Assembly: GCA_963726745.1 (NCBI GenBank)
Contig: CAVSDR010000005.1
Span: 108,056-172,055 of the forward strand
DNA length: 64,000 bases
DNA from: an uncultured Verrucomicrobiae bacterium
GTDB lineage: Bacteria > Verrucomicrobiota > Verrucomicrobiia > Chthoniobacterales > UBA10450
Direction of reading: 5' to 3'
The stretch's first letter is position 1. Each line of letters starts with the position of its first letter. Below, one piece after another: positions 1-64,000 of this stretch. The notes beneath the pieces were generated by a model that did not search any database, was not told the DNA's origin, and saw nothing but the letters and a program-made list of their open reading frames with translations. Made by a program: the position numbers and the translations under genes.

Positions 1-1579
1 TGCCGGGGTTGCGCCGCTTGGCCGAGGCGATCGCGCGCTCGATCACCGCGAGGTCTTCGTCGCTCACTTTTCCCTCGGGCGTGACGTAGGTCCGGTAGAC
101 CGGGAAGCAGGCGATCGTCTCGCGCACCGCGAGGCTGAGCTGGTCGAGCGTAAAGTCGCGGAACCAGCGGTTCTGTTCCGAAAGGCGGTCGAGTAAATTA
201 CCCAGCACTTTGACGTCGTTCGAAAGCGAAAGGCGCATGACCAGCCGCTTCTTCGCGTAAACCAGGTGCCCGAGGTGCATCGAGTGCCCGAGGAATTTCC
301 GGAAGGTTTTCGTGATCGCCTGCTCCGCGCTCGGGTCGCACAGGAGGCTGTTCACGATCCGGCCAAAGTCGTAGCCAGTGGTGCCGTGCACCGGCCAATC
401 GGTCGGCAAACGCTCCGGGCCGGAGAGGATTTTTTCGACCACGAGGTAAAGCGCGCGTCCGTCTTCCGGCAGCGCAATCCCGAGCGCCTCCGCGGAGCGC
501 TGCTGCAGCTTCGCGAAATATTCCTTCGGCAGGTAAAGGCCGTCCGGGTGATCGATCCGCAAGCCGGTGACCGCCCCTTCCTTGACCAGCTCGAGCACGA
601 GCTGGTGAGTCGCATCGAACACTTCCGGGAGCTCCATCCGGATGGCCGCGAGATCGTTGATGTCGAAGAAGCGGCGGTAGTTGATCTCCTCCGCGGCCAC
701 GCGCCAGAAGGCGAGCCGGTAAGCCTGGTCGTTCAGGAGCTCATCGAGCGCGTCAAAACTGCGGGCCTCGCCGGGTGTGCCGTTGATTTTAGCCAGCGCT
801 TTCTCGATCGCCTCGCGCACGGGCGCGGCTTCGCTGCAACGCCGCTCGAGCCGGCGTTTGACGATCTCTTTTTCGCGGGCGCGAATGGCCACGCGCTCGG
901 GATCGGTCTCGCTCCGGCGCGGGAGATTCTCCAGCGCGGTGATGATGCTCTGGAACTCGGCGTAAAAGATCTCCTCCTTGTGCGGCTCCAGCTCTTCGAG
1001 CGCGAGATTGAGCACGTGCCGGTAAGTGCCGGGCGCGATCGGGAATTGGTTCTCGAAGTAATGGAGGAAAAACGCGCCGCTGTCGTACTTCACCTGGAGC
1101 TCACCGCGCTCGAGCACGCGTCCGTATTGGTCGCCCAAAATAGGCAGCAGGACCTTGTCCCAGAGGTCCTGCTTCAGCGGCTTCCAGTCGATGTCGAAAA
1201 AGGGCGCGTAGGTCGAGCTCGGGCCGTTCTCGAGCACATCCATCCACCATTGATTGAGCGGCTCGCCCACGCCCATGTGGTTCGGCACGAAGTCGAGCAC
1301 CTGGCCCATCCCGCGCTCGCGCAGCGCGTCCACGAAGGCGTCGTATTCCGCGCGTGTGCCGATGGCGGCGTTGAGCTTGTTGTGATCGGTGATGTCGTAG
1401 CCGTGCAGGCTCTCCGCGCGCGCCTGGAAGTAGGGCGAGGCGTAGCAATCGCTGATCCCGAGCTCGTCGAGATAGGGCACGATTTCGCGCGCCTGGTTGA
1501 AGGTGAAATGCCGGTTGAATTGCAACCGGTAGGTCGAGGTCGGGATGCGCGGGTGTTCGGGATTCACGGAAGTAGGCAT
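1..1579 (-). CDS. treY: malto-oligosyltrehalose synthase (TreY, GH13), N-terminal ~526 codons; C-terminus lies beyond the window start
   Basis: Not in the ORF track because it is open to the window edge. My reverse-strand translation from ATG at 1579 reads [70 protein letters not shown]...[10 protein letters not shown], the canonical TreY N-terminus. The 266..1654 + ORF is its antisense shadow. Confidence 0.85.
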
Positions 1580-1665
1580 GGTAGCACAGCCAATCGAGCG
1601 CGGCGCGCCGGCTGCGCGCACGAAAACCTCGTCAGCCACCGTGCGCTCGGGTAAGATCGCGCACC

Positions 1666-3303
1666 ATGAGATGCTTCCGCGGTGGCGTGGTTCTTGGGCT
1701 GGCCGCCCTGGCCATGCCCTCGCTGGCAGCCGAGGAGCACGCGGGCCACAGCTCGTTAGGCAAAGTAGATTTCCCGGTCAGCTGTTCGCCGGCGGCGCAG
1801 GAGGAGTTCACCCACGCGGTCTCGCTGCTCCATCACATGACCTATCCGCAGGCGCGCGCGGCGTTTCAGCAAGCGATGAAAACCGACCCGTCCTGCGCGT
1901 TGGCGCAATGGGGCTTCGCGATGACGCTCTTCCAGCCGCTTTGGCCCACGCGCCCCAGCCCGGCAGCGCTGCAAGCTGGCTGGGAAGCGGTGCAAAAAGC
2001 ACAGACGCTGGACGCGCCCACGGCCCGCGAGCGCGCCTTCATCGCGGCGGCGGCGGCGTTCTTCGAGGAACCGCAGGCGGACGATTATTGGGCGCGCATC
2101 CGCCGTTGGGAAGCAGCCATGGCGAAGGCCTACGCGGCCTTTCCGGAGGACGATGAAGTGGCTGCCTTTTATGCGCTGGCCCACCTGGCGACGGCGCCGG
2201 CCGACACCATCTCGCGCGAGCATGCCGATCGCGCGGCCGCGATTCTCCTGCGGCTCTACAGGAAGAATCCCGAGCATCCCGGCGCGATGCATTACCTGGT
2301 GCACGCAAACGACGTGCCCGGCCGCGAACGCGAGTCGCTCGAGATCACGCGCCGCTACGAGTCGATCGCGCCCAACAACCCGCACGCGCTCCACATGCCC
2401 ACGCATATCTACACGCGGCTGGGCGATTGGGACGGGGTGGTGCGGGGCAACTTGAAGGCGGCGGAAGCGGCGCTGGCCCACCCGGCGGGCGAGCGCCAGG
2501 AGTATGTCTGGGACGAGTTTGCCCACGCGATCGAATACCTGGTCTACGCCGATCTGCAGAAAGGCGACGATGCCGCCGCGGCCGCGCAATTAAATCGGCT
2601 GCACGGGACGCCGCAACTCGAGCCGAGCTTCAAGACGGCGTTCCATCTCGCCTCGACCCGGACGCGTTATGCGCTGGAGCGCCGGGATTGGGCCGAGGCC
2701 GCAAAGCTGGCCGCGCGTGAGCCCGCCGCGCTGCCGTGGGATCGCTATCCCTGGGCGGAAGCGATCGCGCGTTTCGGGCATGGCCTGGGCGCGGCGCATC
2801 TGGGCGAACTCGACGCGGCCAAGGCCGACATCGCGCGCTTGCGAGCGCTCGAAGAGGTGGCGAAAGCATCCGGCGAGGAACTCTTCCAGCGGCACATTCG
2901 CGTGGCCCGCCTGGAACTGGAAGGCTGGAGCGCGCAGGTCGCCGGCGAAGGCGAGCGCAGCCTCGCGCTCCTCCGGGAAGCCGCCGAGCTGGAAAGCGCC
3001 ACGCCGAAACATCCGGTCACGCCCGGCCCGACGCTCCCGGCACACGAGTTGTTAGGCGACTTGCTCCTGGAACAGGGCGCGCCGGCCGCGGCGGCGGCGG
3101 CTTACCAGCGTTCGCTCGAGCTTTACCCGCGCCGCCTGAACAGCCTCCTCGGGGCCGCACGCGCCTCCGCCGCGGCCGGCGATGGCGCCGCCGCGCGGAA
3201 ATTTTACCAGCAACTTGTGGCCCTCGCCGGCCAGGGCACGCGCCGCGCGCCGCTCGCAGAAGCGGAAAAATTTCTCGCCGCAGGCGAAACCGCGTCTCGT
3301 TAG
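1666..3303 (+). CDS. secreted TPR-like repeat protein, function unknown
   Basis: 545 aa ORF with a signal-like N-terminus (MRCFRGGVVLGLAALAMPSLAAEE). Helical repeat/TPR-like C-terminal half (e.g. AAAAYQRSLELYPRRLNSLLGAARASAAAGDGAAARKFYQQL). Its TAG stop lies inside a CTCGTTAG motif copy. Confidence 0.6.
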   Translation: MRCFRGGVVLGLAALAMPSLAAEEHAGHSSLGKVDFPVSCSPAAQEEFTHAVSLLHHMTYPQARAAFQQAMKTDPSCALAQWGFAMTLFQPLWPTRPSPAALQAGWEAVQKAQTLDAPTARERAFIAAAAAFFEEPQADDYWARIRRWEAAMAKAYAAFPEDDEVAAFYALAHLATAPADTISREHADRAAAILLRLYRKNPEHPGAMHYLVHANDVPGRERESLEITRRYESIAPNNPHALHMPTHIYTRLGDWDGVVRGNLKAAEAALAHPAGERQEYVWDEFAHAIEYLVYADLQKGDDAAAAAQLNRLHGTPQLEPSFKTAFHLASTRTRYALERRDWAEAAKLAAREPAALPWDRYPWAEAIARFGHGLGAAHLGELDAAKADIARLRALEEVAKASGEELFQRHIRVARLELEGWSAQVAGEGERSLALLREAAELESATPKHPVTPGPTLPAHELLGDLLLEQGAPAAAAAAYQRSLELYPRRLNSLLGAARASAAAGDGAAARKFYQQLVALAGQGTRRAPLAEAEKFLAAGETASR

Positions 3304-6300
3304 CCGCGCGTGCGCGCCTTGCGCCAGCGAGCGACCAGAAGCAGCGCCGTGCCCGCGACCGCGAGGGCCGCGGGAGCGGGCTCGGGGACGAGGAGAGTGT
3401 TGGCGGCGGAAGCGTTGAAGCCGAAGGAATCGCCCACCGTGGTCGCGGTCAGCGAAAGCGAAAATTGGAGATCAAGGGTGCCGTTTACGCCGGTCCCGAT
3501 CGCGCCCAGGTCGACGACGGTGCCGTCGAAAAACGAGATCGCGCTGCTGAGCGTGGTGAAGCTTTGGTCGACCACCACAAGGTTCTCGCGCAGGACCTGG
3601 AGCGTGAGCGAATGGAAGCCGCCGCCGGTGAATTGCGGCGCGAAAAATCCGAGCTTGAGCTGGTGCTGCGCCGGAAGCTGCGCGAGGTCGATCGAGAAAG
3701 TGATCTCGCTGGCAAAAGTACGCGGCGCTCCCGAGCCATCGGCGGGATAACCGCCCGCGAGGAATAACTGCGCCAGCGTATCGGCGCCGAAGGGCCCGCC
3801 CGCGGCAGTGGGCAGGCCGGTGGCAAAGGCCGCGGCTTCGAGCTGGTTTGCGAGCATCGGTGAAGGCGCTGGCTGCCCCACGGCGGCGCGCGCTTCGGTT
3901 TCGCTGGTGCTCCCGACCGGCGCGCTCGCCACTGCCTGGATGGTGGTGATGGCGCCGCCGCTCGAACTCGCGCTGGAACTCGAGGTGCCGCTGCTGCCGG
4001 TGGCGCTGGCGTGGGCCAGGGCGCTGCCGCCTAACGAGTCGTTCCGCCCGGCGCCGCCCGTGGCGGTGGCGCTGGCGCTCACCTGTCCCAGGCCGGTGGC
4101 GCTGGCCTTCGCCGTGGCCGTGCCGCCGGCGCCGCTCGTGGTCATGCTCCCGCCGCGCAAGCCCCCGAGCCCGCCGGTGGCGGTGGCCTTCGCGAACACC
4201 GCGCTGGCCTGGCCGCTGGCGATCGCAGTGGAATGGGCGCTGCCGCCGTTCCCGCCGTGGCCGGTGCCATCGGAGATCGAACCGCCCGCGCCGCCTTGTG
4301 CCACATCCTCCGCGCTCGCGCTGCTCGCACCGAGCGCGGTCGCGCTGGAAGTGCTGGTGCCGCTGCCACCCGCGCCGGCCTGGCTGTTGCTCGCACCGGA
4401 GACCATTCCGCCGGCGCCGCCCAGACCCATGCCAAAGGCCTGGACCGCCTGCCCGTCGCCGGACGTCTGCGCGGTTGCGCTGGCCTCCCCGTCGCCCCCG
4501 TTTCCGCTATCAGATCCCAGGAAGGCGTTCCCGCCACTCCCGCCGCGCGCATTTGCATCGGCTCGGGCTGCGCCGCCGCTGTTCACGGAACTGGTGGTGG
4601 CAGTGCCGTTGGCTCCGCGACGCGAACTGCCGAGCGCCGCGCTGCGCATTCCGCCCGCGCCGCCAACGGCGAAAGTCTGGAGGTGGAGCAACCCACTGGT
4701 GTTCTTCGACCGGTTTAACGTGCTCTCCGCGGTCCCGCCGAAGCCCGCCGCGCCGGCCAAGGCGGAGCCGCCATTGCCGCCGGCGGCGACCTGGCTCAGG
4801 AGCACCGGGCCGGTGCTGTCGCCATCGAGCGCGTTGTTAATCGAGGCGGCGGCTCCGTGGCCCGCGGAGCCCATGCCGGAGGTGACACTGCCGCCGGTGC
4901 CGCCGGTTTGCGTGCCGCTGAGGTTCAGGGACGCGCCGCCGGTGGAAGTGGCGCTCACATTGCCGAGGACGGCCGTCGCCCCATCTCCCGCGGATGGTCC
5001 GTCGACGGTGTTGCCGCCCGCGCCGCCGGTGGCGGTGACGATGCCGGAGAGGGAAGAAGCGTTGTTGCTGGAAAGGGCGAGCGCCGCGGTTGCGCCCGCG
5101 CCGTGGGAGCCCGCCACATCCTGGCCCTCGCCGCCCGCGCCGCCCAAAGCGCTGACTATTCCGGTGAGCATTCCGCCAGCTGAGTTCGAGGCGGTGAGCG
5201 TGGAACTGGCCGCGCCCGCCTCTCCGGCCACGCTGCCCGCGCCTCGCGCCGCACCGCCGTCTCCGCCGGTTGCACTTTGCGTGAGCTGCAAGGCGCCCGC
5301 AGTCGCGCCGCTGACGGCATTGTGGATCGTGCTGCTGGCGCCGTTGCCGGCGGTGGCGCCAAAGTAGGCCGCGCCGCCCGCGCCGCCGATTTGGTTCGCG
5401 CTCGCGCTGACGTTGCCGCCGCCATTGGAATTTCCGCTCGCGCTCGCGTTCGCGCTGCCGCCCTGCCCGCCAAAGGTGCCGCCCCCGGCCGCCTGGCCGC
5501 CGCGGCCGCCCTCTGCGGTATTCGCGACCGTGACGTTCCCGCTGCCGGCCGTGCTGCCGGTGCCGCCGGCGGTCGCCTGCCCGCCCGCGCCTCCGCTGCC
5601 CTGGCCAGTGTCGACTGCGGCTACGCCGCCGCCGGTGCCGCCGGTGGCCGTGGTGGAAAGGGAGGCGAGGTTGCCGTCGGCCGTGACGGTGCCGGTGACG
5701 ACGGCCTCGCCGCCGCTGCCGCCATGAGTGGTCGTCGCGCCGGTCGCGATCGCGCCGCCCAAGCCGCCGGTCGCGAGACCGATGGCGGCAGCGGGATTGC
5801 TCGCGCCACTGGCCGTGGCCATCGCGCTGCTGCTGGCCTTCCCGCCGGCGCCGCCATGGCTGCCGCCAAATCCTTGGCCGCCCATGCCGCCGTATGCCTC
5901 CGCATTGGCGCGGGCCAGGCCGGCGTCGTTGGTCGAGTTGGCGATTGCGGTCGCCTGGCCGGCGGCGCTTGCGGTGCCGGTGCCGGAATGGAGTGCGCCG
6001 CCGTTACCGGAAGTGGCGGCGGTGTTAATCGTGAGCCCGGCAAAGCCGCTCAAGCCCGTTTGGCTGCGCGTGAGCGAGCTAAACGCGTCGCCGGCAGCGC
6101 CCGCGGCGGAATACCCCGCGCCGCCGGAACCGCCGCCGACGGTTTGGTTGAGCGTGACGCTTCCGCCACTGGCCGCGTGGCCATCGATGGCGTCGACTAA
6201 ATGGACCGACGCGCCCTTGCCGCCCACGCCGCCGGGCGAGATCGCGTGGCCGCCGTTGCCGCCCTGGGCGGAGAGAATCACCAGGGCCTGACCTTCGGCC

Positions 6301-6980
6301 GCGCTGGAAGTGGCGGCGATCTCGCCAAGCGTAATGCCTGCGCCATCGCCGCCGATGCCGCCGGGCGAATTGAGATCGCCCAGGACAGAGCCCCCGTTGC
6401 CTCCGGCGAGGGTGACATTCACGAGCGCGTGGCCCGCGCTGTTCAACGCCGTCGCGCTGGCGGTAGCCGCGCCGCCGTGACCGCCGTTGCCGTTGGTCCC
6501 GGCGAGACCGGGCGATGATGCGCCGGCGCCCCCGCCGCCGCCATGGCCGCCAGCGCCGCCCACGGACTGAACGGTCGCCTGGGCGCCGCCAGCAAATGCT
6601 CCGCTGGTGCTGGCCGTGCCCGAGGCGGTTCCGCCATTGGCGCCATTTCCGCCCATGCCGCCCCCGCCGCTCGGCGGAATGCCGCTGCCGCCATTTCCTC
6701 CGTTCCCGCCTTTGCCGCCGAAGGCGGTCGCGGAATTGCTCGAGTCGGCGGGATTATTTGCGGTCGCGTTTGCGTCTCCGCCCGGGGTGCCCGGGCCGCC
6801 GGCCATGCCGGTGCCGGGTCCGCCCGCCGTTCCATCCATGCCCGGCGGGCCGGTATCCACTACATCCGCGGCTCGGGCCGGGAGCAAAAAAAAGGCGCTG
6901 GCGAGAACCAGCGCAAAGGCTTGAACCGGACGCAGCGACGAACCGCGCCGGGGGGAACCGACAAGCTTCCGTGACAGCAT
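3300..6980 (-). CDS. giant Gly/Ala/Ser/Thr-rich repeat protein with PEP-CTERM sorting signal
   Basis: 1226 aa with an N-terminal signal-like segment (..AFALVLASAFFLLPARAADV). About 1000 aa of low-complexity repeats with recurring (A/T/Q)GGxGG units, then a ~190 aa non-repetitive C-terminal domain. It ends VPEPAPAALAVAGTALLLVARWRKARTRG (PEP motif + TM helix + basic tail). Confidence 0.75.
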   Translation of the reverse strand: MLSRKLVGSPRRGSSLRPVQAFALVLASAFFLLPARAADVVDTGPPGMDGTAGGPGTGMAGGPGTPGGDANATANNPADSSNSATAFGGKGGNGGNGGSGIPPSGGGGMGGNGANGGTASGTASTSGAFAGGAQATVQSVGGAGGHGGGGGAGASSPGLAGTNGNGGHGGAATASATALNSAGHALVNVTLAGGNGGSVLGDLNSPGGIGGDGAGITLGEIAATSSAAEGQALVILSAQGGNGGHAISPGGVGGKGASVHLVDAIDGHAASGGSVTLNQTVGGGSGGAGYSAAGAAGDAFSSLTRSQTGLSGFAGLTINTAATSGNGGALHSGTGTASAAGQATAIANSTNDAGLARANAEAYGGMGGQGFGGSHGGAGGKASSSAMATASGASNPAAAIGLATGGLGGAIATGATTTHGGSGGEAVVTGTVTADGNLASLSTTATGGTGGGVAAVDTGQGSGGAGGQATAGGTGSTAGSGNVTVANTAEGGRGGQAAGGGTFGGQGGSANASASGNSNGGGNVSASANQIGGAGGAAYFGATAGNGASSTIHNAVSGATAGALQLTQSATGGDGGAARGAGSVAGEAGAASSTLTASNSAGGMLTGIVSALGGAGGEGQDVAGSHGAGATAALALSSNNASSLSGIVTATGGAGGNTVDGPSAGDGATAVLGNVSATSTGGASLNLSGTQTGGTGGSVTSGMGSAGHGAAASINNALDGDSTGPVLLSQVAAGGNGGSALAGAAGFGGTAESTLNRSKNTSGLLHLQTFAVGGAGGMRSAALGSSRRGANGTATTSSVNSGGAARADANARGGSGGNAFLGSDSGNGGDGEASATAQTSGDGQAVQAFGMGLGGAGGMVSGASNSQAGAGGSGTSTSSATALGASSASAEDVAQGGAGGSISDGTGHGGNGGSAHSTAIASGQASAVFAKATATGGLGGLRGGSMTTSGAGGTATAKASATGLGQVSASATATGGAGRNDSLGGSALAHASATGSSGTSSSSASSSGGAITTIQAVASAPVGSTSETEARAAVGQPAPSPMLANQLEAAAFATGLPTAAGGPFGADTLAQLFLAGGYPADGSGAPRTFASEITFSIDLAQLPAQHQLKLGFFAPQFTGGGFHSLTLQVLRENLVVVDQSFTTLSSAISFFDGTVVDLGAIGTGVNGTLDLQFSLSLTATTVGDSFGFNASAANTLLVPEPAPAALAVAGTALLLVARWRKARTRG

Positions 6981-7086
6981 GATTGCCCTCCTGGTTTAGT
7001 GGCAGCCGGTTGCGATTTTAGGGAGCGCGCCGCGCGCTGGCAAGCCTCCGCTCGCTTTCTCCGGCGACGGCGGCTACTCCATCGGC

Positions 7087-7878
7087 ATGGCAATTGTCGG
7101 ACGCGTGGCAAGCTTGTGGCGTTATCCTGTGAAGAGCATGCGCGGCGAGCAGATGCCGGAGCTTTTCGTGAGCTACGCCGGGGTTTACGGCGATCGCTTG
7201 TTCGCCTTCCTGAGCGCGGGAAATCCCGCCGGCTTTCCGTTCCTCACCGGGCGCGATCAACCGCAGCTCCTGCGCTGTCGCGCGCGTTTCCGGCATCCGG
7301 AAAAAGCCGCGCGCCCGGTAAATCAACGCGCAGCCGAAGCGCTCTCGCCGATGATCAATCCGGTGACCGCAAGTGCAGCGGACTTGATGGTGGACGTAGA
7401 AACACCGGACGGGCAAACCTTCGCGATCGACGATCCGAAATTAGCCGACACTCTCTGCGCCGGGCTCGCGGAGAAGCACACGCTCACACTCCTGCGTTCC
7501 GACAAAGCGCTGACTGATTGCCGGCCGCTCTCGCTCTTCTCGCTTGGGACCGCGCGCCAGCTCGGCGACGAGGCCGGGATGGCGATCGATCCGCGCCGCT
7601 TCCGCGCGAATGTTTGCCTCGAGCTGGAGAGCGGCGCCGGCTTCGCTGAAGATCACTTCGTCGGCAAAAGCTTGCGCCTCGGGGCCAAGGTCATCGTCTC
7701 CGTGCTCGCGCGCGACGGCCGTTGCATGATGATCACGCTCGATCCCGATACCGCCGTGAAGACGCCGGCTATTTTAAAGCAAGTCGCGCAGGCGCACGAA
7801 GGCAAAGCCGGCGTCTACGGCGCCATCCTCGCCGAGGGCATCATCCGCCAGGGCGACCCGGTCGAGTTACTCGATTAA
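7087..7878 (+). CDS. MOSC domain-containing protein (YcbX-like; N-terminal beta-barrel + MOSC)
   Basis: 263 aa. MAIVGRVASLWRYPVKSMRGEQM...VYGDRLFAF is the typical MOSC_N start, and the C-terminal part (RFRANVCLE...GRCMMITLDPDT) is MOSC-like. Confidence 0.75.
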   Translation: MAIVGRVASLWRYPVKSMRGEQMPELFVSYAGVYGDRLFAFLSAGNPAGFPFLTGRDQPQLLRCRARFRHPEKAARPVNQRAAEALSPMINPVTASAADLMVDVETPDGQTFAIDDPKLADTLCAGLAEKHTLTLLRSDKALTDCRPLSLFSLGTARQLGDEAGMAIDPRRFRANVCLELESGAGFAEDHFVGKSLRLGAKVIVSVLARDGRCMMITLDPDTAVKTPAILKQVAQAHEGKAGVYGAILAEGIIRQGDPVELLD

Positions 7879-8243
7879 GCCGTCGCCTTGAGGCTTTCGC
7901 ACTTCGCCTCATAGCGCTCGATCAAGGCAGTCAGCTTCGTCTGGAAGCCATCCTGCGCGCCGTAGACTTCGCCGATTGCATCGGAGAATTCCTTTTGCTT
8001 GAGCTCGTCCTCCACCTCGAGGGTCAAGCCGGCGAGCGTCTCGATGTTGGCCCGCGAGTGGAACTCCATCTCCTTGAGCTTCGAGAGGACAGCGACGGAT
8101 TTCTCCAGCTCGCCCGGAGCAGCCGCAGCCTGCGGGGCCTCTTCGGCGGCGTCGGTCTTAGCCTTCGGCTCCTCGGCGGCTTTCTCGTGTTCCTTTTCCT
8201 GGGCGACCTTCTTATCGTGCGCGACGTTTCGTGGATCTGACAT
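7875..8243 (-). CDS. small acidic coiled-coil protein, unknown function
   Basis: Internal ATG at 8243 of ORF 7875..8450, preceded by GGAGAAGG (Shine-Dalgarno-like). MSDPRNVAHDKKVAQEKEHEKAAEEPKAK... The upstream part of the long ORF looks non-coding. Its stop overlaps the MOSC stop (TTAA at 7875-7878). Confidence 0.5.
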   Translation of the reverse strand: MSDPRNVAHDKKVAQEKEHEKAAEEPKAKTDAAEEAPQAAAAPGELEKSVAVLSKLKEMEFHSRANIETLAGLTLEVEDELKQKEFSDAIGEVYGAQDGFQTKLTALIERYEAKCESLKATA

Positions 8244-8437
8244 CCTTCTCCATACACCGGTTAGCTCGCCCCCGCTTGGAAGAGTGGTCTGCCCGCGGGT
8301 GGGATCGCCGGGGCTTGTCGATTTCGATCGCCGCGCACGCACGCGAGGATCGAGGCCTTGCCGGAGACAAACTTGCGGTGTCTTCCGGCATTCCGCGGTG
8401 GACTTGTGAGCGGCGAACTTGCGTAATTCCACTTCAA

Positions 8438-9250
8438 ATGAGCAATCCAAACAAAGCCCTCTGGGAGAAAGGCGACTTCACCCGCATCGCGGCGACCATG
8501 CGCGAGAGCGGGGCGGAATTGGTCCGGCGGATCGGGATCGGGAAAGGGGACAAAGTCCTCGAGCTCGGCTGCGGCGATGGCACCACCGCGATTCCCGCGG
8601 CGCAGCTCGGCGCGGAAGTTCTCGGCGTGGATATAGCCAGCAACCTGGTCGCCGCGGGCCACGCGCGCGCCGCCAAGCTGGGACTGGCAAATTGCCGCTT
8701 CCAGGAAGGCGATGCCTCGAAGCTCGACGGCCTGCCGGATGACACCTTCGATTACGTCGTCAGCATCTTCGGCGCGATGTTCGCCCCGCGTCCGTTCGAT
8801 GTCGCCAAGGAGATGGTCCGCGTAACCCGGCCCGGCGGGAAGATCGTCATGGGCAACTGGATTCCCGGCGACCCGACGTTGGTCGCGCAGATCCTTCGGA
8901 TCAGCTCCGCCTACACCGCACCGCCGCCGGAAGGATTCGTTAGTCCGATGACCTGGGGCCTCGAGGAGCACGTGCGCGAGCGCTTTGCCGCGGCCGGCAT
9001 CGCCCCGGAAAACATCTCCTTCATTCGCGAGTCGTTCACCTTCCGCTTCGACGGCCCGCCGGCCGGCTTGGTCGACGCCTTCAAGACCTACTACGGCCCA
9101 ACGATGAACGCCTTCGAAGCCGCGGAAAAGAACGGCCGCGCCGCCGAGTTGCAGCGCGAGCTGGAGGAACTCTTCGTTAGCCAGAACCAGGCTAAGAATA
9201 ATGCCACCGAAATCGCCGCCACTTTTCTACGAGTGACGGTGCAACGGTAA
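8438..9250 (+). CDS. class I SAM-dependent methyltransferase
   Basis: ATG at 8438 inside ORF 8231..9250. Motif I is VLELGCGDGTTAIPAAQLGAEVLGVDIA, followed by FDYVVSIFGAMF. Confidence 0.8.
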   Translation: MSNPNKALWEKGDFTRIAATMRESGAELVRRIGIGKGDKVLELGCGDGTTAIPAAQLGAEVLGVDIASNLVAAGHARAAKLGLANCRFQEGDASKLDGLPDDTFDYVVSIFGAMFAPRPFDVAKEMVRVTRPGGKIVMGNWIPGDPTLVAQILRISSAYTAPPPEGFVSPMTWGLEEHVRERFAAAGIAPENISFIRESFTFRFDGPPAGLVDAFKTYYGPTMNAFEAAEKNGRAAELQRELEELFVSQNQAKNNATEIAATFLRVTVQR

Positions 9251-9261
9251 CGGCGGCCCCG

Positions 9262-10972
9262 CTACATCCGCTCCGGGACTTCGATGCCTAACAAGTCGAG
9301 ACCGCGCTGGAGAATGCGGGCGGTGAGGTGGCAGAGGGCGAGGCGGGTGCTGCGGGCGGGCTCGTCGGCCTTGAGGACCGGGCAGGCTTCGTAGAAGCCG
9401 TGGAAGTGGTTGGCTAATTCGAAAAGGTAATTAGCCAGCACATTGGGGCGGAAGTCGTTCAGGACCGTAGGGACGATCTCGGCGAATTGGCAGAGCTTCT
9501 TCGCGAGGACGATCTCCGCGGGCTCGGCTAACGAGAGGTTGTCGGCTATTTTTTCCGCGGCGCCGGCTTTGCGGAAGATCGACTGGATGCGGACGTAGGC
9601 GTTTTGCAGGTAGGGCGCGGTGTTCCCCTGGAAGGAGAGCATCCGGTCCCACGAGAAAACATAGTCGGTCATCCGATACTGCGAGAGGTCGGCATACTTG
9701 ACCGCGCCCAGGCCGATGATGCGCGCCACCGCCTCGCGCTCCGCCGCGGGCAGCTCGGGATTTTTCTCGTCGACGATTTTTTGCGCGCGCGCCATCGCCT
9801 CGTCGAGCACGTCCTGCAGGGCGACGTTTTCGCCACTGCGGGTCTTCATCAATTTGCGGTCGTCGCCGAGGATGCTGCCGTGGGTGATGTGGCGGAAATC
9901 GGCGGTGAAACCTTCGCGCCGGGCGATCTCGAAGATCTGCCGGAAGTGCAACTGCTGGGGCGCGCCGGTCACGATCCAGATGGTGTCGCGCGCGAGATCG
10001 TGAATGCGGTAGTCGACCGTGGCGATGTCGGTGGTGGCGTAGTTATAGCCGCCGTCGCGCTTCTGGATGATCGCCGGTTTGTCGGCGAGTTCCGGGATGT
10101 CGCGGAAGAAAACGCAGGTGGCGCCTTCGCTTTCCTCGGCCAGGCCAGCAGCCTTCAAACGCGCAACCACCCCGGCGAGGCGGTCGTTAAAGAAACTCTC
10201 GCCGCGCTGCATGTCGTAGCGGATCCCGAGGAGGCGATAAGCGCGGGCAAATTCGCCTAACGAGAGGTTCACGCACTCCTGCCAGATGGCAAAATTTTCC
10301 GGGTCGCCAGCCTGCAGCTTGACCAGCTCCGCCTTGCAGGCTTCGCGCACTGCGGGGTCGGCCGTGCCGCGTTCGTTCGTCTCCTTGTAGATGCGGACGA
10401 GCTCGGCAATCGGAGCACGGGCGAGCGCCTCGCGATCCAACAAGTTCTTCCAGCCCCAGACGACCATGCCGAACTGCGTGCCCCAGTCGCCGATGTGGTT
10501 GTCGCGGATGACGTCGTGCCCGAGGAACTCGGCGATGCGCGCAAGCGTGTCGCCCAGGACGATCGAGCGGATATGGCCGATGTGCATCGGCTTGGCCACG
10601 TTGGGCGAGCCGAAGTCGATCACGATCTTTTTCGGATGACTCGTTAGGGCAACGCCCAGGCGGTCGTCGCGGAGGAGGGCGCTGGCTTTCGCGGCCACGG
10701 CTTCGGGTTGGAGGGTAAAGTTAACGAAGCCGGCACCGGCGATGGTGGGCGGGCCGCAAAGGTCGGTCGACGGCCAGGCATCGACGATCTGCTGGGCGAG
10801 GGCGCGGGGGTTTTGCCCCAGCTTCTTCGCGAGCACGAGGGCGACGTTGCTCTGGTAATCGCCGAAGCGCGGATCAGTCGCCGAGCGCGACCTCGGCGGC
10901 GTCGGTGGGAAGCCCAGCGGCGGTGAGGGTGCCGGCTAATTTTTGCGCGAGCTGCGCCTGAAAAGTTTCCAC
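9262..10972 (-). pseudogene. argS: arginine--tRNA ligase, apparent 1-nt frameshift after codon ~30 (probably a sequence error)
   Basis: The body (ORF 9262..10836 and upstream in the same frame to 10935) reads ..ATDPRFGDYQSNVALVLAKKLG.. plus the HIGH-type motif (PNVAKPMHIGHIRS). A 32-codon N-terminus (GTG 10972: VETFQAQLAQKLAGTLTAAGLPTDAAEVALGD*) is in another frame and stops at 10874-10876. Confidence 0.85.
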
Positions 10973-10975
10973 CGC

Positions 10976-11440
10976 CTACTTCTGTGGGCGGTCGCGGAAG
11001 ATCGCGAGGATTTCTTCGGACGACTTCGCCTGCGCGAGGCTCTCGCGGGTGGCGCGGTCGTTCAGGAACTTGGCGATCGAGGCGAGCGTGCGCAGGTGCG
11101 TCTGGAATTGATTCTTCGGGACGACGAAGAGGACGACAAATTTAACCGGCGCATTGTCGAGCGCGTCGAACTCAATTCCGCGGGTGGAGCGGCCGAAGGA
11201 GGCGACGACCTGGTCGATCCGGTCGGACGAGGCGTGGGGAATGGCGATGCCGAAGCCGATCCCGGTGCTCATGGTTTCCTCGCGTTGCTTGAGCGAGGCG
11301 AGGATGCTCTCGCGGTCGTCGCCCTTGATTTTGTCGAGGCTAACGAGCAGATCGATCAGTTCGACGATGGCGGGCCAGCGTTCGGTGGCCTGCATCTCCG
11401 GAATGATCTGCTCGGCAGATAGTAGGCTCGCCAAAGACAT
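10976..11440 (-). CDS. ptsN: PTS IIA-type (EIIA-Ntr / PtsN-like) regulatory protein
   Basis: 154 aa. IIPEMQATERWPAIVELI...TGIGFGIAIPHASS (active-site His context) ...KFVVLFVVP. Typical PtsN-like architecture. Confidence 0.75.
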   Translation of the reverse strand: MSLASLLSAEQIIPEMQATERWPAIVELIDLLVSLDKIKGDDRESILASLKQREETMSTGIGFGIAIPHASSDRIDQVVASFGRSTRGIEFDALDNAPVKFVVLFVVPKNQFQTHLRTLASIAKFLNDRATRESLAQAKSSEEILAIFRDRPQK

Positions 11441-11585
11441 GCTTTCCCGGGTTCGGGAGCGCCAACCTTAGCGGTCGCTCCCCGGATGACAAGTTTGCAT
11501 TTGGCAGAGGAAACGGAGCGGGAAAATGCAGCCGCGCCGAGGCCGGTGGCGAAAGCGCGGAGGCTGCGATAACCTCTGGGCCCGA

Positions 11586-12854
11586 ATGCAGCGCGTCGCT
11601 TATTTTCTCTGTGGTTTGCTCCTGGCGGCGCCGCTCGCCGGCCGCGCCCAGACGCTCTACAGCGTGCGCGATCTCGGAACGCTGGGCGGCAGCACGAGCG
11701 CCGGGAATGCGCTCAACGCCGCCGGCCAGGTCGTCGGCAATGCGGCGATCGCGGAAGACACGGCCACGAATGGATTCCTCTCCGGCGCGAATGGGGCGCT
11801 CCCGTTGCAGAATCTCGGGACGCTCGGCGGACTGGAGAGCTTTGCGCAGGGGATCAACTCCAGCGGGCAGGTGGTGGGGAGCTCGATTCTCGCGGACGGG
11901 ATTTCCTATCGCGCTTTTTGGCGGCCGGCGACTGGTGGGGCGCTGGTGAACCTGGGGACGCTGGGCGGCTCGCAAAGCTACGCCTACGGAGTGAACGGCG
12001 CGGGTGAAGTGGCTGGCTATTCTTTCCTGAGCGGCAACGGCGTAGCGCGGGCCTTCCTGAGCGCGCCGGGCGGCGGCGCGCTCCGGGCCCTGGGCACGCT
12101 GCCGGGCGGGACGAGCAGCTACGGGGTGGGAGTAAATGCGAGCGGGCAGGTGACGGGTTACTCGGGAACAACCAGCGGCTTCAATCATGCGTTCCTGAGC
12201 GAGGCAAGCGGCGGAGCTTTACGCGATCTCGGGACGCTCGGCGGGCGCTACAGTTTCGGGATGGCGGTGAACAACGCCGGCCAGGTGACCGGACGGTCGG
12301 AGCTGGCCTCGGTGGGCCAGCACGCTTTCCGGAGCGCGCCGGAGGGCGGGCCGCTGCTCGACTTGGGGACGCTGGGCGGCTTCTCGTCCTACGGGCTCGG
12401 GATCAATCGCGACGGCGCGGTCGTCGGTTATTCCTACTTGAGCGACAACAGCACGACGCAGGCGTTTCTCTACACGACCGCGGAAGGGATGGTGAATTTA
12501 AACAGCCGTTTGGCGCCGGGGAGCGGCTGGGTCTTGCAGGAAGCGCGCGCGATCAACGACGCCGGGCAAATCACCGGCGTGGGAAAAATCGCGGGCGCCA
12601 CGCGCGCCTTTTTGCTCACGCCCTTGATCGCGGAGCTGCGGATCACCGCGATCACCCGGCTAACCAATGGCTGGATCGTGGTCGAAGGCCGGGGTGGCCC
12701 GAACCAAGTCTACGGCGTGGAAGCGGCGGCGCGGCCGCTGGGGCCGTGGACGCGGCGGGGAGATCTGCAGGCGAACGGCGAGGGCGTGTTGTTGTTCGAA
12801 GATCAGGCCGCGTCGGCGTTCGCGCAGCGGTTCTACCGACTCGTCTCACCATAA
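11586..12854 (+). CDS. HAF-family extracellular repeat protein
   Basis: About 9 repeats of LGTLGG..S.a.gIN.sGQVvG ending in HAF/RAF/QAF (FNHAFLSEASGG, QHAFRSAPEGG, ARAFLSAPGG, TQAFLY, TRAFLL). The signal peptide MQRVAYFLCGLLLAAPLAGRAQT starts at ATG 11586. The ORF track start at 11526 is an alternative. Confidence 0.75.
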   Translation: MQRVAYFLCGLLLAAPLAGRAQTLYSVRDLGTLGGSTSAGNALNAAGQVVGNAAIAEDTATNGFLSGANGALPLQNLGTLGGLESFAQGINSSGQVVGSSILADGISYRAFWRPATGGALVNLGTLGGSQSYAYGVNGAGEVAGYSFLSGNGVARAFLSAPGGGALRALGTLPGGTSSYGVGVNASGQVTGYSGTTSGFNHAFLSEASGGALRDLGTLGGRYSFGMAVNNAGQVTGRSELASVGQHAFRSAPEGGPLLDLGTLGGFSSYGLGINRDGAVVGYSYLSDNSTTQAFLYTTAEGMVNLNSRLAPGSGWVLQEARAINDAGQITGVGKIAGATRAFLLTPLIAELRITAITRLTNGWIVVEGRGGPNQVYGVEAAARPLGPWTRRGDLQANGEGVLLFEDQAASAFAQRFYRLVSP

Positions 12855-13035
12855 AAAAGATTACGCGACAGAAGAAATAAGATTGACGCCCGGCGGCCGT
12901 TTCTCTTTTCTCCCGCTCGGCGCTCGCTTGCTGAAGCCGCTGCCAAAGAGGCTTTTGGGCGCTCGCAGTCTTCGGATTTGCCGGTTGCAACAGGGCCTCT
13001 TGCCCTCGGATCTCAATCAATCGGACCAAATAAAA

Positions 13036-13731
13036 ATGCTTAAAAGAATCGTCGCAAACCTCATCGCGGTCACCGCGAGCCTGGCTCTGGCCGGGATCGT
13101 CTCAGCCCAAAATTTCACGGAAATCGGCGATGCCGGCCAAACTTTGGGCACCGCCCAGGCAACCGCGGCCAGCCCGGCGGTCGCAGGTATGCCTCTGGCC
13201 AGCATCACCGGATCACTCTTCTCGATCGGCGATGCGGACATCTTTGCCATCTACATCAACAGCCCGTCGACGTTCTCAGCGACCACGGTGAATGCGGTTA
13301 CGACCACCGCCAACACCGACACGGCGCTGTTTCTTTTCGATTCCACCGGCAAGGCGATCTACGCGAATGATGACGCCGCCGGCGGTCTCAGTGTTGGCTC
13401 CTCGCTCCCAGCGAACAATCCGCTCGGGCCGCAGGTCGTGGGCGTTTATTATCTCGCGATCAGCCTTTCGGGGAACGAGCCGGTGAATTTCGCGTCGCAG
13501 CTCATGTTCATGATGCCGACGACTTCCACCGACCTTCGCGGGCCAAATTCGCAGGCCACCGGCGGGCTCTTCGCCTTCGACGCGAATGGCGTCAACGCCA
13601 CCGTGGGCGGGAATTACCGGATCGACCTCACCGGCGCGCAGACCTCGGCGGTGCCGGAACCGAGCACGGTCGCCCTGGCCGTCTTCGGCGCCCTCGGCTT
13701 GATCTCGCTGGTTAAAAAGCGCCGCGCCTAG
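13036..13731 (+). CDS. small PEP-CTERM protein with pre-peptidase-C-terminal (PPC)-like domain, paralog a
   Basis: ATG 13036 inside ORF 12667..13731. Signal peptide MLKRIVANLIAVTASLALAGIVSAQ. DADIFAIYI...DTALFLFDSTGKAIYANDD...YYLAISLSGNEP resembles a PPC domain. It ends VPEPSTVALAVFGALGLISLVKKRRA. Confidence 0.75.
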   Translation: MLKRIVANLIAVTASLALAGIVSAQNFTEIGDAGQTLGTAQATAASPAVAGMPLASITGSLFSIGDADIFAIYINSPSTFSATTVNAVTTTANTDTALFLFDSTGKAIYANDDAAGGLSVGSSLPANNPLGPQVVGVYYLAISLSGNEPVNFASQLMFMMPTTSTDLRGPNSQATGGLFAFDANGVNATVGGNYRIDLTGAQTSAVPEPSTVALAVFGALGLISLVKKRRA

Positions 13732-13801
13732 ACCGGCTGGAATCACCCTACTTATTTCGCGCCCGAACTTTCGTCGTCACTCACTCCGTCATCCAATAAA
13801 T

Positions 13802-16800
13802 ATGAAATTGAGCTCCCATCTGCGGCCTTTCCTCAAAGGCACCCTGTGCACTGCACTTGTCCTGGCTTCCGCAGCCAGCCTTCTCTACGCCAAGCCCGTC
13901 CCGTCGAATCTCGGTTACGGCCTGGATAAGCTGGTCGAAAGCAAACTCGCCATCCAGCAGGCTGCAGCGCGCGGGCCTCGCGCCTTGGCCGCGGCCACGC
14001 GTTACAACGGCTACGCTACCGAAGAAGCGGCCAGCTACGCCGCAGAGGCGATCACCGAAGAATCCACCGGACGCGTCACGGTGGACATCACCCTGCGCGG
14101 GACGCGCAGCATGGACGACGTGACCGCGCAATTAGCCGCGCAGGTCCCTTCCTTTAGCGTCGTCGCCCGCGATGGCAGCTATCGCGGCGTCGGCATTATC
14201 GAGGCCTGGATCTCGGTCGAAGACGTCGCCACGGTGGCCAAGATGGAAGGCGTGCGCGCGGTCTTTCTCGCGCTCAAACCCCAGCTCGACAGCGTGATCG
14301 CGATCGATCCGCAATCCTACTCGCCCACGCGCATCGTGCCTGCGTTGCGCGAAGTGGCCCGCGCGACCAAGACGGTCGAGCCTTACGTCACGCCCGGCCA
14401 GGTCTTGAAGAAGATCGGCACCACCTTCGACCAAGGTGTCACCCAACATCGGGTCGACAAAATCAACCAGCTCTATAACCCGAGCGCGCCGGTCAATTAC
14501 GACGGCACTGGTATCTCCATCGGCGCGCTCTCCGATAGCTACAATACCCGCACGCTCGCACCGCATGCGGACACCGGGGTGGCGAACTTCGACCTCCCGG
14601 GCGCGGTCGGAAATCCGATCAACTCCCAGCCCGTCGTCGTCCTGAAGGACCAGGCCACGGCCGGGACCGACGAAGGTCGCGGTATGTTGGAAATCGTGCA
14701 CAAGATGGCACCACGCGCCCGCCTGGCCTACGCCACCGGCGTGGACGGCGAAGTCGCCTTTGCGAACTACGTGCGCGCCCTCGCCGGCTTGCCCGGTTTC
14801 ACCTTCGATCCATCGATTCAGCAGGGCTTCAAGGCCGACGTGATCGTTGATGACATCAGCTACGGCGGGGAACCCTTTTACGGCGAAAGCATCATCGGCG
14901 GCGGCATCGACGACGTGGCCGCAGCCGGCGTCTCCTATTTCTCTTCCGCGGGCAACAACATCGGCACGAACGCCTATGAATCCTTCCTCCGGATCATCCC
15001 GGCAGACAGCAATGCGCTCGTGGGGACAAACATCAACCTCACCGGTGTGCCCACGAACCTCTACGCCGGCGGCTTCCATAACTTCAACCCGAACCCCGGC
15101 CAACAAGACATCGCCGCGCTTTGGAATATGCCAACCGGTTCGCCCGGCGCGACCGAGATGCAGTGGGACGATCCCTACGACATTCGCGACCCCATCTTGA
15201 ACCAACCCGCAATCTACTCGAACAGCGGCACGATCGACAACACCACCACGACGGTGAATTTCAACGACATCCCGGTCTTCAATCAAGGCGTCGGCTATGT
15301 GATCAACACCAAGGGCACCAGTGGCGACATCGATACGGTCGTGATGTTGATCGACCCCGATGGAAACACAGTCGTGAACCAGGATACCGGCGTGGACGAA
15401 ACGGTTTACTTCTACGCTCCCCGCAGCGGGCAATACCGGATCACGGTCGGCCGTTACTCTACCACAATCGGCAGCTTCACGATCACGATCAATACCACTC
15501 AGACCCCGGCGTCCGTCACGACCGACCTGAACCTGCTCGTCTTCCGCGCTGACACCGGGGCGTATCTCGGGACGAAGTCGCTTACGACCGACAACCTGGC
15601 GAACAACCGCCCAGTGGAACTTGGCAGCAGCAGCACGGTTAGCTCGCCTACGGGTCAAACCCAACTGCAGTTCGTGATCGCCCGGGCGAACAACCCCACC
15701 GCGCCGCAATTGCCCACCCGGGTGCGCATTTCCACCCGTGGAAATGGCGCTGCGGGCATCGGACCGGCAGAGTATTTCTCCTATAACGCGACCACGACCA
15801 AAGGGCACGCCACTGCCAAGGGTGGCAATGGCGTCGCGGCTTACTCGCCCTTCCGCCCGAATGTGCCGGAAAGCTTCACCTCGCCCGGACCGGCCACGAT
15901 CCTGTTCGACAAGAATGCCAACCGCCTCGCCGTACCGGACATCCGCCTGAATCCGACGGTGGCCGCAATCGACGCCGCGAACACGTCGTTCTTCGGCAGC
16001 GACACGAACCGGGACATCGATGTGAACCCGAACTTCTCCGGCACCAGTGCCGCGGCACCGCACGCAGCGGCGCTGGCTGGTCTGGTCTTGCAGGCGAAGG
16101 GCGGCTCGGGCTCGGTCACTCCCACGCAGATGCGCACCATGTTGCAGCGGAGCGCTTTCCCGCATGATCTCGATCCCTCTTATGCCTCAGGCACCGCGCG
16201 TGCGACCAATGGCGGCAAGATCACGATCACGATCAACAGTGACAACAGCGCGAACGTAAACACCGGCCGGAACGACCCGAACTCGATCGCGGTCTCCTAC
16301 GTGGGGCCGGGGTCGCTCGCGAGCCTGACCTTTAACCCGAGCGGCACCGCGACCGACGGCGGCAACGTCACCGGGGGCAACAATGGCTACACCGATGACG
16401 CCGGGACCACCCCGCCGAACGGAACCATCACCTACTTCGCGAATTACTTCCCGGGTCTGGTCTTCCTGCCGGCGACGAAGGGCTTCACTCTCGGCAACCT
16501 CACCGGGTTGACCGCGGGCGACATCACCGCTCCGACGAACGCTTCGCCTTACACCGGTTTCAGCAATCTCGCGCCGGCGCCGGCCAACGGCACCTCGCAG
16601 TTCTGGACCATGTCGCTCGGTTTCCCGACGGGGAATTTCACCGGCGGCAAAGTTCTGCGCTTCACCGTGGGTCGCGGCACCGCGCACGGCCCGCAGGTCT
16701 CGAATAGCACTGGGCCGACGGGCGGCAGTGTGCTCGACTTCCCGTTAGCCGATCTCTTTGGCGGCGGCGTCTTCATCCCGGAAGGCACGGTGGTGCAGGA

Positions 16801-16942
16801 CGGCATGAAGTTTAGCGGCACGATCACCGGCGGCGGCGTCTTTGAAGGCAACATCCGCAACCGCATCGGCAGCGGCTACACCCCAGTCGACGGCTACGGA
16901 GTGATCAACATCGAGTCGGCCGTGAACCAGCCTCTGCCCTAA
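13802..16942 (+). CDS. secreted subtilase-like (S8/S53 clan) serine peptidase, paralog a
   Basis: 1046 aa with a signal peptide. YDGTGISIGALSDSYN, DEGRGMLEIVHKMAP, FSSAGNN and FSGTSAAAPHAAALAGLVLQ (the GTSxAxPH Ser motif). The TAA stop lies in a motif copy and is followed by a terminator. Confidence 0.7.
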   Translation: MKLSSHLRPFLKGTLCTALVLASAASLLYAKPVPSNLGYGLDKLVESKLAIQQAAARGPRALAAATRYNGYATEEAASYAAEAITEESTGRVTVDITLRGTRSMDDVTAQLAAQVPSFSVVARDGSYRGVGIIEAWISVEDVATVAKMEGVRAVFLALKPQLDSVIAIDPQSYSPTRIVPALREVARATKTVEPYVTPGQVLKKIGTTFDQGVTQHRVDKINQLYNPSAPVNYDGTGISIGALSDSYNTRTLAPHADTGVANFDLPGAVGNPINSQPVVVLKDQATAGTDEGRGMLEIVHKMAPRARLAYATGVDGEVAFANYVRALAGLPGFTFDPSIQQGFKADVIVDDISYGGEPFYGESIIGGGIDDVAAAGVSYFSSAGNNIGTNAYESFLRIIPADSNALVGTNINLTGVPTNLYAGGFHNFNPNPGQQDIAALWNMPTGSPGATEMQWDDPYDIRDPILNQPAIYSNSGTIDNTTTTVNFNDIPVFNQGVGYVINTKGTSGDIDTVVMLIDPDGNTVVNQDTGVDETVYFYAPRSGQYRITVGRYSTTIGSFTITINTTQTPASVTTDLNLLVFRADTGAYLGTKSLTTDNLANNRPVELGSSSTVSSPTGQTQLQFVIARANNPTAPQLPTRVRISTRGNGAAGIGPAEYFSYNATTTKGHATAKGGNGVAAYSPFRPNVPESFTSPGPATILFDKNANRLAVPDIRLNPTVAAIDAANTSFFGSDTNRDIDVNPNFSGTSAAAPHAAALAGLVLQAKGGSGSVTPTQMRTMLQRSAFPHDLDPSYASGTARATNGGKITITINSDNSANVNTGRNDPNSIAVSYVGPGSLASLTFNPSGTATDGGNVTGGNNGYTDDAGTTPPNGTITYFANYFPGLVFLPATKGFTLGNLTGLTAGDITAPTNASPYTGFSNLAPAPANGTSQFWTMSLGFPTGNFTGGKVLRFTVGRGTAHGPQVSNSTGPTGGSVLDFPLADLFGGGVFIPEGTVVQDGMKFSGTITGGGVFEGNIRNRIGSGYTPVDGYGVINIESAVNQPLP

Positions 16943-16967
16943 CGAGCGGAGCAACGAGCGATCTTGC

Positions 16968-17005
16968 GCGGCAGGCCGGGAAACTGGCCTGCCGCGTTTG
17001 TTTTT
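16968..17005 (+). terminator. rho-independent terminator
   Basis: GCGGCAGGCC-gggaaact-GGCCTGCCGC (perfect 10-bp stem) followed by GTTTGTTTTT, 26 nt after the stop at 16942. Confidence 0.8.
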
Positions 17006-17188
17006 AGACAGCAAGTTGTCGCCCGCGCGCACCCGCGGGAGAGGACCGGCGCGACGCGAGGGAACTCGTTTCGAGAGGGCGCGAATAATGATTGACCGCC
17101 CCGATCTCAATCCGCAGGATCGCCGCTCTTCTGGCTCGCGCTGAGCCCTTTCCAACCCAACGATCCCACCCCGCCCGCATCCCCGTCT

Positions 17189-17890
17189 ATGGACTCACTC
17201 CGTTTCATCCGCCCGTTTCTTGGCCTCGCCAGCTGCCTGGCTCTCTCCGCCTCCGCGCTCCAGGCGCAGACCTACACTGAAACCGGCGACGCCGGTCAAT
17301 CGCTCCCCAGCGCCCAGGCCACGGGCACGAGCAGCGGCAATCCCCTAACGACCATCTTCGGGACGCTGTCGAATGGCTCGGATGCCGACCTGTTCCTGAT
17401 CATGATCACCTCGCCGACGATGTTCTCGGCCACGACGAACAATTCCCTGACGATCGCTTCGGGCCTGGATACGGCGCTCTTCCTTCTCAATAGTTCCGGC
17501 GCCGCGATCTACACGAATGACGACGCCAATGGCACCACGCTGCAATCGACCTTGCCCGCTGGGAGCAGCTTCACCATGTCGCTCAGCCCGGGAATTTATT
17601 ACCTCGGCATCAGCATTACCGGGAACGAGCCGGTTAACCTGAACAACCAACTCCTGTTCGCCGGCTATCCCGGCGGCGATTCCACCGCCGTGCGCGGGCC
17701 GGCTGCCGGCATCAGCCCCCAGACGCTTTCCTCCTTCAACGGCGCGAATTCCTTTTCGCAATCCGGCGCCTATCGGATCGACCTGACCGCGACCGCCTCC
17801 GCCGTGCCGGAGCCCTCGGCCGTGGTCTTGAGCGTGGCCGGGATTCTCCTGCTCGCGGTCTTCCTGCGCCTGCGTCGTCAATCGGCCTAA
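17189..17890 (+). CDS. small PEP-CTERM protein with PPC-like domain, paralog b
   Basis: 233 aa, colinear with 13036..13731 (TYTETGDAGQSLPSAQ, DADLFLIMI, DTALFLLNSSGAAIYTNDD, YYLGISITGNEPVN, YRIDLT). It ends VPEPSAVVLSVAGILLLAVFLRLRRQSA. Confidence 0.8.
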   Translation: MDSLRFIRPFLGLASCLALSASALQAQTYTETGDAGQSLPSAQATGTSSGNPLTTIFGTLSNGSDADLFLIMITSPTMFSATTNNSLTIASGLDTALFLLNSSGAAIYTNDDANGTTLQSTLPAGSSFTMSLSPGIYYLGISITGNEPVNLNNQLLFAGYPGGDSTAVRGPAAGISPQTLSSFNGANSFSQSGAYRIDLTATASAVPEPSAVVLSVAGILLLAVFLRLRRQSA

Positions 17891-17911
17891 GTCCCTCACC
17901 TCCTCACTCAC

Positions 17912-20900
17912 ATGACATTTACCACTCCTTCCTTCCTTTGCTCCACCCGGGTGGCCACCGCGATTCTGTGCGCTGGCTGGCTCGGCTACGCCGCCCCCGC
18001 TGGGGCCAAACCGGTGCCGGAAAATCTCGGCTACGGCATGGATAAACTGGTCGAAAGCGACCTCGCGCTTAAAGCGGGCAGGAACCAGCGCGGCCTGCGC
18101 TTGTTCAACGGCTACGCCACCCAGGAAGCGGCTAACTACGCCGCGCGCGCCATCGCCTCAGAGGATGGCCGCTTCATGATCGACATCACACTCACCGGAA
18201 AAGTACCGGTCGAGAAATTGCAGGAGATGTTGCGCGCTAAATTCCCGTCGTTCGAAGTGACCGCGGTCGATCCGAGCTATCGCAAGGTTGGCATCATCGA
18301 AGGCTGGATCGCTGTCGAGGAAGCGGCCGCGCTGGCCGAGACCGCTGGTATCCGCGCCGTTTTCCTGGCTCTGCAACCGCAGTTGCACCGTGCCGCTGCG
18401 ACCGGCGAGGCGATCCCTGCGCGTGGCGCGGTCAACGCCCCGCCATCGACCAACCTGGCTTTGCTCGGGACGAAATTTCTCCAGGGCGTGACCCAACATC
18501 GCGTCGACAAAATCAGTCAGATCTACAACCCCTCCGCGCCGGTGAACTACGACGGCACCGGGATCACCGTGGGCGTCATGTCGGATAGCTTCAACCGCCG
18601 GGCGGCCAACACCGCGACCAGCCCGAACTACCAGACCAACGTCAACAACTACGACCTGCCGGGCCACCCGAGTAACCCGATCAACACCAACCCGATCATC
18701 GTCCTTGAGGACACCGTCGAGGCCAACTCCGACGAAGGCCGCGGGATGTGCGAGATCGTTTACAAGATGGCGCCAAAATCGAAGATCGGTTTTGCCACCG
18801 CTTTCACCGGCGAAGTCGGCTTTGCCAACAACATCCGCGCGCTCTCCGGCAAGTTCCCCTCGGTGCCGAACACGCTGCCTGATTTCAAGGCCGACGTGAT
18901 CGTGGACGACGTGAGCTACGGCGGCGAGCCCGTCTTTGCCGATGGCGGCGTGGTCATGAACGGCGTCGACGACGTCGCGGCCGTGGGCGTTTCCTACTTC
19001 TCTTCGGCGGCGAATTCCTACGGCGTCTCGGTTTACAATTCCGACCTGCGGATGGTCGCGAATGGCAGCGGCAACACGGCCGCGACCAATGCCGCGCTCG
19101 TCGGGACCAACATCGACCTCTCCGGCGTGCCGACGAATCTCTACCAAGGTGGCTTCCACAATTTCAACCCGACCGGCGGACTCGACGTGGCCTGCCTTTG
19201 GAACATCGGCACCGCTGCCGGCATCGCGACCGAAATGCAGTGGGACGACCCCTACGACACCTCCACGCCGGTGGTCAATGAACCCCCGATCTACACCAAC
19301 AGCGGCACGATCTCCGGCGCCACGCCGGTGACCTTTACCGACATTCCGAATCTCAGCGCCGGCACGAAATACATCATCACCGAGACAGCCACCGGCGGCG
19401 GATTGGATGGCATCGTCTCGATCATCGACGACGCCACCGGGACGGTGATTGTCGACCAGGACACCGGCACCGACGAGGTGGTGACCTTCTTCCCCCCGAC
19501 GACGGCCAAATACAACATCTCCGTGCGTCGTTACGGAACGACCACCGGGACGTTTGACCTCAAGATCAACACCGCCAGCGGTTCGCCCTCGCTCTCGACC
19601 GATCTGAACCTGCTCGTCTTCCGTGCCGACACTGGCGCCTACATTGGGTCCAGCTCGCTCACGAGCAACAACTACGCGAACAACCGCCCGGTCGAGCTCG
19701 GCACGGTCGTTCGCCCCACCGGCCAGACTCAGGTGCAGTTTGTGATCGCTCGCTCGAGCAACCCGATCGGCCCGCGGGCCGCGACCCGGGTGCGTTGCGG
19801 GACCGATGCGAACAGCAACTCGAGCAATGCCCCGGCGGAATATTTTGACTACAACTCGGCGGTGACCAAGGGCCACTCGATCGCGGCCGGCTGCAACGGC
19901 GTCGCGGCTTACGATGTCTTCCGGCCGAATGTTCCGCAGAGCTTCACCTCGGGCGGGCCGGCGTTGATCTTCTTCGATCGGAATCAGAACCTGCTGTCCG
20001 CTCCCGAAGTGCGTCTTCAGCCGCGAATGGCGGCGGCCAACGGCTCGAACAGCACTTGGACCGGCAGCGACTCCGCGAATGACATCGACACCGGGAACGG
20101 CCAGTTCTACGGCACCAGCGCGGCAGCGCCGCACGCGGCCGCAGTCGCCGCGCTCGTCCTCCAGGCCAAGGGCGGCCCGGGTTCGGTCACGCCGTTGCAG
20201 ATGCGCACGATGTTGCAAAACACCGCCTTCCCGCATGATCTCGATCCCTACCGCGCGAGCGGTGTGGCCCGCGCGACGAATGGCGGCAAAGTCACCGTGA
20301 CCGTCCGGAGCGACACCACCGCGGTGCAGAATCGCGGCCGCAACGATCCCGATTCCTTCTCCATCAGCTACGTGGGGCCGAGTGCGATCACGTCGTTTAA
20401 ATTCAATCCGAGCGGCCTTGCGTCCGAAGGCGGCGGCGTGACCAGCGGGCAGAACGGCGTCGACGCGAGCAATAACTATTTCTCGACCGTGACCCCGGGG
20501 CTGTATTTCACCACCGCCACGGCCGGGGGAGCGTTTGCTTTCACGCCGGGCGCCAGCACCGGTCTTCTCGCGTCGGATGCCACGGCGGCCCTGAGCAATC
20601 CAGCGCCGGCACCGGCCACGGTCACGGCCAGCCAGGGATTCACCCTCACGCTGTACTTTCGTCGCGGATAGCTTCACCGGCGGCGATGTCTTTCGCTTCA
20701 CCATCGGCCGCGCCCTGGCGCGCGGACCGAACGTAGCCGCCACCGGCGGCGCGGTCCTGGCGCATTACAGCGCGGACCTCTTCGGCGGCGGCGTGCTCAT
20801 CCCAGAGGGGACGATCATCTCTGATGGCATGCGCTTTAGCGGCACGCTGGCGGATGGCTCCACCTTCGACGGTGTGATCCGCAATCGCATCGGGGCCGGC

Positions 20901-20966
20901 TTCTCGCAGCTCGATGGCTTCGGCTTTGTGAATGCGGAAGCCGCGGTCTACGCGCCTGTGCCCTAA
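17912..20966 (+). pseudogene. subtilase-like serine peptidase, paralog b, with 1-nt frameshift near the C-terminus
   Basis: ORF 17912..20671 is colinear with paralog a (KPVPENLGYGMDKLVES, DEGRGMCEIVYKMAP, YGTSAAAPHAAAVAALVLQ) but ends ..GFTLTLYFRRG*. The next frame continues ADSFTGGDVFRFTIGR...DLFGGGVLIPEGTIISDGMRFSG...VYAPVP* to 20966, matching the paralog a C-terminus. Confidence 0.8.
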
Positions 20967-20992
20967 AGAATCGGTCCAGGCAGAAATCGGAA

Positions 20993-21031
20993 CGGCAGGC
21001 CCGGGTTTCCCGGCCTGCCGTTTTCTTTTTT
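20993..21031 (+). terminator. rho-independent terminator
   Basis: CGGCAGGCCCGGG-ttt-CCCGGCCTGCCG (one bulge) followed by TTTTCTTTTTT, ~27 nt after the TAA at 20964-20966. Confidence 0.75.
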
Positions 21032-21311
21032 CCCGGTCGCGAGCGCGGGGACAGGAAAAAATTAGCCGACATTCTCACCCTGAGCGGAACCCGGTGTGTG
21101 TGGTCTGGGCGCCCAGGGTTTTCGAATCGATTGAAGAGGCCTTTACGATGGTAAATAACTTTTTCTCGAAAAAAGTGCTTGCCGGGTTGGAGCAGAATTC
21201 CTTACAACCCCGGTTCGCCTCGGTGACAAAAAAGTAATACGGAACGTCTTCGTTCCTGCGCTTCTAAAGGCGGCAAACCACCAGTCCCTAAAAACCCCAT
21301 CATCGACATCC

Positions 21312-24300
21312 ATGATTAAAACAAAAACCCTTCTGCCCTTGGCTGCCCTCGCAACAGCCGCCCTGGGTTCATTGTCCTTCGCCCTGGCGCAGGCACCTTC
21401 CGCTGCCCAGCCTGCCGCCGCCGCTCCCGTGGCAAGCACGGAGGCCTCCTCCGAAGGGGAGAACTTGCGGGCTTATTTCGTCGAGATGACGGCGCCCGCC
21501 GCCGCCGCCACTTTCTCTTCAAACTACCAACGCTATGCCGCGGAATCGCGTCTCCTGCGCGGCAACGCCGCCGCCCGTGCGCAAGCCGCGACCGAGCGGG
21601 CTGCCTCCGAGGCGACCCAGCAGGCTTGGACGAACGAAAACGCGCAGCGGGCCTTGCTGAATAATCTTAGCGCTCCGGGTCTCGGTGTGAAGGTCCTCTA
21701 TCGCGCGCAGACCGCTCTCAATGGCATCGCGGTGATGGCTCGCCCTGATCAGGTCGCGGCCCTCGAGAAACTTCCCGGCGTGCAGCGGGTCATCGAAGTG
21801 GTCCCGATGAAAATGGATGCGGTCAGCAGCCTCAACTTTGTGGGCACGCGCAACTTCTGGAACACTTCAGGAATCAACGCCCACGGCGAAGGCGTCGGCG
21901 TAGGGGTGATCGATACCGGCATCGACTTCGTCCACACCGGCAACGCCGGCCCCGGCGGCAGCGGCTATGCGACCGGCGTCACCTCGGTTGGCGGCGGCAC
22001 CCCCGCGACGACTTTCCCGACTTCGAAAGTGGTCTGGGGTTACGACCTCGTGGGCGATGCCTACTCCGGCACAAACTCTCCCGTGCCCGACCCGAACCCG
22101 ATGGACACGAACGGTCACGGCACCGCTTGCGCGAGCTTGATCGCCGGTTTCGGCGTGAACAGCGACGGCACCACCTACACCGGTTCCTACACTTCGGTCG
22201 TTCCCGATATTTCGACCCTTCGGATTTCGCCCGGCTTCGCCCCGCAGGCTTCCCTCTTCGCCTTCCGCGTCTTCGGCACCAGCGGCTCGACCAACGTCAG
22301 CTCGCAGGCGATCGACATCGCGACCGCGCTCCGTCTCTGGCAGCTCTCGCCTGATGGCACGGCGCTCCCGCCAGCCATCAGCAACCTGAGCCCCGCGGCG
22401 GTGGCACCTCCGCGCACCCCTGTGCTTTCGGTGATCAACATGTCCCTCGGCTCCGGCAACGGCCAGGCCTCGGCTTACAACGACGGCACCGTGGCGGTGC
22501 AGAATGCCGCCGCCGCCGGTCTCTCGATGATCATCTCGGCGGGTAATTCCTATGACAACATCTACGTGGTCGGCAGCCCGAGTGTCGCCACCGGCTCCAT
22601 TTCCGTAGCCGCGACCTTTAACGACAAGCAGCCTGGCGCCACGGCCAACGCGCCGGCCAATGGCAGCCAGCCGCCGCTGAACGTCGCCATGCAGATCGGC
22701 GCCGCCGCCGCCGCCATCACCAGCGCCCCGAACGACCTGCCCCCGACCGCGGCGCGCTACGCCAATCCTCCTCTGGGCGACTTCCAGCACACTGCCGGCA
22801 CCAGCCTCGCGGCCACGCTGACCGCTGCGCTCAAAAATGACGCAGGTGAACCTGTGACCGACGCGAGCGGCAATCCGATTGCCGGCGTTTCGAATCCTTA
22901 TCCGGGCAAGGTCGTCCTGATCGATCGTGGCGTGGTCGGTTTCCATCAGAAAGCTCTCGCCGCTGCCCGTGCGGGCGCTGCCGCGGTGGTCATCGTGAAC
23001 AACCGTCCCGGTTCTGCCCCCGGCATGGCCGCAGCCGCCGGTTTCCCCGTGCTCTCGATTCCAGTCGTGAGCGTAACCGACGTGGATGGCGCTCTGATGA
23101 GCAATACCGGCGTGGCTAACGTCCCGCCCGCGCGTCCAGGCTTGACTATCGGCCTGCAGCCGGAAAACCCGGCCAATGCCGATGAAGTTACCGGCTATTC
23201 CTCCCGCGGTCCGCGGCGGCTGGACAACCGGCTGAAGCCCGACATGGCGGCGCCGGCCGAAAACGTGACCGTGAATGTCGCCACCACCGGTAACGGCGTG
23301 GGCAGCTTCAACGGCACCTCCTCCGCCGCTCCCCACGTCTCCGGCGCGATGACGTTGCTCCGGCAGTTGACCAATTCCGGCGGCACCACGCCGGCTTGGA
23401 CGATGGAAGAGCTCAAGGCGTTGATTATGAACTCGGCCACGGGCAATCCGCTCCTCGGTGGCGCCAATGGCACCATCCGCTACGGCCTCTCCCGCGTGGG
23501 CGTGGGTCGGTTGAACCTGGCCCCGGCCGGCGGCATGCCGACCGCAGTGGCGATGAGCACCGATGCCGACTTCCCGGTGAGCATTTCTTTCGGCTCCGTG
23601 GAAGTGCCGGTCGCGGAGACGGTCACGATCGACAAGACCTTCAAGGTGGTCGACAAGGGCCCGGTCCCGCTGTCGCAGAAAGGGGTCGCCTCCATGCGCA
23701 CCTTTAACCTCTCATTCGACACCGTGAACGCGGTCCCCGGAGTCTCGTTCTCCTTCCCGGACGGCCCGACCATCGACGTCCCGGCTGGTGGCTCCGCCAC
23801 CGCCCGCGTCCGCATTACCGCGGTCGGCAGCCTGCTGCGCCATGTGCGTGAAGCCGCGACTACGGCCACGCAGGTGTTTGCCCTCGGCCCTCCGGCCACG
23901 CTTCTGCCGCGCACCTTCCTCACGGAAGCAGGCGGCAACATCATCCTCACGGAATCGGGTGGAGCGGGGAATCAAATGCGCCTCTCGGTGCATGCCTTGC
24001 CGCGGCCGAACTCGAGCTTGAGCGTCACGCCGGCCTCGTTGGTGCTGCCGGCGACTTCCGCCTCGCAAGTCCTGACCTTTGCGGGCAACGGAATCGATAC
24101 CGGCAACAACCTCGACACCGTGGCCAACTCGACCGCAGACATCAAATCGCACGCCAAGGCGTTCGAGTTGCAATACGACAAGCCATCGGTGCAAAGCGAT
24201 CCGCTCTTCAAGACGGCCGAGATCACGAAGGTGGGTGTGACCAGCGACTTTGCGCGCCGCACCCTTCCGTTCGATACCGCGACCACAAACAACCAGAGTG

Positions 24301-25421
24301 CGGTGGTGGTCTTCGCGGTCGCGACCGCGGCGGACTACAACACCCCGAGCAGCTCGGGGCCGGACATTCAGATCTTGGTCGACCGGAATGGGGACTTCGT
24401 GGAAGACATCACCGTGCGCAGCTTTGCCTGGAACGATCCCAGCCAGGGCACGGGCACGTTTGGCTCGAACATGTTCCTCAGCGTCACCAACCCCTTCGGG
24501 TCGGGCACGCTCACGACGACCGGATTCTTTACCAACATCCTCGTCGGCCGCGCGATGAACACGTTGAACAACAACACCATGATGTTGCCGGTTAATGCCC
24601 AGCGCCTCGGCCTCACGGCCGCGGCGTCGCGCATCAATTATAAGGTGAAAAGTTCGTTCTACTTTGGCACCTACAACTCGGAAACCCCGTGGATGACCTA
24701 CGACCTGGCGAAGCCGGGCGTGGACGCCTCCGTGGCGGTGGCAAACGAGCCCTTCGTCTTGAATGCCATCGGCGGCAGCAGCACTTCGGCCACGATCAAC
24801 ACCCCGCAATACAACGGGAACCGGTCGCTCGGCGTGATGATGCTCTATCCGTGGAATGCGCCGGCTAATCGCGTGCAAACCGTCCGCGCTCCGGCGCAGT
24901 TGCTCGAGGTGGTCTCGCGCCGTCCGGGTGCAGGCACGCCGGAACGCGTCTTTTCACTCGCGAACCCTGTGGGCGTGGAGAGCCGTCGAGGGGCGAACTT
25001 CAACACCAGCGTGAACCCGAACACCGGCGACTACACGGTAGCTTTCCGGTTCAACAGCCCGGTTACGCAGGGCACATGCACCATCCAATCGGGTGTGGCC
25101 ACCGTGGGAGCGATCACGTTTAACGGGAACGACATGATCGTGCCGCTTACCGGGGTGAACGACAAGCAACTCATCACCTTCAGCCTCACTGGCCTGGTCG
25201 ACAACCAGGGCAATCCGCTGCCTAACTTGCAGCCGCAACTTGGGTTCCTTGTGGGCGACATCAATGGCGACGGCACGGTCGACGTCGGCGATTCCATTCT
25301 CGTCCGGAATGACGCCGGGAAAACCGCCGCGCAAGCGCCGGCTAGCGACGTAAACGGTGACGGCACCGTGAACTCTGGCGACGCCATCATCGTGCGCGGT
25401 GCCTCGGGGAACGCGTTCTAA
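21312..25421 (+). CDS. S8 subtilisin-family peptidase with PA domain and C-terminal dockerin-like repeats
   Basis: 1369 aa with a signal peptide. Asp motif VGVIDTGIDFVH, His motif NGHGTACASLIAG, Ser motif NGTSSAAPHVSGAMTLL. The PA-like insert is GKVVLIDRGVVGFHQKALAARAGAAAVVIVNN. The C-terminus has GDINGDGTVDVGDSILV and SDVNGDGTVNSGDAIIV (DxNxDG dockerin/EF-hand-like pair). Confidence 0.85.
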   Translation: MIKTKTLLPLAALATAALGSLSFALAQAPSAAQPAAAAPVASTEASSEGENLRAYFVEMTAPAAAATFSSNYQRYAAESRLLRGNAAARAQAATERAASEATQQAWTNENAQRALLNNLSAPGLGVKVLYRAQTALNGIAVMARPDQVAALEKLPGVQRVIEVVPMKMDAVSSLNFVGTRNFWNTSGINAHGEGVGVGVIDTGIDFVHTGNAGPGGSGYATGVTSVGGGTPATTFPTSKVVWGYDLVGDAYSGTNSPVPDPNPMDTNGHGTACASLIAGFGVNSDGTTYTGSYTSVVPDISTLRISPGFAPQASLFAFRVFGTSGSTNVSSQAIDIATALRLWQLSPDGTALPPAISNLSPAAVAPPRTPVLSVINMSLGSGNGQASAYNDGTVAVQNAAAAGLSMIISAGNSYDNIYVVGSPSVATGSISVAATFNDKQPGATANAPANGSQPPLNVAMQIGAAAAAITSAPNDLPPTAARYANPPLGDFQHTAGTSLAATLTAALKNDAGEPVTDASGNPIAGVSNPYPGKVVLIDRGVVGFHQKALAAARAGAAAVVIVNNRPGSAPGMAAAAGFPVLSIPVVSVTDVDGALMSNTGVANVPPARPGLTIGLQPENPANADEVTGYSSRGPRRLDNRLKPDMAAPAENVTVNVATTGNGVGSFNGTSSAAPHVSGAMTLLRQLTNSGGTTPAWTMEELKALIMNSATGNPLLGGANGTIRYGLSRVGVGRLNLAPAGGMPTAVAMSTDADFPVSISFGSVEVPVAETVTIDKTFKVVDKGPVPLSQKGVASMRTFNLSFDTVNAVPGVSFSFPDGPTIDVPAGGSATARVRITAVGSLLRHVREAATTATQVFALGPPATLLPRTFLTEAGGNIILTESGGAGNQMRLSVHALPRPNSSLSVTPASLVLPATSASQVLTFAGNGIDTGNNLDTVANSTADIKSHAKAFELQYDKPSVQSDPLFKTAEITKVGVTSDFARRTLPFDTATTNNQSAVVVFAVATAADYNTPSSSGPDIQILVDRNGDFVEDITVRSFAWNDPSQGTGTFGSNMFLSVTNPFGSGTLTTTGFFTNILVGRAMNTLNNNTMMLPVNAQRLGLTAAASRINYKVKSSFYFGTYNSETPWMTYDLAKPGVDASVAVANEPFVLNAIGGSSTSATINTPQYNGNRSLGVMMLYPWNAPANRVQTVRAPAQLLEVVSRRPGAGTPERVFSLANPVGVESRRGANFNTSVNPNTGDYTVAFRFNSPVTQGTCTIQSGVATVGAITFNGNDMIVPLTGVNDKQLITFSLTGLVDNQGNPLPNLQPQLGFLVGDINGDGTVDVGDSILVRNDAGKTAAQAPASDVNGDGTVNSGDAIIVRGASGNAF

Positions 25422-25448
25422 GCGGCGCCCAAAACGCAGTCTAACGAG

Positions 25449-25484
25449 CGGCTCCAGCAGCGTTGCTGGAGCCGTTTTCGTTTC
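25449..25484 (+). terminator. rho-independent terminator
   Basis: CGGCTCCAGCA-gcgt-TGCTGGAGCCG followed by TTTTCGTTTC. It lies immediately 3' of a CTAACGAG copy (25441). Confidence 0.8.
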
Positions 25485-25504
25485 TGAGGGGGGGGCGCTG
25501 GGGG

Positions 25505-25533
25505 TGCAAAGACGTCGATGACGAAAATATAAT
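25505..25533 (+). promoter_or_regulatory. candidate sigma-70-type promoter for the BNR gene
   Basis: TGCAAA (25505-25510), a 17 nt spacer, then TATAAT (25528-25533), ~100 nt upstream of ATG 25632. Promoter rules for this phylum are uncertain. Confidence 0.3.
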
Positions 25534-25631
25534 GACGGTTTCGCTGGGTCTTTATCGGGAAGACCAGTAACTAGTGCTCCGGCTGGCGCGTCACGCCACC
25601 ATAAAAGCCCAACCTAGCAATACCTACGTCT

Positions 25632-28600
25632 ATGATTCCACGCTTCCGTCCTCTTCTCTCGCTGCGCCTCGTTGCGGCGGGGATTGTTTTCACTCTATCC
25701 GCAGGACTGGCTTCGGCCGTTCCGTGGGCACCAGGCGAACGCGAAGGGGATGAATTCCACGAAACCCCGGCGGAGAAGTTTGTCGAAAACCTCCCGGCAA
25801 GTGACGCGCTCCTCCCCGCGCCGCAGCCCAAGAGCGTGCCGGCTATTTCTCGAGCGGTTCGCAAGACCAACCTCGTTAATTTGGACTGGACGGCGATCGG
25901 GCCGTTCCCGATTCCGAATGGCCAGACGATTGGACGCCAGGATCCGGTAAGCGGACGTGCGACTGCCATCGCGATCCATCCCACGAATGAAAACATCATG
26001 TATTTGGGCACGGCCCAAGGCGGTCTTTATCGGACGCTCGACGGCGGCGCGACCTGGACGCAATTGATGGACGCCGCCACCGCCGGCCCTGTGGGCACGC
26101 CTCTGGCCATCGGCGCGGTCACGATCGATCCCACCGACCCGACCACGGTTATCGTCGGCACCGGCGAAGGAAACCTTTCCGCCGACAGTTATTTTGGCAG
26201 CGGCCTTTACACCGTCACCGGAGCGGATGGCTCCAACCCCGTGGTGAACGGCCCCTTCAACGCGTCCGCCGGTGAAACGGGCGTGGCCGCTGGCACCGAT
26301 CTCTTTACGGGCCGCTCGATCGTGGCCATCGCGGTGGATCCGACGAACCACAACAACGTCTTCATCTCCACTTCTTCGGGTGTCGGCGGTATCCGGGGCA
26401 CGGCCTATAGCGTCCTGCCTCGCCGCGGTCTCTATCGCTCCACGAATCTCTTTTCTGCCTCACCTACCTGGACTCGTTTACAAATCACGGGCACGACGAG
26501 CACCAACACCATCTCCACCTCGCTGGTGATGGATCCGGCGAACGCGAATAACCTCGTGGTGGCCTATTACAGCCAGGCCGGGACCGACCCGACGGGTATT
26601 TACCGCACGACGAACGCGCTCGACCCTGTGCCCACCTTCACGCAGTCGCTCGCGCTGCCGAACTTCATCAACTGCAAGCTCGCCATCCAGCGCGCGACAG
26701 ACGGCACCGTGACGGTCTACGCCACGGCCGACCAAAGCTCGGGCACGCTCTACAAGTCGGTCAATGGCGGCGCGACCTTTGTGAACAAGCCGGGCGCCAA
26801 TGGTTTCGCCGGCGGTCAGGGCTTCTACGATCTCTCCGTGGGCGTGGACCCAAACAACGCCAACAACGTGAGCGTGGGCGGCCAGGCGGGCCAAAACACC
26901 TTCAAGCGTTCCCAAGACGGAGCGAACACTTTCACTGTAGACACAGCTGGCACCTCCATCACTGTCGGGTTGCACGCGGACGTTCACGCGATCCGCTACG
27001 CTCCTTCGAACGGAAACGTGATCTATCACGCGAATGACGGTGGTGTTTGGCGCTCCGGGGACGGCGGCAGCAACTGGGTTTCGAAGAACACCGCTGGCCT
27101 CAGCGCGACGCAGTTTTCCGATCTCGCGATTCACCCGACGGACGCGAAATTTTCCATCGGCGGCACGCAAGACAACGGCACCGAGCAGCTCCGCGCAGAC
27201 GGCACTTTCACCCGCGTCGACTTTGGCGACGGCGGCTTCTCCCTGATCGACCAGAACGCCACCGACACGACCAACGTGGTGCAGTATCACACCTACTATA
27301 ACCAGACGGCGAATCTGATCGGCACTGGTCGCATTCTCACCAACGCTTGCGCTTCTGAAGGCCAATGGAGCTTCCATGGCATTTACGGCGGCGCGGTTGA
27401 CCCCACGCCGTATTGCGACGGCAGCACCGATACTTTTAACGGTATCGCCCTCACGGACGCGACCAACTTTTACGCGCCGCAGGTCCTCGGGCCGGGCAAT
27501 CCGAACACCTGGTATTTCGGCACCGATAAGCTCTACCGCTCGATCAATCGTGCGGATACGGCCACGGTCGCGAGCCAATTGCTCGACCAGACCACAGCAG
27601 GCACACCGCCGACGGGCACCCCGGTGAGCGCGATCGCGATCTCGCCGCAAGACGATAACGTTCGCCTGGTCGGCTTGAACAACGGCAAGATTTTCGCGAC
27701 CACCATCGGCAGCCCGACGATGCTGCAGATCGCCGGCACCGGTGCGACCAATGGACCCACGAACACGCCAGCGGTGGCGGTGGGGCGCATCGCGATCGAT
27801 CCGAACAACAAGAATGTCGCCTATTTCGCCTTCGGCGGCTACGGCACCCCGGCCGCTCCGCTCTCGCATGTCTACAAAGTGACTAACCTCGACGCGTTGA
27901 GCGCCACCCCTCCCGGCGTGCTCGTCTTCACGGCCGTCTCTTCAGGCCTCCCGGATGTCCCGGCAAACGCCCTCGCGATTGATCCCCAGAGCGGGTCGAA
28001 TAGCGCCAGTTCGAGCGACATTTATGTCGGCACCGACCTCGGCGTTTACAAAACCACCAACGGTGGCACCGGTTGGACCCGCTACGGCACCAGCATGCCG
28101 CGCGTGGCAGTCTTCGGATTGCAGATCCAGAATCCGAATCGCCTCATCCGCGCAGCGACCCATGGTCGCGGCATGTATGACGCCTCCATCATCGCGTCGT
28201 CCCTGCAGGCGCCCGTGCTCTCCAGCGTGGTTTCGCGAAAGACCCACGGCTCTGCCGGCACCTTCGACATCAACATGCCGCTTACCGGTCCTGCCGGCAT
28301 CGAGCCGCGCAAGGGCGCGCAGGGCTTGAACACGCCGGGAGACTTCACCATCGTCTGCCGCTTCACCAATGCCATCTCCAGCCTGCAAGCTCAGGTGACC
28401 ACGGGCACCGGCACGGTGAACAGCATCGTCTACCAAGGGAACGATGTGATCGTAAACCTGACCGGCGTCACCGACGTCCAGGTCCTCACCTTAACCCTGA
28501 GCAATGTCACCGATTCCAACGGCAACACCTTGCTCTCTGCCTCGGTCAAGCTTGGGTTCAATATGGGAGATACCACCGGCAATGGAGTCGTCGACGTCGG

Positions 28601-28742
28601 CGACGCCGCGCAAACGAGAAATAATTCTGGTATTGCGACAACCATCTCGAACTTCCGCACCGATGTGAATGTCGACGGCACGATCAACGGCGGCGACGTA
28701 TTGATCGTCCGGCAGAAATCAGGCAACAGCATTATGCCTTGA
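25632..28742 (+). CDS. BNR/Asp-box repeat (sialidase/beta-propeller-like) secreted protein with C-terminal dockerin-like repeats
   Basis: 1036 aa. Asp-box-like motifs: LYRTLDGGATWTQL, LYKSVNGGATF, VWRSGDGGSNWVS, VYKTTNGGTGWTRY. The C-terminus has GDTTGNGVVDVGDAAQT and TDVNVDGTINGGDVLIV. Confidence 0.75.
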   Translation: MIPRFRPLLSLRLVAAGIVFTLSAGLASAVPWAPGEREGDEFHETPAEKFVENLPASDALLPAPQPKSVPAISRAVRKTNLVNLDWTAIGPFPIPNGQTIGRQDPVSGRATAIAIHPTNENIMYLGTAQGGLYRTLDGGATWTQLMDAATAGPVGTPLAIGAVTIDPTDPTTVIVGTGEGNLSADSYFGSGLYTVTGADGSNPVVNGPFNASAGETGVAAGTDLFTGRSIVAIAVDPTNHNNVFISTSSGVGGIRGTAYSVLPRRGLYRSTNLFSASPTWTRLQITGTTSTNTISTSLVMDPANANNLVVAYYSQAGTDPTGIYRTTNALDPVPTFTQSLALPNFINCKLAIQRATDGTVTVYATADQSSGTLYKSVNGGATFVNKPGANGFAGGQGFYDLSVGVDPNNANNVSVGGQAGQNTFKRSQDGANTFTVDTAGTSITVGLHADVHAIRYAPSNGNVIYHANDGGVWRSGDGGSNWVSKNTAGLSATQFSDLAIHPTDAKFSIGGTQDNGTEQLRADGTFTRVDFGDGGFSLIDQNATDTTNVVQYHTYYNQTANLIGTGRILTNACASEGQWSFHGIYGGAVDPTPYCDGSTDTFNGIALTDATNFYAPQVLGPGNPNTWYFGTDKLYRSINRADTATVASQLLDQTTAGTPPTGTPVSAIAISPQDDNVRLVGLNNGKIFATTIGSPTMLQIAGTGATNGPTNTPAVAVGRIAIDPNNKNVAYFAFGGYGTPAAPLSHVYKVTNLDALSATPPGVLVFTAVSSGLPDVPANALAIDPQSGSNSASSSDIYVGTDLGVYKTTNGGTGWTRYGTSMPRVAVFGLQIQNPNRLIRAATHGRGMYDASIIASSLQAPVLSSVVSRKTHGSAGTFDINMPLTGPAGIEPRKGAQGLNTPGDFTIVCRFTNAISSLQAQVTTGTGTVNSIVYQGNDVIVNLTGVTDVQVLTLTLSNVTDSNGNTLLSASVKLGFNMGDTTGNGVVDVGDAAQTRNNSGIATTISNFRTDVNVDGTINGGDVLIVRQKSGNSIMP

Positions 28743-28767
28743 TTTCGCCCAAATAAAGTCGAACCGG

Positions 28768-28803
28768 GTCGAGCCCGAAAAATATTATAAAATCGGGCTC
28801 GAC
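28768..28803 (+). terminator. strong hairpin between the BNR gene and the next gene (terminator or regulatory stem-loop)
   Basis: GTCGAGCCCGA-(14 nt A/T loop aaaaatattataaa)-TCGGGCTCGAC, a perfect 11-bp stem. No T-tract follows, so the terminator assignment is tentative. Confidence 0.4.
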
Positions 28804-28858
28804 ATCGGTTTAGCGAAATCCTAGAAAACTCGAAATCACTGCAACCCCGCACGCACCC

Positions 28859-29536
28859 ATGAAAAAAACTCTCCTTCTTTCCGCTCTCGCTTTCGCGAGC
28901 GTCTGTCTCACTGCCGTATCCAGCTTCGCGCAAACCGCGTCGTTCGTTTATACCGGAGTACCCAGCGGGCCTTTGGCTCCGGGATCGTCCTTCACCATCG
29001 GCATCAGTGTGGTCTTCGCCGCCGGCGGCACCGTGACGGACGTCAACGGCCTATCTTATTGGTTCGCCCAAACTAACCCAACGAGCAGCTATCCCTTCTC
29101 GATCACAAATCGCAATGTTGGCGCGAGTGCGTTCAATCAGCTCCAGACCCCTGGGTTGACTTATCCGCAGATCATCGATCCGATCAATCGCAACTCGAAT
29201 GGCACAACCAACCAAACGGATTTGGGCGCTCTCTCGCAGGACCCTCAGGGCACTCCTGGCAATCGTAATGGCACCTTCTTCGTCGGGAATTTGACCTTCC
29301 AAATCTCCGGCACCGCCGCTGCGACAACTTACACCCTTGGGAACACCAGCACCGGGACTCCTCCTGGGGTGGGTGGCCGCGTTTCCGTTGTGACCGACAG
29401 CAACGGCAACACTGCGCCGATCGCGTTCTCGCCTTTCAACGTCACGGTCGTGCCAGAGCCGAGCACCTACGCGCTGCTCGCGTTTGCCGGCCTCGGCCTG
29501 GTTGTGGTGGCCTATCGCCGCCGCGCGAACGCCTAA
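28859..29536 (+). CDS. PEP-CTERM sorting domain-containing protein
   Basis: 225 aa. Signal peptide MKKTLLLSALAFASVCLTAVSSFAQT. It ends VPEPSTYALLAFAGLGLVVVAYRRRANA. Confidence 0.8.
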   Translation: MKKTLLLSALAFASVCLTAVSSFAQTASFVYTGVPSGPLAPGSSFTIGISVVFAAGGTVTDVNGLSYWFAQTNPTSSYPFSITNRNVGASAFNQLQTPGLTYPQIIDPINRNSNGTTNQTDLGALSQDPQGTPGNRNGTFFVGNLTFQISGTAAATTYTLGNTSTGTPPGVGGRVSVVTDSNGNTAPIAFSPFNVTVVPEPSTYALLAFAGLGLVVVAYRRRANA

Positions 29537-29557
29537 GCGTTTAGCCAAGTTTCCAGC

Positions 29558-29588
29558 ACAGCCCCGGTAGTTCGTCTGCCGGGGCTGT
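29558..29588 (+). terminator. probable terminator hairpin
   Basis: ACAGCCCCGG-(11 nt)-CCGGGGCTGT followed by CTTGCG (weak T-tract), 22 nt after the stop at 29536. Confidence 0.5.
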
Positions 29589-29671
29589 CTTGCGTACCGG
29601 CCCGAGCAGCGGTTGACGGCTTCGCTTCGCGCAGCCATATTCCGCGCCCCTCATTCGAGGGGACTCGTCTC

Positions 29672-31486
29672 ATGGATAAAATAAGAAACATCGCCATTAT
29701 TGCACACGTCGACCACGGGAAGACCACCTTGGTTGATCAGTTGCTTCGTCAGTCCGGAACTTTCCGCTCCAACCAAAAAGTCGAGGAACGGATGATGGAT
29801 TCCATGGATCTCGAGCGCGAGAAGGGGATCACCATTCGCGCCAAGAACGCCGCCTTCGAGTGGAACGGCTACCGCGTGAACATCGTCGACACACCTGGCC
29901 ACGCCGACTTCGGCGGCGAAGTCGAGCGCATCATGAAGATGGTCGATGGCGTCCTTCTGGTGGTTGATGCGCATGATGGTCCTCAGGCGCAGACGCGTTT
30001 CGTCCTCCGGAAGGCGCTCGAAAACAAGGTCAAACCGATCGTGGTGATCAACAAGATCGACCGCGAGAATGCCCGTCCGCACAAAGTGCTGGATATGGTT
30101 TTCGATCTTTTCGTTGAGCTCAAGGCCAACGATGAGCAGCTCGATTTTCCGATCGTCTACGCGAGCGCGAAGAACGGCTTCGCCATGCGCGAAATTCACG
30201 AAAACAGCGAGGACATGACCGCGCTCTTCGAGACGATTATTCAGCACGTCCCTCCGCCCACGATTTCCTCCGAGCCTTACTTGCAGATGCTCGTCTCTAA
30301 TCTCGATTACAGCGATTATCTCGGCCGGATTGCCTTGGGCCGTATCGTCAGTGGCCGCGTGGCTGTAGGCGACTCGATCGTTTGCATTCACCGCGACGGC
30401 CGCCGCGAACGCGCCAGCGTGACCGCGCTTTTCACTTTCTCGGGCATGGGCCAGGTGGAAACGAAGAACGCCTCCGCCGGCGAGATCGTCGGGCTCACCG
30501 GATTCGAAGAAGTTTTCATCGGAGAGACCCTGACCGATCGCGAAGAGCGCACGCCGCTGCAGTTCGTCGACATCGATCCGCCGACCATCCGGATGCGCAT
30601 CCTGGTGAACGACTCGCCGTTCGCTGGCCGCGAAGGCAAATACGTCACTGCCCGCCACGTGCGCGAGCGCCTCATCCGCGAAACCCGCGGCAATGTCTCG
30701 CTGCAGGTGAATGACACTGAGGCGGCCGGCGCTTTTGAAATCAACGCCCGCGGCGAGATGCAGATCGCCATCCTGGTGGAACAAATGCGCCGCGAAGGCT
30801 ACGAGGTCATGGTCTCGCGGCCGGAAGTCATCTTCCAACGCGACGATCACGGCAACCTCCTCGAGCCCCTCGAGAATCTCTACGTCGAAGTCCCGAGCGA
30901 CAAATTAGGCGACGTTTTGCAGTCGTTAGCCGGCCGCAAGGCCGATGTGCAAAACATGGAGCACCACGCCACCCGCGTCTCTGTGGAAGCGATCATTCCC
31001 ACCCGCGGCCTTATCGGTTTCGAGAGCGATTTGGTGAACTTGACCCGCGGCGAAGGCTTGATGAGCCATCTCTTCCGCGAATACGCCCCGTTCAAGGGCG
31101 AGATCGAAGGCCGCAACCGTGGCGTGCTTATTTCCATGGAAGCCGGCGTTAGCACCGCGTACGCGCTCAACAATATTCAGACGCGCGGCAAGCTCTTCAT
31201 CGGGCCGCAGGAGGAGATCTACTCCGGCATGATCGTGGGCGAGAACGCCCGCCCGGATGATCTCCCGGTGAACCCCTGCAAGGCAAAGCATCTCACAAAC
31301 ATGCGCAGTCAGGGCGACGGCAAAGGCATTCAATTGGAAGCTCCGCTGAAGATGTCGCTTGAGCGCGCGATCGAGTACATCAGCTCCGACGAATACGTCG
31401 AGGTCACGCCGAAATCGCTCCGCCTGCGCAAGCGCCTCCTGGATGCCACTGCGCGCAAGCGCGCCAGCAACGCTGTCGCCGCGTAA
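29672..31486 (+). CDS. typA: translational GTPase TypA/BipA
   Basis: 604 aa. [25 protein letters not shown]..., [19 protein letters not shown]. Full-length colinearity with BipA. Confidence 0.95.
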
Positions 31487-31752
31487 TTTAGCCAGCAACT
31501 TGGTTCGTTAGGCGTCACTTGTTGCCGCCGGGGCGCCGAGCGACCATGCGCAAACGGCACGACGCACTTAGCGTCGTGGCTCCAGCTGTTTGTCTCTCCC
31601 CCGCCAGCGGCGTTGACAGGCGCGGGCGCTTGCGTTTGAATTTTCCCGTTCGTCTGCCGCTGCGAGAGCCATTCTCTCCCGCAGTTTTCGCTTCCGATTC
31701 TCCCCCGGGTGCAAGCTGGCGCGACTGACACCGTTTAAACGACACGTTCGAC

Positions 31753-32508
31753 ATGGCAGGACACAGCAAGTGGTCCAAGGTAAAGCGCAGCAAAGGGGCC
31801 TTGGACGTGAAACGCGGCGCGCTCTTTAGCAAGCTGGCGAAGGAAATCTCCATCGCCGCGCGCATGGGCGGCGGCGATCCTGCCGCCAATGTCCGCCTCC
31901 GCAGCGCCATTCTCTCGGCCCGCGCGCAGAGTATGCCGAACGACAACATCGAGCGCGCGATCCGCCGTGGCACGGGCGAAGGCGAAGCCGCGGTGCACTA
32001 CGACGAATTGGTCTACGAAGGCTATGCGCCCGGCGGTGTGGCTGTGCTCGTGGAAGCGGCGACCGATAACAAGAACCGCACGGCCGCGGACCTGCGCCTC
32101 ATTTTTAGCAAAAATGAAGGCAACCTCGGCACCAGCGGCAGCGTTTCCTACATGTTCCACAAAAAAGGGCGCATCAGCGTGCCGCGAGCGGCCATTGCAG
32201 AGGAGCAGCTGTTCGAGCTGGCCCTGGAAGCCGGGGCGGAAGAGTTGACAACCGAAGAGGAGGCGTATGTTATCACCACTTCACCCGATCAGCTCTACGC
32301 TGTAGCTGAGGCGCTCCGACACGCGGGCGTCGCCATGGAAGGGCAGAAGTTTACTTTCATTCCCGATACGACAGTTCCTGTCGTCGACGAGGCCACCGCC
32401 CTCCAGGTATTGCGGTTGTGCGAAAGCCTCGAAGACGACGATGACGTTCAGAACGTCTATTCCAATTTAGATATTTCCGACGAGTTGCTGGCGCGGTTGC
32501 CGGCTTAA
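31753..32508 (+). CDS. YebC/PmpR family DNA-binding transcriptional regulator
   Basis: 251 aa. MAGHSKWSKVKRSKGALDVKRGALFSKLAKEISIAARMGGGDP is the family signature. Confidence 0.9.
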   Translation: MAGHSKWSKVKRSKGALDVKRGALFSKLAKEISIAARMGGGDPAANVRLRSAILSARAQSMPNDNIERAIRRGTGEGEAAVHYDELVYEGYAPGGVAVLVEAATDNKNRTAADLRLIFSKNEGNLGTSGSVSYMFHKKGRISVPRAAIAEEQLFELALEAGAEELTTEEEAYVITTSPDQLYAVAEALRHAGVAMEGQKFTFIPDTTVPVVDEATALQVLRLCESLEDDDDVQNVYSNLDISDELLARLPA

Positions 32509-32577
32509 GAATTTCAGGACGCTGAGTCCGGATTTGCCCGACGTGTGTCGCGCGCCCGCCCCTCGGCCTGTTTGCAT

Positions 32578-34094
32578 ATGAACGAAGAATCACAGAATCA
32601 GTCCGAGGGCGCGAACCAAGTCCGCGCCGGCCCGTCGCCGCCGGCCTTCCCGCCGCGGCGCGCGTCCCCGCCGTGTCGCTGGCAATGCCGAGCGTCCTTC
32701 CGAAAACGTCGATGAACGCCGCGCCGCCGAGATGACCGCCGACCGCACCCGCGAGCAGCGCGAGCAGCGCGAGGGCGGGAGCCACGATTCTTCCGAGCCC
32801 GCGAATCGCGAAGGCGAAGGGCAAAGCTCCGCGCCTCCGCAGGGCGACCGCGAATTCCGCGAGCGCGACCGTGGCGGCGAGCGAAGCGATCACGAGGACC
32901 GTGATCGTCCGCGGGACCGAGAGCGCGATCGCTCCGAGCAACCGCACGGCGGTGGCCAGGGGAACAACAACGGCCAGGACCTGCAGCGCGAGCCGGAGTT
33001 TGGCGAAGGCATCATCGAGATTTCCGGGAAAGGCTTTGGCTTCCTGCGCGACCCCAAGCGCAACTTCGTCCAGACGCCGCAGGACATTTTCGTCACACCG
33101 GAGATAGTGCGCCGTTTTAACCTGCGCGACGGCATGTGGGTCCAGGGTGAGACGCGCCGCGGCAATCGCGGGCCGCAGCTCATGCGCCTGAACAAGATCA
33201 ACGACGACGAGCCGACGAAGTATCAGGAACTTCGCCCGTTCGAGGAGCTGACCACGATCAATCCGAACAAGCGGATCAAGCTCGAGACCGTGCCCGACCG
33301 CTTCACTACGCGCATCATGGACTTGATGACGCCGCTCGGCATGGGCCAGCGCGGGATCATTGTCGCCCCGCCGCGCACCGGCAAGACCACCCTCCTGCAT
33401 CACATCGCCGATGCCGTGACCAAAAACCATCCGGAGATGAAATTGATCATCTTGCTGGTTGATGAACGTCCCGAGGAAGTGACCGATTTCCGCCGCTCGT
33501 GCCCAGGCGCCGAGATCATGGCCAGCTCGAACGACAGCGACATCAAAAGCCACACGCGCATCGCCCAGCTCGCGATCGAGCGCGCCAAGCGCATGGTCGA
33601 GGCCGGCAAACACGTCTTCATTCTGCTCGATTCCATCACCCGCACCGCGCGCGCGTTTAACAACGCCACCGGCGGCGGCGGTCGCACCATGAGCGGCGGC
33701 ATCGACGCCCGCGCGATGGAAATCCCGCGAAAGATTTTCGCCGCCGCCCGCAATACCGAAGAAGCGGGTTCACTCACGATTGTCGCGACTGCGCTTGATC
33801 GAAACCGGCAGCCGCATGGACGAGCTCATTTTCCAAGAGTTCAAAGGCACCGGGAACATGGAGCTGGTGCTCGATCGCAAGATCAGCGATCAGCGCATTT
33901 ACCCGGCAGTCGATATTTTCCTCTCCGGCACCCGTCGCGAAGAGCTGCTCCTGGAAGCCTGGGAGCTGGAGAAGATCAACCTGATTCGCCGCGGCCTCGC
34001 CGGTCACAAACCGGAGGAAGCAATCCAGCGCCTGCTCATGTTCGTGAAGAAATTCCCCACGAATACGCAGATGCTGAAAGAGATCCCGGGTTAA
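32578..34094 (+). pseudogene. rho: transcription termination factor Rho with Arg/Glu/Asp-rich N-terminal extension; 1-nt frameshift in the C-terminal domain (possibly a second near the start)
   Basis: ORF 32732.. reads ..GFGFLRD..VTPEIVRRFNLRDG..GQRGIIVAPPRTGKTTLL..LLVDERPEEV..GSLTIVATAL, then runs out of frame. ORF 33780..34094 continues ..[27 protein letters not shown]...KEIPG*. The start is uncertain: ATG 32732, or ATG 32578 in another frame. Confidence 0.85.
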
Positions 34095-34099
34095 CCACC

Positions 34100-34627
34100 G
34101 TGCCGCGAAGAACTGGCGCGGAGGAAGTGGAGTGGGAGATCCTGCCTCCGGAAGAAAAAGGCCAGCGCGCCCGGGTGGAGCCGCTCTTCCGCTGGATCGC
34201 GTTCTTCATGGATGACTTCCTGCGCCTGCCCGGCACGAAGTTTCGCTTCGGTCTCGATCCGCTGATCGGCCTGATTCCTGGAATTGGCGACACCGGCTCC
34301 GCGCTCGTAAGCGCGTTCGCCCTTATTCAAGCCGTGCGCACTGGCATCCCGAAGATCGTCCTCGCGCGCATGTCGATGAACATCCTGCTGAACGAAGTTA
34401 TTGGGATCGTCCCCGTTTTAGGCGACGCCTTCTCTTTCTGGTTCAAGTCGAACGCGCGCAACCATGCGCTCCTGCAACAACACCTGCAGGCCCCGCGAAA
34501 GGCGCAGGCGAGCGATTGGTTTTTCGTCTTCGGTATTCTCCTCGCGTTGGTGGTCGTTGTCGGCGCCGGCCTTTTCGTCAGCCTGTGGCTCATCCAACAA
34601 TTCCTGCGGCTCCTGACCGCTCGTTAG
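34100..34627 (+). CDS. DUF4112 domain-containing membrane protein
   Basis: The tail of ORF 32732..34627 after the rho stop. GTG 34100 (alternative GTG 34127). FMDDFLRLPGTKFRFGLDPLIGLIPGIGDTGSALVSAFAL...VLGDAFSFWFKSNARN is the DUF4112 signature. The TAG stop lies in a motif copy. Confidence 0.75.
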   Translation: MPRRTGAEEVEWEILPPEEKGQRARVEPLFRWIAFFMDDFLRLPGTKFRFGLDPLIGLIPGIGDTGSALVSAFALIQAVRTGIPKIVLARMSMNILLNEVIGIVPVLGDAFSFWFKSNARNHALLQQHLQAPRKAQASDWFFVFGILLALVVVVGAGLFVSLWLIQQFLRLLTAR

Positions 34628-34646
34628 CCGTCACCTCCGCGGCTCT

Positions 34647-37364
34647 TCAGCTGCTTCGCGCCAATTGCCGCACGTAAAAGGCGTGGATGATTTCACGGGC
34701 GGCGCGGTATTCCTGGCCGAAAGCGTCGAGGCTCTTCTTTCCCAGGCGTCGGGCCAGGCGGCCTTGGGCCTCCTCGTCGGGCGGAAGTGTGGCGACGCTT
34801 TTGTGTTCCCAGCGACGGAGAACCGACTCGCAACGGCGGAGGAAATCGTAGCTCCGCTGGAACATTTCCGCTTGATCGCGCGGGATCAGTTCGCCGTCGC
34901 GCAGACCGCGCACCGCCTCGGTGAAGCTGGGACTCCAGAGGCTGGCGCGCATCTGTAGCGCCTGGACGATGAACTCTGCTTCCACCATTCCGCCGAGCCC
35001 CGTCTTGTAGTCTAAAATTTCCGAGCCGCTGCCGCGATCGCGCCGCACGCGCTCGCGCATGGCCTCGATTTGCTCGAGCAAGTCGCTCCGCTGCCCGGTG
35101 GTGCGCCAGAGCTCCTTGGCCATGGCGATGAACTCCTCGCCGCGCGGCCCGCAGATCGCACGCGCGCGCGTGAGCGCCTGGATTTCCCACAGCTGCGCGC
35201 GCGTGCGGTAGTAGGTTTCGCAGGTGCCTAACGAGCACACGATCGGGCCTTTCTCGCCGTCCGGCCGGAGCCGGGCATCGAGCGCGTAGATCGAACCTTC
35301 CGCCGTCAGCTTGCCCATCTCGACGATTAATTCCTGCGTCGCCTTGGTATCGTTGCCGATGAAAAGGACGTCTAAATCCGCGCCGTAGCTCAGCTCCGCA
35401 CCGCCAAATTTACCCAGCGCGATCACCGTGAGGTCGCCTTCCCTAACGAGGAGTCGGTGCACGTAGCGCAGGCAGGCCTCGGCGAGCGCGGAGTGTTCCG
35501 CCTCGAGGTCGCGCACTTCGAGCAGACCGAGGATGTCGCGCACGGTGATGCGCAGCAATTGCGCCTGCCGGTAGATGCGCACGCCGTCCACGTTGCCGGC
35601 GGTTTCTAATGCGACCAGGTGGCGCGCGACGGTGCGGTTCGCATCGAGCACGCCAGGCCGGGTCACTTCCTCGAGCAGTTGCGGCCGGCGAATCAAAAGA
35701 TCGGTCGCGAAGCGGCTGGCATCGATCGTCTTCACCAGCAGCTCGAGCAGGCGCGGGTTGGCCACGAGCAACTCAAACAGCAAGCTGCGCATGCCATACG
35801 CCTGCACGAACCGGAGGAATTGCGTGAGCGTGGCGTCTGGATCAGCCGCCTGCTCGAGCCACGCAAGCAGGGGCGTGCGCAGCTTCCGAAAAATCTGCCG
35901 GGTGCGCGGCGCCACGTGAAAGCTCCCGCGGCCTTGAGTCAATTCCTCGAAGGCCTTGGTAGCCGCGGCCTGGTCGCGAAAAACCTCGAGCCGCAAGGCG
36001 CTCTCCTGGTCGCGCGGACGGTGCGCAATCACGCGCACGAAAATCTCGCGCACGCGTTGCGTGTGGACCTGCAAGGCCTGGCCGAAAGCCGCCGCGTTCT
36101 CGAACCCGAGACTGCGCGCCAGCCGCAAGCGGGCTTCGCCTTCCTCGGGGACGGTGTGGGTTTGCTGCTCGGCCTCGATCTGCAGGCGATGCTCGACCCG
36201 GCGGAGAAAACGGTAAGCCTGGTCGAGATCGTGCGCTTCGCCACGCGGGAGCAATTCCAGCTCCGCCAGGCCAGGCAGCACTTTGAGCGTGCTTGTTTCC
36301 TGGAGGAAAGCGTTGCGCGCGCCGTGCAGGAGTTGCAGCGCCTGGACGACGAACTCGATCTCGCGGATGCCGCCGGTGCCGAGCTTCACGTTTCGCCCGA
36401 GTTTGTCGTGCCCGACAATATCGCGCTCAATCCGGCGCTTGATCGCGGCGATCTCGTCGAGCAGCTCCGGCGTGGCGCTGCGTGGATAGACGAACGGCTG
36501 GTGCTCGCGCAGGAACTCGTAGGCTAATTCCTCGTCCCCGGCGATCCCGCGGGCCTTGATCAAGGCAAGGCGCTCCCAGGTTTCGCCAAAGCCGGCGTAG
36601 TAATTCTCCAGGCTCTCGAGCGAGCGGGCGAGCGGACCCGCGGAACCTTCCGGGCGCAGCCGCAGGTCCATGCGGAAGAGCGGACCGGCGGGCGAGTTGG
36701 CGGAGAAGGTCTCGAAAATCTTCGTGGCCAAACGCGAAAACCATTGGTGATAGCTGAGCGTGGGCGTGACCTGGCCTTCTTCGCTGTAGAGGAAAATGAC
36801 GTCGATGTCGGAGCTATGATTAAGCTCGCGTCCGCCGAGTTTGCCCAGGCCGAGGACGGCAAATTGCGCCTTGGGCGAGCCCAACCGCGCACGCAATTCC
36901 GTGTCCCAATGCCGCAGCACTTCGGCCACACAAATCTCCGCGAGCTGCGAAAGCTCGCCGGTGGTTTCCTCCAGCGGCGCCGCGCCCGCGACTTCGCGCA
37001 GGGAAATGCGGAGCATCTCGCGCCCTTTCCAGAGGCGGAGCTCGCGGAAGTTATCCGCACCTAACGACACTTCGCCGCGCGGGAGATCGGCGCGCATCAG
37101 CCGGCGCGGTCGGGGCGCGGCGCAAACTTCGCTCAACCAGAGGAGCCAGGCCGGCTGCCTAACGAGTCGATTGGCGCAAACGCTGGAAACGGCCAGGAGA
37201 TGGAGGAAAGCCTCGAGCCCGAGCGGGAAGTCCTCGAGCAACGGCTGGAGCGCGGGCGCGTCCGCGGGCCAGACTTCGTCGAGCCGGGTAAGGGCGCGCG
37301 CGACCTGGCCCGGCTGCAAAGTGCTGGCTGATTTTTCCCGAATCCAGACTGCGTCGAGGCCCAT
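34647..37364 (-). CDS. glnE: bifunctional glutamine synthetase adenylyltransferase/adenylyl-removing enzyme
   Basis: Two nucleotidyltransferase modules (LGLGKLGGRELNHSSDIDVIFLY; IALGKFGGAELSYGADLDVLFIG). I start at ATG 37364 (MGLDAVWIRE..) because the first 111 codons of ORF 34647..37697 overlap the rhomboid gene out of frame and look non-coding. Confidence 0.85.
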   Translation of the reverse strand: MGLDAVWIREKSASTLQPGQVARALTRLDEVWPADAPALQPLLEDFPLGLEAFLHLLAVSSVCANRLVRQPAWLLWLSEVCAAPRPRRLMRADLPRGEVSLGADNFRELRLWKGREMLRISLREVAGAAPLEETTGELSQLAEICVAEVLRHWDTELRARLGSPKAQFAVLGLGKLGGRELNHSSDIDVIFLYSEEGQVTPTLSYHQWFSRLATKIFETFSANSPAGPLFRMDLRLRPEGSAGPLARSLESLENYYAGFGETWERLALIKARGIAGDEELAYEFLREHQPFVYPRSATPELLDEIAAIKRRIERDIVGHDKLGRNVKLGTGGIREIEFVVQALQLLHGARNAFLQETSTLKVLPGLAELELLPRGEAHDLDQAYRFLRRVEHRLQIEAEQQTHTVPEEGEARLRLARSLGFENAAAFGQALQVHTQRVREIFVRVIAHRPRDQESALRLEVFRDQAAATKAFEELTQGRGSFHVAPRTRQIFRKLRTPLLAWLEQAADPDATLTQFLRFVQAYGMRSLLFELLVANPRLLELLVKTIDASRFATDLLIRRPQLLEEVTRPGVLDANRTVARHLVALETAGNVDGVRIYRQAQLLRITVRDILGLLEVRDLEAEHSALAEACLRYVHRLLVREGDLTVIALGKFGGAELSYGADLDVLFIGNDTKATQELIVEMGKLTAEGSIYALDARLRPDGEKGPIVCSLGTCETYYRTRAQLWEIQALTRARAICGPRGEEFIAMAKELWRTTGQRSDLLEQIEAMRERVRRDRGSGSEILDYKTGLGGMVEAEFIVQALQMRASLWSPSFTEAVRGLRDGELIPRDQAEMFQRSYDFLRRCESVLRRWEHKSVATLPPDEEAQGRLARRLGKKSLDAFGQEYRAAREIIHAFYVRQLARSS

Positions 37365-37395
37365 GCTGGCTAGATGGGCAGGGAGGCCGGCGGTT

Positions 37396-38226
37396 TCAGG
37401 ATTGCGCGACGAGTTTTTCGCGCGCCTGCAGAAGGATGCGGCGTTCGCTGCGGGTGAGGCTCCCGAGCCCCTGGCGCGCGATCTTGTCGAGCAGTGGGTC
37501 GACTTCCGCGGAGATAAATTGCTCCGCATCCATCTGGCGCAGGCGCTCGTTTTTTTGCCGGCGCCGATGGAGCGCGCGCTGGAGCGGCGAGGGCCGGCCG
37601 AAGCCGAGCAGGTGCGCATAACAAAAACCGGCCGCGGCGCCGCCGAGGATCGCGCTGTGGAGCACGGTCGCGCTCCGGTCCACGAAGACCAGCGCAACGC
37701 CGAGCGCAGTCACGGCGTAGGCGAGATATTTCGCCTTCAGGCGCACTGGGAAGACGAGGAAAACCAGCGCGGTGATTTCCAACTCCGGCAAGATGGTGGC
37801 GTAGGCCAGGACGACGGCGACCACTCCGCCCGAGGCCGCGAAGAGGACGGAGGAAGCGGGCATGAGCGCGAGATGCCCGAGTTCCCCGAGGAAGCCGCCG
37901 GCGAGGTAAAGAAAAAGAAAATGCCGCTGCCCGAGGATCGATTCCACGTCGCGGCCGAGGAGGTAAAGCACCACCATGTTGCCGGCTAAATGCCACGGCC
38001 CGGCGTGAACGAAGGGGGCGGCAAAAAATTGCCAGGCGTAGGCGCTCTCCAGGCCGGCTTCGCTGAAGCCGAGGAACTCGCGGACGAAGCCGGGCTCGTA
38101 GGCGTCGAGGATCAGTTGCGCCCCGTAGACCGCGACGTTCAAGCCAATGATCGTGAGCAGGACGAGGCGCTGACGCTGGGTCCACGGCCGGGCGATGGAC
38201 GACGATTTCCGGCCGGAAAGGCGCAT
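37396..38226 (-). CDS. rhomboid family intramembrane serine protease
   Basis: HLAGNMVVLYLLG and AASGGVVAVVLAY (GxSG) in TM helices. ATG at 38226 (the ORF track GTG at 38262 is an alternative). Confidence 0.75.
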   Translation of the reverse strand: MRLSGRKSSSIARPWTQRQRLVLLTIIGLNVAVYGAQLILDAYEPGFVREFLGFSEAGLESAYAWQFFAAPFVHAGPWHLAGNMVVLYLLGRDVESILGQRHFLFLYLAGGFLGELGHLALMPASSVLFAASGGVVAVVLAYATILPELEITALVFLVFPVRLKAKYLAYAVTALGVALVFVDRSATVLHSAILGGAAAGFCYAHLLGFGRPSPLQRALHRRRQKNERLRQMDAEQFISAEVDPLLDKIARQGLGSLTRSERRILLQAREKLVAQS

Positions 38227-38301
38227 GAGGCCGAGATTATCGCAACGCCCCGGGATTGTCACTGGATGAAACGTGCGGCCGCGTCGCGGGCGAGAAATCC
38301 G

Positions 38302-39579
38302 CTAGGGCGCCGGGGCGTTCTTGAGGATTTTCAAGGCGCGTAAGAGGCCTTCGCTCACCAGTTCGTAGAGCGGGAAATCGACGAAGAGGATGAGGTATTG
38401 GCGGTATTCCATTGCGCAGAGGAAGGCGACCGCGCCGCCGAGAATCCAGGCGCGTTGCCGGGTTACCGGCTGGATCACTTGCACCAAAAGGCCGAAGGCG
38501 AGGAGGCGCAGCGGCAGCTCCCACATGGTCGCGTAGCGCAGGTTCATCCCGTATTTCAGGTTGCACATCACGAGGTAACTCGCGCCGATGAAGACCGCGA
38601 CGAAGAGCTCCGGCTTCATCGCGCGGTTGAGCCGGAAAAGCGCGCCGATAGCCAGCAACATGACGATCGGACTCACGAGGGTGAGATCGACGATGTAGCG
38701 GTGCCATGGGCCATCGCCGGTCACGATTGCGTAGACCAGGTGATAATTTTTGCTCACCGAGAGCTGGTAAGTCGTGAGCAAGGTCTCGACCCCACCGGCG
38801 AGGAAGAGCAATCCCACCACGCCCAGCAGTGGGCCGACGACCAGGCAGCCGAGCAGCTCGCGCGTGACCGTGCCCCACTCGAGCCAGCGATTGAGCACGA
38901 TGATGGCGCCGAAGGCGATGAAGACGAAGGCGGCGTTCTCCTTCGTCAACACCATGCAGGCGAGGGCGAGCGCGAACGGCAGGAGCCAGCGCCAATCGCG
39001 CGGCGCCCGCAGGTTCTCCCAGAGCAGCCAGAGATTGAGGATCGCCCAAAAGGCGAAGAAGCCGTCGACCAGCGCATGCTGCGACATGTGAAGCTGCGTG
39101 GGCGCGAAGGCGATCAGCGCGCCCACGGCCAGCGCGGTCAGCGGACCTTTTAAGCGCCAGGCAAAGAGCGTGCTCAGGAGCAGCAGGAGCACGCTAAAGA
39201 AGGAAGCTACATCGTGCAGTGCCTGCAGCACCTCGGTGCCGAAGAGCTGGTGCCAGCTGTAGGCCGCGAAGATGTAGAGAAAACGCATCGGCGGGAGGAT
39301 GGAGCCAGTGAGCGTTTTCTGAACTTCGATGTAGCGATCGACGATGCTGGAGTAGTTCGTGAGCCCCACGCGCACGAGGCTGTTCACGTAGCCTCGATAG
39401 AGGCTTTCATCGAAGCCTACGCCGTCGAAGGCGGGATTCGGGTGCACCGCCGCGAGTGCGTGGAGCGCGCCCTCTTTCTCGAAGAGCGCCGCCGGGAGCC
39501 GCAGGAAAATGCCGGTCGCGAGGACGAGCGCGAGCGCGACGAAGAAGAGGCGGCGATGTCGGGCAGGCGGCGGCAGCAT
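38302..39579 (-). CDS. GT-C fold (ArnT/PMT-like) polytopic membrane glycosyltransferase
   Basis: 425 aa with >=9 predicted hydrophobic helices. The first loop carries GFDESLYRGY (the DE..Y motif typical of GT39/GT83-type enzymes). It is divergent from the MT-GT2 gene. Confidence 0.6.
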   Translation of the reverse strand: MLPPPARHRRLFFVALALVLATGIFLRLPAALFEKEGALHALAAVHPNPAFDGVGFDESLYRGYVNSLVRVGLTNYSSIVDRYIEVQKTLTGSILPPMRFLYIFAAYSWHQLFGTEVLQALHDVASFFSVLLLLLSTLFAWRLKGPLTALAVGALIAFAPTQLHMSQHALVDGFFAFWAILNLWLLWENLRAPRDWRWLLPFALALACMVLTKENAAFVFIAFGAIIVLNRWLEWGTVTRELLGCLVVGPLLGVVGLLFLAGGVETLLTTYQLSVSKNYHLVYAIVTGDGPWHRYIVDLTLVSPIVMLLAIGALFRLNRAMKPELFVAVFIGASYLVMCNLKYGMNLRYATMWELPLRLLAFGLLVQVIQPVTRQRAWILGGAVAFLCAMEYRQYLILFVDFPLYELVSEGLLRALKILKNAPAP

Positions 39580-39681
39580 GTGGGCAAGAATCTAGCAATT
39601 TGCGTGAAAGACAATGCGCCTTCCGAGGCCGGCGCACAGCCAGGCGGCGAGGAACACATCCTGCTTGGAAAAGAGTCGCCG

Positions 39682-41172
39682 ATGAAACCGCTCGCGCTTG
39701 CGCCCAAACCGCTGCCGCCGTCCCTCGAGGAGAGGCCGGCGCTACGCGTGCTCCCGGCGCCGGTCCTGCCCACGTTGCTCGAACAGCATCTCGAAAAGCT
39801 GCGCGCCTTTTACGAAGCGGCGCCCACGCGTTTGCGCGCAGCCGGCCTTTTCTATCGTCAGCAGCTCGCGCAACGCTATCGCCATCTCATCCCGGAAGGC
39901 GCGAGCGTGCTCGAGATCGGCTGCGGCGCGGGTCATCTGCTCGAATGCCTGCCGAATCGCGACGTGGTCGGGATCGATCTCTCGGCTACGCAAATCGCCG
40001 CGGCGCGCGCGCGGGTGGGCCATGGGGAATTTCACGTGATGGCGGGCGAGGAGTTGCAACTCGAGCGCACCTTCGACTTCGTGATCCTTTCGGAAACGGT
40101 CAACCAGGCGGCCGACGTCCAGCAGATGCTCGAGCGCATCCAGACCGTCGCGCACGGGCGCACCAGGTTGCTGCTTAATTTTTACAGCGCGCTCTGGCGG
40201 CCGCTCCTCAGCCTCGGGACGGCGCTCGGTTTGCGCGCGGCGCAGCCAGCTTCGAATTGGCTCAGCTCGACCGACCTCCGCCATCTTCTCAGCCTCGCCG
40301 GCTGGGAAGTGATGAAGCAGCAGAGCGCCCTGCTCCTGCCGCTGCGCTGCCTCGGCCTGGAGAAAATAGCCAACCGTTTCTTCACTCCGCTGCTCGCGCC
40401 GTTTGCGCTCACGCACTTCCAGGTGGCGCGACCGCTGCCGAAACCGCTCGGCGAAAAAAGCGTCACCGTGGTCATCCCCGCGCGCAACGAAGCGGGCAAC
40501 ATCGAGGCTGCGGTCCGGCGCACGCCGCGGCTCGGGCGACACACGGAGATCATTTTCATCGAGGGGAATTCGACCGATCACACTTGGAGCGAGATCGAGC
40601 GCGTGGCTGCGGCTTATCCCGATTTAGACATCAAGACGATGCGCCAGACCGGCCGCGGGAAAGGCAACGCGGTCCGCGAAGCTTTCGATGCCGCCAGCGG
40701 CGAAGTGCTGATGATCCTCGATGCCGACCTGACGATGCCGCCGGAGGAGCTGCCGAAGTTTTACCAGGTGCTGGTGAGCGGACGGGCCGATTTCGCGAAC
40801 GGCGTGCGCCTGGTCTATCCGATGGAAGAAAAGGCGATGCGCTTCTGCAATCTCTGCGCGAACAAGTTCTTCGGCGTCGCCTTTAGCTGGGCCCTCGGGC
40901 AGCCGATCAAGGACACGCTCTGCGGGACCAAGGCGCTGCTTAAATCCGACTACGAACGGATCGCGGCTAACCGCGCGCACTTCGGCGAGTTCGATCCGTT
41001 TGGCGACTTCGACCTCATCTTCGGCGCGAACCATCTGCACCTGAAGATTGGCGACATTCCCATCCGCTACCGCGACCGGACCTACGGCGAAACCAACATC
41101 CGGCGCTGGAGCAGCGGGGTGCTCCTCTTGCGGATGCTTTTCCTGGCGGTCAGGAAGATCAAATTGGTCTAG
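39682..41172 (+). CDS. bifunctional class I SAM-methyltransferase / family 2 glycosyltransferase (polyprenyl-phosphate sugar synthase-like)
   Basis: ATG 39682 inside ORF 39214..41172. The N-terminal half has VLEIGCGAGHLLECL..VVGIDLS. The C-terminal half has VTVVIPARNEAGNI...LMILDADLTMPPEEL (GT2 DxD), then a C-terminal hydrophobic tail. Confidence 0.8.
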   Translation: MKPLALAPKPLPPSLEERPALRVLPAPVLPTLLEQHLEKLRAFYEAAPTRLRAAGLFYRQQLAQRYRHLIPEGASVLEIGCGAGHLLECLPNRDVVGIDLSATQIAAARARVGHGEFHVMAGEELQLERTFDFVILSETVNQAADVQQMLERIQTVAHGRTRLLLNFYSALWRPLLSLGTALGLRAAQPASNWLSSTDLRHLLSLAGWEVMKQQSALLLPLRCLGLEKIANRFFTPLLAPFALTHFQVARPLPKPLGEKSVTVVIPARNEAGNIEAAVRRTPRLGRHTEIIFIEGNSTDHTWSEIERVAAAYPDLDIKTMRQTGRGKGNAVREAFDAASGEVLMILDADLTMPPEELPKFYQVLVSGRADFANGVRLVYPMEEKAMRFCNLCANKFFGVAFSWALGQPIKDTLCGTKALLKSDYERIAANRAHFGEFDPFGDFDLIFGANHLHLKIGDIPIRYRDRTYGETNIRRWSSGVLLLRMLFLAVRKIKLV

Positions 41173-41201
41173 AGTCCCGCGCCGCTCGGCGGCTGGACCA
41201 G

Positions 41202-42775
41202 ATGTTCGGGCGCAAAAATTTCCCTCTTCTCGCGGCGGTGCTCGGCACCCTCGGCGCGGTCGCGCTGCAGATTTTCTTCGGCCTGCATGCGGGTGCCTTG
41301 TGGCGGGATGAGGTCACCAGCGTGGAGATCGCGAGCATGTCGAGCTGGGGCGAGACCTGGGACAATCTCGCGTTTGAGTCCTTCCCCGCGCTTTTCGTCG
41401 CGCTGCTTCGCTTCGTCGCGGGCGTGCCGCACGGCGCCAGCGATGCAGAGTTGCGGGTCTTCGGCGTGGTCATCGGGCTGCTCCTGCTCGCGCTGCTCTG
41501 GGTGAACGCGCGCTGGCTGCGCTTCGGTTTGCCGCTGCTTTCCCTCGCGCTGGTTGGTTTTAATCCCATGGTCGTGCGCTACGGCGATTCCATCCGCGCC
41601 TATGGCCTGGGCATGGTGGTGATCCTTTTCGCGCTGGGCGCCTTTTGGCGGCTCACGGAAAAGCTCTCGTTAGGCCGCGTGTTCTGCGCGCTCGCGGCCG
41701 CGCTCTTGAGCGTGCAATGCCTCTACTACAACGCCTTTCTCCTCGGGGCGATTTGCCTGGGCGCGGTCACGGTGGCACTGCGGCGGCGGGATTTCCGCAC
41801 GGCGGGAACGGTGGTTGCGCTGGGCGCGCTCGCAGCGGTCTCGCTGCTGCCTTATCTCCCACGATCCACCGGGTGCAGGCGTGGAGTTTCATCTGGCAAA
41901 CGCCGTTCAAGTGGTCGGCTATTTCCGCGAAGGCGGCAGAGACTTTCGGCGCGCCGCTCGGCGGCTTCGCCTGGGTTTGGCTGGCGCTGTTCTTCTTCTC
42001 GTTAGGCGCCGGGATCTGGGCGCTGGTGCGCCAGCCGGTGGAAGACCGGACGCTCTTCGCCCTGGTGACGCTGGTCGCGGGGACGGCGGCTTACCTGGTC
42101 TTCCTGCGGATGCTGAGCTACCTCACGCAGCCGTGGTATTACATCGTCCTGCTGGCTTTTGCCGCAGTCTGCCTGGAGATGTTGCTCGCGGCGAACGTGC
42201 GGCCGGGAGTGCGCGCGCTTTTCCTGGTCGCATTTGCCGCGCTCGCTTTTCTCCCAGCGCTCAAGTCCCTCGGCGAACGTCAAACGAACATCGACCTGGT
42301 CGCGCAACGGCTGGAGGCAATGGCGGCAGCAGACGACCTGATCCTGGTAAACCCGTTTCCCTACGCGATCTCGCTGCAGTATTACTACCATGGTCGCGCC
42401 CGCGTGCGGACGATCCCGCCGATCGACGATTTGCGTTCCCATCGCGCCGATCTGCTGAAGACGCAGTTGATGGCGCAGACGCCGCTCGCGCCGATCTTCG
42501 CGCAAATCCAGGAGACGCTGCAGGGTGGCCACACCGTCTGGCTGGTGGGCGGGGTAAACTTTGTCCCGCCAAATCAGTCGCCGCTGTGGGCGCCGCCGGC
42601 AGGGGAACATCCGGATGCGAAGAGCGTGGCGCCGATTTACCGCGCGTGGAGCGAGCAAACCGCCTTCGTTTTGCAGCAGCGCGCGGCGACTTTTGAGCGC
42701 GTCCCGGTGCCGCTGGCGCAGCCCGTGATCCATTACGAAAACGTGGCCTTGAGTGCGTTTCGCGGCTGGAAGTAG
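41202..42775 (+). pseudogene. GT-C-like membrane protein (LWRDEVTSV loop motif), interrupted by 1-nt frameshift
   Basis: ORF 41202..42005 is membrane-like up to ..AAVSLLPYLP, then nonsense. ORF 41645..42775 is sensible from ..PTIHRVQAWSFIWQTPF.. onward. Confidence 0.7.
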
Positions 42776-45012
42776 CCGGCTAATTCACCGGCAGCGGCGT
42801 CCAATCGAAAGCCGGCGCCGCCGCTCGCTGCCGCTCGCCACCCGCGGCCGAGGGTCGCGAGGCCAATGAAGGCCAGCGCTCCCCAGCTGGCGATGAGGAG
42901 GGAGGGCATGCCGAGCGGCCGGAAGCGGAACTCAATGCGGTTCGCCCCGCGAGTCACGGGCACGGCGCGGAAGATGAAATTGGCGCCTTCCACCGGCTGC
43001 GCGACACCGTTGACCGTCGCCTGCCAGCTGCGCGACCAGCGATCGGTGACCATGACCCAGCCGTCGTCGGGCGCTTCGACCTCGAGGATCATTTTCTCCG
43101 GCGCATACTCCCGCACCACCGTCGGCACGCGGCTCGCGGCGGAAACTTTCGCGGGATCGAACGGCACCGGCGTCTTCTCCTGGCCGAGCATCCCGGCGCG
43201 CGAATGCCGGATGATGACCGGCCGGTCCAATTGCAGCAGATCGACCGTGTAGACGTTAAAGGTCTCGTTATCCGGCGGCAGCAGCGGCGCGTCCTTGCTG
43301 AACCAGGTGCGCTCCGCCCCGAGGGCCATGTCGCTGAACGGCGGCCATTTTGTGATCAGGTGATGGTAGTAATTCAGGAGCGGGGTGTAGTTCCACAGCT
43401 GCGGCTGGCGCGCGAGGACATTGGAATTTGCCTGCCCTTTCCCGAGCACGCGGTCAAACCGCGGCGCAAGCGAGGACACGTGCGCCTGCGGGGGATCGGC
43501 TTCCCAAGTGAAAACGGTCGCCTGCGAAAGGCGCGCGGTCGCGAGCAGATCGAGCACCGCGAGGAGCACGAAAATCCCTGGTGCGAGCGGCGCCCAGCGT
43601 TCGAAGTGGCGCGCCAGCGCCAGGCCCAGGAAGACCGGGCCGATCCAGACGATCACCAGGTGAGCTGTGGTGAGCGCGGCGTGCGGCAGTCCCACGAGGG
43701 CGATCGCGTTGACCGCCCCGAAGCCCACGAACGCGCAGACCGCCAGGAACAGCGCGAGAAATTGAAAGCCCTGGAGTGCGCGTGCGCCGGCCTTCCAGCG
43801 GGCGAGGTCGCGCGCCCCCAGGAGGGCGAGCGCCGACAGCAGGAAAATGAAATAGCCGCGCAGCATCGCGGAGTGCCGGAAGAAACGCGTTGGCGGGAGG
43901 AGATCGTACATCCAACCGCGCAGCGGGAGCGTACGCGACATCGCGCAGGCCAGCGCAAGGAGCGCAAGCGTCACGAGAAACCAGCGCCAGCCACGCTCGC
44001 CGCGATTGCCTAACGAGACCAAGGCCAGGAGCAGGGTGGCCGCGCCGGTGTAGAGGCTCAGGCAGGAGACGTCGGTGTAGCTCCAGAGTGACGGCTGCCG
44101 CATCTTCAGCTCGCCGTAGGCCGGACTCCCGAGAGTCACCAGGCTGCCCGGATGGAGCGCGTTCGACTCCAGCGCATATGGCCGGCTGATCGGCTCGCCG
44201 CGGTCGCTGTAGCCGCGGCCTTCCCACACCGCGCTGATCAGCGAAGGCGCGAGGATCACCGCACCGACGAGACCCACGACGAGCAAGCGCAGAAACGCGC
44301 GGGTGCAACGCGCGGCGGTCGGTTTTTCCAGCGAGAAAAGCGAACGACCGACTGTCCACAAGCCGAGCAAGCCGGCGGTGCAGACGGTGAACGAGGGATA
44401 GCCCGCGAGCCCGGAAAGTCCCCAGAGCGCGCCCGCCTGGAGAGCCGGGAGCCAGCGAGAGGATTGCAGGGCCACATCCAGCCGCCAGAGGATCCACGGC
44501 AGGAGCGAGAAGGAATAGACCACGAGCGAGTGCTCCGCGTGCCCGGTGTAAAACCCGGAAAAGAGATACCCGAGCGCGACCACCAGCCCGCCCCAGACAG
44601 GCGCGCGCCAATGCCGCGCGAGCAGGAGCATGCCGAAACCGCCGGCTAACCAAATCAGCAGCCAGTAGGCGATGTAACCGCCCCCGCCCGGGCCGGTGAG
44701 CGCAGCCAGCAGGATCATATCGGGCGACAAGGCTCCGGCGCCGGCGATGGCGAAATCGGGCGAGCCGCCCGCGAGCCAGGGATTCCAGAAGAGCAAATGG
44801 CCCGCGCGCGCGCAGTCGGCCACGAGCGAATAATACGGCATGCCGAGGTCGTAGGCGTCCCATTGTTCGTGGCCCTGGCCGGTGAGCAACGGCCAGTTGG
44901 CCACCGCGAAGAGCGCGGTAAGGATCAAGGCCGCGTGCCGCCAGCGCATGCGGGAGGCGCCCGCGAGCCAGCCTTCGAGAATCGCGAGAAAGGAGGAAGC
45001 GGCAGCAGGCAT
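42733..45012 (-). CDS. YfhO-family polytopic membrane protein (putative glycosyl/glycolipid transferase)
   Basis: 759 aa. The N-terminal two-thirds has many TM helices (..WDAYDLGMPYYSLVADCARAGHLLFWNPWLAGGSP..). The C-terminal extracytoplasmic domain ends with a final TM helix. Resemblance to YfhO is by recall, not by search. Confidence 0.55.
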   Translation of the reverse strand: MPAAASSFLAILEGWLAGASRMRWRHAALILTALFAVANWPLLTGQGHEQWDAYDLGMPYYSLVADCARAGHLLFWNPWLAGGSPDFAIAGAGALSPDMILLAALTGPGGGGYIAYWLLIWLAGGFGMLLLARHWRAPVWGGLVVALGYLFSGFYTGHAEHSLVVYSFSLLPWILWRLDVALQSSRWLPALQAGALWGLSGLAGYPSFTVCTAGLLGLWTVGRSLFSLEKPTAARCTRAFLRLLVVGLVGAVILAPSLISAVWEGRGYSDRGEPISRPYALESNALHPGSLVTLGSPAYGELKMRQPSLWSYTDVSCLSLYTGAATLLLALVSLGNRGERGWRWFLVTLALLALACAMSRTLPLRGWMYDLLPPTRFFRHSAMLRGYFIFLLSALALLGARDLARWKAGARALQGFQFLALFLAVCAFVGFGAVNAIALVGLPHAALTTAHLVIVWIGPVFLGLALARHFERWAPLAPGIFVLLAVLDLLATARLSQATVFTWEADPPQAHVSSLAPRFDRVLGKGQANSNVLARQPQLWNYTPLLNYYHHLITKWPPFSDMALGAERTWFSKDAPLLPPDNETFNVYTVDLLQLDRPVIIRHSRAGMLGQEKTPVPFDPAKVSAASRVPTVVREYAPEKMILEVEAPDDGWVMVTDRWSRSWQATVNGVAQPVEGANFIFRAVPVTRGANRIEFRFRPLGMPSLLIASWGALAFIGLATLGRGWRAAASGGAGFRLDAAAGELAGYFQPRNALKATFS

Positions 45013-45023
45013 CAGGCAGTCGG

Positions 45024-46982
45024 CTAGAGCGCCGCCTCGATCGTCTTCTTCAGCTCAAGGAACTCCGGCTGCTCTGGCCGCGCGCGCAACGCCGGGGCCA
45101 GTTGCGCCTGCGCCCGCGCGTAATCGCCGAGTGCGGAATAGGCGCGCGCCATCAGGAAGTGCGTCTTCGGGTCATCGGGCGATTGCTCCTGCGCGCCCCG
45201 GAAAAATTTGATCGCCAATTCCCAGCGATTCTCGCCCAGGGCGAGCACGCCGAGATTATTCCAGGCGCCTTCGTGGGTCGGATCGAGGCGGAGGGTGGCG
45301 GCATACCACGGTTTCGCCTCCGCGGTGTGGCCTTGCTCGAGCTGGAGATTGCCGAGGGCGAAATTGATCTCTGCGTTGTCCGGCACGTAGGCGTAGGCCA
45401 GCTCGAGCTTCTCCTGGGCTAACGAGTAGTTCTTTCCCTGGAGCGCCTGCCAGCCGGAGTTGTAGGGATCGAGCGCCCAGAGCGAGGGATCGCCCCGGCG
45501 AATGGAGACGAAAGTGCAGGTGGCCACGAGGAGCGCCAAATAGACGGCAAGCTCACGGAAGCGCGCGCGGCAGAGATTTTCCCAGAGCAGGTAGACCCCG
45601 AACGCAGCCAGCAACATCAACCCCGGGACGGCGGCCATGCGGTAGCGTTCGGTCACGAAAACCGTCAGGAGCGAGCCCAGGTGGAGCGCGATCGCGGCGA
45701 TGACCCAGCGGGCTTCGCGCGCGCGCCTCGCCGCGAAGGGCAGGGCCGCGAGCGCGAGCGCGGCCACGAGGCCGAAGCGCAGACCCGGCGGCAGGATTCC
45801 CTGGAGGCGGAGGTTGGTGATGATGCTGAGGTCGTCGTATTGAAAGGCGTTCCAGAAGTTGGCGATCTTCGTGCCGACCAGCCGCAGCCAGGCGCCGGGA
45901 TTCTCGCGGATGTAGGCGTTCGCCTTGGCCGACCAATATTTTGAAACTTCCGCGCGCTGGAGCTTGTGCCCCACGCTCCGCTCGGCGGTCTTGATTGAAT
46001 CGGAGAGCATTGCCTCCTGTCCGGCGTGCAGGCCGGGCGGCATCTTCGGGTAGCCATTGGCCACGGGGTTGTTGCCAATCCAGAAGTTCACCCCGCTGTG
46101 GGCCGAGAGCAGGACGGGCTCGTGCGCAACGAAGTAATTGTGCGCCCAGCACGGAAGGGTGCCGAGGCCGAGACCGGCCGCGAGCAAAACTGAGAGCACG
46201 GCCGCGCGGGTGAGTTCCACGCGATTGCGGCCGGCCCATTTAAAGAAAAGCGCGGCAATAAAAAGCGGCGCGAGGAAAAGCGTGGTGGCGATGCCCATGG
46301 CGGTGAAGCCGATGAGCAAACCAAAGAGGAAGACGACCGCGGGTCGCGGGGTCTCCTGGCGGCGCACGATCTGCCAGACGACGAACCAGAAGACAAAAAT
46401 AGCCAGCGCTGTGGGCATGAGGATGGCCGCGTAAGCCTGCGCCGGGGCGTAGCAGGCCCAGCCGCCGGCGGCGAGCAGGCCGACGATCGTGCCGCGCTGC
46501 GTCCGGAGCTTTTCCCACGGAGTGACGGCCGTGCTTGCCCGCGGAGCGGCGAAGAGATGCGCGCCCAGGCGGAAGAGGATCACGGCCGTGCCGCTATCGG
46601 CGCAGCCTTGGAGGAACGCCGGGAAGAACGGGCTATAACCAAAAACCTTGTAGAGCGCCGCGAGCAGATACGGGTAAAGCGGGAGCCCGTAGAAGGCCTG
46701 GTGATCGGTCCATTGGCCGTGGAGGATGCGCTGCGCCCAGTCGTTGTAGAAATGCATGTCGCCTTGGGCCGGCAGAAGGAAGGCCGAGGCGCTGAATTTC
46801 AAGAGTACAAGCAACCGCACGAGGAGCACGCCGGCAAACACGTAGGCCGATAGAGAGATGGTGCGCGGCAGCGCCGGGCGGAGAAGTCCCATGGCCATTC
46901 TCTTTAGCAGTGCGCGGGCCGAGCGGGGAACTTCCTGCCTGGTGGCGGCGGAAATTTGCGGCCGCATTCCAGTAATTCTCAT
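45024..46982 (-). CDS. GT-C (family 39-like) membrane glycosyltransferase fused to C-terminal TPR repeats
   Basis: 652 aa. The first loop has GDMHFYNDWAQRIL, followed by multiple TM helices. The C-terminus has TPR repeats (ALGNLQLEQGHTAEAKPWYAATLRLDPTHEGAWNNLGVLAL..). The exact start is uncertain. Confidence 0.65.
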   Translation of the reverse strand: MRITGMRPQISAATRQEVPRSARALLKRMAMGLLRPALPRTISLSAYVFAGVLLVRLLVLLKFSASAFLLPAQGDMHFYNDWAQRILHGQWTDHQAFYGLPLYPYLLAALYKVFGYSPFFPAFLQGCADSGTAVILFRLGAHLFAAPRASTAVTPWEKLRTQRGTIVGLLAAGGWACYAPAQAYAAILMPTALAIFVFWFVVWQIVRRQETPRPAVVFLFGLLIGFTAMGIATTLFLAPLFIAALFFKWAGRNRVELTRAAVLSVLLAAGLGLGTLPCWAHNYFVAHEPVLLSAHSGVNFWIGNNPVANGYPKMPPGLHAGQEAMLSDSIKTAERSVGHKLQRAEVSKYWSAKANAYIRENPGAWLRLVGTKIANFWNAFQYDDLSIITNLRLQGILPPGLRFGLVAALALAALPFAARRAREARWVIAAIALHLGSLLTVFVTERYRMAAVPGLMLLAAFGVYLLWENLCRARFRELAVYLALLVATCTFVSIRRGDPSLWALDPYNSGWQALQGKNYSLAQEKLELAYAYVPDNAEINFALGNLQLEQGHTAEAKPWYAATLRLDPTHEGAWNNLGVLALGENRWELAIKFFRGAQEQSPDDPKTHFLMARAYSALGDYARAQAQLAPALRARPEQPEFLELKKTIEAAL

Positions 46983-46996
46983 AAAGCTGGCCTGGT

Positions 46997-47012
46997 TGGC
47001 ACCACCCCTGCT
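46997..47012 (+). promoter_or_regulatory. sigma-54 (RpoN) -24/-12 promoter upstream of pilin copy A
   Basis: TGGCACcacccCTGCT against the consensus TGGCAC-N5-TTGCW. GG (46998-9) and GC (47010-1) are at canonical spacing, 78 nt upstream of ATG 47089. Confidence 0.65.
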
Positions 47013-47059
47013 TTTAACCCTCGCAACAATCGGCGGTTCTCGGATCGCCGCTTCGAACT

Positions 47060-47549
47060 AAAAAACCAAACCAGAAAGAACCAGCAAGATGTTAAACAAA
47101 TTGAACAAGAATCGCGGGGGCTTCACCCTCGTGGAAATCATGATCGTGGTCGCGATTATCGCCCTCCTGGCGGCGATCGCCGTCCCCGGCTTCCTCCGTG
47201 CCCGCAAGCGCTCGCAGGCCAGCCGGATCATCAACGATCTGCGCCTGATCGACAGCGCGGTCGACCAGTATGCGATCGAAACCAACAAGACCTCGGGCGC
47301 GACCGTGCTCGTGGCCGATTGGACCAACTACCTGAAGAAAGGGACCAACCTCTACGTGACCGGGGCGGACCTCTTCGGCAACACCTACGGCAACCAGGCC
47401 GTCGACAAACTCCCGAGCGTGCCCACGGCGACCAAGACCGCCCTCTCGGACGTGACCGACAACACCTTCTGGTCTCCGTACAACTAAGCTAAGACCCTTC
47501 ACCCACCTGTCATCCCCGCACCCCGCGGGGGTGGCAGGCAGTGAGTGGT
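47060..47549 (+). repeat. direct repeat copy 1 (pilin gene + 5' leader + 3' GC-rich stem-loop)
   Basis: Hand alignment with 49626..50128. The copies are identical except for a 12-bp insertion in the copy-2 leader, a 1-nt insertion in the copy-2 CDS, and 2 substitutions near the 3' end. Confidence 0.9.
47089..47487 (+). CDS. prepilin-type N-terminal cleavage/methylation domain protein (type IV pilin / T2SS pseudopilin-like), copy A
   Basis: 132 aa. MLNKLNKNRGGFTLVEIMIVVAIIALLAAIAVPGFLRARKRSQ is the class III signal: G|FTLVE plus a hydrophobic helix. Confidence 0.9.
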   Translation: MLNKLNKNRGGFTLVEIMIVVAIIALLAAIAVPGFLRARKRSQASRIINDLRLIDSAVDQYAIETNKTSGATVLVADWTNYLKKGTNLYVTGADLFGNTYGNQAVDKLPSVPTATKTALSDVTDNTFWSPYN

Positions 47550-47553
47550 TAAG

Positions 47554-49479
47554 CTAACGAGTTATCCGCATGCGACCGAGTGGAAGCGGCGGAGCCAGTA
47601 ACGGAATCTCCGCCCCGGTCTTGGGCTGCCAGGTGGCACGCGACCGGTCCATGAAAAGAAGCTCGCCCTCAAATTCGCCGGGAGCGAGATCGGCTGGCGG
47701 ATTAACCAACCATTTCTCTACATAAAGGCCTTCGCCCGCTTCCGGCGCGGCGAGTCCGCGCTGCAGGATGAAAGGCGGTCCGCCATTGCCTGGTCTTAGG
47801 CGAAGCACCATCCATGGGAAGACTTCCCGTTCCACACCGAATTGCCAGGTTAAGGTTAACTCGAGTGCTTCCCGTGATGAGAAATTAGCCGACGATTTCT
47901 CAATTTTGAGGAGCTTCGTTCCCGCGCCCATTTCGATTACCGAGACGGCATTCTCCAGCGCGGGCGCGGCGCGCTTTTCCACCCGTCGCAGAAGCGTTAG
48001 CTCGTTCTGCGAGACGGATTCCCATTGCGCTTTGACCAGGAAATCGTGGAGCAATTCCTCGCTCGAGGGGAACGCTTCGCCGCGGGCTGTGCGCATGCGC
48101 GGATGGAAGTAACCCGACCCCGGATCGAAGGTCGCCTGGTCGCCGTAATCCAGGAGCACGTAATCGGTCGGCGGCGGTGGCTGGAAACGTTCACGGCTAA
48201 GGGTGCGCAGGCCTTTGAGAATGTAATGGAGCGAGTGCAGTCGCTCGCGCAGCGCCAAGTGAGTGAGGTAGGGAAGCGGCGCGACCACGCTCGCTTCCGC
48301 CGGGATCGCGCGCAGGAATTCCTCCTTCCGTAATCGATCCGCTCGGCCACCCGACCATTCCTGCGCCGTGCGCAGCATGCCCGCGGCCGGGCCGATCCAA
48401 AGTTGCCCAATGAGACAGGCGGCGAGAATTGCCGGCGGCAGCCAGCGTTGGCCCCGGCGAAAACCAGCCACCGCTTCGACCGTGGCCAGCCAACAAAGCG
48501 GCAAGAGCGGCGCGGCGTAATGAAAGAAAACCGTCCACTCCGACGAGCGCCAGGAAAGCAAGTGCTGCAGCAAAACAGGCAGCGCGATCAACAGCCAATG
48601 TGGCCGCAAGAGTGGCAGCGCCAGGAATGGGAGCAGCAGGGCCCAGAGCAAATTGCCGTGAGCTAACGAGTGGCCGAGCGCGCCCAGGGCGAGCTGAGGT
48701 TGCAGGATAAAATTGCGCAGGATCTCGCCGCCGGATGCACCCAAGCGATCGTAGAGTGCGAGGTAATCGATGTTCCCGGAGTTCAACGCCGGCGTGATCA
48801 CCTTGCTGGAAAAAATAAACCAACCGAGCGCGCCCAGCATCGGCCAGGCATACCAGCGCAGCAGCTCGCGCCCTCCGCGTCGGCGCTCCCGCCAGGCCTC
48901 GACCACACAAAAAGCCGCCAATAACAGCGCCATGTTTTCCTTGCAGGCGAGCACCGCGGCGAACCAGCACCAGTAAGCGCCTACTCGTCGGCGCAGGCGC
49001 GCGTGCCACAGGAGCAAAAGGAAGGGAGCGGTCAGCGCTTCCGGGTGAAACTCGTGCAGCGCCACGTAACCCGTGGCCGGGATAAGCAGGAGGGCCAGCG
49101 CCAGCAGGACGCTCGCCGTTTCGCCTATGCCGGACCGGCGCGCGATCCGGTAGCCGACAAGTCCCATCGAGGCGAGCCCGAGGTTTTGCAGGACCACAAA
49201 GGTCATCGGATGCGGGAAGAGGAAGAAGATCGGCGCGATAAGCAGAACGATCGGCTCCACGTGGTTGCCGAGCAGCGGGACGTATTGCACCGAGACCTCG
49301 AGGCGTCCGTGGATCAATTGCCAGAGCGCCTGCACGTAGTAGGCCAGGTCAAAGGTGCGATAGGCGAAACCGGCCCAGCGGGCCGCGGAAGTGGCGGTCC
49401 AGGCGAGGAAGCAAAGCAGCGCCACGCCTGCCACCAGCGTCGCGCCGCGGCCGTCGTTTCGCTCGCTCTCCCCGTGCAC
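47554..49479 (-). CDS. DUF2079 domain-containing polytopic membrane protein (GT-C-like)
   Basis: 641 aa. ..YRTFDLAYYVQALWQLIHGRLEVSVQYVPLLGNHVEPIVLLIAPIFFLF.. is typical of DUF2079, followed by a large C-terminal extracytoplasmic part. The TAG stop lies inside a motif copy. Confidence 0.65.
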   Translation of the reverse strand: MHGESERNDGRGATLVAGVALLCFLAWTATSAARWAGFAYRTFDLAYYVQALWQLIHGRLEVSVQYVPLLGNHVEPIVLLIAPIFFLFPHPMTFVVLQNLGLASMGLVGYRIARRSGIGETASVLLALALLLIPATGYVALHEFHPEALTAPFLLLLWHARLRRRVGAYWCWFAAVLACKENMALLLAAFCVVEAWRERRRGGRELLRWYAWPMLGALGWFIFSSKVITPALNSGNIDYLALYDRLGASGGEILRNFILQPQLALGALGHSLAHGNLLWALLLPFLALPLLRPHWLLIALPVLLQHLLSWRSSEWTVFFHYAAPLLPLCWLATVEAVAGFRRGQRWLPPAILAACLIGQLWIGPAAGMLRTAQEWSGGRADRLRKEEFLRAIPAEASVVAPLPYLTHLALRERLHSLHYILKGLRTLSRERFQPPPPTDYVLLDYGDQATFDPGSGYFHPRMRTARGEAFPSSEELLHDFLVKAQWESVSQNELTLLRRVEKRAAPALENAVSVIEMGAGTKLLKIEKSSANFSSREALELTLTWQFGVEREVFPWMVLRLRPGNGGPPFILQRGLAAPEAGEGLYVEKWLVNPPADLAPGEFEGELLFMDRSRATWQPKTGAEIPLLAPPLPLGRMRITR

Positions 49480-49569
49480 GCACTCCGCTTAGCCCGCGCC
49501 TGTGCCGGGCACAAGCGCCGCCGCTCGCGGATGGCTCTTTGCAGCCTAACGAAAAATTCTTCGGAAGCG

Positions 49570-49585
49570 CGGCACCGCTCCTGCT
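49570..49585 (+). promoter_or_regulatory. sigma-54 -24/-12 promoter upstream of pilin copy A'
   Basis: CGGCACcgctcCTGCT with GG (49571-2) and GC (49583-4) at canonical spacing. It shares GGCACC-N4-CTGCTTTTA with the copy A promoter. Confidence 0.6.
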
Positions 49586-49625
49586 TTTAGCAAGACCTGT
49601 CAGTTCGTCCCACCCGGACGCAATC

Positions 49626-50128
49626 AAAAAACCAAACCAGAGCAGTAACCAGAAAGAACCAGCAAGATGTTAAACAAATTGAACAAGAATCGCGGGGGCT
49701 TCACCCTCGTGGAAATCATGATCGTGGTCGCGATTATCGCCCTCCTGGCGGCGATCGCCGTCCCCGGCTTCCTCCGTGCCCGCAAGCGCTCGCAGGCCAG
49801 CCGGATCATCAACGATCTGCGCCTGATCGACAGCGCGGTCGACCAGTATGCGATCGAAACCAACAAGACCTCGGGCGCGACCGTGCTCGTGGCCGATTGG
49901 ACCAACTACCTGAAGAAAGGGCACCAACCTCTACGTGACCGGGGCGGACCTCTTCGGCAACACCTACGGCAACCAGGCCGTCGACAAACTCCCGAGCGTG
50001 CCCACGGCGACCAAGACCGCCCTCTCGGACGTGACCGACAACACCTTCTGGTCTCCGTATAACTAAGCCAAGACCCTTCACCCACCTGTCATCCCCGCAC
50101 CCCGCGGGGGTGGCAGGCAGTGAGTGGT
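49626..50128 (+). repeat. direct repeat copy 2
   Basis: See 47060..47549. The extra 12 bp (agcagtaaccag, 49641-49652) looks like a local duplication of aaccag. Confidence 0.9.
49667..50066 (+). pseudogene. pilin copy A' with 1-nt insertion (frameshift after codon 85)
   Basis: Identical to copy A through ..NYLKKG. Copy A has GGGACCAACC and A' has GGGCACCAACC (extra C at 49922). The shifted frame stays open to TAA 50060-50062, and the original frame would end at 50066. Confidence 0.8.
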
Positions 50129-50223
50129 CAGCCTAAACCTAAACCAAAATAAAACAGCTGCTTCTCTGCCAGTGAACCTACCGGAACGCTGGTCCCGTTA
50201 ACCCTACCGAAAGAACCAAACCA

Positions 50224-50628
50224 ATGCTAAACCAACTCTCTAAGAAAAGCCGCGCGGGTTTCACCCTCGTGGAAATCATGATCGTCGTGGCGATCATCGC
50301 CCTCCTCGCCGCCATCGCCGTGCCCGGCTTCCTGCGCGCCCGCAAGCGGTCCCAGGCCAGCAAGGTAATTAACGATCTGCGCATGATTGATTCCGCGATG
50401 GACCAGTATGCCATCGAAAAAGGCAAGAAGAGCGGCGACCCGATCGCGGTGGACGACTGGATCGCCTACGTGAAGAAGGACACCCAGCTCTACGCGACCG
50501 GCGCCGATTTGTTCGGTCACTCCTACGGCGACCAGACGGTCGACTCCCTGCCGAAAGTTCCGCAGGCGACCTATGACGCTCTTTCCGACGTGGCCGACAC
50601 CTCCTTCTGGTCGCCCTTCAATCAGTAG
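50224..50628 (+). CDS. prepilin-type N-terminal cleavage/methylation domain protein, paralog B
   Basis: 134 aa. MLNQLSKKSRAGFTLVEIMIVVAIIALLAAIAVPGFLRARKRSQ.., colinear with copy A (..YATGADLFGHSYGDQTVDSLPKVP..FWSPFNQ). Confidence 0.9.
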   Translation: MLNQLSKKSRAGFTLVEIMIVVAIIALLAAIAVPGFLRARKRSQASKVINDLRMIDSAMDQYAIEKGKKSGDPIAVDDWIAYVKKDTQLYATGADLFGHSYGDQTVDSLPKVPQATYDALSDVADTSFWSPFNQ

Positions 50629-50720
50629 CCTTACTCGACTGTAACTCCGGGAAGCGTCCTTTCGTCATCGTGCGGAAGGACGCTTTCTGCGCTTAAAAGC
50701 AGCTTCTTCGACTGGAACCC

Positions 50721-52791
50721 ATGGAAGCCACTCTTAGCTGGAAAACTCTCCCTGCGCCCGAGTCTCTCCCGGACACGCGCGGCGCCCTTCTGCGTCATCC
50801 TTGTTTCCACGCCTTCCTTCTCTTGGTGGTCGGCTTTCTGGTTCGTCTGCCCGCGCTCCAGGGGACGCCACTCTGGGACGATGATTACCTTGTCGCGGAG
50901 AATCCTTTCATCCGCAGCCCGCTGCTTATTCCGGAAGCTTTCCGGCATTACCTTTTCCCGGATGGCTTCGGCTCGCATTACCGTCCGGTGCAAAACGTTT
51001 CCTTTGCGCTCGACTATTGGTTCTGGAACACCGACGCCTACGGCTTTCACCTGACCAATGTCCTGCTGCACCTAACGAGTGCAGTCTTTCTCTACCTGCT
51101 CCTGCGGCGTTTGCTTCCGGGCTTGGTCGGCCGCACTCACGGCGCCATGGTGGCTTTTGCGGTCGCGTTCCTTTGGGTGCTGCATCCGGTGCATAGCGCA
51201 GCGATCGATTACATCTCCGGGCGGGCGGATAGCCTGGCCTTTGCCTTCGCCAGCGGCGGCTGGCTGCTTTTCTTGCGGGCCGAGCAGGGCGCGGGGAGGC
51301 GCAAGGTTGCCGGCTATCTAGGCGCGGCCCTCTGCGGTTTGCTGGCGCTGGCCTCGCGCGAGAGCGCGCTCGTCTGGCTGGGAATTTTCCTCCTGCACAC
51401 CTTCGCTTTTCGCGCCGGTCTTTCCTGGAAATGGAAAGCCACCTGCCTCGCCGCCTGCCTCGCGCTCGTGGCCGGTTACGCCGGCTTGCGCAGCCTCCCA
51501 CAACGCCAGTCCGGCCCGCCCAAGTCCGAGCCCACGAGCGCGCCCGTGCGCGCCGTGCTTATGCTCCGCGCGCTGGGCGATTACGGGCGGCTGATGCTTT
51601 GCCCGACCACGCTCTACATGGAGCGGAGCGTGCTCGACCCGGAGAATTACCTCAACACCCCGAGCTGGAGGAAGTCGGTCAAGACGGAATACCTCTCGTT
51701 AAGCGGAGCGCTCCTCCTGGCGGCTTTCGCGTTCGGTTGTGCCCGTCGCGGCGCCGGGCGCCAGCTGCGGGTCTTCGGCAGCGCCTGGTTTTTTGCCGGC
51801 TACCTGCCGGTTTCCAATTTGCTCGACTTGAACGCCAACGTCGCCGAGCACTGGCTTTACCTCCCGAGCGTCGGCTTTCTCCTCGTCCTCGCCGGCTGGG
51901 TTCTGGAGTTCTCTCCGCGTGGTCAGCGGGTCGCGGTCGTGGTTGCCTTGCTCGCCGCTGGCGGGTTGGGCGGGCGCGCCTATGTCCGCAGCACCGATTG
52001 GGTCAGCCCAAAGATATTCTACCAGCGCACCATGACTGCCGGCGGCTCCAGCACTCGCGTGGCCGCGAACCTCGGCCTGATCTACCTGAATGAGGGCGAG
52101 TACGTAAAAGCCGAATCCATCTTTCGCCGCATCCTTCAGCTCACGCCGGATTACCCAACCGCGCGAAACAATCTTGCCGAGGCGCTCTATCGCCAGGGGA
52201 AGCATGCGGAAGGCGAGGCGATGTTCACCAACTCCAAGGTCGCCGCGCAGGAGACGCGGAAGGAATATCCACGCACCTGGGTGGCTGCGCTCAACCTGGC
52301 GCACATCCGGCATAATGCGCACGACGACGCCGCCGCGATCGTGCTCCTGGAGCAGGCGCGGAAGGATTACCCGAACGTCTGGCAGATCATTCGCTTCGAA
52401 TCAGAAGTCCTCCGCCAAACCGAGGGACCGGCTGCGGCCGCGGAGTTGGTCTCTGCGTTTGCGGTCGGAACATTGGTGGCACTACGGCGCCACGATCGCG
52501 CTCGGGCAATTGCTCGCGGAAAAAGGCGACGCCGAGGCTGCGGTCGCGCAATTGCGTTTTGCCAGCTGGCTCGATGTGCATGACGCCGAGGCCCTGCGCC
52601 TGATCGCGGGCGTGCGCCAGCGGCAGGGCCTGCTCGAGGAGGCGCGAATCGCGCAGGCGCGCGCTATTCGGCGTCAGCCCGATCAGCCAACGCTTTACCG
52701 CTCGTTAGCCGACATTCTCACGCTGCTGGGCCGGCGCGAGGAGGCGCGGGCGCGCGCTCGCGCAAATGTCCGCGCTCGAAGCGTTGGCTAA
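50721..52791 (+). pseudogene. TMTC-like membrane protein (GT-C/DUF1736-like N-terminal domain + C-terminal TPR repeats) with 1-nt frameshift
   Basis: The N-terminal domain reads ..LWDDDYLVAENPF..HYRPVQNVSFALDYWFWNTDAYGFHLTNVLLH.. The TPRs are RVAANLGLIYLNEGEYVKAESIFRRILQLTPDYPTARNNLAEALY... ORF 50721..52583 becomes nonsense after ..ELVSAFAV. ORF 52174..52791 continues EHWWHYGATIALGQLLAEKGDAEAAVAQLRFASWLD... Confidence 0.7.
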
Positions 52792-52856
52792 GACCAGCAT
52801 CGCCGCGAATTGATCCGCGTTTCTGCGCGCGGCCGCTCGTGCTAGCGTCCGCCGGC

Positions 52857-53783
52857 ATGCAAATCATCGTCCTGGGCGCCGGCGCCATCGGCAGTCTCCT
52901 TGGCGCCAAGCTCGCGGAGGCCAACGAGGTCACGCTCATTGGCCGCCCTGAGCACGTGCGCGCGATTCAGGCCGAAGGCCTGCGCGTGACGGGCCGCGAG
53001 GAACGCGTGGTGCGGGTGCGCGCCGCGACCGCGGTCGAGCGGGTGGAGCCCGACACCTGCATCCTCCTGACCACCAAAGTGCCGGCTAATCGCGCGGTGC
53101 TTGCGCCGCTGGCGCCGTTACTGCGCGCGGATACCACCGTCATCGCGCTGCAAAATGGACTCGCGAGCGAAGAGGAAGCGCGCGCGGTTCTGCCGGCGGA
53201 GGTCGTTGTTTTACGCGGGCTCACGCAACTCGGCGCGATCTTCGAGGCGCCCGGCAGCGTGCGTTACATGGTCGCCGGCGAGACTCTCCTGCAGGCTCAT
53301 CCGCGCAGCGAAAGCGTGGCCGTGCTTTTCCGCGCCGCCGGCCTGCCCTGCCGCACCGTGCCCGACATTCGCCGCGACGTCTGGCGCAAGCTCATCTTCA
53401 ACTGCGTGGTCAATCCCATCACCGCCCTGCTCGGCGCGGAGGTGGGGACGATCGCCGATGAAGGCCTCGACCCACTCAAGCGCCTCGTGCTCGCGGAATG
53501 CCTCGCGGTGGCCGCGGCCGAGGGCGTGCACTTCGAGGAGGATTTCCTCGGCGAACTCAACGCCCTCTACGCGCCCTCGCGCAACGTCGTCTCGATGCTG
53601 CAGGATCTCCGGCGCGGACGCTCGACGGAAATCGAGCACCTCAACGGCGCCGTGGTTTCGTTAGGCAAAAAACACCGCCTCGCCTGCCCGGTGAACACCG
53701 CGCTCGCGGCGATCGTCCGCGAGCTCGAGCGCGCGGCCGCGCCTACTCTTCCCAGAGAAAGTGCTCCAGCCGCAGACGACTGA
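52857..53783 (+). CDS. panE: 2-dehydropantoate 2-reductase (ketopantoate reductase)
   Basis: ATG 52857: MQIIVLGAGAIGSLLGAKLA (Rossmann GxGxxG) ... NPITALLGAEVG...SMLQDLRRGRSTEIEHLNG (ApbA_C). Confidence 0.8.
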   Translation: MQIIVLGAGAIGSLLGAKLAEANEVTLIGRPEHVRAIQAEGLRVTGREERVVRVRAATAVERVEPDTCILLTTKVPANRAVLAPLAPLLRADTTVIALQNGLASEEEARAVLPAEVVVLRGLTQLGAIFEAPGSVRYMVAGETLLQAHPRSESVAVLFRAAGLPCRTVPDIRRDVWRKLIFNCVVNPITALLGAEVGTIADEGLDPLKRLVLAECLAVAAAEGVHFEEDFLGELNALYAPSRNVVSMLQDLRRGRSTEIEHLNGAVVSLGKKHRLACPVNTALAAIVRELERAAAPTLPRESAPAADD

Positions 53784-56149
53784 GGCGTCCTTTCGCTTCC
53801 TCGCTCCGGGCGCCGCCGGCAAAGGCAAGCTTTTCGTAGATCGCGGCCGCGGGTTGCCACTGGTTTTGCTCCTCGAGCAGACGCGCCGCATTGAATCCGG
53901 CCTTGTAGAACCAGAAGAACTCCCGCCGCCGATCAGGCCGGCCGCCGTCGTCGAGCACTTCGTAGAACGCCGCCAGCGCTTCCTCCGGTTTTTCGAGCCG
54001 CTCAAGGCACATTCCTTTCTTGAAAAGCGCCTGGTTTTTCCAATGCGCGGGGACGCCAGATTCGTTTGCCAGCTGATTGTAGGCCTCGATCGCGCGCGTG
54101 TAATTCTCCGGCGCATTCGCGCCCAAATCGTAGAGCACATCACCCTGGCCGCAGCGCGCTTCGCGCTTCTCCGGCGCAGCCGCGTCGCCCTTCAAGACTT
54201 CCTCATAAAGCGTGAGCGCGTCCTGCGGTTTGCCCAGTTTCCGCTCGATCACCGCCTGCTCGTTGCGCGCGGCCCATTTCCATTCGCCGCCCGCTTTCAC
54301 CACTTCGTCGAAGAGCTCGAGGGCCCGCTCGAGTGCGCCGGGATTCATGCTTTGCATGGCCGCTTCCGCGGCGAAAAAGAGCGCTTTCCGCGCGAGCGGC
54401 GCGGCGGGGTCGATCTGGGCGAGGATCTCGAATTGCGTCTGCGCGTTCGCGAAATCCTGCCGGCGATAATGCAGCTCTGCCAGCTTTAGCCGCACCTCCG
54501 GGAGGAGCGCGCTCTGGGGATATTTGGCAACAAATTCATTCGCCCGCGCGATCGCCTTGGTTTCGTTAGGCGCGGCCTCGTCCAGCCAGATGCGCAAGTA
54601 GTCAGCGCGCTCGCTCGCGGCCGGGTCGGCCGGCGCCTCCGCGGCGCGGGCGAGGAATTGGCCAGCCTCTTCCAGCCGTGGCGGCGCGGCGTGGAACGCC
54701 ATTTCCGCGAGCGCCACGAAAGCCTCGGCGGCGCGCGGATGTTTCGGGGAGGTGCGGGTGAACTGAACCAGCGCCTCGGGCTCGCCGCGCCGGGCCTTGA
54801 GCAACGCATCCTCCAGCGCGAGATCCGTGGCCGCGCCGCGGTCGGCCAGCGCCTGGGCCGCAGTCGCCGCTTCCGGCGCTTTCTCCGCTTCCATCCAGGC
54901 GAGCGAAGCGTTAAAGCGCGCGGCCGGCTGCTCCACGCGCAGGAAAGTTTCCGCCGCGTGCACGTAGTTTCCCCCTGCGAATTCCGCGCGCGCGATCGCA
55001 AAGTCGACCCGTTCCCGCGCTGCTCCGCTCACCGGCAACGCGCGCGCCTTTTCCAGGATGGCGCGCGCTTCTTCCGTCTGTCCGTCCTGCAATTTCAGCT
55101 GTGCAAATTCGATGAAAGCGTCGGCTAAATCCGGCAGCGGCGGATGCTCCGCGCGCAGTTGCGCGAAGGCGGCGAGCGCGGCCTCGCGATGGCCCAGGCG
55201 AAGTTCGGCGCGCGCGAGATACCATTGCGCGAGCGCGCGGCGCGGCTGCGCTGGCTCGCGGCTCCAGCGCCCGAGATCGTGGCGCGCCTGCCGCCGCTCC
55301 GCCGCGTAGAGTTGGTCGAGCTTCGCGAAGAGCGCGGGCAGGGCTTCGTCGCCCGGATAATGCTCGATGTAATTCTCCAGGAAATCATCGCCGTTCTCCG
55401 GCGTGCCCAGGCGGAGGTGCGCATCCGCGAGCGCAAAAAGCGTGGCCTGCAGGACGGCGTGACGGGCCCCGCGCGGGCGCCGCAAAATCGAGGCATACAT
55501 GTTGAGCGCGCGCTGCGGGCGATTCGTCGCCCAGGCGATGCGGCCGCCGAGGAGACGGCGCTCGCGACGCTCGCTGTCGCTCTTCGCATTCACGGAATCG
55601 AGCAGGCGTTGCGCGGCGCCGACTTCGTTTTTGCGCGAGCAAAATTTCCGTGGCCGCGAAGCGCGCGCGCACGCTCCAACGCGGTTCGCGGGCGAGGCGG
55701 GTGAGCAACTCGAGCGCTTCATCCGAGCGGCCGAGCGCGCGCAACGCTTCCGCCTGGCCCATGAGCGCATCGCTTCGCCAAGGGAGGATCACTTCGGTGG
55801 CGCTGGTGGCGAAAAGCGGGAGCGCCTCGGCCCAGCGCCCGAGCGCGGCGAAAGCCTGCGCGCGATGGAAATTTTGCCTCGGCAGAAGCCTGCACCAAAG
55901 GGTCGGCTAAAACTTCCAGCGCGGCTTGCGGTTCCCCCGCGGCCACGAGGGCTTCGCCCAATTTCACGGTCGCGGCGCGGCGCTCGTCCTCGGGCAATTT
56001 CCCCGCCGCGAGGAGCGCGCGCAGACGCACGACCGCAACCTGCGGCACGCCTTCCTGCAGCGGCTGAACCGCGCGCGCGAGTTCTCCGGGCAAGGCTTGC
56101 GCCCCGGCGGTGAGCACGAGTGCGAGCGCGAGGAAAACAGCCAGCACTT

Positions 56150-56153
<4 letters not shown>
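53743..56153 (-). pseudogene. secreted TPR-repeat protein, two 1-nt frameshifts in the N-terminal quarter
   Basis: The signal peptide MKVLAVFLALALVLTAGAQA starts at ATG 56153, which overlaps the uvrA stop as ATGA. Three frames must be joined: 56153-frame (..ASAEAKF) -> ORF 55385..55792 frame (HRAQAFAALGRWAEALPLF...AATEILLAQK) -> ORF 53743..55770 frame (NEVGAAQRLLDSV...). The body is TPR-like throughout. Confidence 0.7.
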
Positions 56154-59035
<2,882 letters not shown>

Positions 59036-59105
59036 CGGACGACAAAGGTCGAACCGTGCAGCTAAGCAGCTACTGCTTCATTTTCCAGCCCATTTACCTT
59101 TACTC

Positions 59106-59366
59106 ATGAGCGATTCAGAGCGGACGATTTCCCAGGAAGAGCTGGTCGTGTTGCAGAAAAAATTCAGCGAGATCAAGCACTCGATCAACAACGCCCTCGC
59201 CGTCATGATGGCGCTCTCGGAGATGTCGCAGCGCCGCCCGGATTACTCGGAAAAGCTCGCGAGCACGGTGCTGACGAAGGCGCCGCAGATCGTTTCCAGC
59301 CTGCAGGAATTCACCCAGGCTTTGAACGAGAAAGCCGGCCCGAAGCCCGAAGGCATTCCGGGTTAG
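59106..59366 (+). CDS. small (86 aa) helical protein with histidine-kinase DHp-like H-box, unknown function
   Basis: ATG 59106 inside ORF 58899..59366: MSDSERTISQEELVVLQKKFSEIKHSINNALAVMMALSEM... The rest of the long ORF is antisense to uvrA. Confidence 0.45.
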   Translation: MSDSERTISQEELVVLQKKFSEIKHSINNALAVMMALSEMSQRRPDYSEKLASTVLTKAPQIVSSLQEFTQALNEKAGPKPEGIPG

Positions 59367-59380
59367 GCAGCGACTTCACT

Positions 59381-60920
59381 TCACTTGTGCCGCTGCAGGA
59401 AGCGGTGCACGTCCTCGGCCAGTTTCGGGCCGATTCCCTCGGTCTGCGCGATCTGCTCGACGCTCGCTTTGCGCAGGCGATTGACCGAGCCAAACGCGCG
59501 CAGGAGGAGATTCTTGCGGTTCTGGCTCACGCCCGGGCAATCATCCAGCAAGCTCTCGCCGATCCGCTTCTTCATCAGCAATTGGTGGTAGCCGTTGGCG
59601 AACCGATGCGCCTCGTCGCGGATGCGCTGGAGCAACCGGAGCGCGCCCGAATCGGCCGGTAATTGCAACGGCAGCGCGCGGCCCGGCCGATAAATTTCCT
59701 CAAACTCCTTTGCCAGGCCGATGATCGGCAGCTCGTGCAGCCCGAGCCGCTGGAGCTCCTTGCAGGCGGAGGAGAGCTGGCCTTTGCCGCCATCGACGAT
59801 GATGAGATCGGGCAGCCGCACGCTGGTGAATTTCGCACGCTCGAGCGCTTCCGCCGGATTCTCCTGCGAGAACTCCGCGGTCTCCGGATCGACCGCGCGC
59901 GCCTGCAGGAGCACGCGCGAATACCGCCGCCTAACGACCTCGGCCATGCTCGCGAAATCGTCCTGGCCGGCAACCGTGCGGATGCGGTAGCGGCGGTAGT
60001 TGTTCTTGTCCGGGACGCCGTCGCGGAAGCAAACCATCGAGGCAACGACGTGCGTGGTGGAAATATTCGAGATGTCGAAGCACTCCATGACCGCGGGCGC
60101 GCGCTCGAGCTGGAGCGCGTCGCGCAACGCCTCCACATCTTTCGCCGGATTGATCGTGCTCGGGAGGCTGTGGCGGGTGAAGCGCCGCATTGGCTTGGTC
60201 GTGCGCTTCAAGTCCTCGAGCATGTTTCGCAATTCGGCGGCCTTCTCGAAATCGAGCTTCTCGGCCGCTTTCTTCATCTCCTCTTCGACCGCGCCGATCA
60301 TTTCCCGCGAGTGTCCCTCGAGGAAATCGCAGGCCTGGGCCACGCGCTCGCGGTATTGCTCCGCGGTCGTATCGCTCAAGCGCACCGGCACCTGATAGGT
60401 CGAGGACTTCAGCTCGCGCGCTGTCGGCGAGCCGCGGCCAAAGGTGAGCACGCCGAATTTCTTGCGCATGAAGTTCAACGTCTGCCGCAGCGCGCCGGCG
60501 TGCGCATACGGCCCGAAATAGCGCGCATTATCGTCCTTCTTGAAACGCGCCAAACGGAAGCGCGGCCATTCCTCGCGTCGGGTCGACTTTGACCACGAGG
60601 AAGCGTTTGTCGTCGCGGAAGGAAACGTTGTAACGCGGGCGGAATTCCTTGATCAGCTTCCCTTCGAGCAGAAGCGATTCGGGCTCGCTCGCGACCGTAT
60701 GGAATTCAAAATCCCAGACCGCCTCGAGCAGCGCGCGCGTCTTCAAGTCCGCCTGCGCCATGCGCGACGGGAGAAAGTAGGAGCCGACCCGCTTCCGGAG
60801 ATCGCGCGCCTTGCCCACGTAGATCACGCGATTGAAACGATCGCGCATCAAGTAGACGCCGGGCTTGTGCGGCACCTCGTGCATCCGCTTCGCCAGGTCG
60901 GGCTTTTCCTTGGTCGCCAT
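59381..60920 (-). pseudogene. uvrC: excinuclease ABC subunit C with 1-nt frameshift after the GIY-YIG domain
   Basis: ORF 60528..60920 is the GIY-YIG domain (GVYLMRDRFNRVIYVGKARDLRKRV..) and ends ..KVDPTRGMAALPF..*. ORF 59381..60553 continues ..ARFKKDDNARYFGPYAHAGALRQTL.. through the C-terminal HhH (..QIAQTEGIGPKLAEDV). Confidence 0.9.
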
Positions 60921-60923
60921 TCG

Positions 60924-62018
60924 TTAGGCCACGGCGGCGCGCGCCCGTCGTTTTGGCATCGCGCTGTGCACCATCATCAGCTCGGTCACGTTCTCCGGCG
61001 TGAGCAACCCGACCAGCCGCTGCATCTGGTCGAGCACCGGGACAGCCGGGCAATTCGATTCCTGCATGATCCGAAAGGCCTCTTCGAACGGCATCCCGCT
61101 CGAGACCGTCGGCACGCCGCGGCGCATCACGTCGGCTACCCGCAGGGCGGGATCGTCCTTCTTGAGCGCGGCGAACAAATCCTTGCGTAAAAGCACGCCG
61201 CTGACCGTCCCGTTCCCGTCGAGCACCGGGAAGTCGTGTTGCGACGTCGCCAGGAGCGCGTCGACCGCGGCGCTCAGCGGCGCGTCCGCCGGGAGCGTGC
61301 GGAATTCCCGCACCATCGCGCTCGAGACCGGCATCCCGCGCGAGACATCCCGCATTTGCGCGACCGCCGCTTCCTGCGAAGCGCCGATATAAATGAACAG
61401 CGCGATGAACAGGAGCATCGGGTTCCCGAACAAGCCGGCGAAGCCGAAGAGGAAGGCGCACGCCTGGCCGACCGTGGCCGCGATCTGGGTGGCGCGGGCG
61501 TAGTTCAACCGCGTCGCCAGGAGCGCGCGCAGGACGCGGCCGCCATCCATCGGGAAAGCAGGCAGCAAATTGAAAAGCACCAGGACGATGTTGATCGTGA
61601 GCAATTGCCGGAGCAGATCGGGCGCTTCGACCACGTTGCCGCCCACTTCGCCGCGGAAACCGGTGACCAGGAAAAGGCCGAGCGCGATCGCGACATTCAC
61701 CGCGGGTCCGGCGAGCGCGACCACCAGTTCCTGGCTCGGCTTGTCCGGCATCCGCTCCATCCGCGCGACCCCGCCGATCGGCAGGAGGGTGATATCCGGC
61801 GTCTTGATTCCGTAGGCCCGCCCGGCGATCACGTGCCCGAATTCATGCAGGAGCACGCAGAGAAAAAGCAGCAGGATGAAAAAGACGCGCGCCGCTGCCG
61901 CCGCGGTCCCGCCTTGCGAATAATAACTGAAAGCCAGCCACGCCAGCAGCAGCAGGAACGTAACGTGAATGCGCACGACGGTGCCGCCGGCGCGAAATAT
62001 GGGAATCGACCAACTCAT
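60924..62018 (-). CDS. site-2 protease family (M50) zinc metalloprotease with tandem CBS domains
   Basis: HEFGHVIAGRAYG (HExxH) in a TM helix and NLLPAFPMDGGRVL. The C-terminal CBS pair is ..REFRTLPADAPLSAAVDALLATSQHDFPVLD.. ATG 62018 (the ORF track GTG at 62051 is an alternative). Confidence 0.8.
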   Translation of the reverse strand: MSWSIPIFRAGGTVVRIHVTFLLLLAWLAFSYYSQGGTAAAAARVFFILLLFLCVLLHEFGHVIAGRAYGIKTPDITLLPIGGVARMERMPDKPSQELVVALAGPAVNVAIALGLFLVTGFRGEVGGNVVEAPDLLRQLLTINIVLVLFNLLPAFPMDGGRVLRALLATRLNYARATQIAATVGQACAFLFGFAGLFGNPMLLFIALFIYIGASQEAAVAQMRDVSRGMPVSSAMVREFRTLPADAPLSAAVDALLATSQHDFPVLDGNGTVSGVLLRKDLFAALKKDDPALRVADVMRRGVPTVSSGMPFEEAFRIMQESNCPAVPVLDQMQRLVGLLTPENVTELMMVHSAMPKRRARAAVA

Positions 62019-62086
62019 GGATTTGCTCTCGCGGGGGAAACGTATCCCCACTTCCCCGGCCGTGCATGTGCGCCGACGCTCTCCGC

Positions 62087-63109
62087 ATGTTTGACGTCGC
62101 GATCATCGGCAGCGGCCCGGCCGGCGCGACCTGCGCGCTCCTCTGCGCGCGCGCCGGTCTGCGCACGCTCCTGCTCGAGCGGGAGAAATTTCCGCGCGAG
62201 AAAGTCTGCGGCGATTGCCTGAACCCGGCCTGCCTGCCGGTGCTGGAACGTCTTGGCCTAACGAGTGCACTGGAGAGCCTGCCGCACGCGCGCCTGCGCC
62301 GGGTGGAGTTCATCGCCATCGGCGGGAAGCAGGTCGCGATCGACTTCGAGGGACGCAGCGAGATCGCGGTCAAGCGGAGCCATCTCGACCGGATGCTGAT
62401 GGAGGCGGCGCGGGCCGCGGGGGCGGAAGTGCGCGAAGGTTTCACCCTCCAGCGCGTGACTTCCGCGGGGGATGGCTGGGAATTAAACAGCGAGATCGCG
62501 GCGCGCTCGCTGGTCGCGGCGGACGGGCGGAACTCGACCGTGGCGCGCTTGCTCGGCTTGCTCCCGCGGATCGAGCGCGAGCGCGTGGCCCTGCAGACGC
62601 ACCTGAAGTTGCCGCCTGATTTTGGCGAGCGCGTGGTCCTGCATTTTTTGCCCGAAGGCTACGCCGGTTACGCGCCCGTGGGCGAAGGGCAGCTCAATCT
62701 TTGCCTCGTGAGCCGGCCGGCGGGCATGGCCGCGTTGCGCCGGTGGGCGGAGGAGCGCTTCGGCCTCACCGCGGAGCATCCCTGGCGGACGATCACGCCG
62801 TTGCGGCGCGCGCCGATCGCGCCGGGAGGTCGCCGGCTCTTTTTCGCGGGCGACGCCGCGCGCGTGGTCGAGCCGTTCACTGGCGAGGGAATTTTCTACG
62901 CGCTGCGCACCGGGGAGCTGGCCGCGATGTGCCTCGTCGATGGACGCGACTACGCCGCGGCGCACGCCGAGCTCTATCGTGGACGGCTTTGGATTAATCG
63001 TCTCGCCCGGGCTGCGGTGCTCTCGCCGCGCGCGACTTCGTTGCTCCTGCGCGCCGGCCTGGCGCACCCGAAATTACTCGGTGCGCTCACGACCAAGGTC
63101 GTCGGCTAA
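62087..63109 (+). CDS. FAD-dependent oxidoreductase, geranylgeranyl reductase family
   Basis: MFDVAIIGSGPAGATCALLCARAGLRTLLLEREKFPREKVCGDCLNP (GxGxxG + CGD) and GDAARVVEPFTGEGI. ATG 62066 is an alternative start. Confidence 0.8.
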   Translation: MFDVAIIGSGPAGATCALLCARAGLRTLLLEREKFPREKVCGDCLNPACLPVLERLGLTSALESLPHARLRRVEFIAIGGKQVAIDFEGRSEIAVKRSHLDRMLMEAARAAGAEVREGFTLQRVTSAGDGWELNSEIAARSLVAADGRNSTVARLLGLLPRIERERVALQTHLKLPPDFGERVVLHFLPEGYAGYAPVGEGQLNLCLVSRPAGMAALRRWAEERFGLTAEHPWRTITPLRRAPIAPGGRRLFFAGDAARVVEPFTGEGIFYALRTGELAAMCLVDGRDYAAAHAELYRGRLWINRLARAAVLSPRATSLLLRAGLAHPKLLGALTTKVVG

Positions 63110-63110
63110 A

Positions 63111-63998
63111 TCAGCGCATGGCCTGCTGGCAGGCTTTGACCGTGTTTGCCATCAACATCGCGATCGTCATCGGGCCGACGCCGCCGGGCACCGGGGTGAT
63201 CGCGCGGGTTTTGGGTGCGACCTCGTCAAAGGCAACATCGCCCACGAGCCGGTAACCGCGCGGCGCGCCCGCGTCTTCCACGCGATTGATCCCGACATCG
63301 ATCACGACCGCGCCCTCGCGCACGTGTTCCGCTTTGACGAAACCGGCCTGGCCGATCGCGGCGATAACGATGTCGGCCGAGCGCGTGATCTCCGCGAGGT
63401 TCCGGCTGCGCGAATGGACCACAGTCACGGTCGCGTTGGCGTTCGGCGCTTTCGCCATCAGGAGCAAGGCCAGCGGCTTGCCGACGATCATGCTCCGGCC
63501 GAGCACGACCACGTGCGCGCCGGCGATCTCGACGCCGCTCTCCGCGAGCAGGCGCTGGCAGCCAAGCGGCGTGCAAGGGACGAAGCCGCTCGCGTCGCCC
63601 ATGGCGAGCTTGGCGACGTTGAGCGGATGGAAGCCATCGACATCTTTCGCTGGGTCAAGCGCGCGCACGATCGCGGCTTCGTCGATCTGTTTCGGCGGCG
63701 GCGATTGCACGAGAATGCCGTGCACTGCGGGGTCGCGATTCAACTCGGCGACGCGCGCGAGCAGGTCTTCCTGCGTGGTCTCGGCGGGCAACTCGAGCTT
63801 GACCGAATGAAGGCCAAGGTCGCGGCACATCTTGTCCTTTGAACGGACGTAAGCGCGCGAAGCGGGATCGTCGCCGACAAGAACGACTGCGAGCCCGGGG
63901 GTGATGCCGCGCCCTTTCAGCTCCGCGATTTCGCCGCGCAGCTCCGCATAGACTTTCTCCGCAACCGCGCGGCCGTCGATCAAGTGCGCCATGCTCAC
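63111..63998 (-). CDS. folD: bifunctional methylenetetrahydrofolate dehydrogenase (NADP+)/methenyltetrahydrofolate cyclohydrolase
   Basis: 295 aa. [78 protein letters not shown]. Confidence 0.95.
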
Positions 63999-64000
63999 AG

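Follow-up and report, generated by a model that had tools for sequence, protein, structure and literature searches.

Self-DNA uptake tags are, to our knowledge, so far restricted to the Neisseria and Haemophilus families. In the Neisseriaceae, the DNA uptake sequence (DUS) is the 12-mer AT-GCCGTCTGAA with its dialects, and its receptor is the minor pilin ComP; in the Pasteurellaceae, the corresponding sequence (USS) exists in AAGTGCGGT and ACAAGCGGT types, ComN is the predicted receptor, and the older literature describes the copies as evenly spaced. Predicted terminators hold about half of DUS and USS, often as inverted pairs, and the overall density of such sequences is about 1 per kb. Uptake sequences are 9–10 nt long, are present hundreds or thousands of times and fill as much as ~2% of the chromosome, and DUS are depleted in regions under diversification (bioRxiv 10.1101/2025.10.24.684340). 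HIP1 (GCGATCGC), the highly iterated palindrome of cyanobacteria, is 15- to 300-fold enriched, is conserved beyond coding needs and lies both within and between ORFs (PMC5861425).

The window analysed here, a 64-kb piece of the chromosome of a member of the Chthoniobacterales (Verrucomicrobiota), carries many copies of a short word for which we found no published description. All 23 octamers CTCGTTAG/CTAACGAG of the original prediction were verified (7 on the + strand and 16 on the - strand, 0.36 per kb), as were a further 11 copies of the 7-mer TCGTTAG, giving 34 7-mers in total (0.53 per kb):

1752..1759, + strand: CTCGTTAG copy (AGCTCGTTAGGCAAA), sense, TCG-TTA-GGC, TPR gene 1666..3303
3296..3303, + strand: CTCGTTAG copy; TAG is the stop of + gene 1666..3303, complement TAA the stop of - gene 3300..6980
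4031..4038, - strand: CTCGTTAG copy, sense, TCG-TTA-GGC, gene 3300..6980(-)
8937..8943, + strand: TCGTTAG 7-mer (TTCGTTAGTC), sense, frame 1, methyltransferase gene 8438..9250
9174..9180, + strand: TCGTTAG 7-mer (TTCGTTAGCC), sense, frame 1, methyltransferase gene 8438..9250
9528..9535, - strand: CTCGTTAG copy, argS, S-L-A; aligned site has the motif in related loci L001 and L003
10257..10264, - strand: CTCGTTAG copy, argS, TCG TTA GGC = S-L-G; motif at this site in 10 taxa
10640..10647, + strand: CTCGTTAG copy, antisense to argS, CTA-ACG-AGT = L-T-S; shared only by L003; variable protein segment
11340..11347, - strand: CTCGTTAG copy, sense, CTC-GTT-AGC, PTS EIIA gene 10976..11440
16939..16946, - strand: CTCGTTAG copy; complement gives the TAA stop of subtilase gene 13802..16942(+)
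17345..17351, - strand: TCGTTAG 7-mer (GTCGTTAGGG), antisense, gene 17189..17890
25441..25448, - strand: CTCGTTAG copy, intergenic, 3' of gene 21312..25421, on the 5' foot of a terminator-like hairpin
30923..30929, + strand: TCGTTAG 7-mer (GTCGTTAGCC), sense, TCG-TTA-GCC, typA/bipA
31505..31511, + strand: TCGTTAG 7-mer (TTCGTTAGGCG), intergenic, past typA/bipA
34620..34627, + strand: CTCGTTAG copy; TAG is the stop of rho-like gene 32732..34627
35228..35235, - strand: CTCGTTAG copy, sense, TCG-TTA-GGC, glnE
35443..35450, - strand: CTCGTTAG copy, sense, CTC-GTT-AGG, glnE
37061..37067, - strand: TCGTTAG 7-mer (GTCGTTAGGT), sense, glnE
37159..37166, - strand: CTCGTTAG copy, sense, CTC-GTT-AGG, glnE
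41666..41673, + strand: CTCGTTAG copy (CTCTCGTTAGGCC), intergenic by gene call, or sense in uncertain ORF 41202..42005
41998..42005, + strand: CTCGTTAG copy, sense TCG-TTA-GGC in 41873..42775, or TAG stop of uncertain ORF 41202..42005
44010..44017, - strand: CTCGTTAG copy, sense, TCG-TTA-GGC, membrane protein gene 42733..45012
45419..45426, - strand: CTCGTTAG copy, sense, TCG-TTA-GCC, TPR gene 45024..46982
47554..47561, - strand: CTCGTTAG copy; TAG is the stop of DUF2079 gene 47554..49479(-)
48663..48670, - strand: CTCGTTAG copy, sense, TCG-TTA-GCT, DUF2079 gene 47554..49479
49546..49552, - strand: TCGTTAG 7-mer (TTCGTTAGGCT), intergenic
51072..51079, - strand: CTCGTTAG copy, antisense, CTA-ACG-AGT, TPR gene 50721..52583
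52701..52708, + strand: CTCGTTAG copy (CTCGTTAGCCGAC), intergenic, 5' of panE-like gene 52839..53783
53658..53664, + strand: TCGTTAG 7-mer (TTCGTTAGGCAAA), sense, panE-like gene 52839..53783
54563..54569, + strand: TCGTTAG 7-mer (TTCGTTAGGCG), antisense, TPR gene 53743..55770
58237..58244, - strand: CTCGTTAG copy, sense, TCG-TTA-GGC, uvrA
59931..59937, - strand: TCGTTAG 7-mer (GTCGTTAGGCG), sense, uvrC
60921..60927, + strand: TCGTTAG 7-mer (TTCGTTAGGCC), junction of genes 60528..60920 and 60924..62051
62258..62265, - strand: CTCGTTAG copy, antisense, CTA-ACG-AGT, FAD-oxidoreductase gene 62066..63109

The over-representation claimed for the octamer amounts to ~30-fold in the window relative to dinucleotide- and codon-aware null models: the 23 observed copies compare with 0.73 expected (s.d. 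0.81, maximum 3) from 100 dinucleotide-preserving shuffles and with 1.1 under an order-3 Markov model of the window; and the 19 copies in called genes compare with 0.57 after synonymous-codon shuffling that keeps the protein and with 0.66 after shuffling of codon order. The excess persists in the window under each of these Markov and codon-shuffled expectations; it holds against a codon-aware null because 500 gene-level codon shuffles yielded at most 4 octamers, compared with 19 genic copies.

The functional core of the word is TCGTTAGG(C), and its extended consensus is A-Y-TCGTTAGGC-R-A-A; the core is followed by a weaker A-rich stretch (R-A-A-A). Its specificity is very sharp at seven positions, and TCGTTAGGC is non-palindromic and asymmetric. 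Conservation of the flanks past ~3 nt on each side was found in neither direction, which indicates a word rather than a repeat element. A dispersed repeat of the REP/MITE type was rejected: the flanks are unconserved, ~85% of copies are genic, and the ArgRS alignment contains no indels at motif sites.

The octamer CTCGTTAG is the lineage “dialect” of the wider 9-mer core TCGTTAGGC, a word common to a clade of Chthoniobacterales with family-level dialects. Among 111 related loci it ranks first of all 8-mers in 19, with up to 2 copies per kb; in the densest loci (1.7–2 per kb) it is ~20-fold above the order-3 Markov expectation. The 21.5 kb of locus L010 contain 44 copies of TCGTTAGG, which make up 1.8% of its sequence, and L026 contains 37. 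By the ArgRS tree and the per-locus densities, the first base is C in the clade that includes the window and T in that of L010 and L026; in the window, position 8 accepts G as well as C. A sister group has a different word, TGTCGATCTT, with 49+30 copies vs. ~3+3 expected from synonymous shuffles. The result was repeated at an independent locus: in metagenome contigs centred on glnE, TCGTTAGG again ranks first in seven lineages.

The word works as DNA and not as a peptide. As originally claimed, its copies lie in several frames, on both strands, in stop codons and in intergenic DNA, and substitutions in ArgRS give the same picture. About 10–12 copies read TCG-TTA-GSC, three CTC-GTT-AGx and three CTA-ACG-AGT; four provide the stop codons at ORF ends (3296 for both convergent genes, 16939, 34620 and 47554); and the copy at 25441 extends into the foot of a terminator-like hairpin (25446–25477) that is followed by a T-rich tail. 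The rare codon TTA is indeed forced by the word, in that GGC or GCC comes next after 26 of the 64 in-frame TTA codons of the window and TCG stands before 14. Among ArgRS orthologues, TCG-TTA-GGC is kept in 10 taxa, and the leucine codon is CTG or CTC in the others.

Codon alignments of ArgRS show that the word arises by substitution, sometimes with a change of amino acid: four taxa have L-T-S (CTA ACG AGT) in place of L-A/E-R, and R in place of K gives CTC GTT AGG. The columns that hold the motif fall in segments of the protein that are variable by nature. Partner sites in the alignment have a bimodal distribution, with 27% of pairs identical, 7% carrying 1–2 mismatches and 66% at least 3, whereas control 7-mers peak at 1–2 mismatches and are identical in 16–19% of pairs, in a comparison that covers one gene and 13 motif columns and whose pairs are phylogenetically non-independent. 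The bimodality relative to controls suggests that permissive sites are under a strong directional force.

The distribution of the word is uneven, as predicted, with 3 copies of TCGTTAG between 11.5 and 29.5 kb vs. 31 in the remaining 46 kb. A fast-diverging PEP-CTERM/subtilase (secreted-protease) cluster carries it at ~6-fold lower density in the window, L003 and L027, a depletion that concerns one region type in three species and matches the depletion of DUS in diversifying regions. An intergenic excess was not seen: of the 256 copies of TCGTTAGG in the window and 19 related loci taken together, 38 (15%) are intergenic vs. ~19% non-coding DNA, and ~85% are genic. Inverted pairs in terminators are few (3 convergent among 16 close pairs), one window copy lying at a terminator; single-mismatch variants of the word are not clearly elevated in the window. 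The lack of an intergenic or terminator excess and of elevated single-mismatch variants counts against an uptake model.

The resemblance to DUS is broad: both are asymmetric words of ~9–12 nt at ~0.4–2 per kb and up to ~2% of the DNA; both occur in either orientation, in several frames within genes and also between genes; and both extend across a family in dialects a few positions apart, being commoner in conserved DNA and sparser in genes that diversify. Unlike DUS, the word has an unrelated sequence, belongs to uncultured soil lineages of the phylum Verrucomicrobiota and shows no excess in terminators or inverted pairs. With USS it shares a 9-nt core followed by a weaker A-rich flank, a mostly intragenic location, even spacing where dense, and the capacity to alter encoded peptides in poorly conserved protein segments; it differs from USS in sequence and phylum and in that one-mismatch variants show no visible enrichment in the window.

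The originally proposed likeness to DNA-uptake sequences fits in density, presence in both orientations, imposition at the DNA level, dialects, location in permissive protein segments, depletion in diversifying genes and even spacing in dense loci, and by this analogy an uptake-sequence-like self-DNA tag is our leading, if tentative, reading of the word. Double-stranded DNA that carries the word would be bound at the cell surface by a receptor belonging to a type IV pilus or competence machine; motif-bearing “self” DNA would be taken up preferentially and then recombined; and biased uptake together with homologous recombination (molecular drive, possibly aided by selection) would spread the word over time, until it occupied all positions of the core chromosome that tolerate it. 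We infer both recognition during uptake and natural competence of these bacteria; natural transformation in Chthoniobacterales is unreported in the literature that we searched. The window encodes three paralogous type IV pilin-like genes, which look like major pilins and indicate only that such filaments exist, nothing on uptake specificity; comEC, comEA, dprA and secretin gave 0 matches in a crude motif screen of ~1.4 Mb of loci, a tiny part of each genome.

It is nearly an even call whether TCGTTAGGC and the sister-group word TGTCGATCTT are the first DNA uptake or self-recognition sequences outside the Proteobacteria. If they are, the Chthoniobacterales, which rank with the commonest uncultured bacteria of soils, would be naturally transformable with species-selective DNA uptake, through a receptor unrelated to ComP or ComN. 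Alternatively, the word, which is written in both orientations even where proteins change, could have another genome-wide function for which no asymmetric counterpart has been described, for example as a self-marker recognised by defence or repair machinery or by a protein that organises the chromosome.

The strongest rival, though an unlikely one, is a selected chromosome word with a role in nucleoid structure, bound by an abundant DNA-binding protein and without a role in uptake, by analogy with HIP1. We know of no candidate binding protein. HIP1 and the word are both hyper-abundant outside the Proteobacteria, of octamer scale, enriched within and between genes and conserved beyond coding needs, and HIP1 offers a 15- to 300-fold enriched precedent outside both uptake-sequence families. 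Motif sites in ArgRS are conserved between genomes above control 7-mers (27% vs. 16–19%), as for HIP1, where Xu et al. used this type of conservation argument for selection (PMC5861425). A structural role is also consistent with spacing in dense loci that is more even than random (CV 0.62–0.73 vs. 0.96; P = 0.002–0.02) and with orientations balanced within loci, if anything beyond chance (χ2 10.8, df 20). However, HIP1 is palindromic and recognised by orphan methyltransferases, whereas the word is asymmetric and is not known to be tied to a methyltransferase, and a structural role alone predicts neither depletion in fast-diverging genes nor the unrelated words of sister lineages. Recent preprints tie HIP1 itself to transformation and horizontal transfer, so this rival may overlap with the uptake explanation.

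Considerably less probable is a functionless by-product of sequence-specific repair or biased gene conversion, for example by a Vsr-type mismatch endonuclease and a DNA methyltransferase. Such a bias would account for enrichment in both orientations and all contexts and for the sharpness at seven positions, and quick conversion would leave few near-matches, which are rare (1–2 mismatches) at aligned ArgRS sites in motif-rich genomes. Yet the corresponding ArgRS sites of motif-poor relatives differ from the word at 3–5 of 7 positions, so that most copies required several substitutions rather than one corrected mismatch; an asymmetric site of 9–12 bp is unlike typical methyltransferase or Vsr targets; VSP repair in E. 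coli moves word frequencies only a fewfold, compared with 20- to 40-fold here; and repair would leave its mark on the subtilase cluster too. Neither a DNA methyltransferase gene nor a Vsr-like one was found in the window.

Somewhat less probable again is a Chi-like hotspot (RecBCD or AddAB) or an oriented architecture word of the KOPS (FtsK-orienting) kind. Like Chi and KOPS, the word is short, lineage-specific and over-represented in core chromosomal DNA, including conserved genes; an 8-mer at 1 per 2.8 kb in the window comes near the density of Chi in E. coli, and the 16:7 strand split of the octamer could suggest polarity. That split is not significant (exact binomial calculated by hand, two-sided P ~0.09), and the 7-mer core divides 14:20. 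The orientation skew reported for the window is present there (TCGTTAG: 22 sense, 7 antisense and 5 intergenic) but disappears in relatives: the 256 pooled copies of TCGTTAGG in 363 kb divide 123:133 between strands and 98:120 between sense and antisense. Hidden replication polarity is not apparent either, as per-locus strand counts at these 20 loci show no over-dispersion (χ2 10.8, df 20); simulated polarities of 60:40 (P = 0.003), 75:25 (P < 0.0005) and also 90:10 are rejected, for one 64-kb window and related loci of about 21 kb or less. Without strand polarity or sense bias, the main argument for Chi-like, KOPS, architecture, transcription-coupled or RNA-level signals is gone. Chi and KOPS are moreover co-oriented with replication and occur at densities far below the 1.7–2 per kb of the 9-mer.

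Least probable, and very remotely so, is the sense-strand signal raised in the original prediction (a pause, processing or mRNA binding site): 22 of 29 genic TCGTTAG copies are sense in the window, but the pooled counts over 20 loci (98:120) and those of close relatives in the window's own clade (17:19) are not, copies lie in three frames, intergenic DNA and convergent stop codons, and the window has no Rfam match. The 22:7 sense excess of the window is also not predicted by the uptake model, and counts against it.

The half-word recurs on its own account, as the original prediction had suggested: TTAGCC is independently enriched, with 40 copies in the window, 31 of them in genes vs. 13.2 ± 3.4 expected.

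Of all 8-mers in the window, the octamer CTCGTTAG/CTAACGAG is the most strongly over-represented: it occurs 23 times, with 7 copies on the + strand and 16 on the − strand, all at the coordinates first reported, whereas dinucleotide-preserving shuffles of the window gave 0.73 ± 0.81 copies (maximum 3) and an order-3 Markov model predicts 1.1. Its core TCGTTAG is found 34 times, and the forms TCGTTAGG and TCGTTAGGC 22 and 16 times, respectively. Conservation among the window copies is confined to about −3 to +11 around the word, with none beyond; TCGTTAG is invariant, the next base is G (16) or C (8), itself followed by C, and single-mismatch neighbours stay at about the background level. Within genes, 19 octamers were seen, compared with 0.57 expected after shuffling synonymous codons with the protein kept and 0.66 after shuffling codon order (500 shuffles, maximum 4). 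Because the genic octamers far exceed these codon-aware shuffles, the enrichment claimed in the original prediction holds against a codon- and dinucleotide-aware null. The same shuffles, together with the occurrence of copies on both strands and in several frames, rule out a codon-pair or peptide effect, and a transposon footprint or MITE is ruled out by copies that have neither indels nor conserved flanks. The window gave no match in either the Rfam or the tRNA scan. An artefact of assembly or basecalling is unlikely, as word-bearing loci come from many independent assemblies, judged by record titles, with the variety of assemblers and platforms read solely from contig naming styles (k127/k141, NODE, ‘contig_’).

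The word exerts its effect as DNA, rather than as protein or RNA. Window copies are read in three sense frames as well as in antisense frames; four provide stop codons, including one copy that ends both genes of a convergent pair; and five TCGTTAG copies lie between genes, one of these at the base of a hairpin resembling a terminator. A codon alignment of ArgRS shows the effect on proteins: ten taxa keep TCG-TTA-GGC at one site, and other taxa that encode Ser-Leu there have CTG or CTC as the Leu codon; at a second site, Leu-Thr-Ser (CTA ACG AGT) is present in four taxa and Leu-Ala/Glu-Arg in all others; and at a third site Lys is replaced by Arg, giving CTC GTT AGG. No indels were found at motif sites in this alignment, and copies therefore arise by substitution. 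The motif columns fall where the protein is inherently variable. In motif-rich taxa, mismatches at the aligned partner sites have a bimodal distribution (27% of pairs identical, 7% with 1–2 mismatches and 66% with at least 3), whereas control 7-mers peak at 1–2 mismatches; this difference, drawn from one gene, 13 motif columns and non-independent pairs, suggests a strong directional force at permissive sites, but is no more than indicative.

The window is ordinary chromosomal DNA that carries argS, typA/bipA, yebC, a rho-like gene, glnE, uvrA, uvrC and folD, along with genes for TPR proteins, membrane glycosyltransferases, PEP-CTERM proteins and subtilases with dockerin domains. Related ArgRS proteins in species-representative genomes are from Chthoniobacterales or ‘Verrucomicrobiae’ MAGs (70–81% protein identity), and BipA homologues are labelled Chthoniobacterales by their sources; one BipA entry, encoded on a contig of 219,285 bp, is 100% identical. 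The word is a property of a clade, beyond the window’s genome: TCGTTAGG or words overlapping it are among the top few over-represented 8-mers in 13 of 31 ArgRS-centred loci and rank first in 11; stretches of 21.6 kb in the related loci L001 (CAWBSX01), L010 (DASXEB01) and L026 (CAWBXU01) contain 13, 44 and 37 copies, compared with 0.2–2 expected from order-3 Markov estimates; and an independent GlnE scan of soil metagenomes (80 loci) again placed TCGTTAGG first in seven lineages. The word is absent from the locus of Spartobacteria LR76. The density of TCGTTAG follows clades on the ArgRS tree.

TCGTTAG density on the ArgRS tree
Window’s clade: 0.5–0.8 per kb
Clade of loci L010, L013, L026 and L015: 1.0–2.1 per kb
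Third clade: ~0.5–0.6 per kb
Elsewhere: 0.1–0.3 per kb

The core common to the relatives is TCGTTAGGC, preceded mostly by C in the window’s clade and by T in the densest clade, and the pooled consensus reads A-Y-TCGTTAGGC-R-A-A.

Copies are unevenly distributed in the window, as originally described: the stretch at 11.5–29.5 kb has 3 copies of TCGTTAG, compared with 31 in the remaining 46 kb. This sparse stretch holds PEP-CTERM proteins and subtilases, and the homologous cluster in two related loci, L003 and L027 (CAVULI010000003.1, 1.87 Mb), has almost no copies either; proteins of the cluster are 40–65% identical between species, and those of adjoining genes 75–95%. Gaps between copies are more even than random in two dense loci (CV 0.73 and 0.62 vs. 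0.96; P = 0.023 and 0.002). Of 16 close pairs, only 3 are inverted; one of these, at 20798 of L027, forms a perfect hairpin.

[quoted passage not shown] We tentatively favour an uptake-sequence-like mechanism for the word, because its set of traits matches the descriptions of DUS and USS in that source: it is asymmetric, 9–12 nt long and present at 0.4–2 copies per kb, up to 1.8% of DNA; it is orientation-neutral, is read in several frames and changes proteins at permissive sites; and it is family-wide with dialects, depleted in diversifying genes and evenly spaced where dense. Unlike DUS and USS, the word has no association with terminators or inverted repeats; and, also unlike them, competence is not known in this order. 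Under such a mechanism, motif-bearing double-stranded DNA would be recognised at the cell surface, and biased uptake followed by recombination would spread the word through the core genome; uptake itself, natural competence and a receptor are all presumed. A signature screen of the fetched loci for ComEC, DprA, PilB/T, RecA and ComF gave no matches.

The main rival is a selected chromosome word of the kind exemplified by HIP1, the iterated palindrome of cyanobacteria, which is a hyper-abundant word under selection (PMC5861425). The conservation and spacing results fit such a word equally well, and we regard it as possible, if rather unlikely. That the word is a by-product of repair or gene conversion is improbable, and less likely than either uptake or a HIP1-like word.

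Words of the Chi or KOPS type, and signals at the RNA level, bear on orientation, for which the original prediction had reported a skew. In the window, the split by strand is 16:7 for the octamer and 14:20 for the TCGTTAG 7-mer, and the sense:antisense ratio is 22:7; the strand and sense excesses vanish in a larger sample. The 256 copies of TCGTTAGG in 20 loci (363 kb) split 123:133 by strand and comprise 98 sense, 120 antisense and 38 intergenic copies, the last showing no intergenic enrichment; relatives within the window’s own clade give 17:19 sense:antisense. Since each locus represents one replichore whose direction is not given, strand counts were tested for over-dispersion. The heterogeneity χ2 was 10.8 (20 df), and simulations of hidden polarity gave a χ2 this low with P = 0.003 at 60:40, P = 0.0005 at 65:35 and P < 0.0005 at 75:25. 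This lack of over-dispersion, with polarity of 60:40 or more rejected, is the main case against Chi, KOPS, other polar words and an mRNA-level signal. A Chi or KOPS function is thus highly improbable, and an RNA-level signal, against which the pooled sense and antisense counts also speak, is scarcely credible; both are less likely than uptake or a HIP1-like word.

Nothing relevant on the motif string, on verrucomicrobial uptake sequences or on competence of Chthoniobacterales/Udaeobacter came up in full-text searches, in which journals were partly covered. Pending functional proof, the word may represent an uptake-type hyper-abundant word in a new phylum. Sequence-selective DNA uptake, the clearest case of bacterial recognition of ‘self’ DNA before recombination, has been described for only two proteobacterial families (bioRxiv 10.1101/2025.10.24.684340). 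If the uptake-like reading is true, the word would be a third, independent case in another phylum, implying that the strategy evolves repeatedly; it would help in studying gene flow and the limits of species within a dominant uncultured soil lineage; it could mark core versus foreign DNA and offer a signal for binning and taxonomy in metagenomes; and genetic tools could be built by including it in transforming DNA. Even without uptake, an asymmetric 9-mer that makes up as much as ~1.8% of DNA rewrites codons and amino acids across a bacterial order, and no explanation for such a 9-mer was found in the literature searched.

A large group of sister lineages with ~55% G+C bears a different hyper-abundant word, the 10-mer TGTCGATCTT (loci L018, L054, L056, L057, L059, L063, L065, L068, L074, L081, L086, L087, L097, L098, L101 and L105). 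Its genic copies number 79 (49 sense and 30 antisense), compared with ~6 (~3 each) in synonymous shuffles. Unlike TCGTTAGGC, TGTCGATCTT is about twice as frequent on the glnE-oriented + strand as on the other (109:53), an excess that persists in loci with most genes on the − strand, and it might be polar; its dominant frame is GTC-GAT-CT., or V-D-L. Most motif-poor lineages (many of the glnE-centred loci L060–L106, ~55% G+C) have just one copy of TCGTTAGG, which is on the same strand as glnE. The 14-mer GATTCGTTAGGCGC, found 23 times over all fetched loci together, may mark one conserved orthologous site.

Other candidates for an equivalent word were rejected: TCGTCATT of L016 is an intergenic tandem heptamer, with (TCGTCAT)n arrays in inverted blocks at two places (11581–11700 and 15381–15472); GCTGTTCG of L002 and GGTGGTGG of L020/L029 are single-frame peptide or codon effects; and TTGGACGT of L034/L039 sits within a longer conserved repeat (13 of 14 copies intergenic, flanks conserved) that is probably a REP/MITE-like element of these lineages. 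A scan of viral contigs for two close core copies gave 34 matches, mostly low-GC viruses or tandem repeats, all unrelated and without scattered enrichment.

A second word, TTAGCC, is over-represented in the window (40 copies, 32 of them without the TCG prefix).

Examples of TTAGCC in the window (positions)
7441, 10934, 21062, 47885, 52705, 53084, 55123, 55905, 63104

Its genic copies number 31, compared with 13.2 ± 3.4 in codon-aware shuffles, and those of AATTAGCC number 8 vs. 0.4 expected. The copies without the prefix are used in both orientations (sense TTA-GCC, L-A; antisense GCT-AA., A-N/K) and have the degenerate extension RAWTTAGCC-G-R-C-NNN-TTC, in which the second TT lies about one helical turn past the first; TTAGCC has the half-site TTAGSC in common with the main word. 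Its over-representation is specific to the window’s genome, and the relatives show none beyond a mild excess in L001 and in L027.

Gene calls in the loci are approximate, coming from a codon-usage caller trained on Pfam-confirmed window genes. In the window, uvrC is split into two overlapping ORFs on the − strand (59381–60553 and 60528–60920), one with the GIY-YIG domain and the other with the UVR, RNase H-like and HhH domains, which suggests a frameshift, real or from sequencing error. The argS ORF (9262–10935, − strand) encodes 524 aa from its first start codon, compared with ~570–580 aa in relatives, and includes just the C-terminal half of the Arg_tRNA_synt_N domain; its true start may be non-canonical, or its 5′ end may contain an error. 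The Rho-like protein (32732–34627, + strand) has an unusual architecture, with the Rho RNA-binding and ATPase domains followed by a C-terminal DUF4112 membrane-associated domain, and, of the called window genes, its gene scores lowest for codon usage per residue.

Three paralogous type IV pilin-like genes (47089–47487, 49667–50062 and 50224–50628; stretches concerned 47069–47557, 49647–50136 and also 50207–50481) were given little weight for uptake, because such genes are common in the superphylum and these are major-pilin-like. The first two are a direct duplication of ~490 bp (identity 100% and 97%), in which a 1-nt indel frameshifts the second copy past residue 84, making that copy either a pseudogene or an assembly error. 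All three lie amid membrane glycosyltransferases of the PMT/YfhO/DUF2079 type and TPR proteins, and together with the glycosyltransferases may form a pilin-glycosylation neighbourhood.
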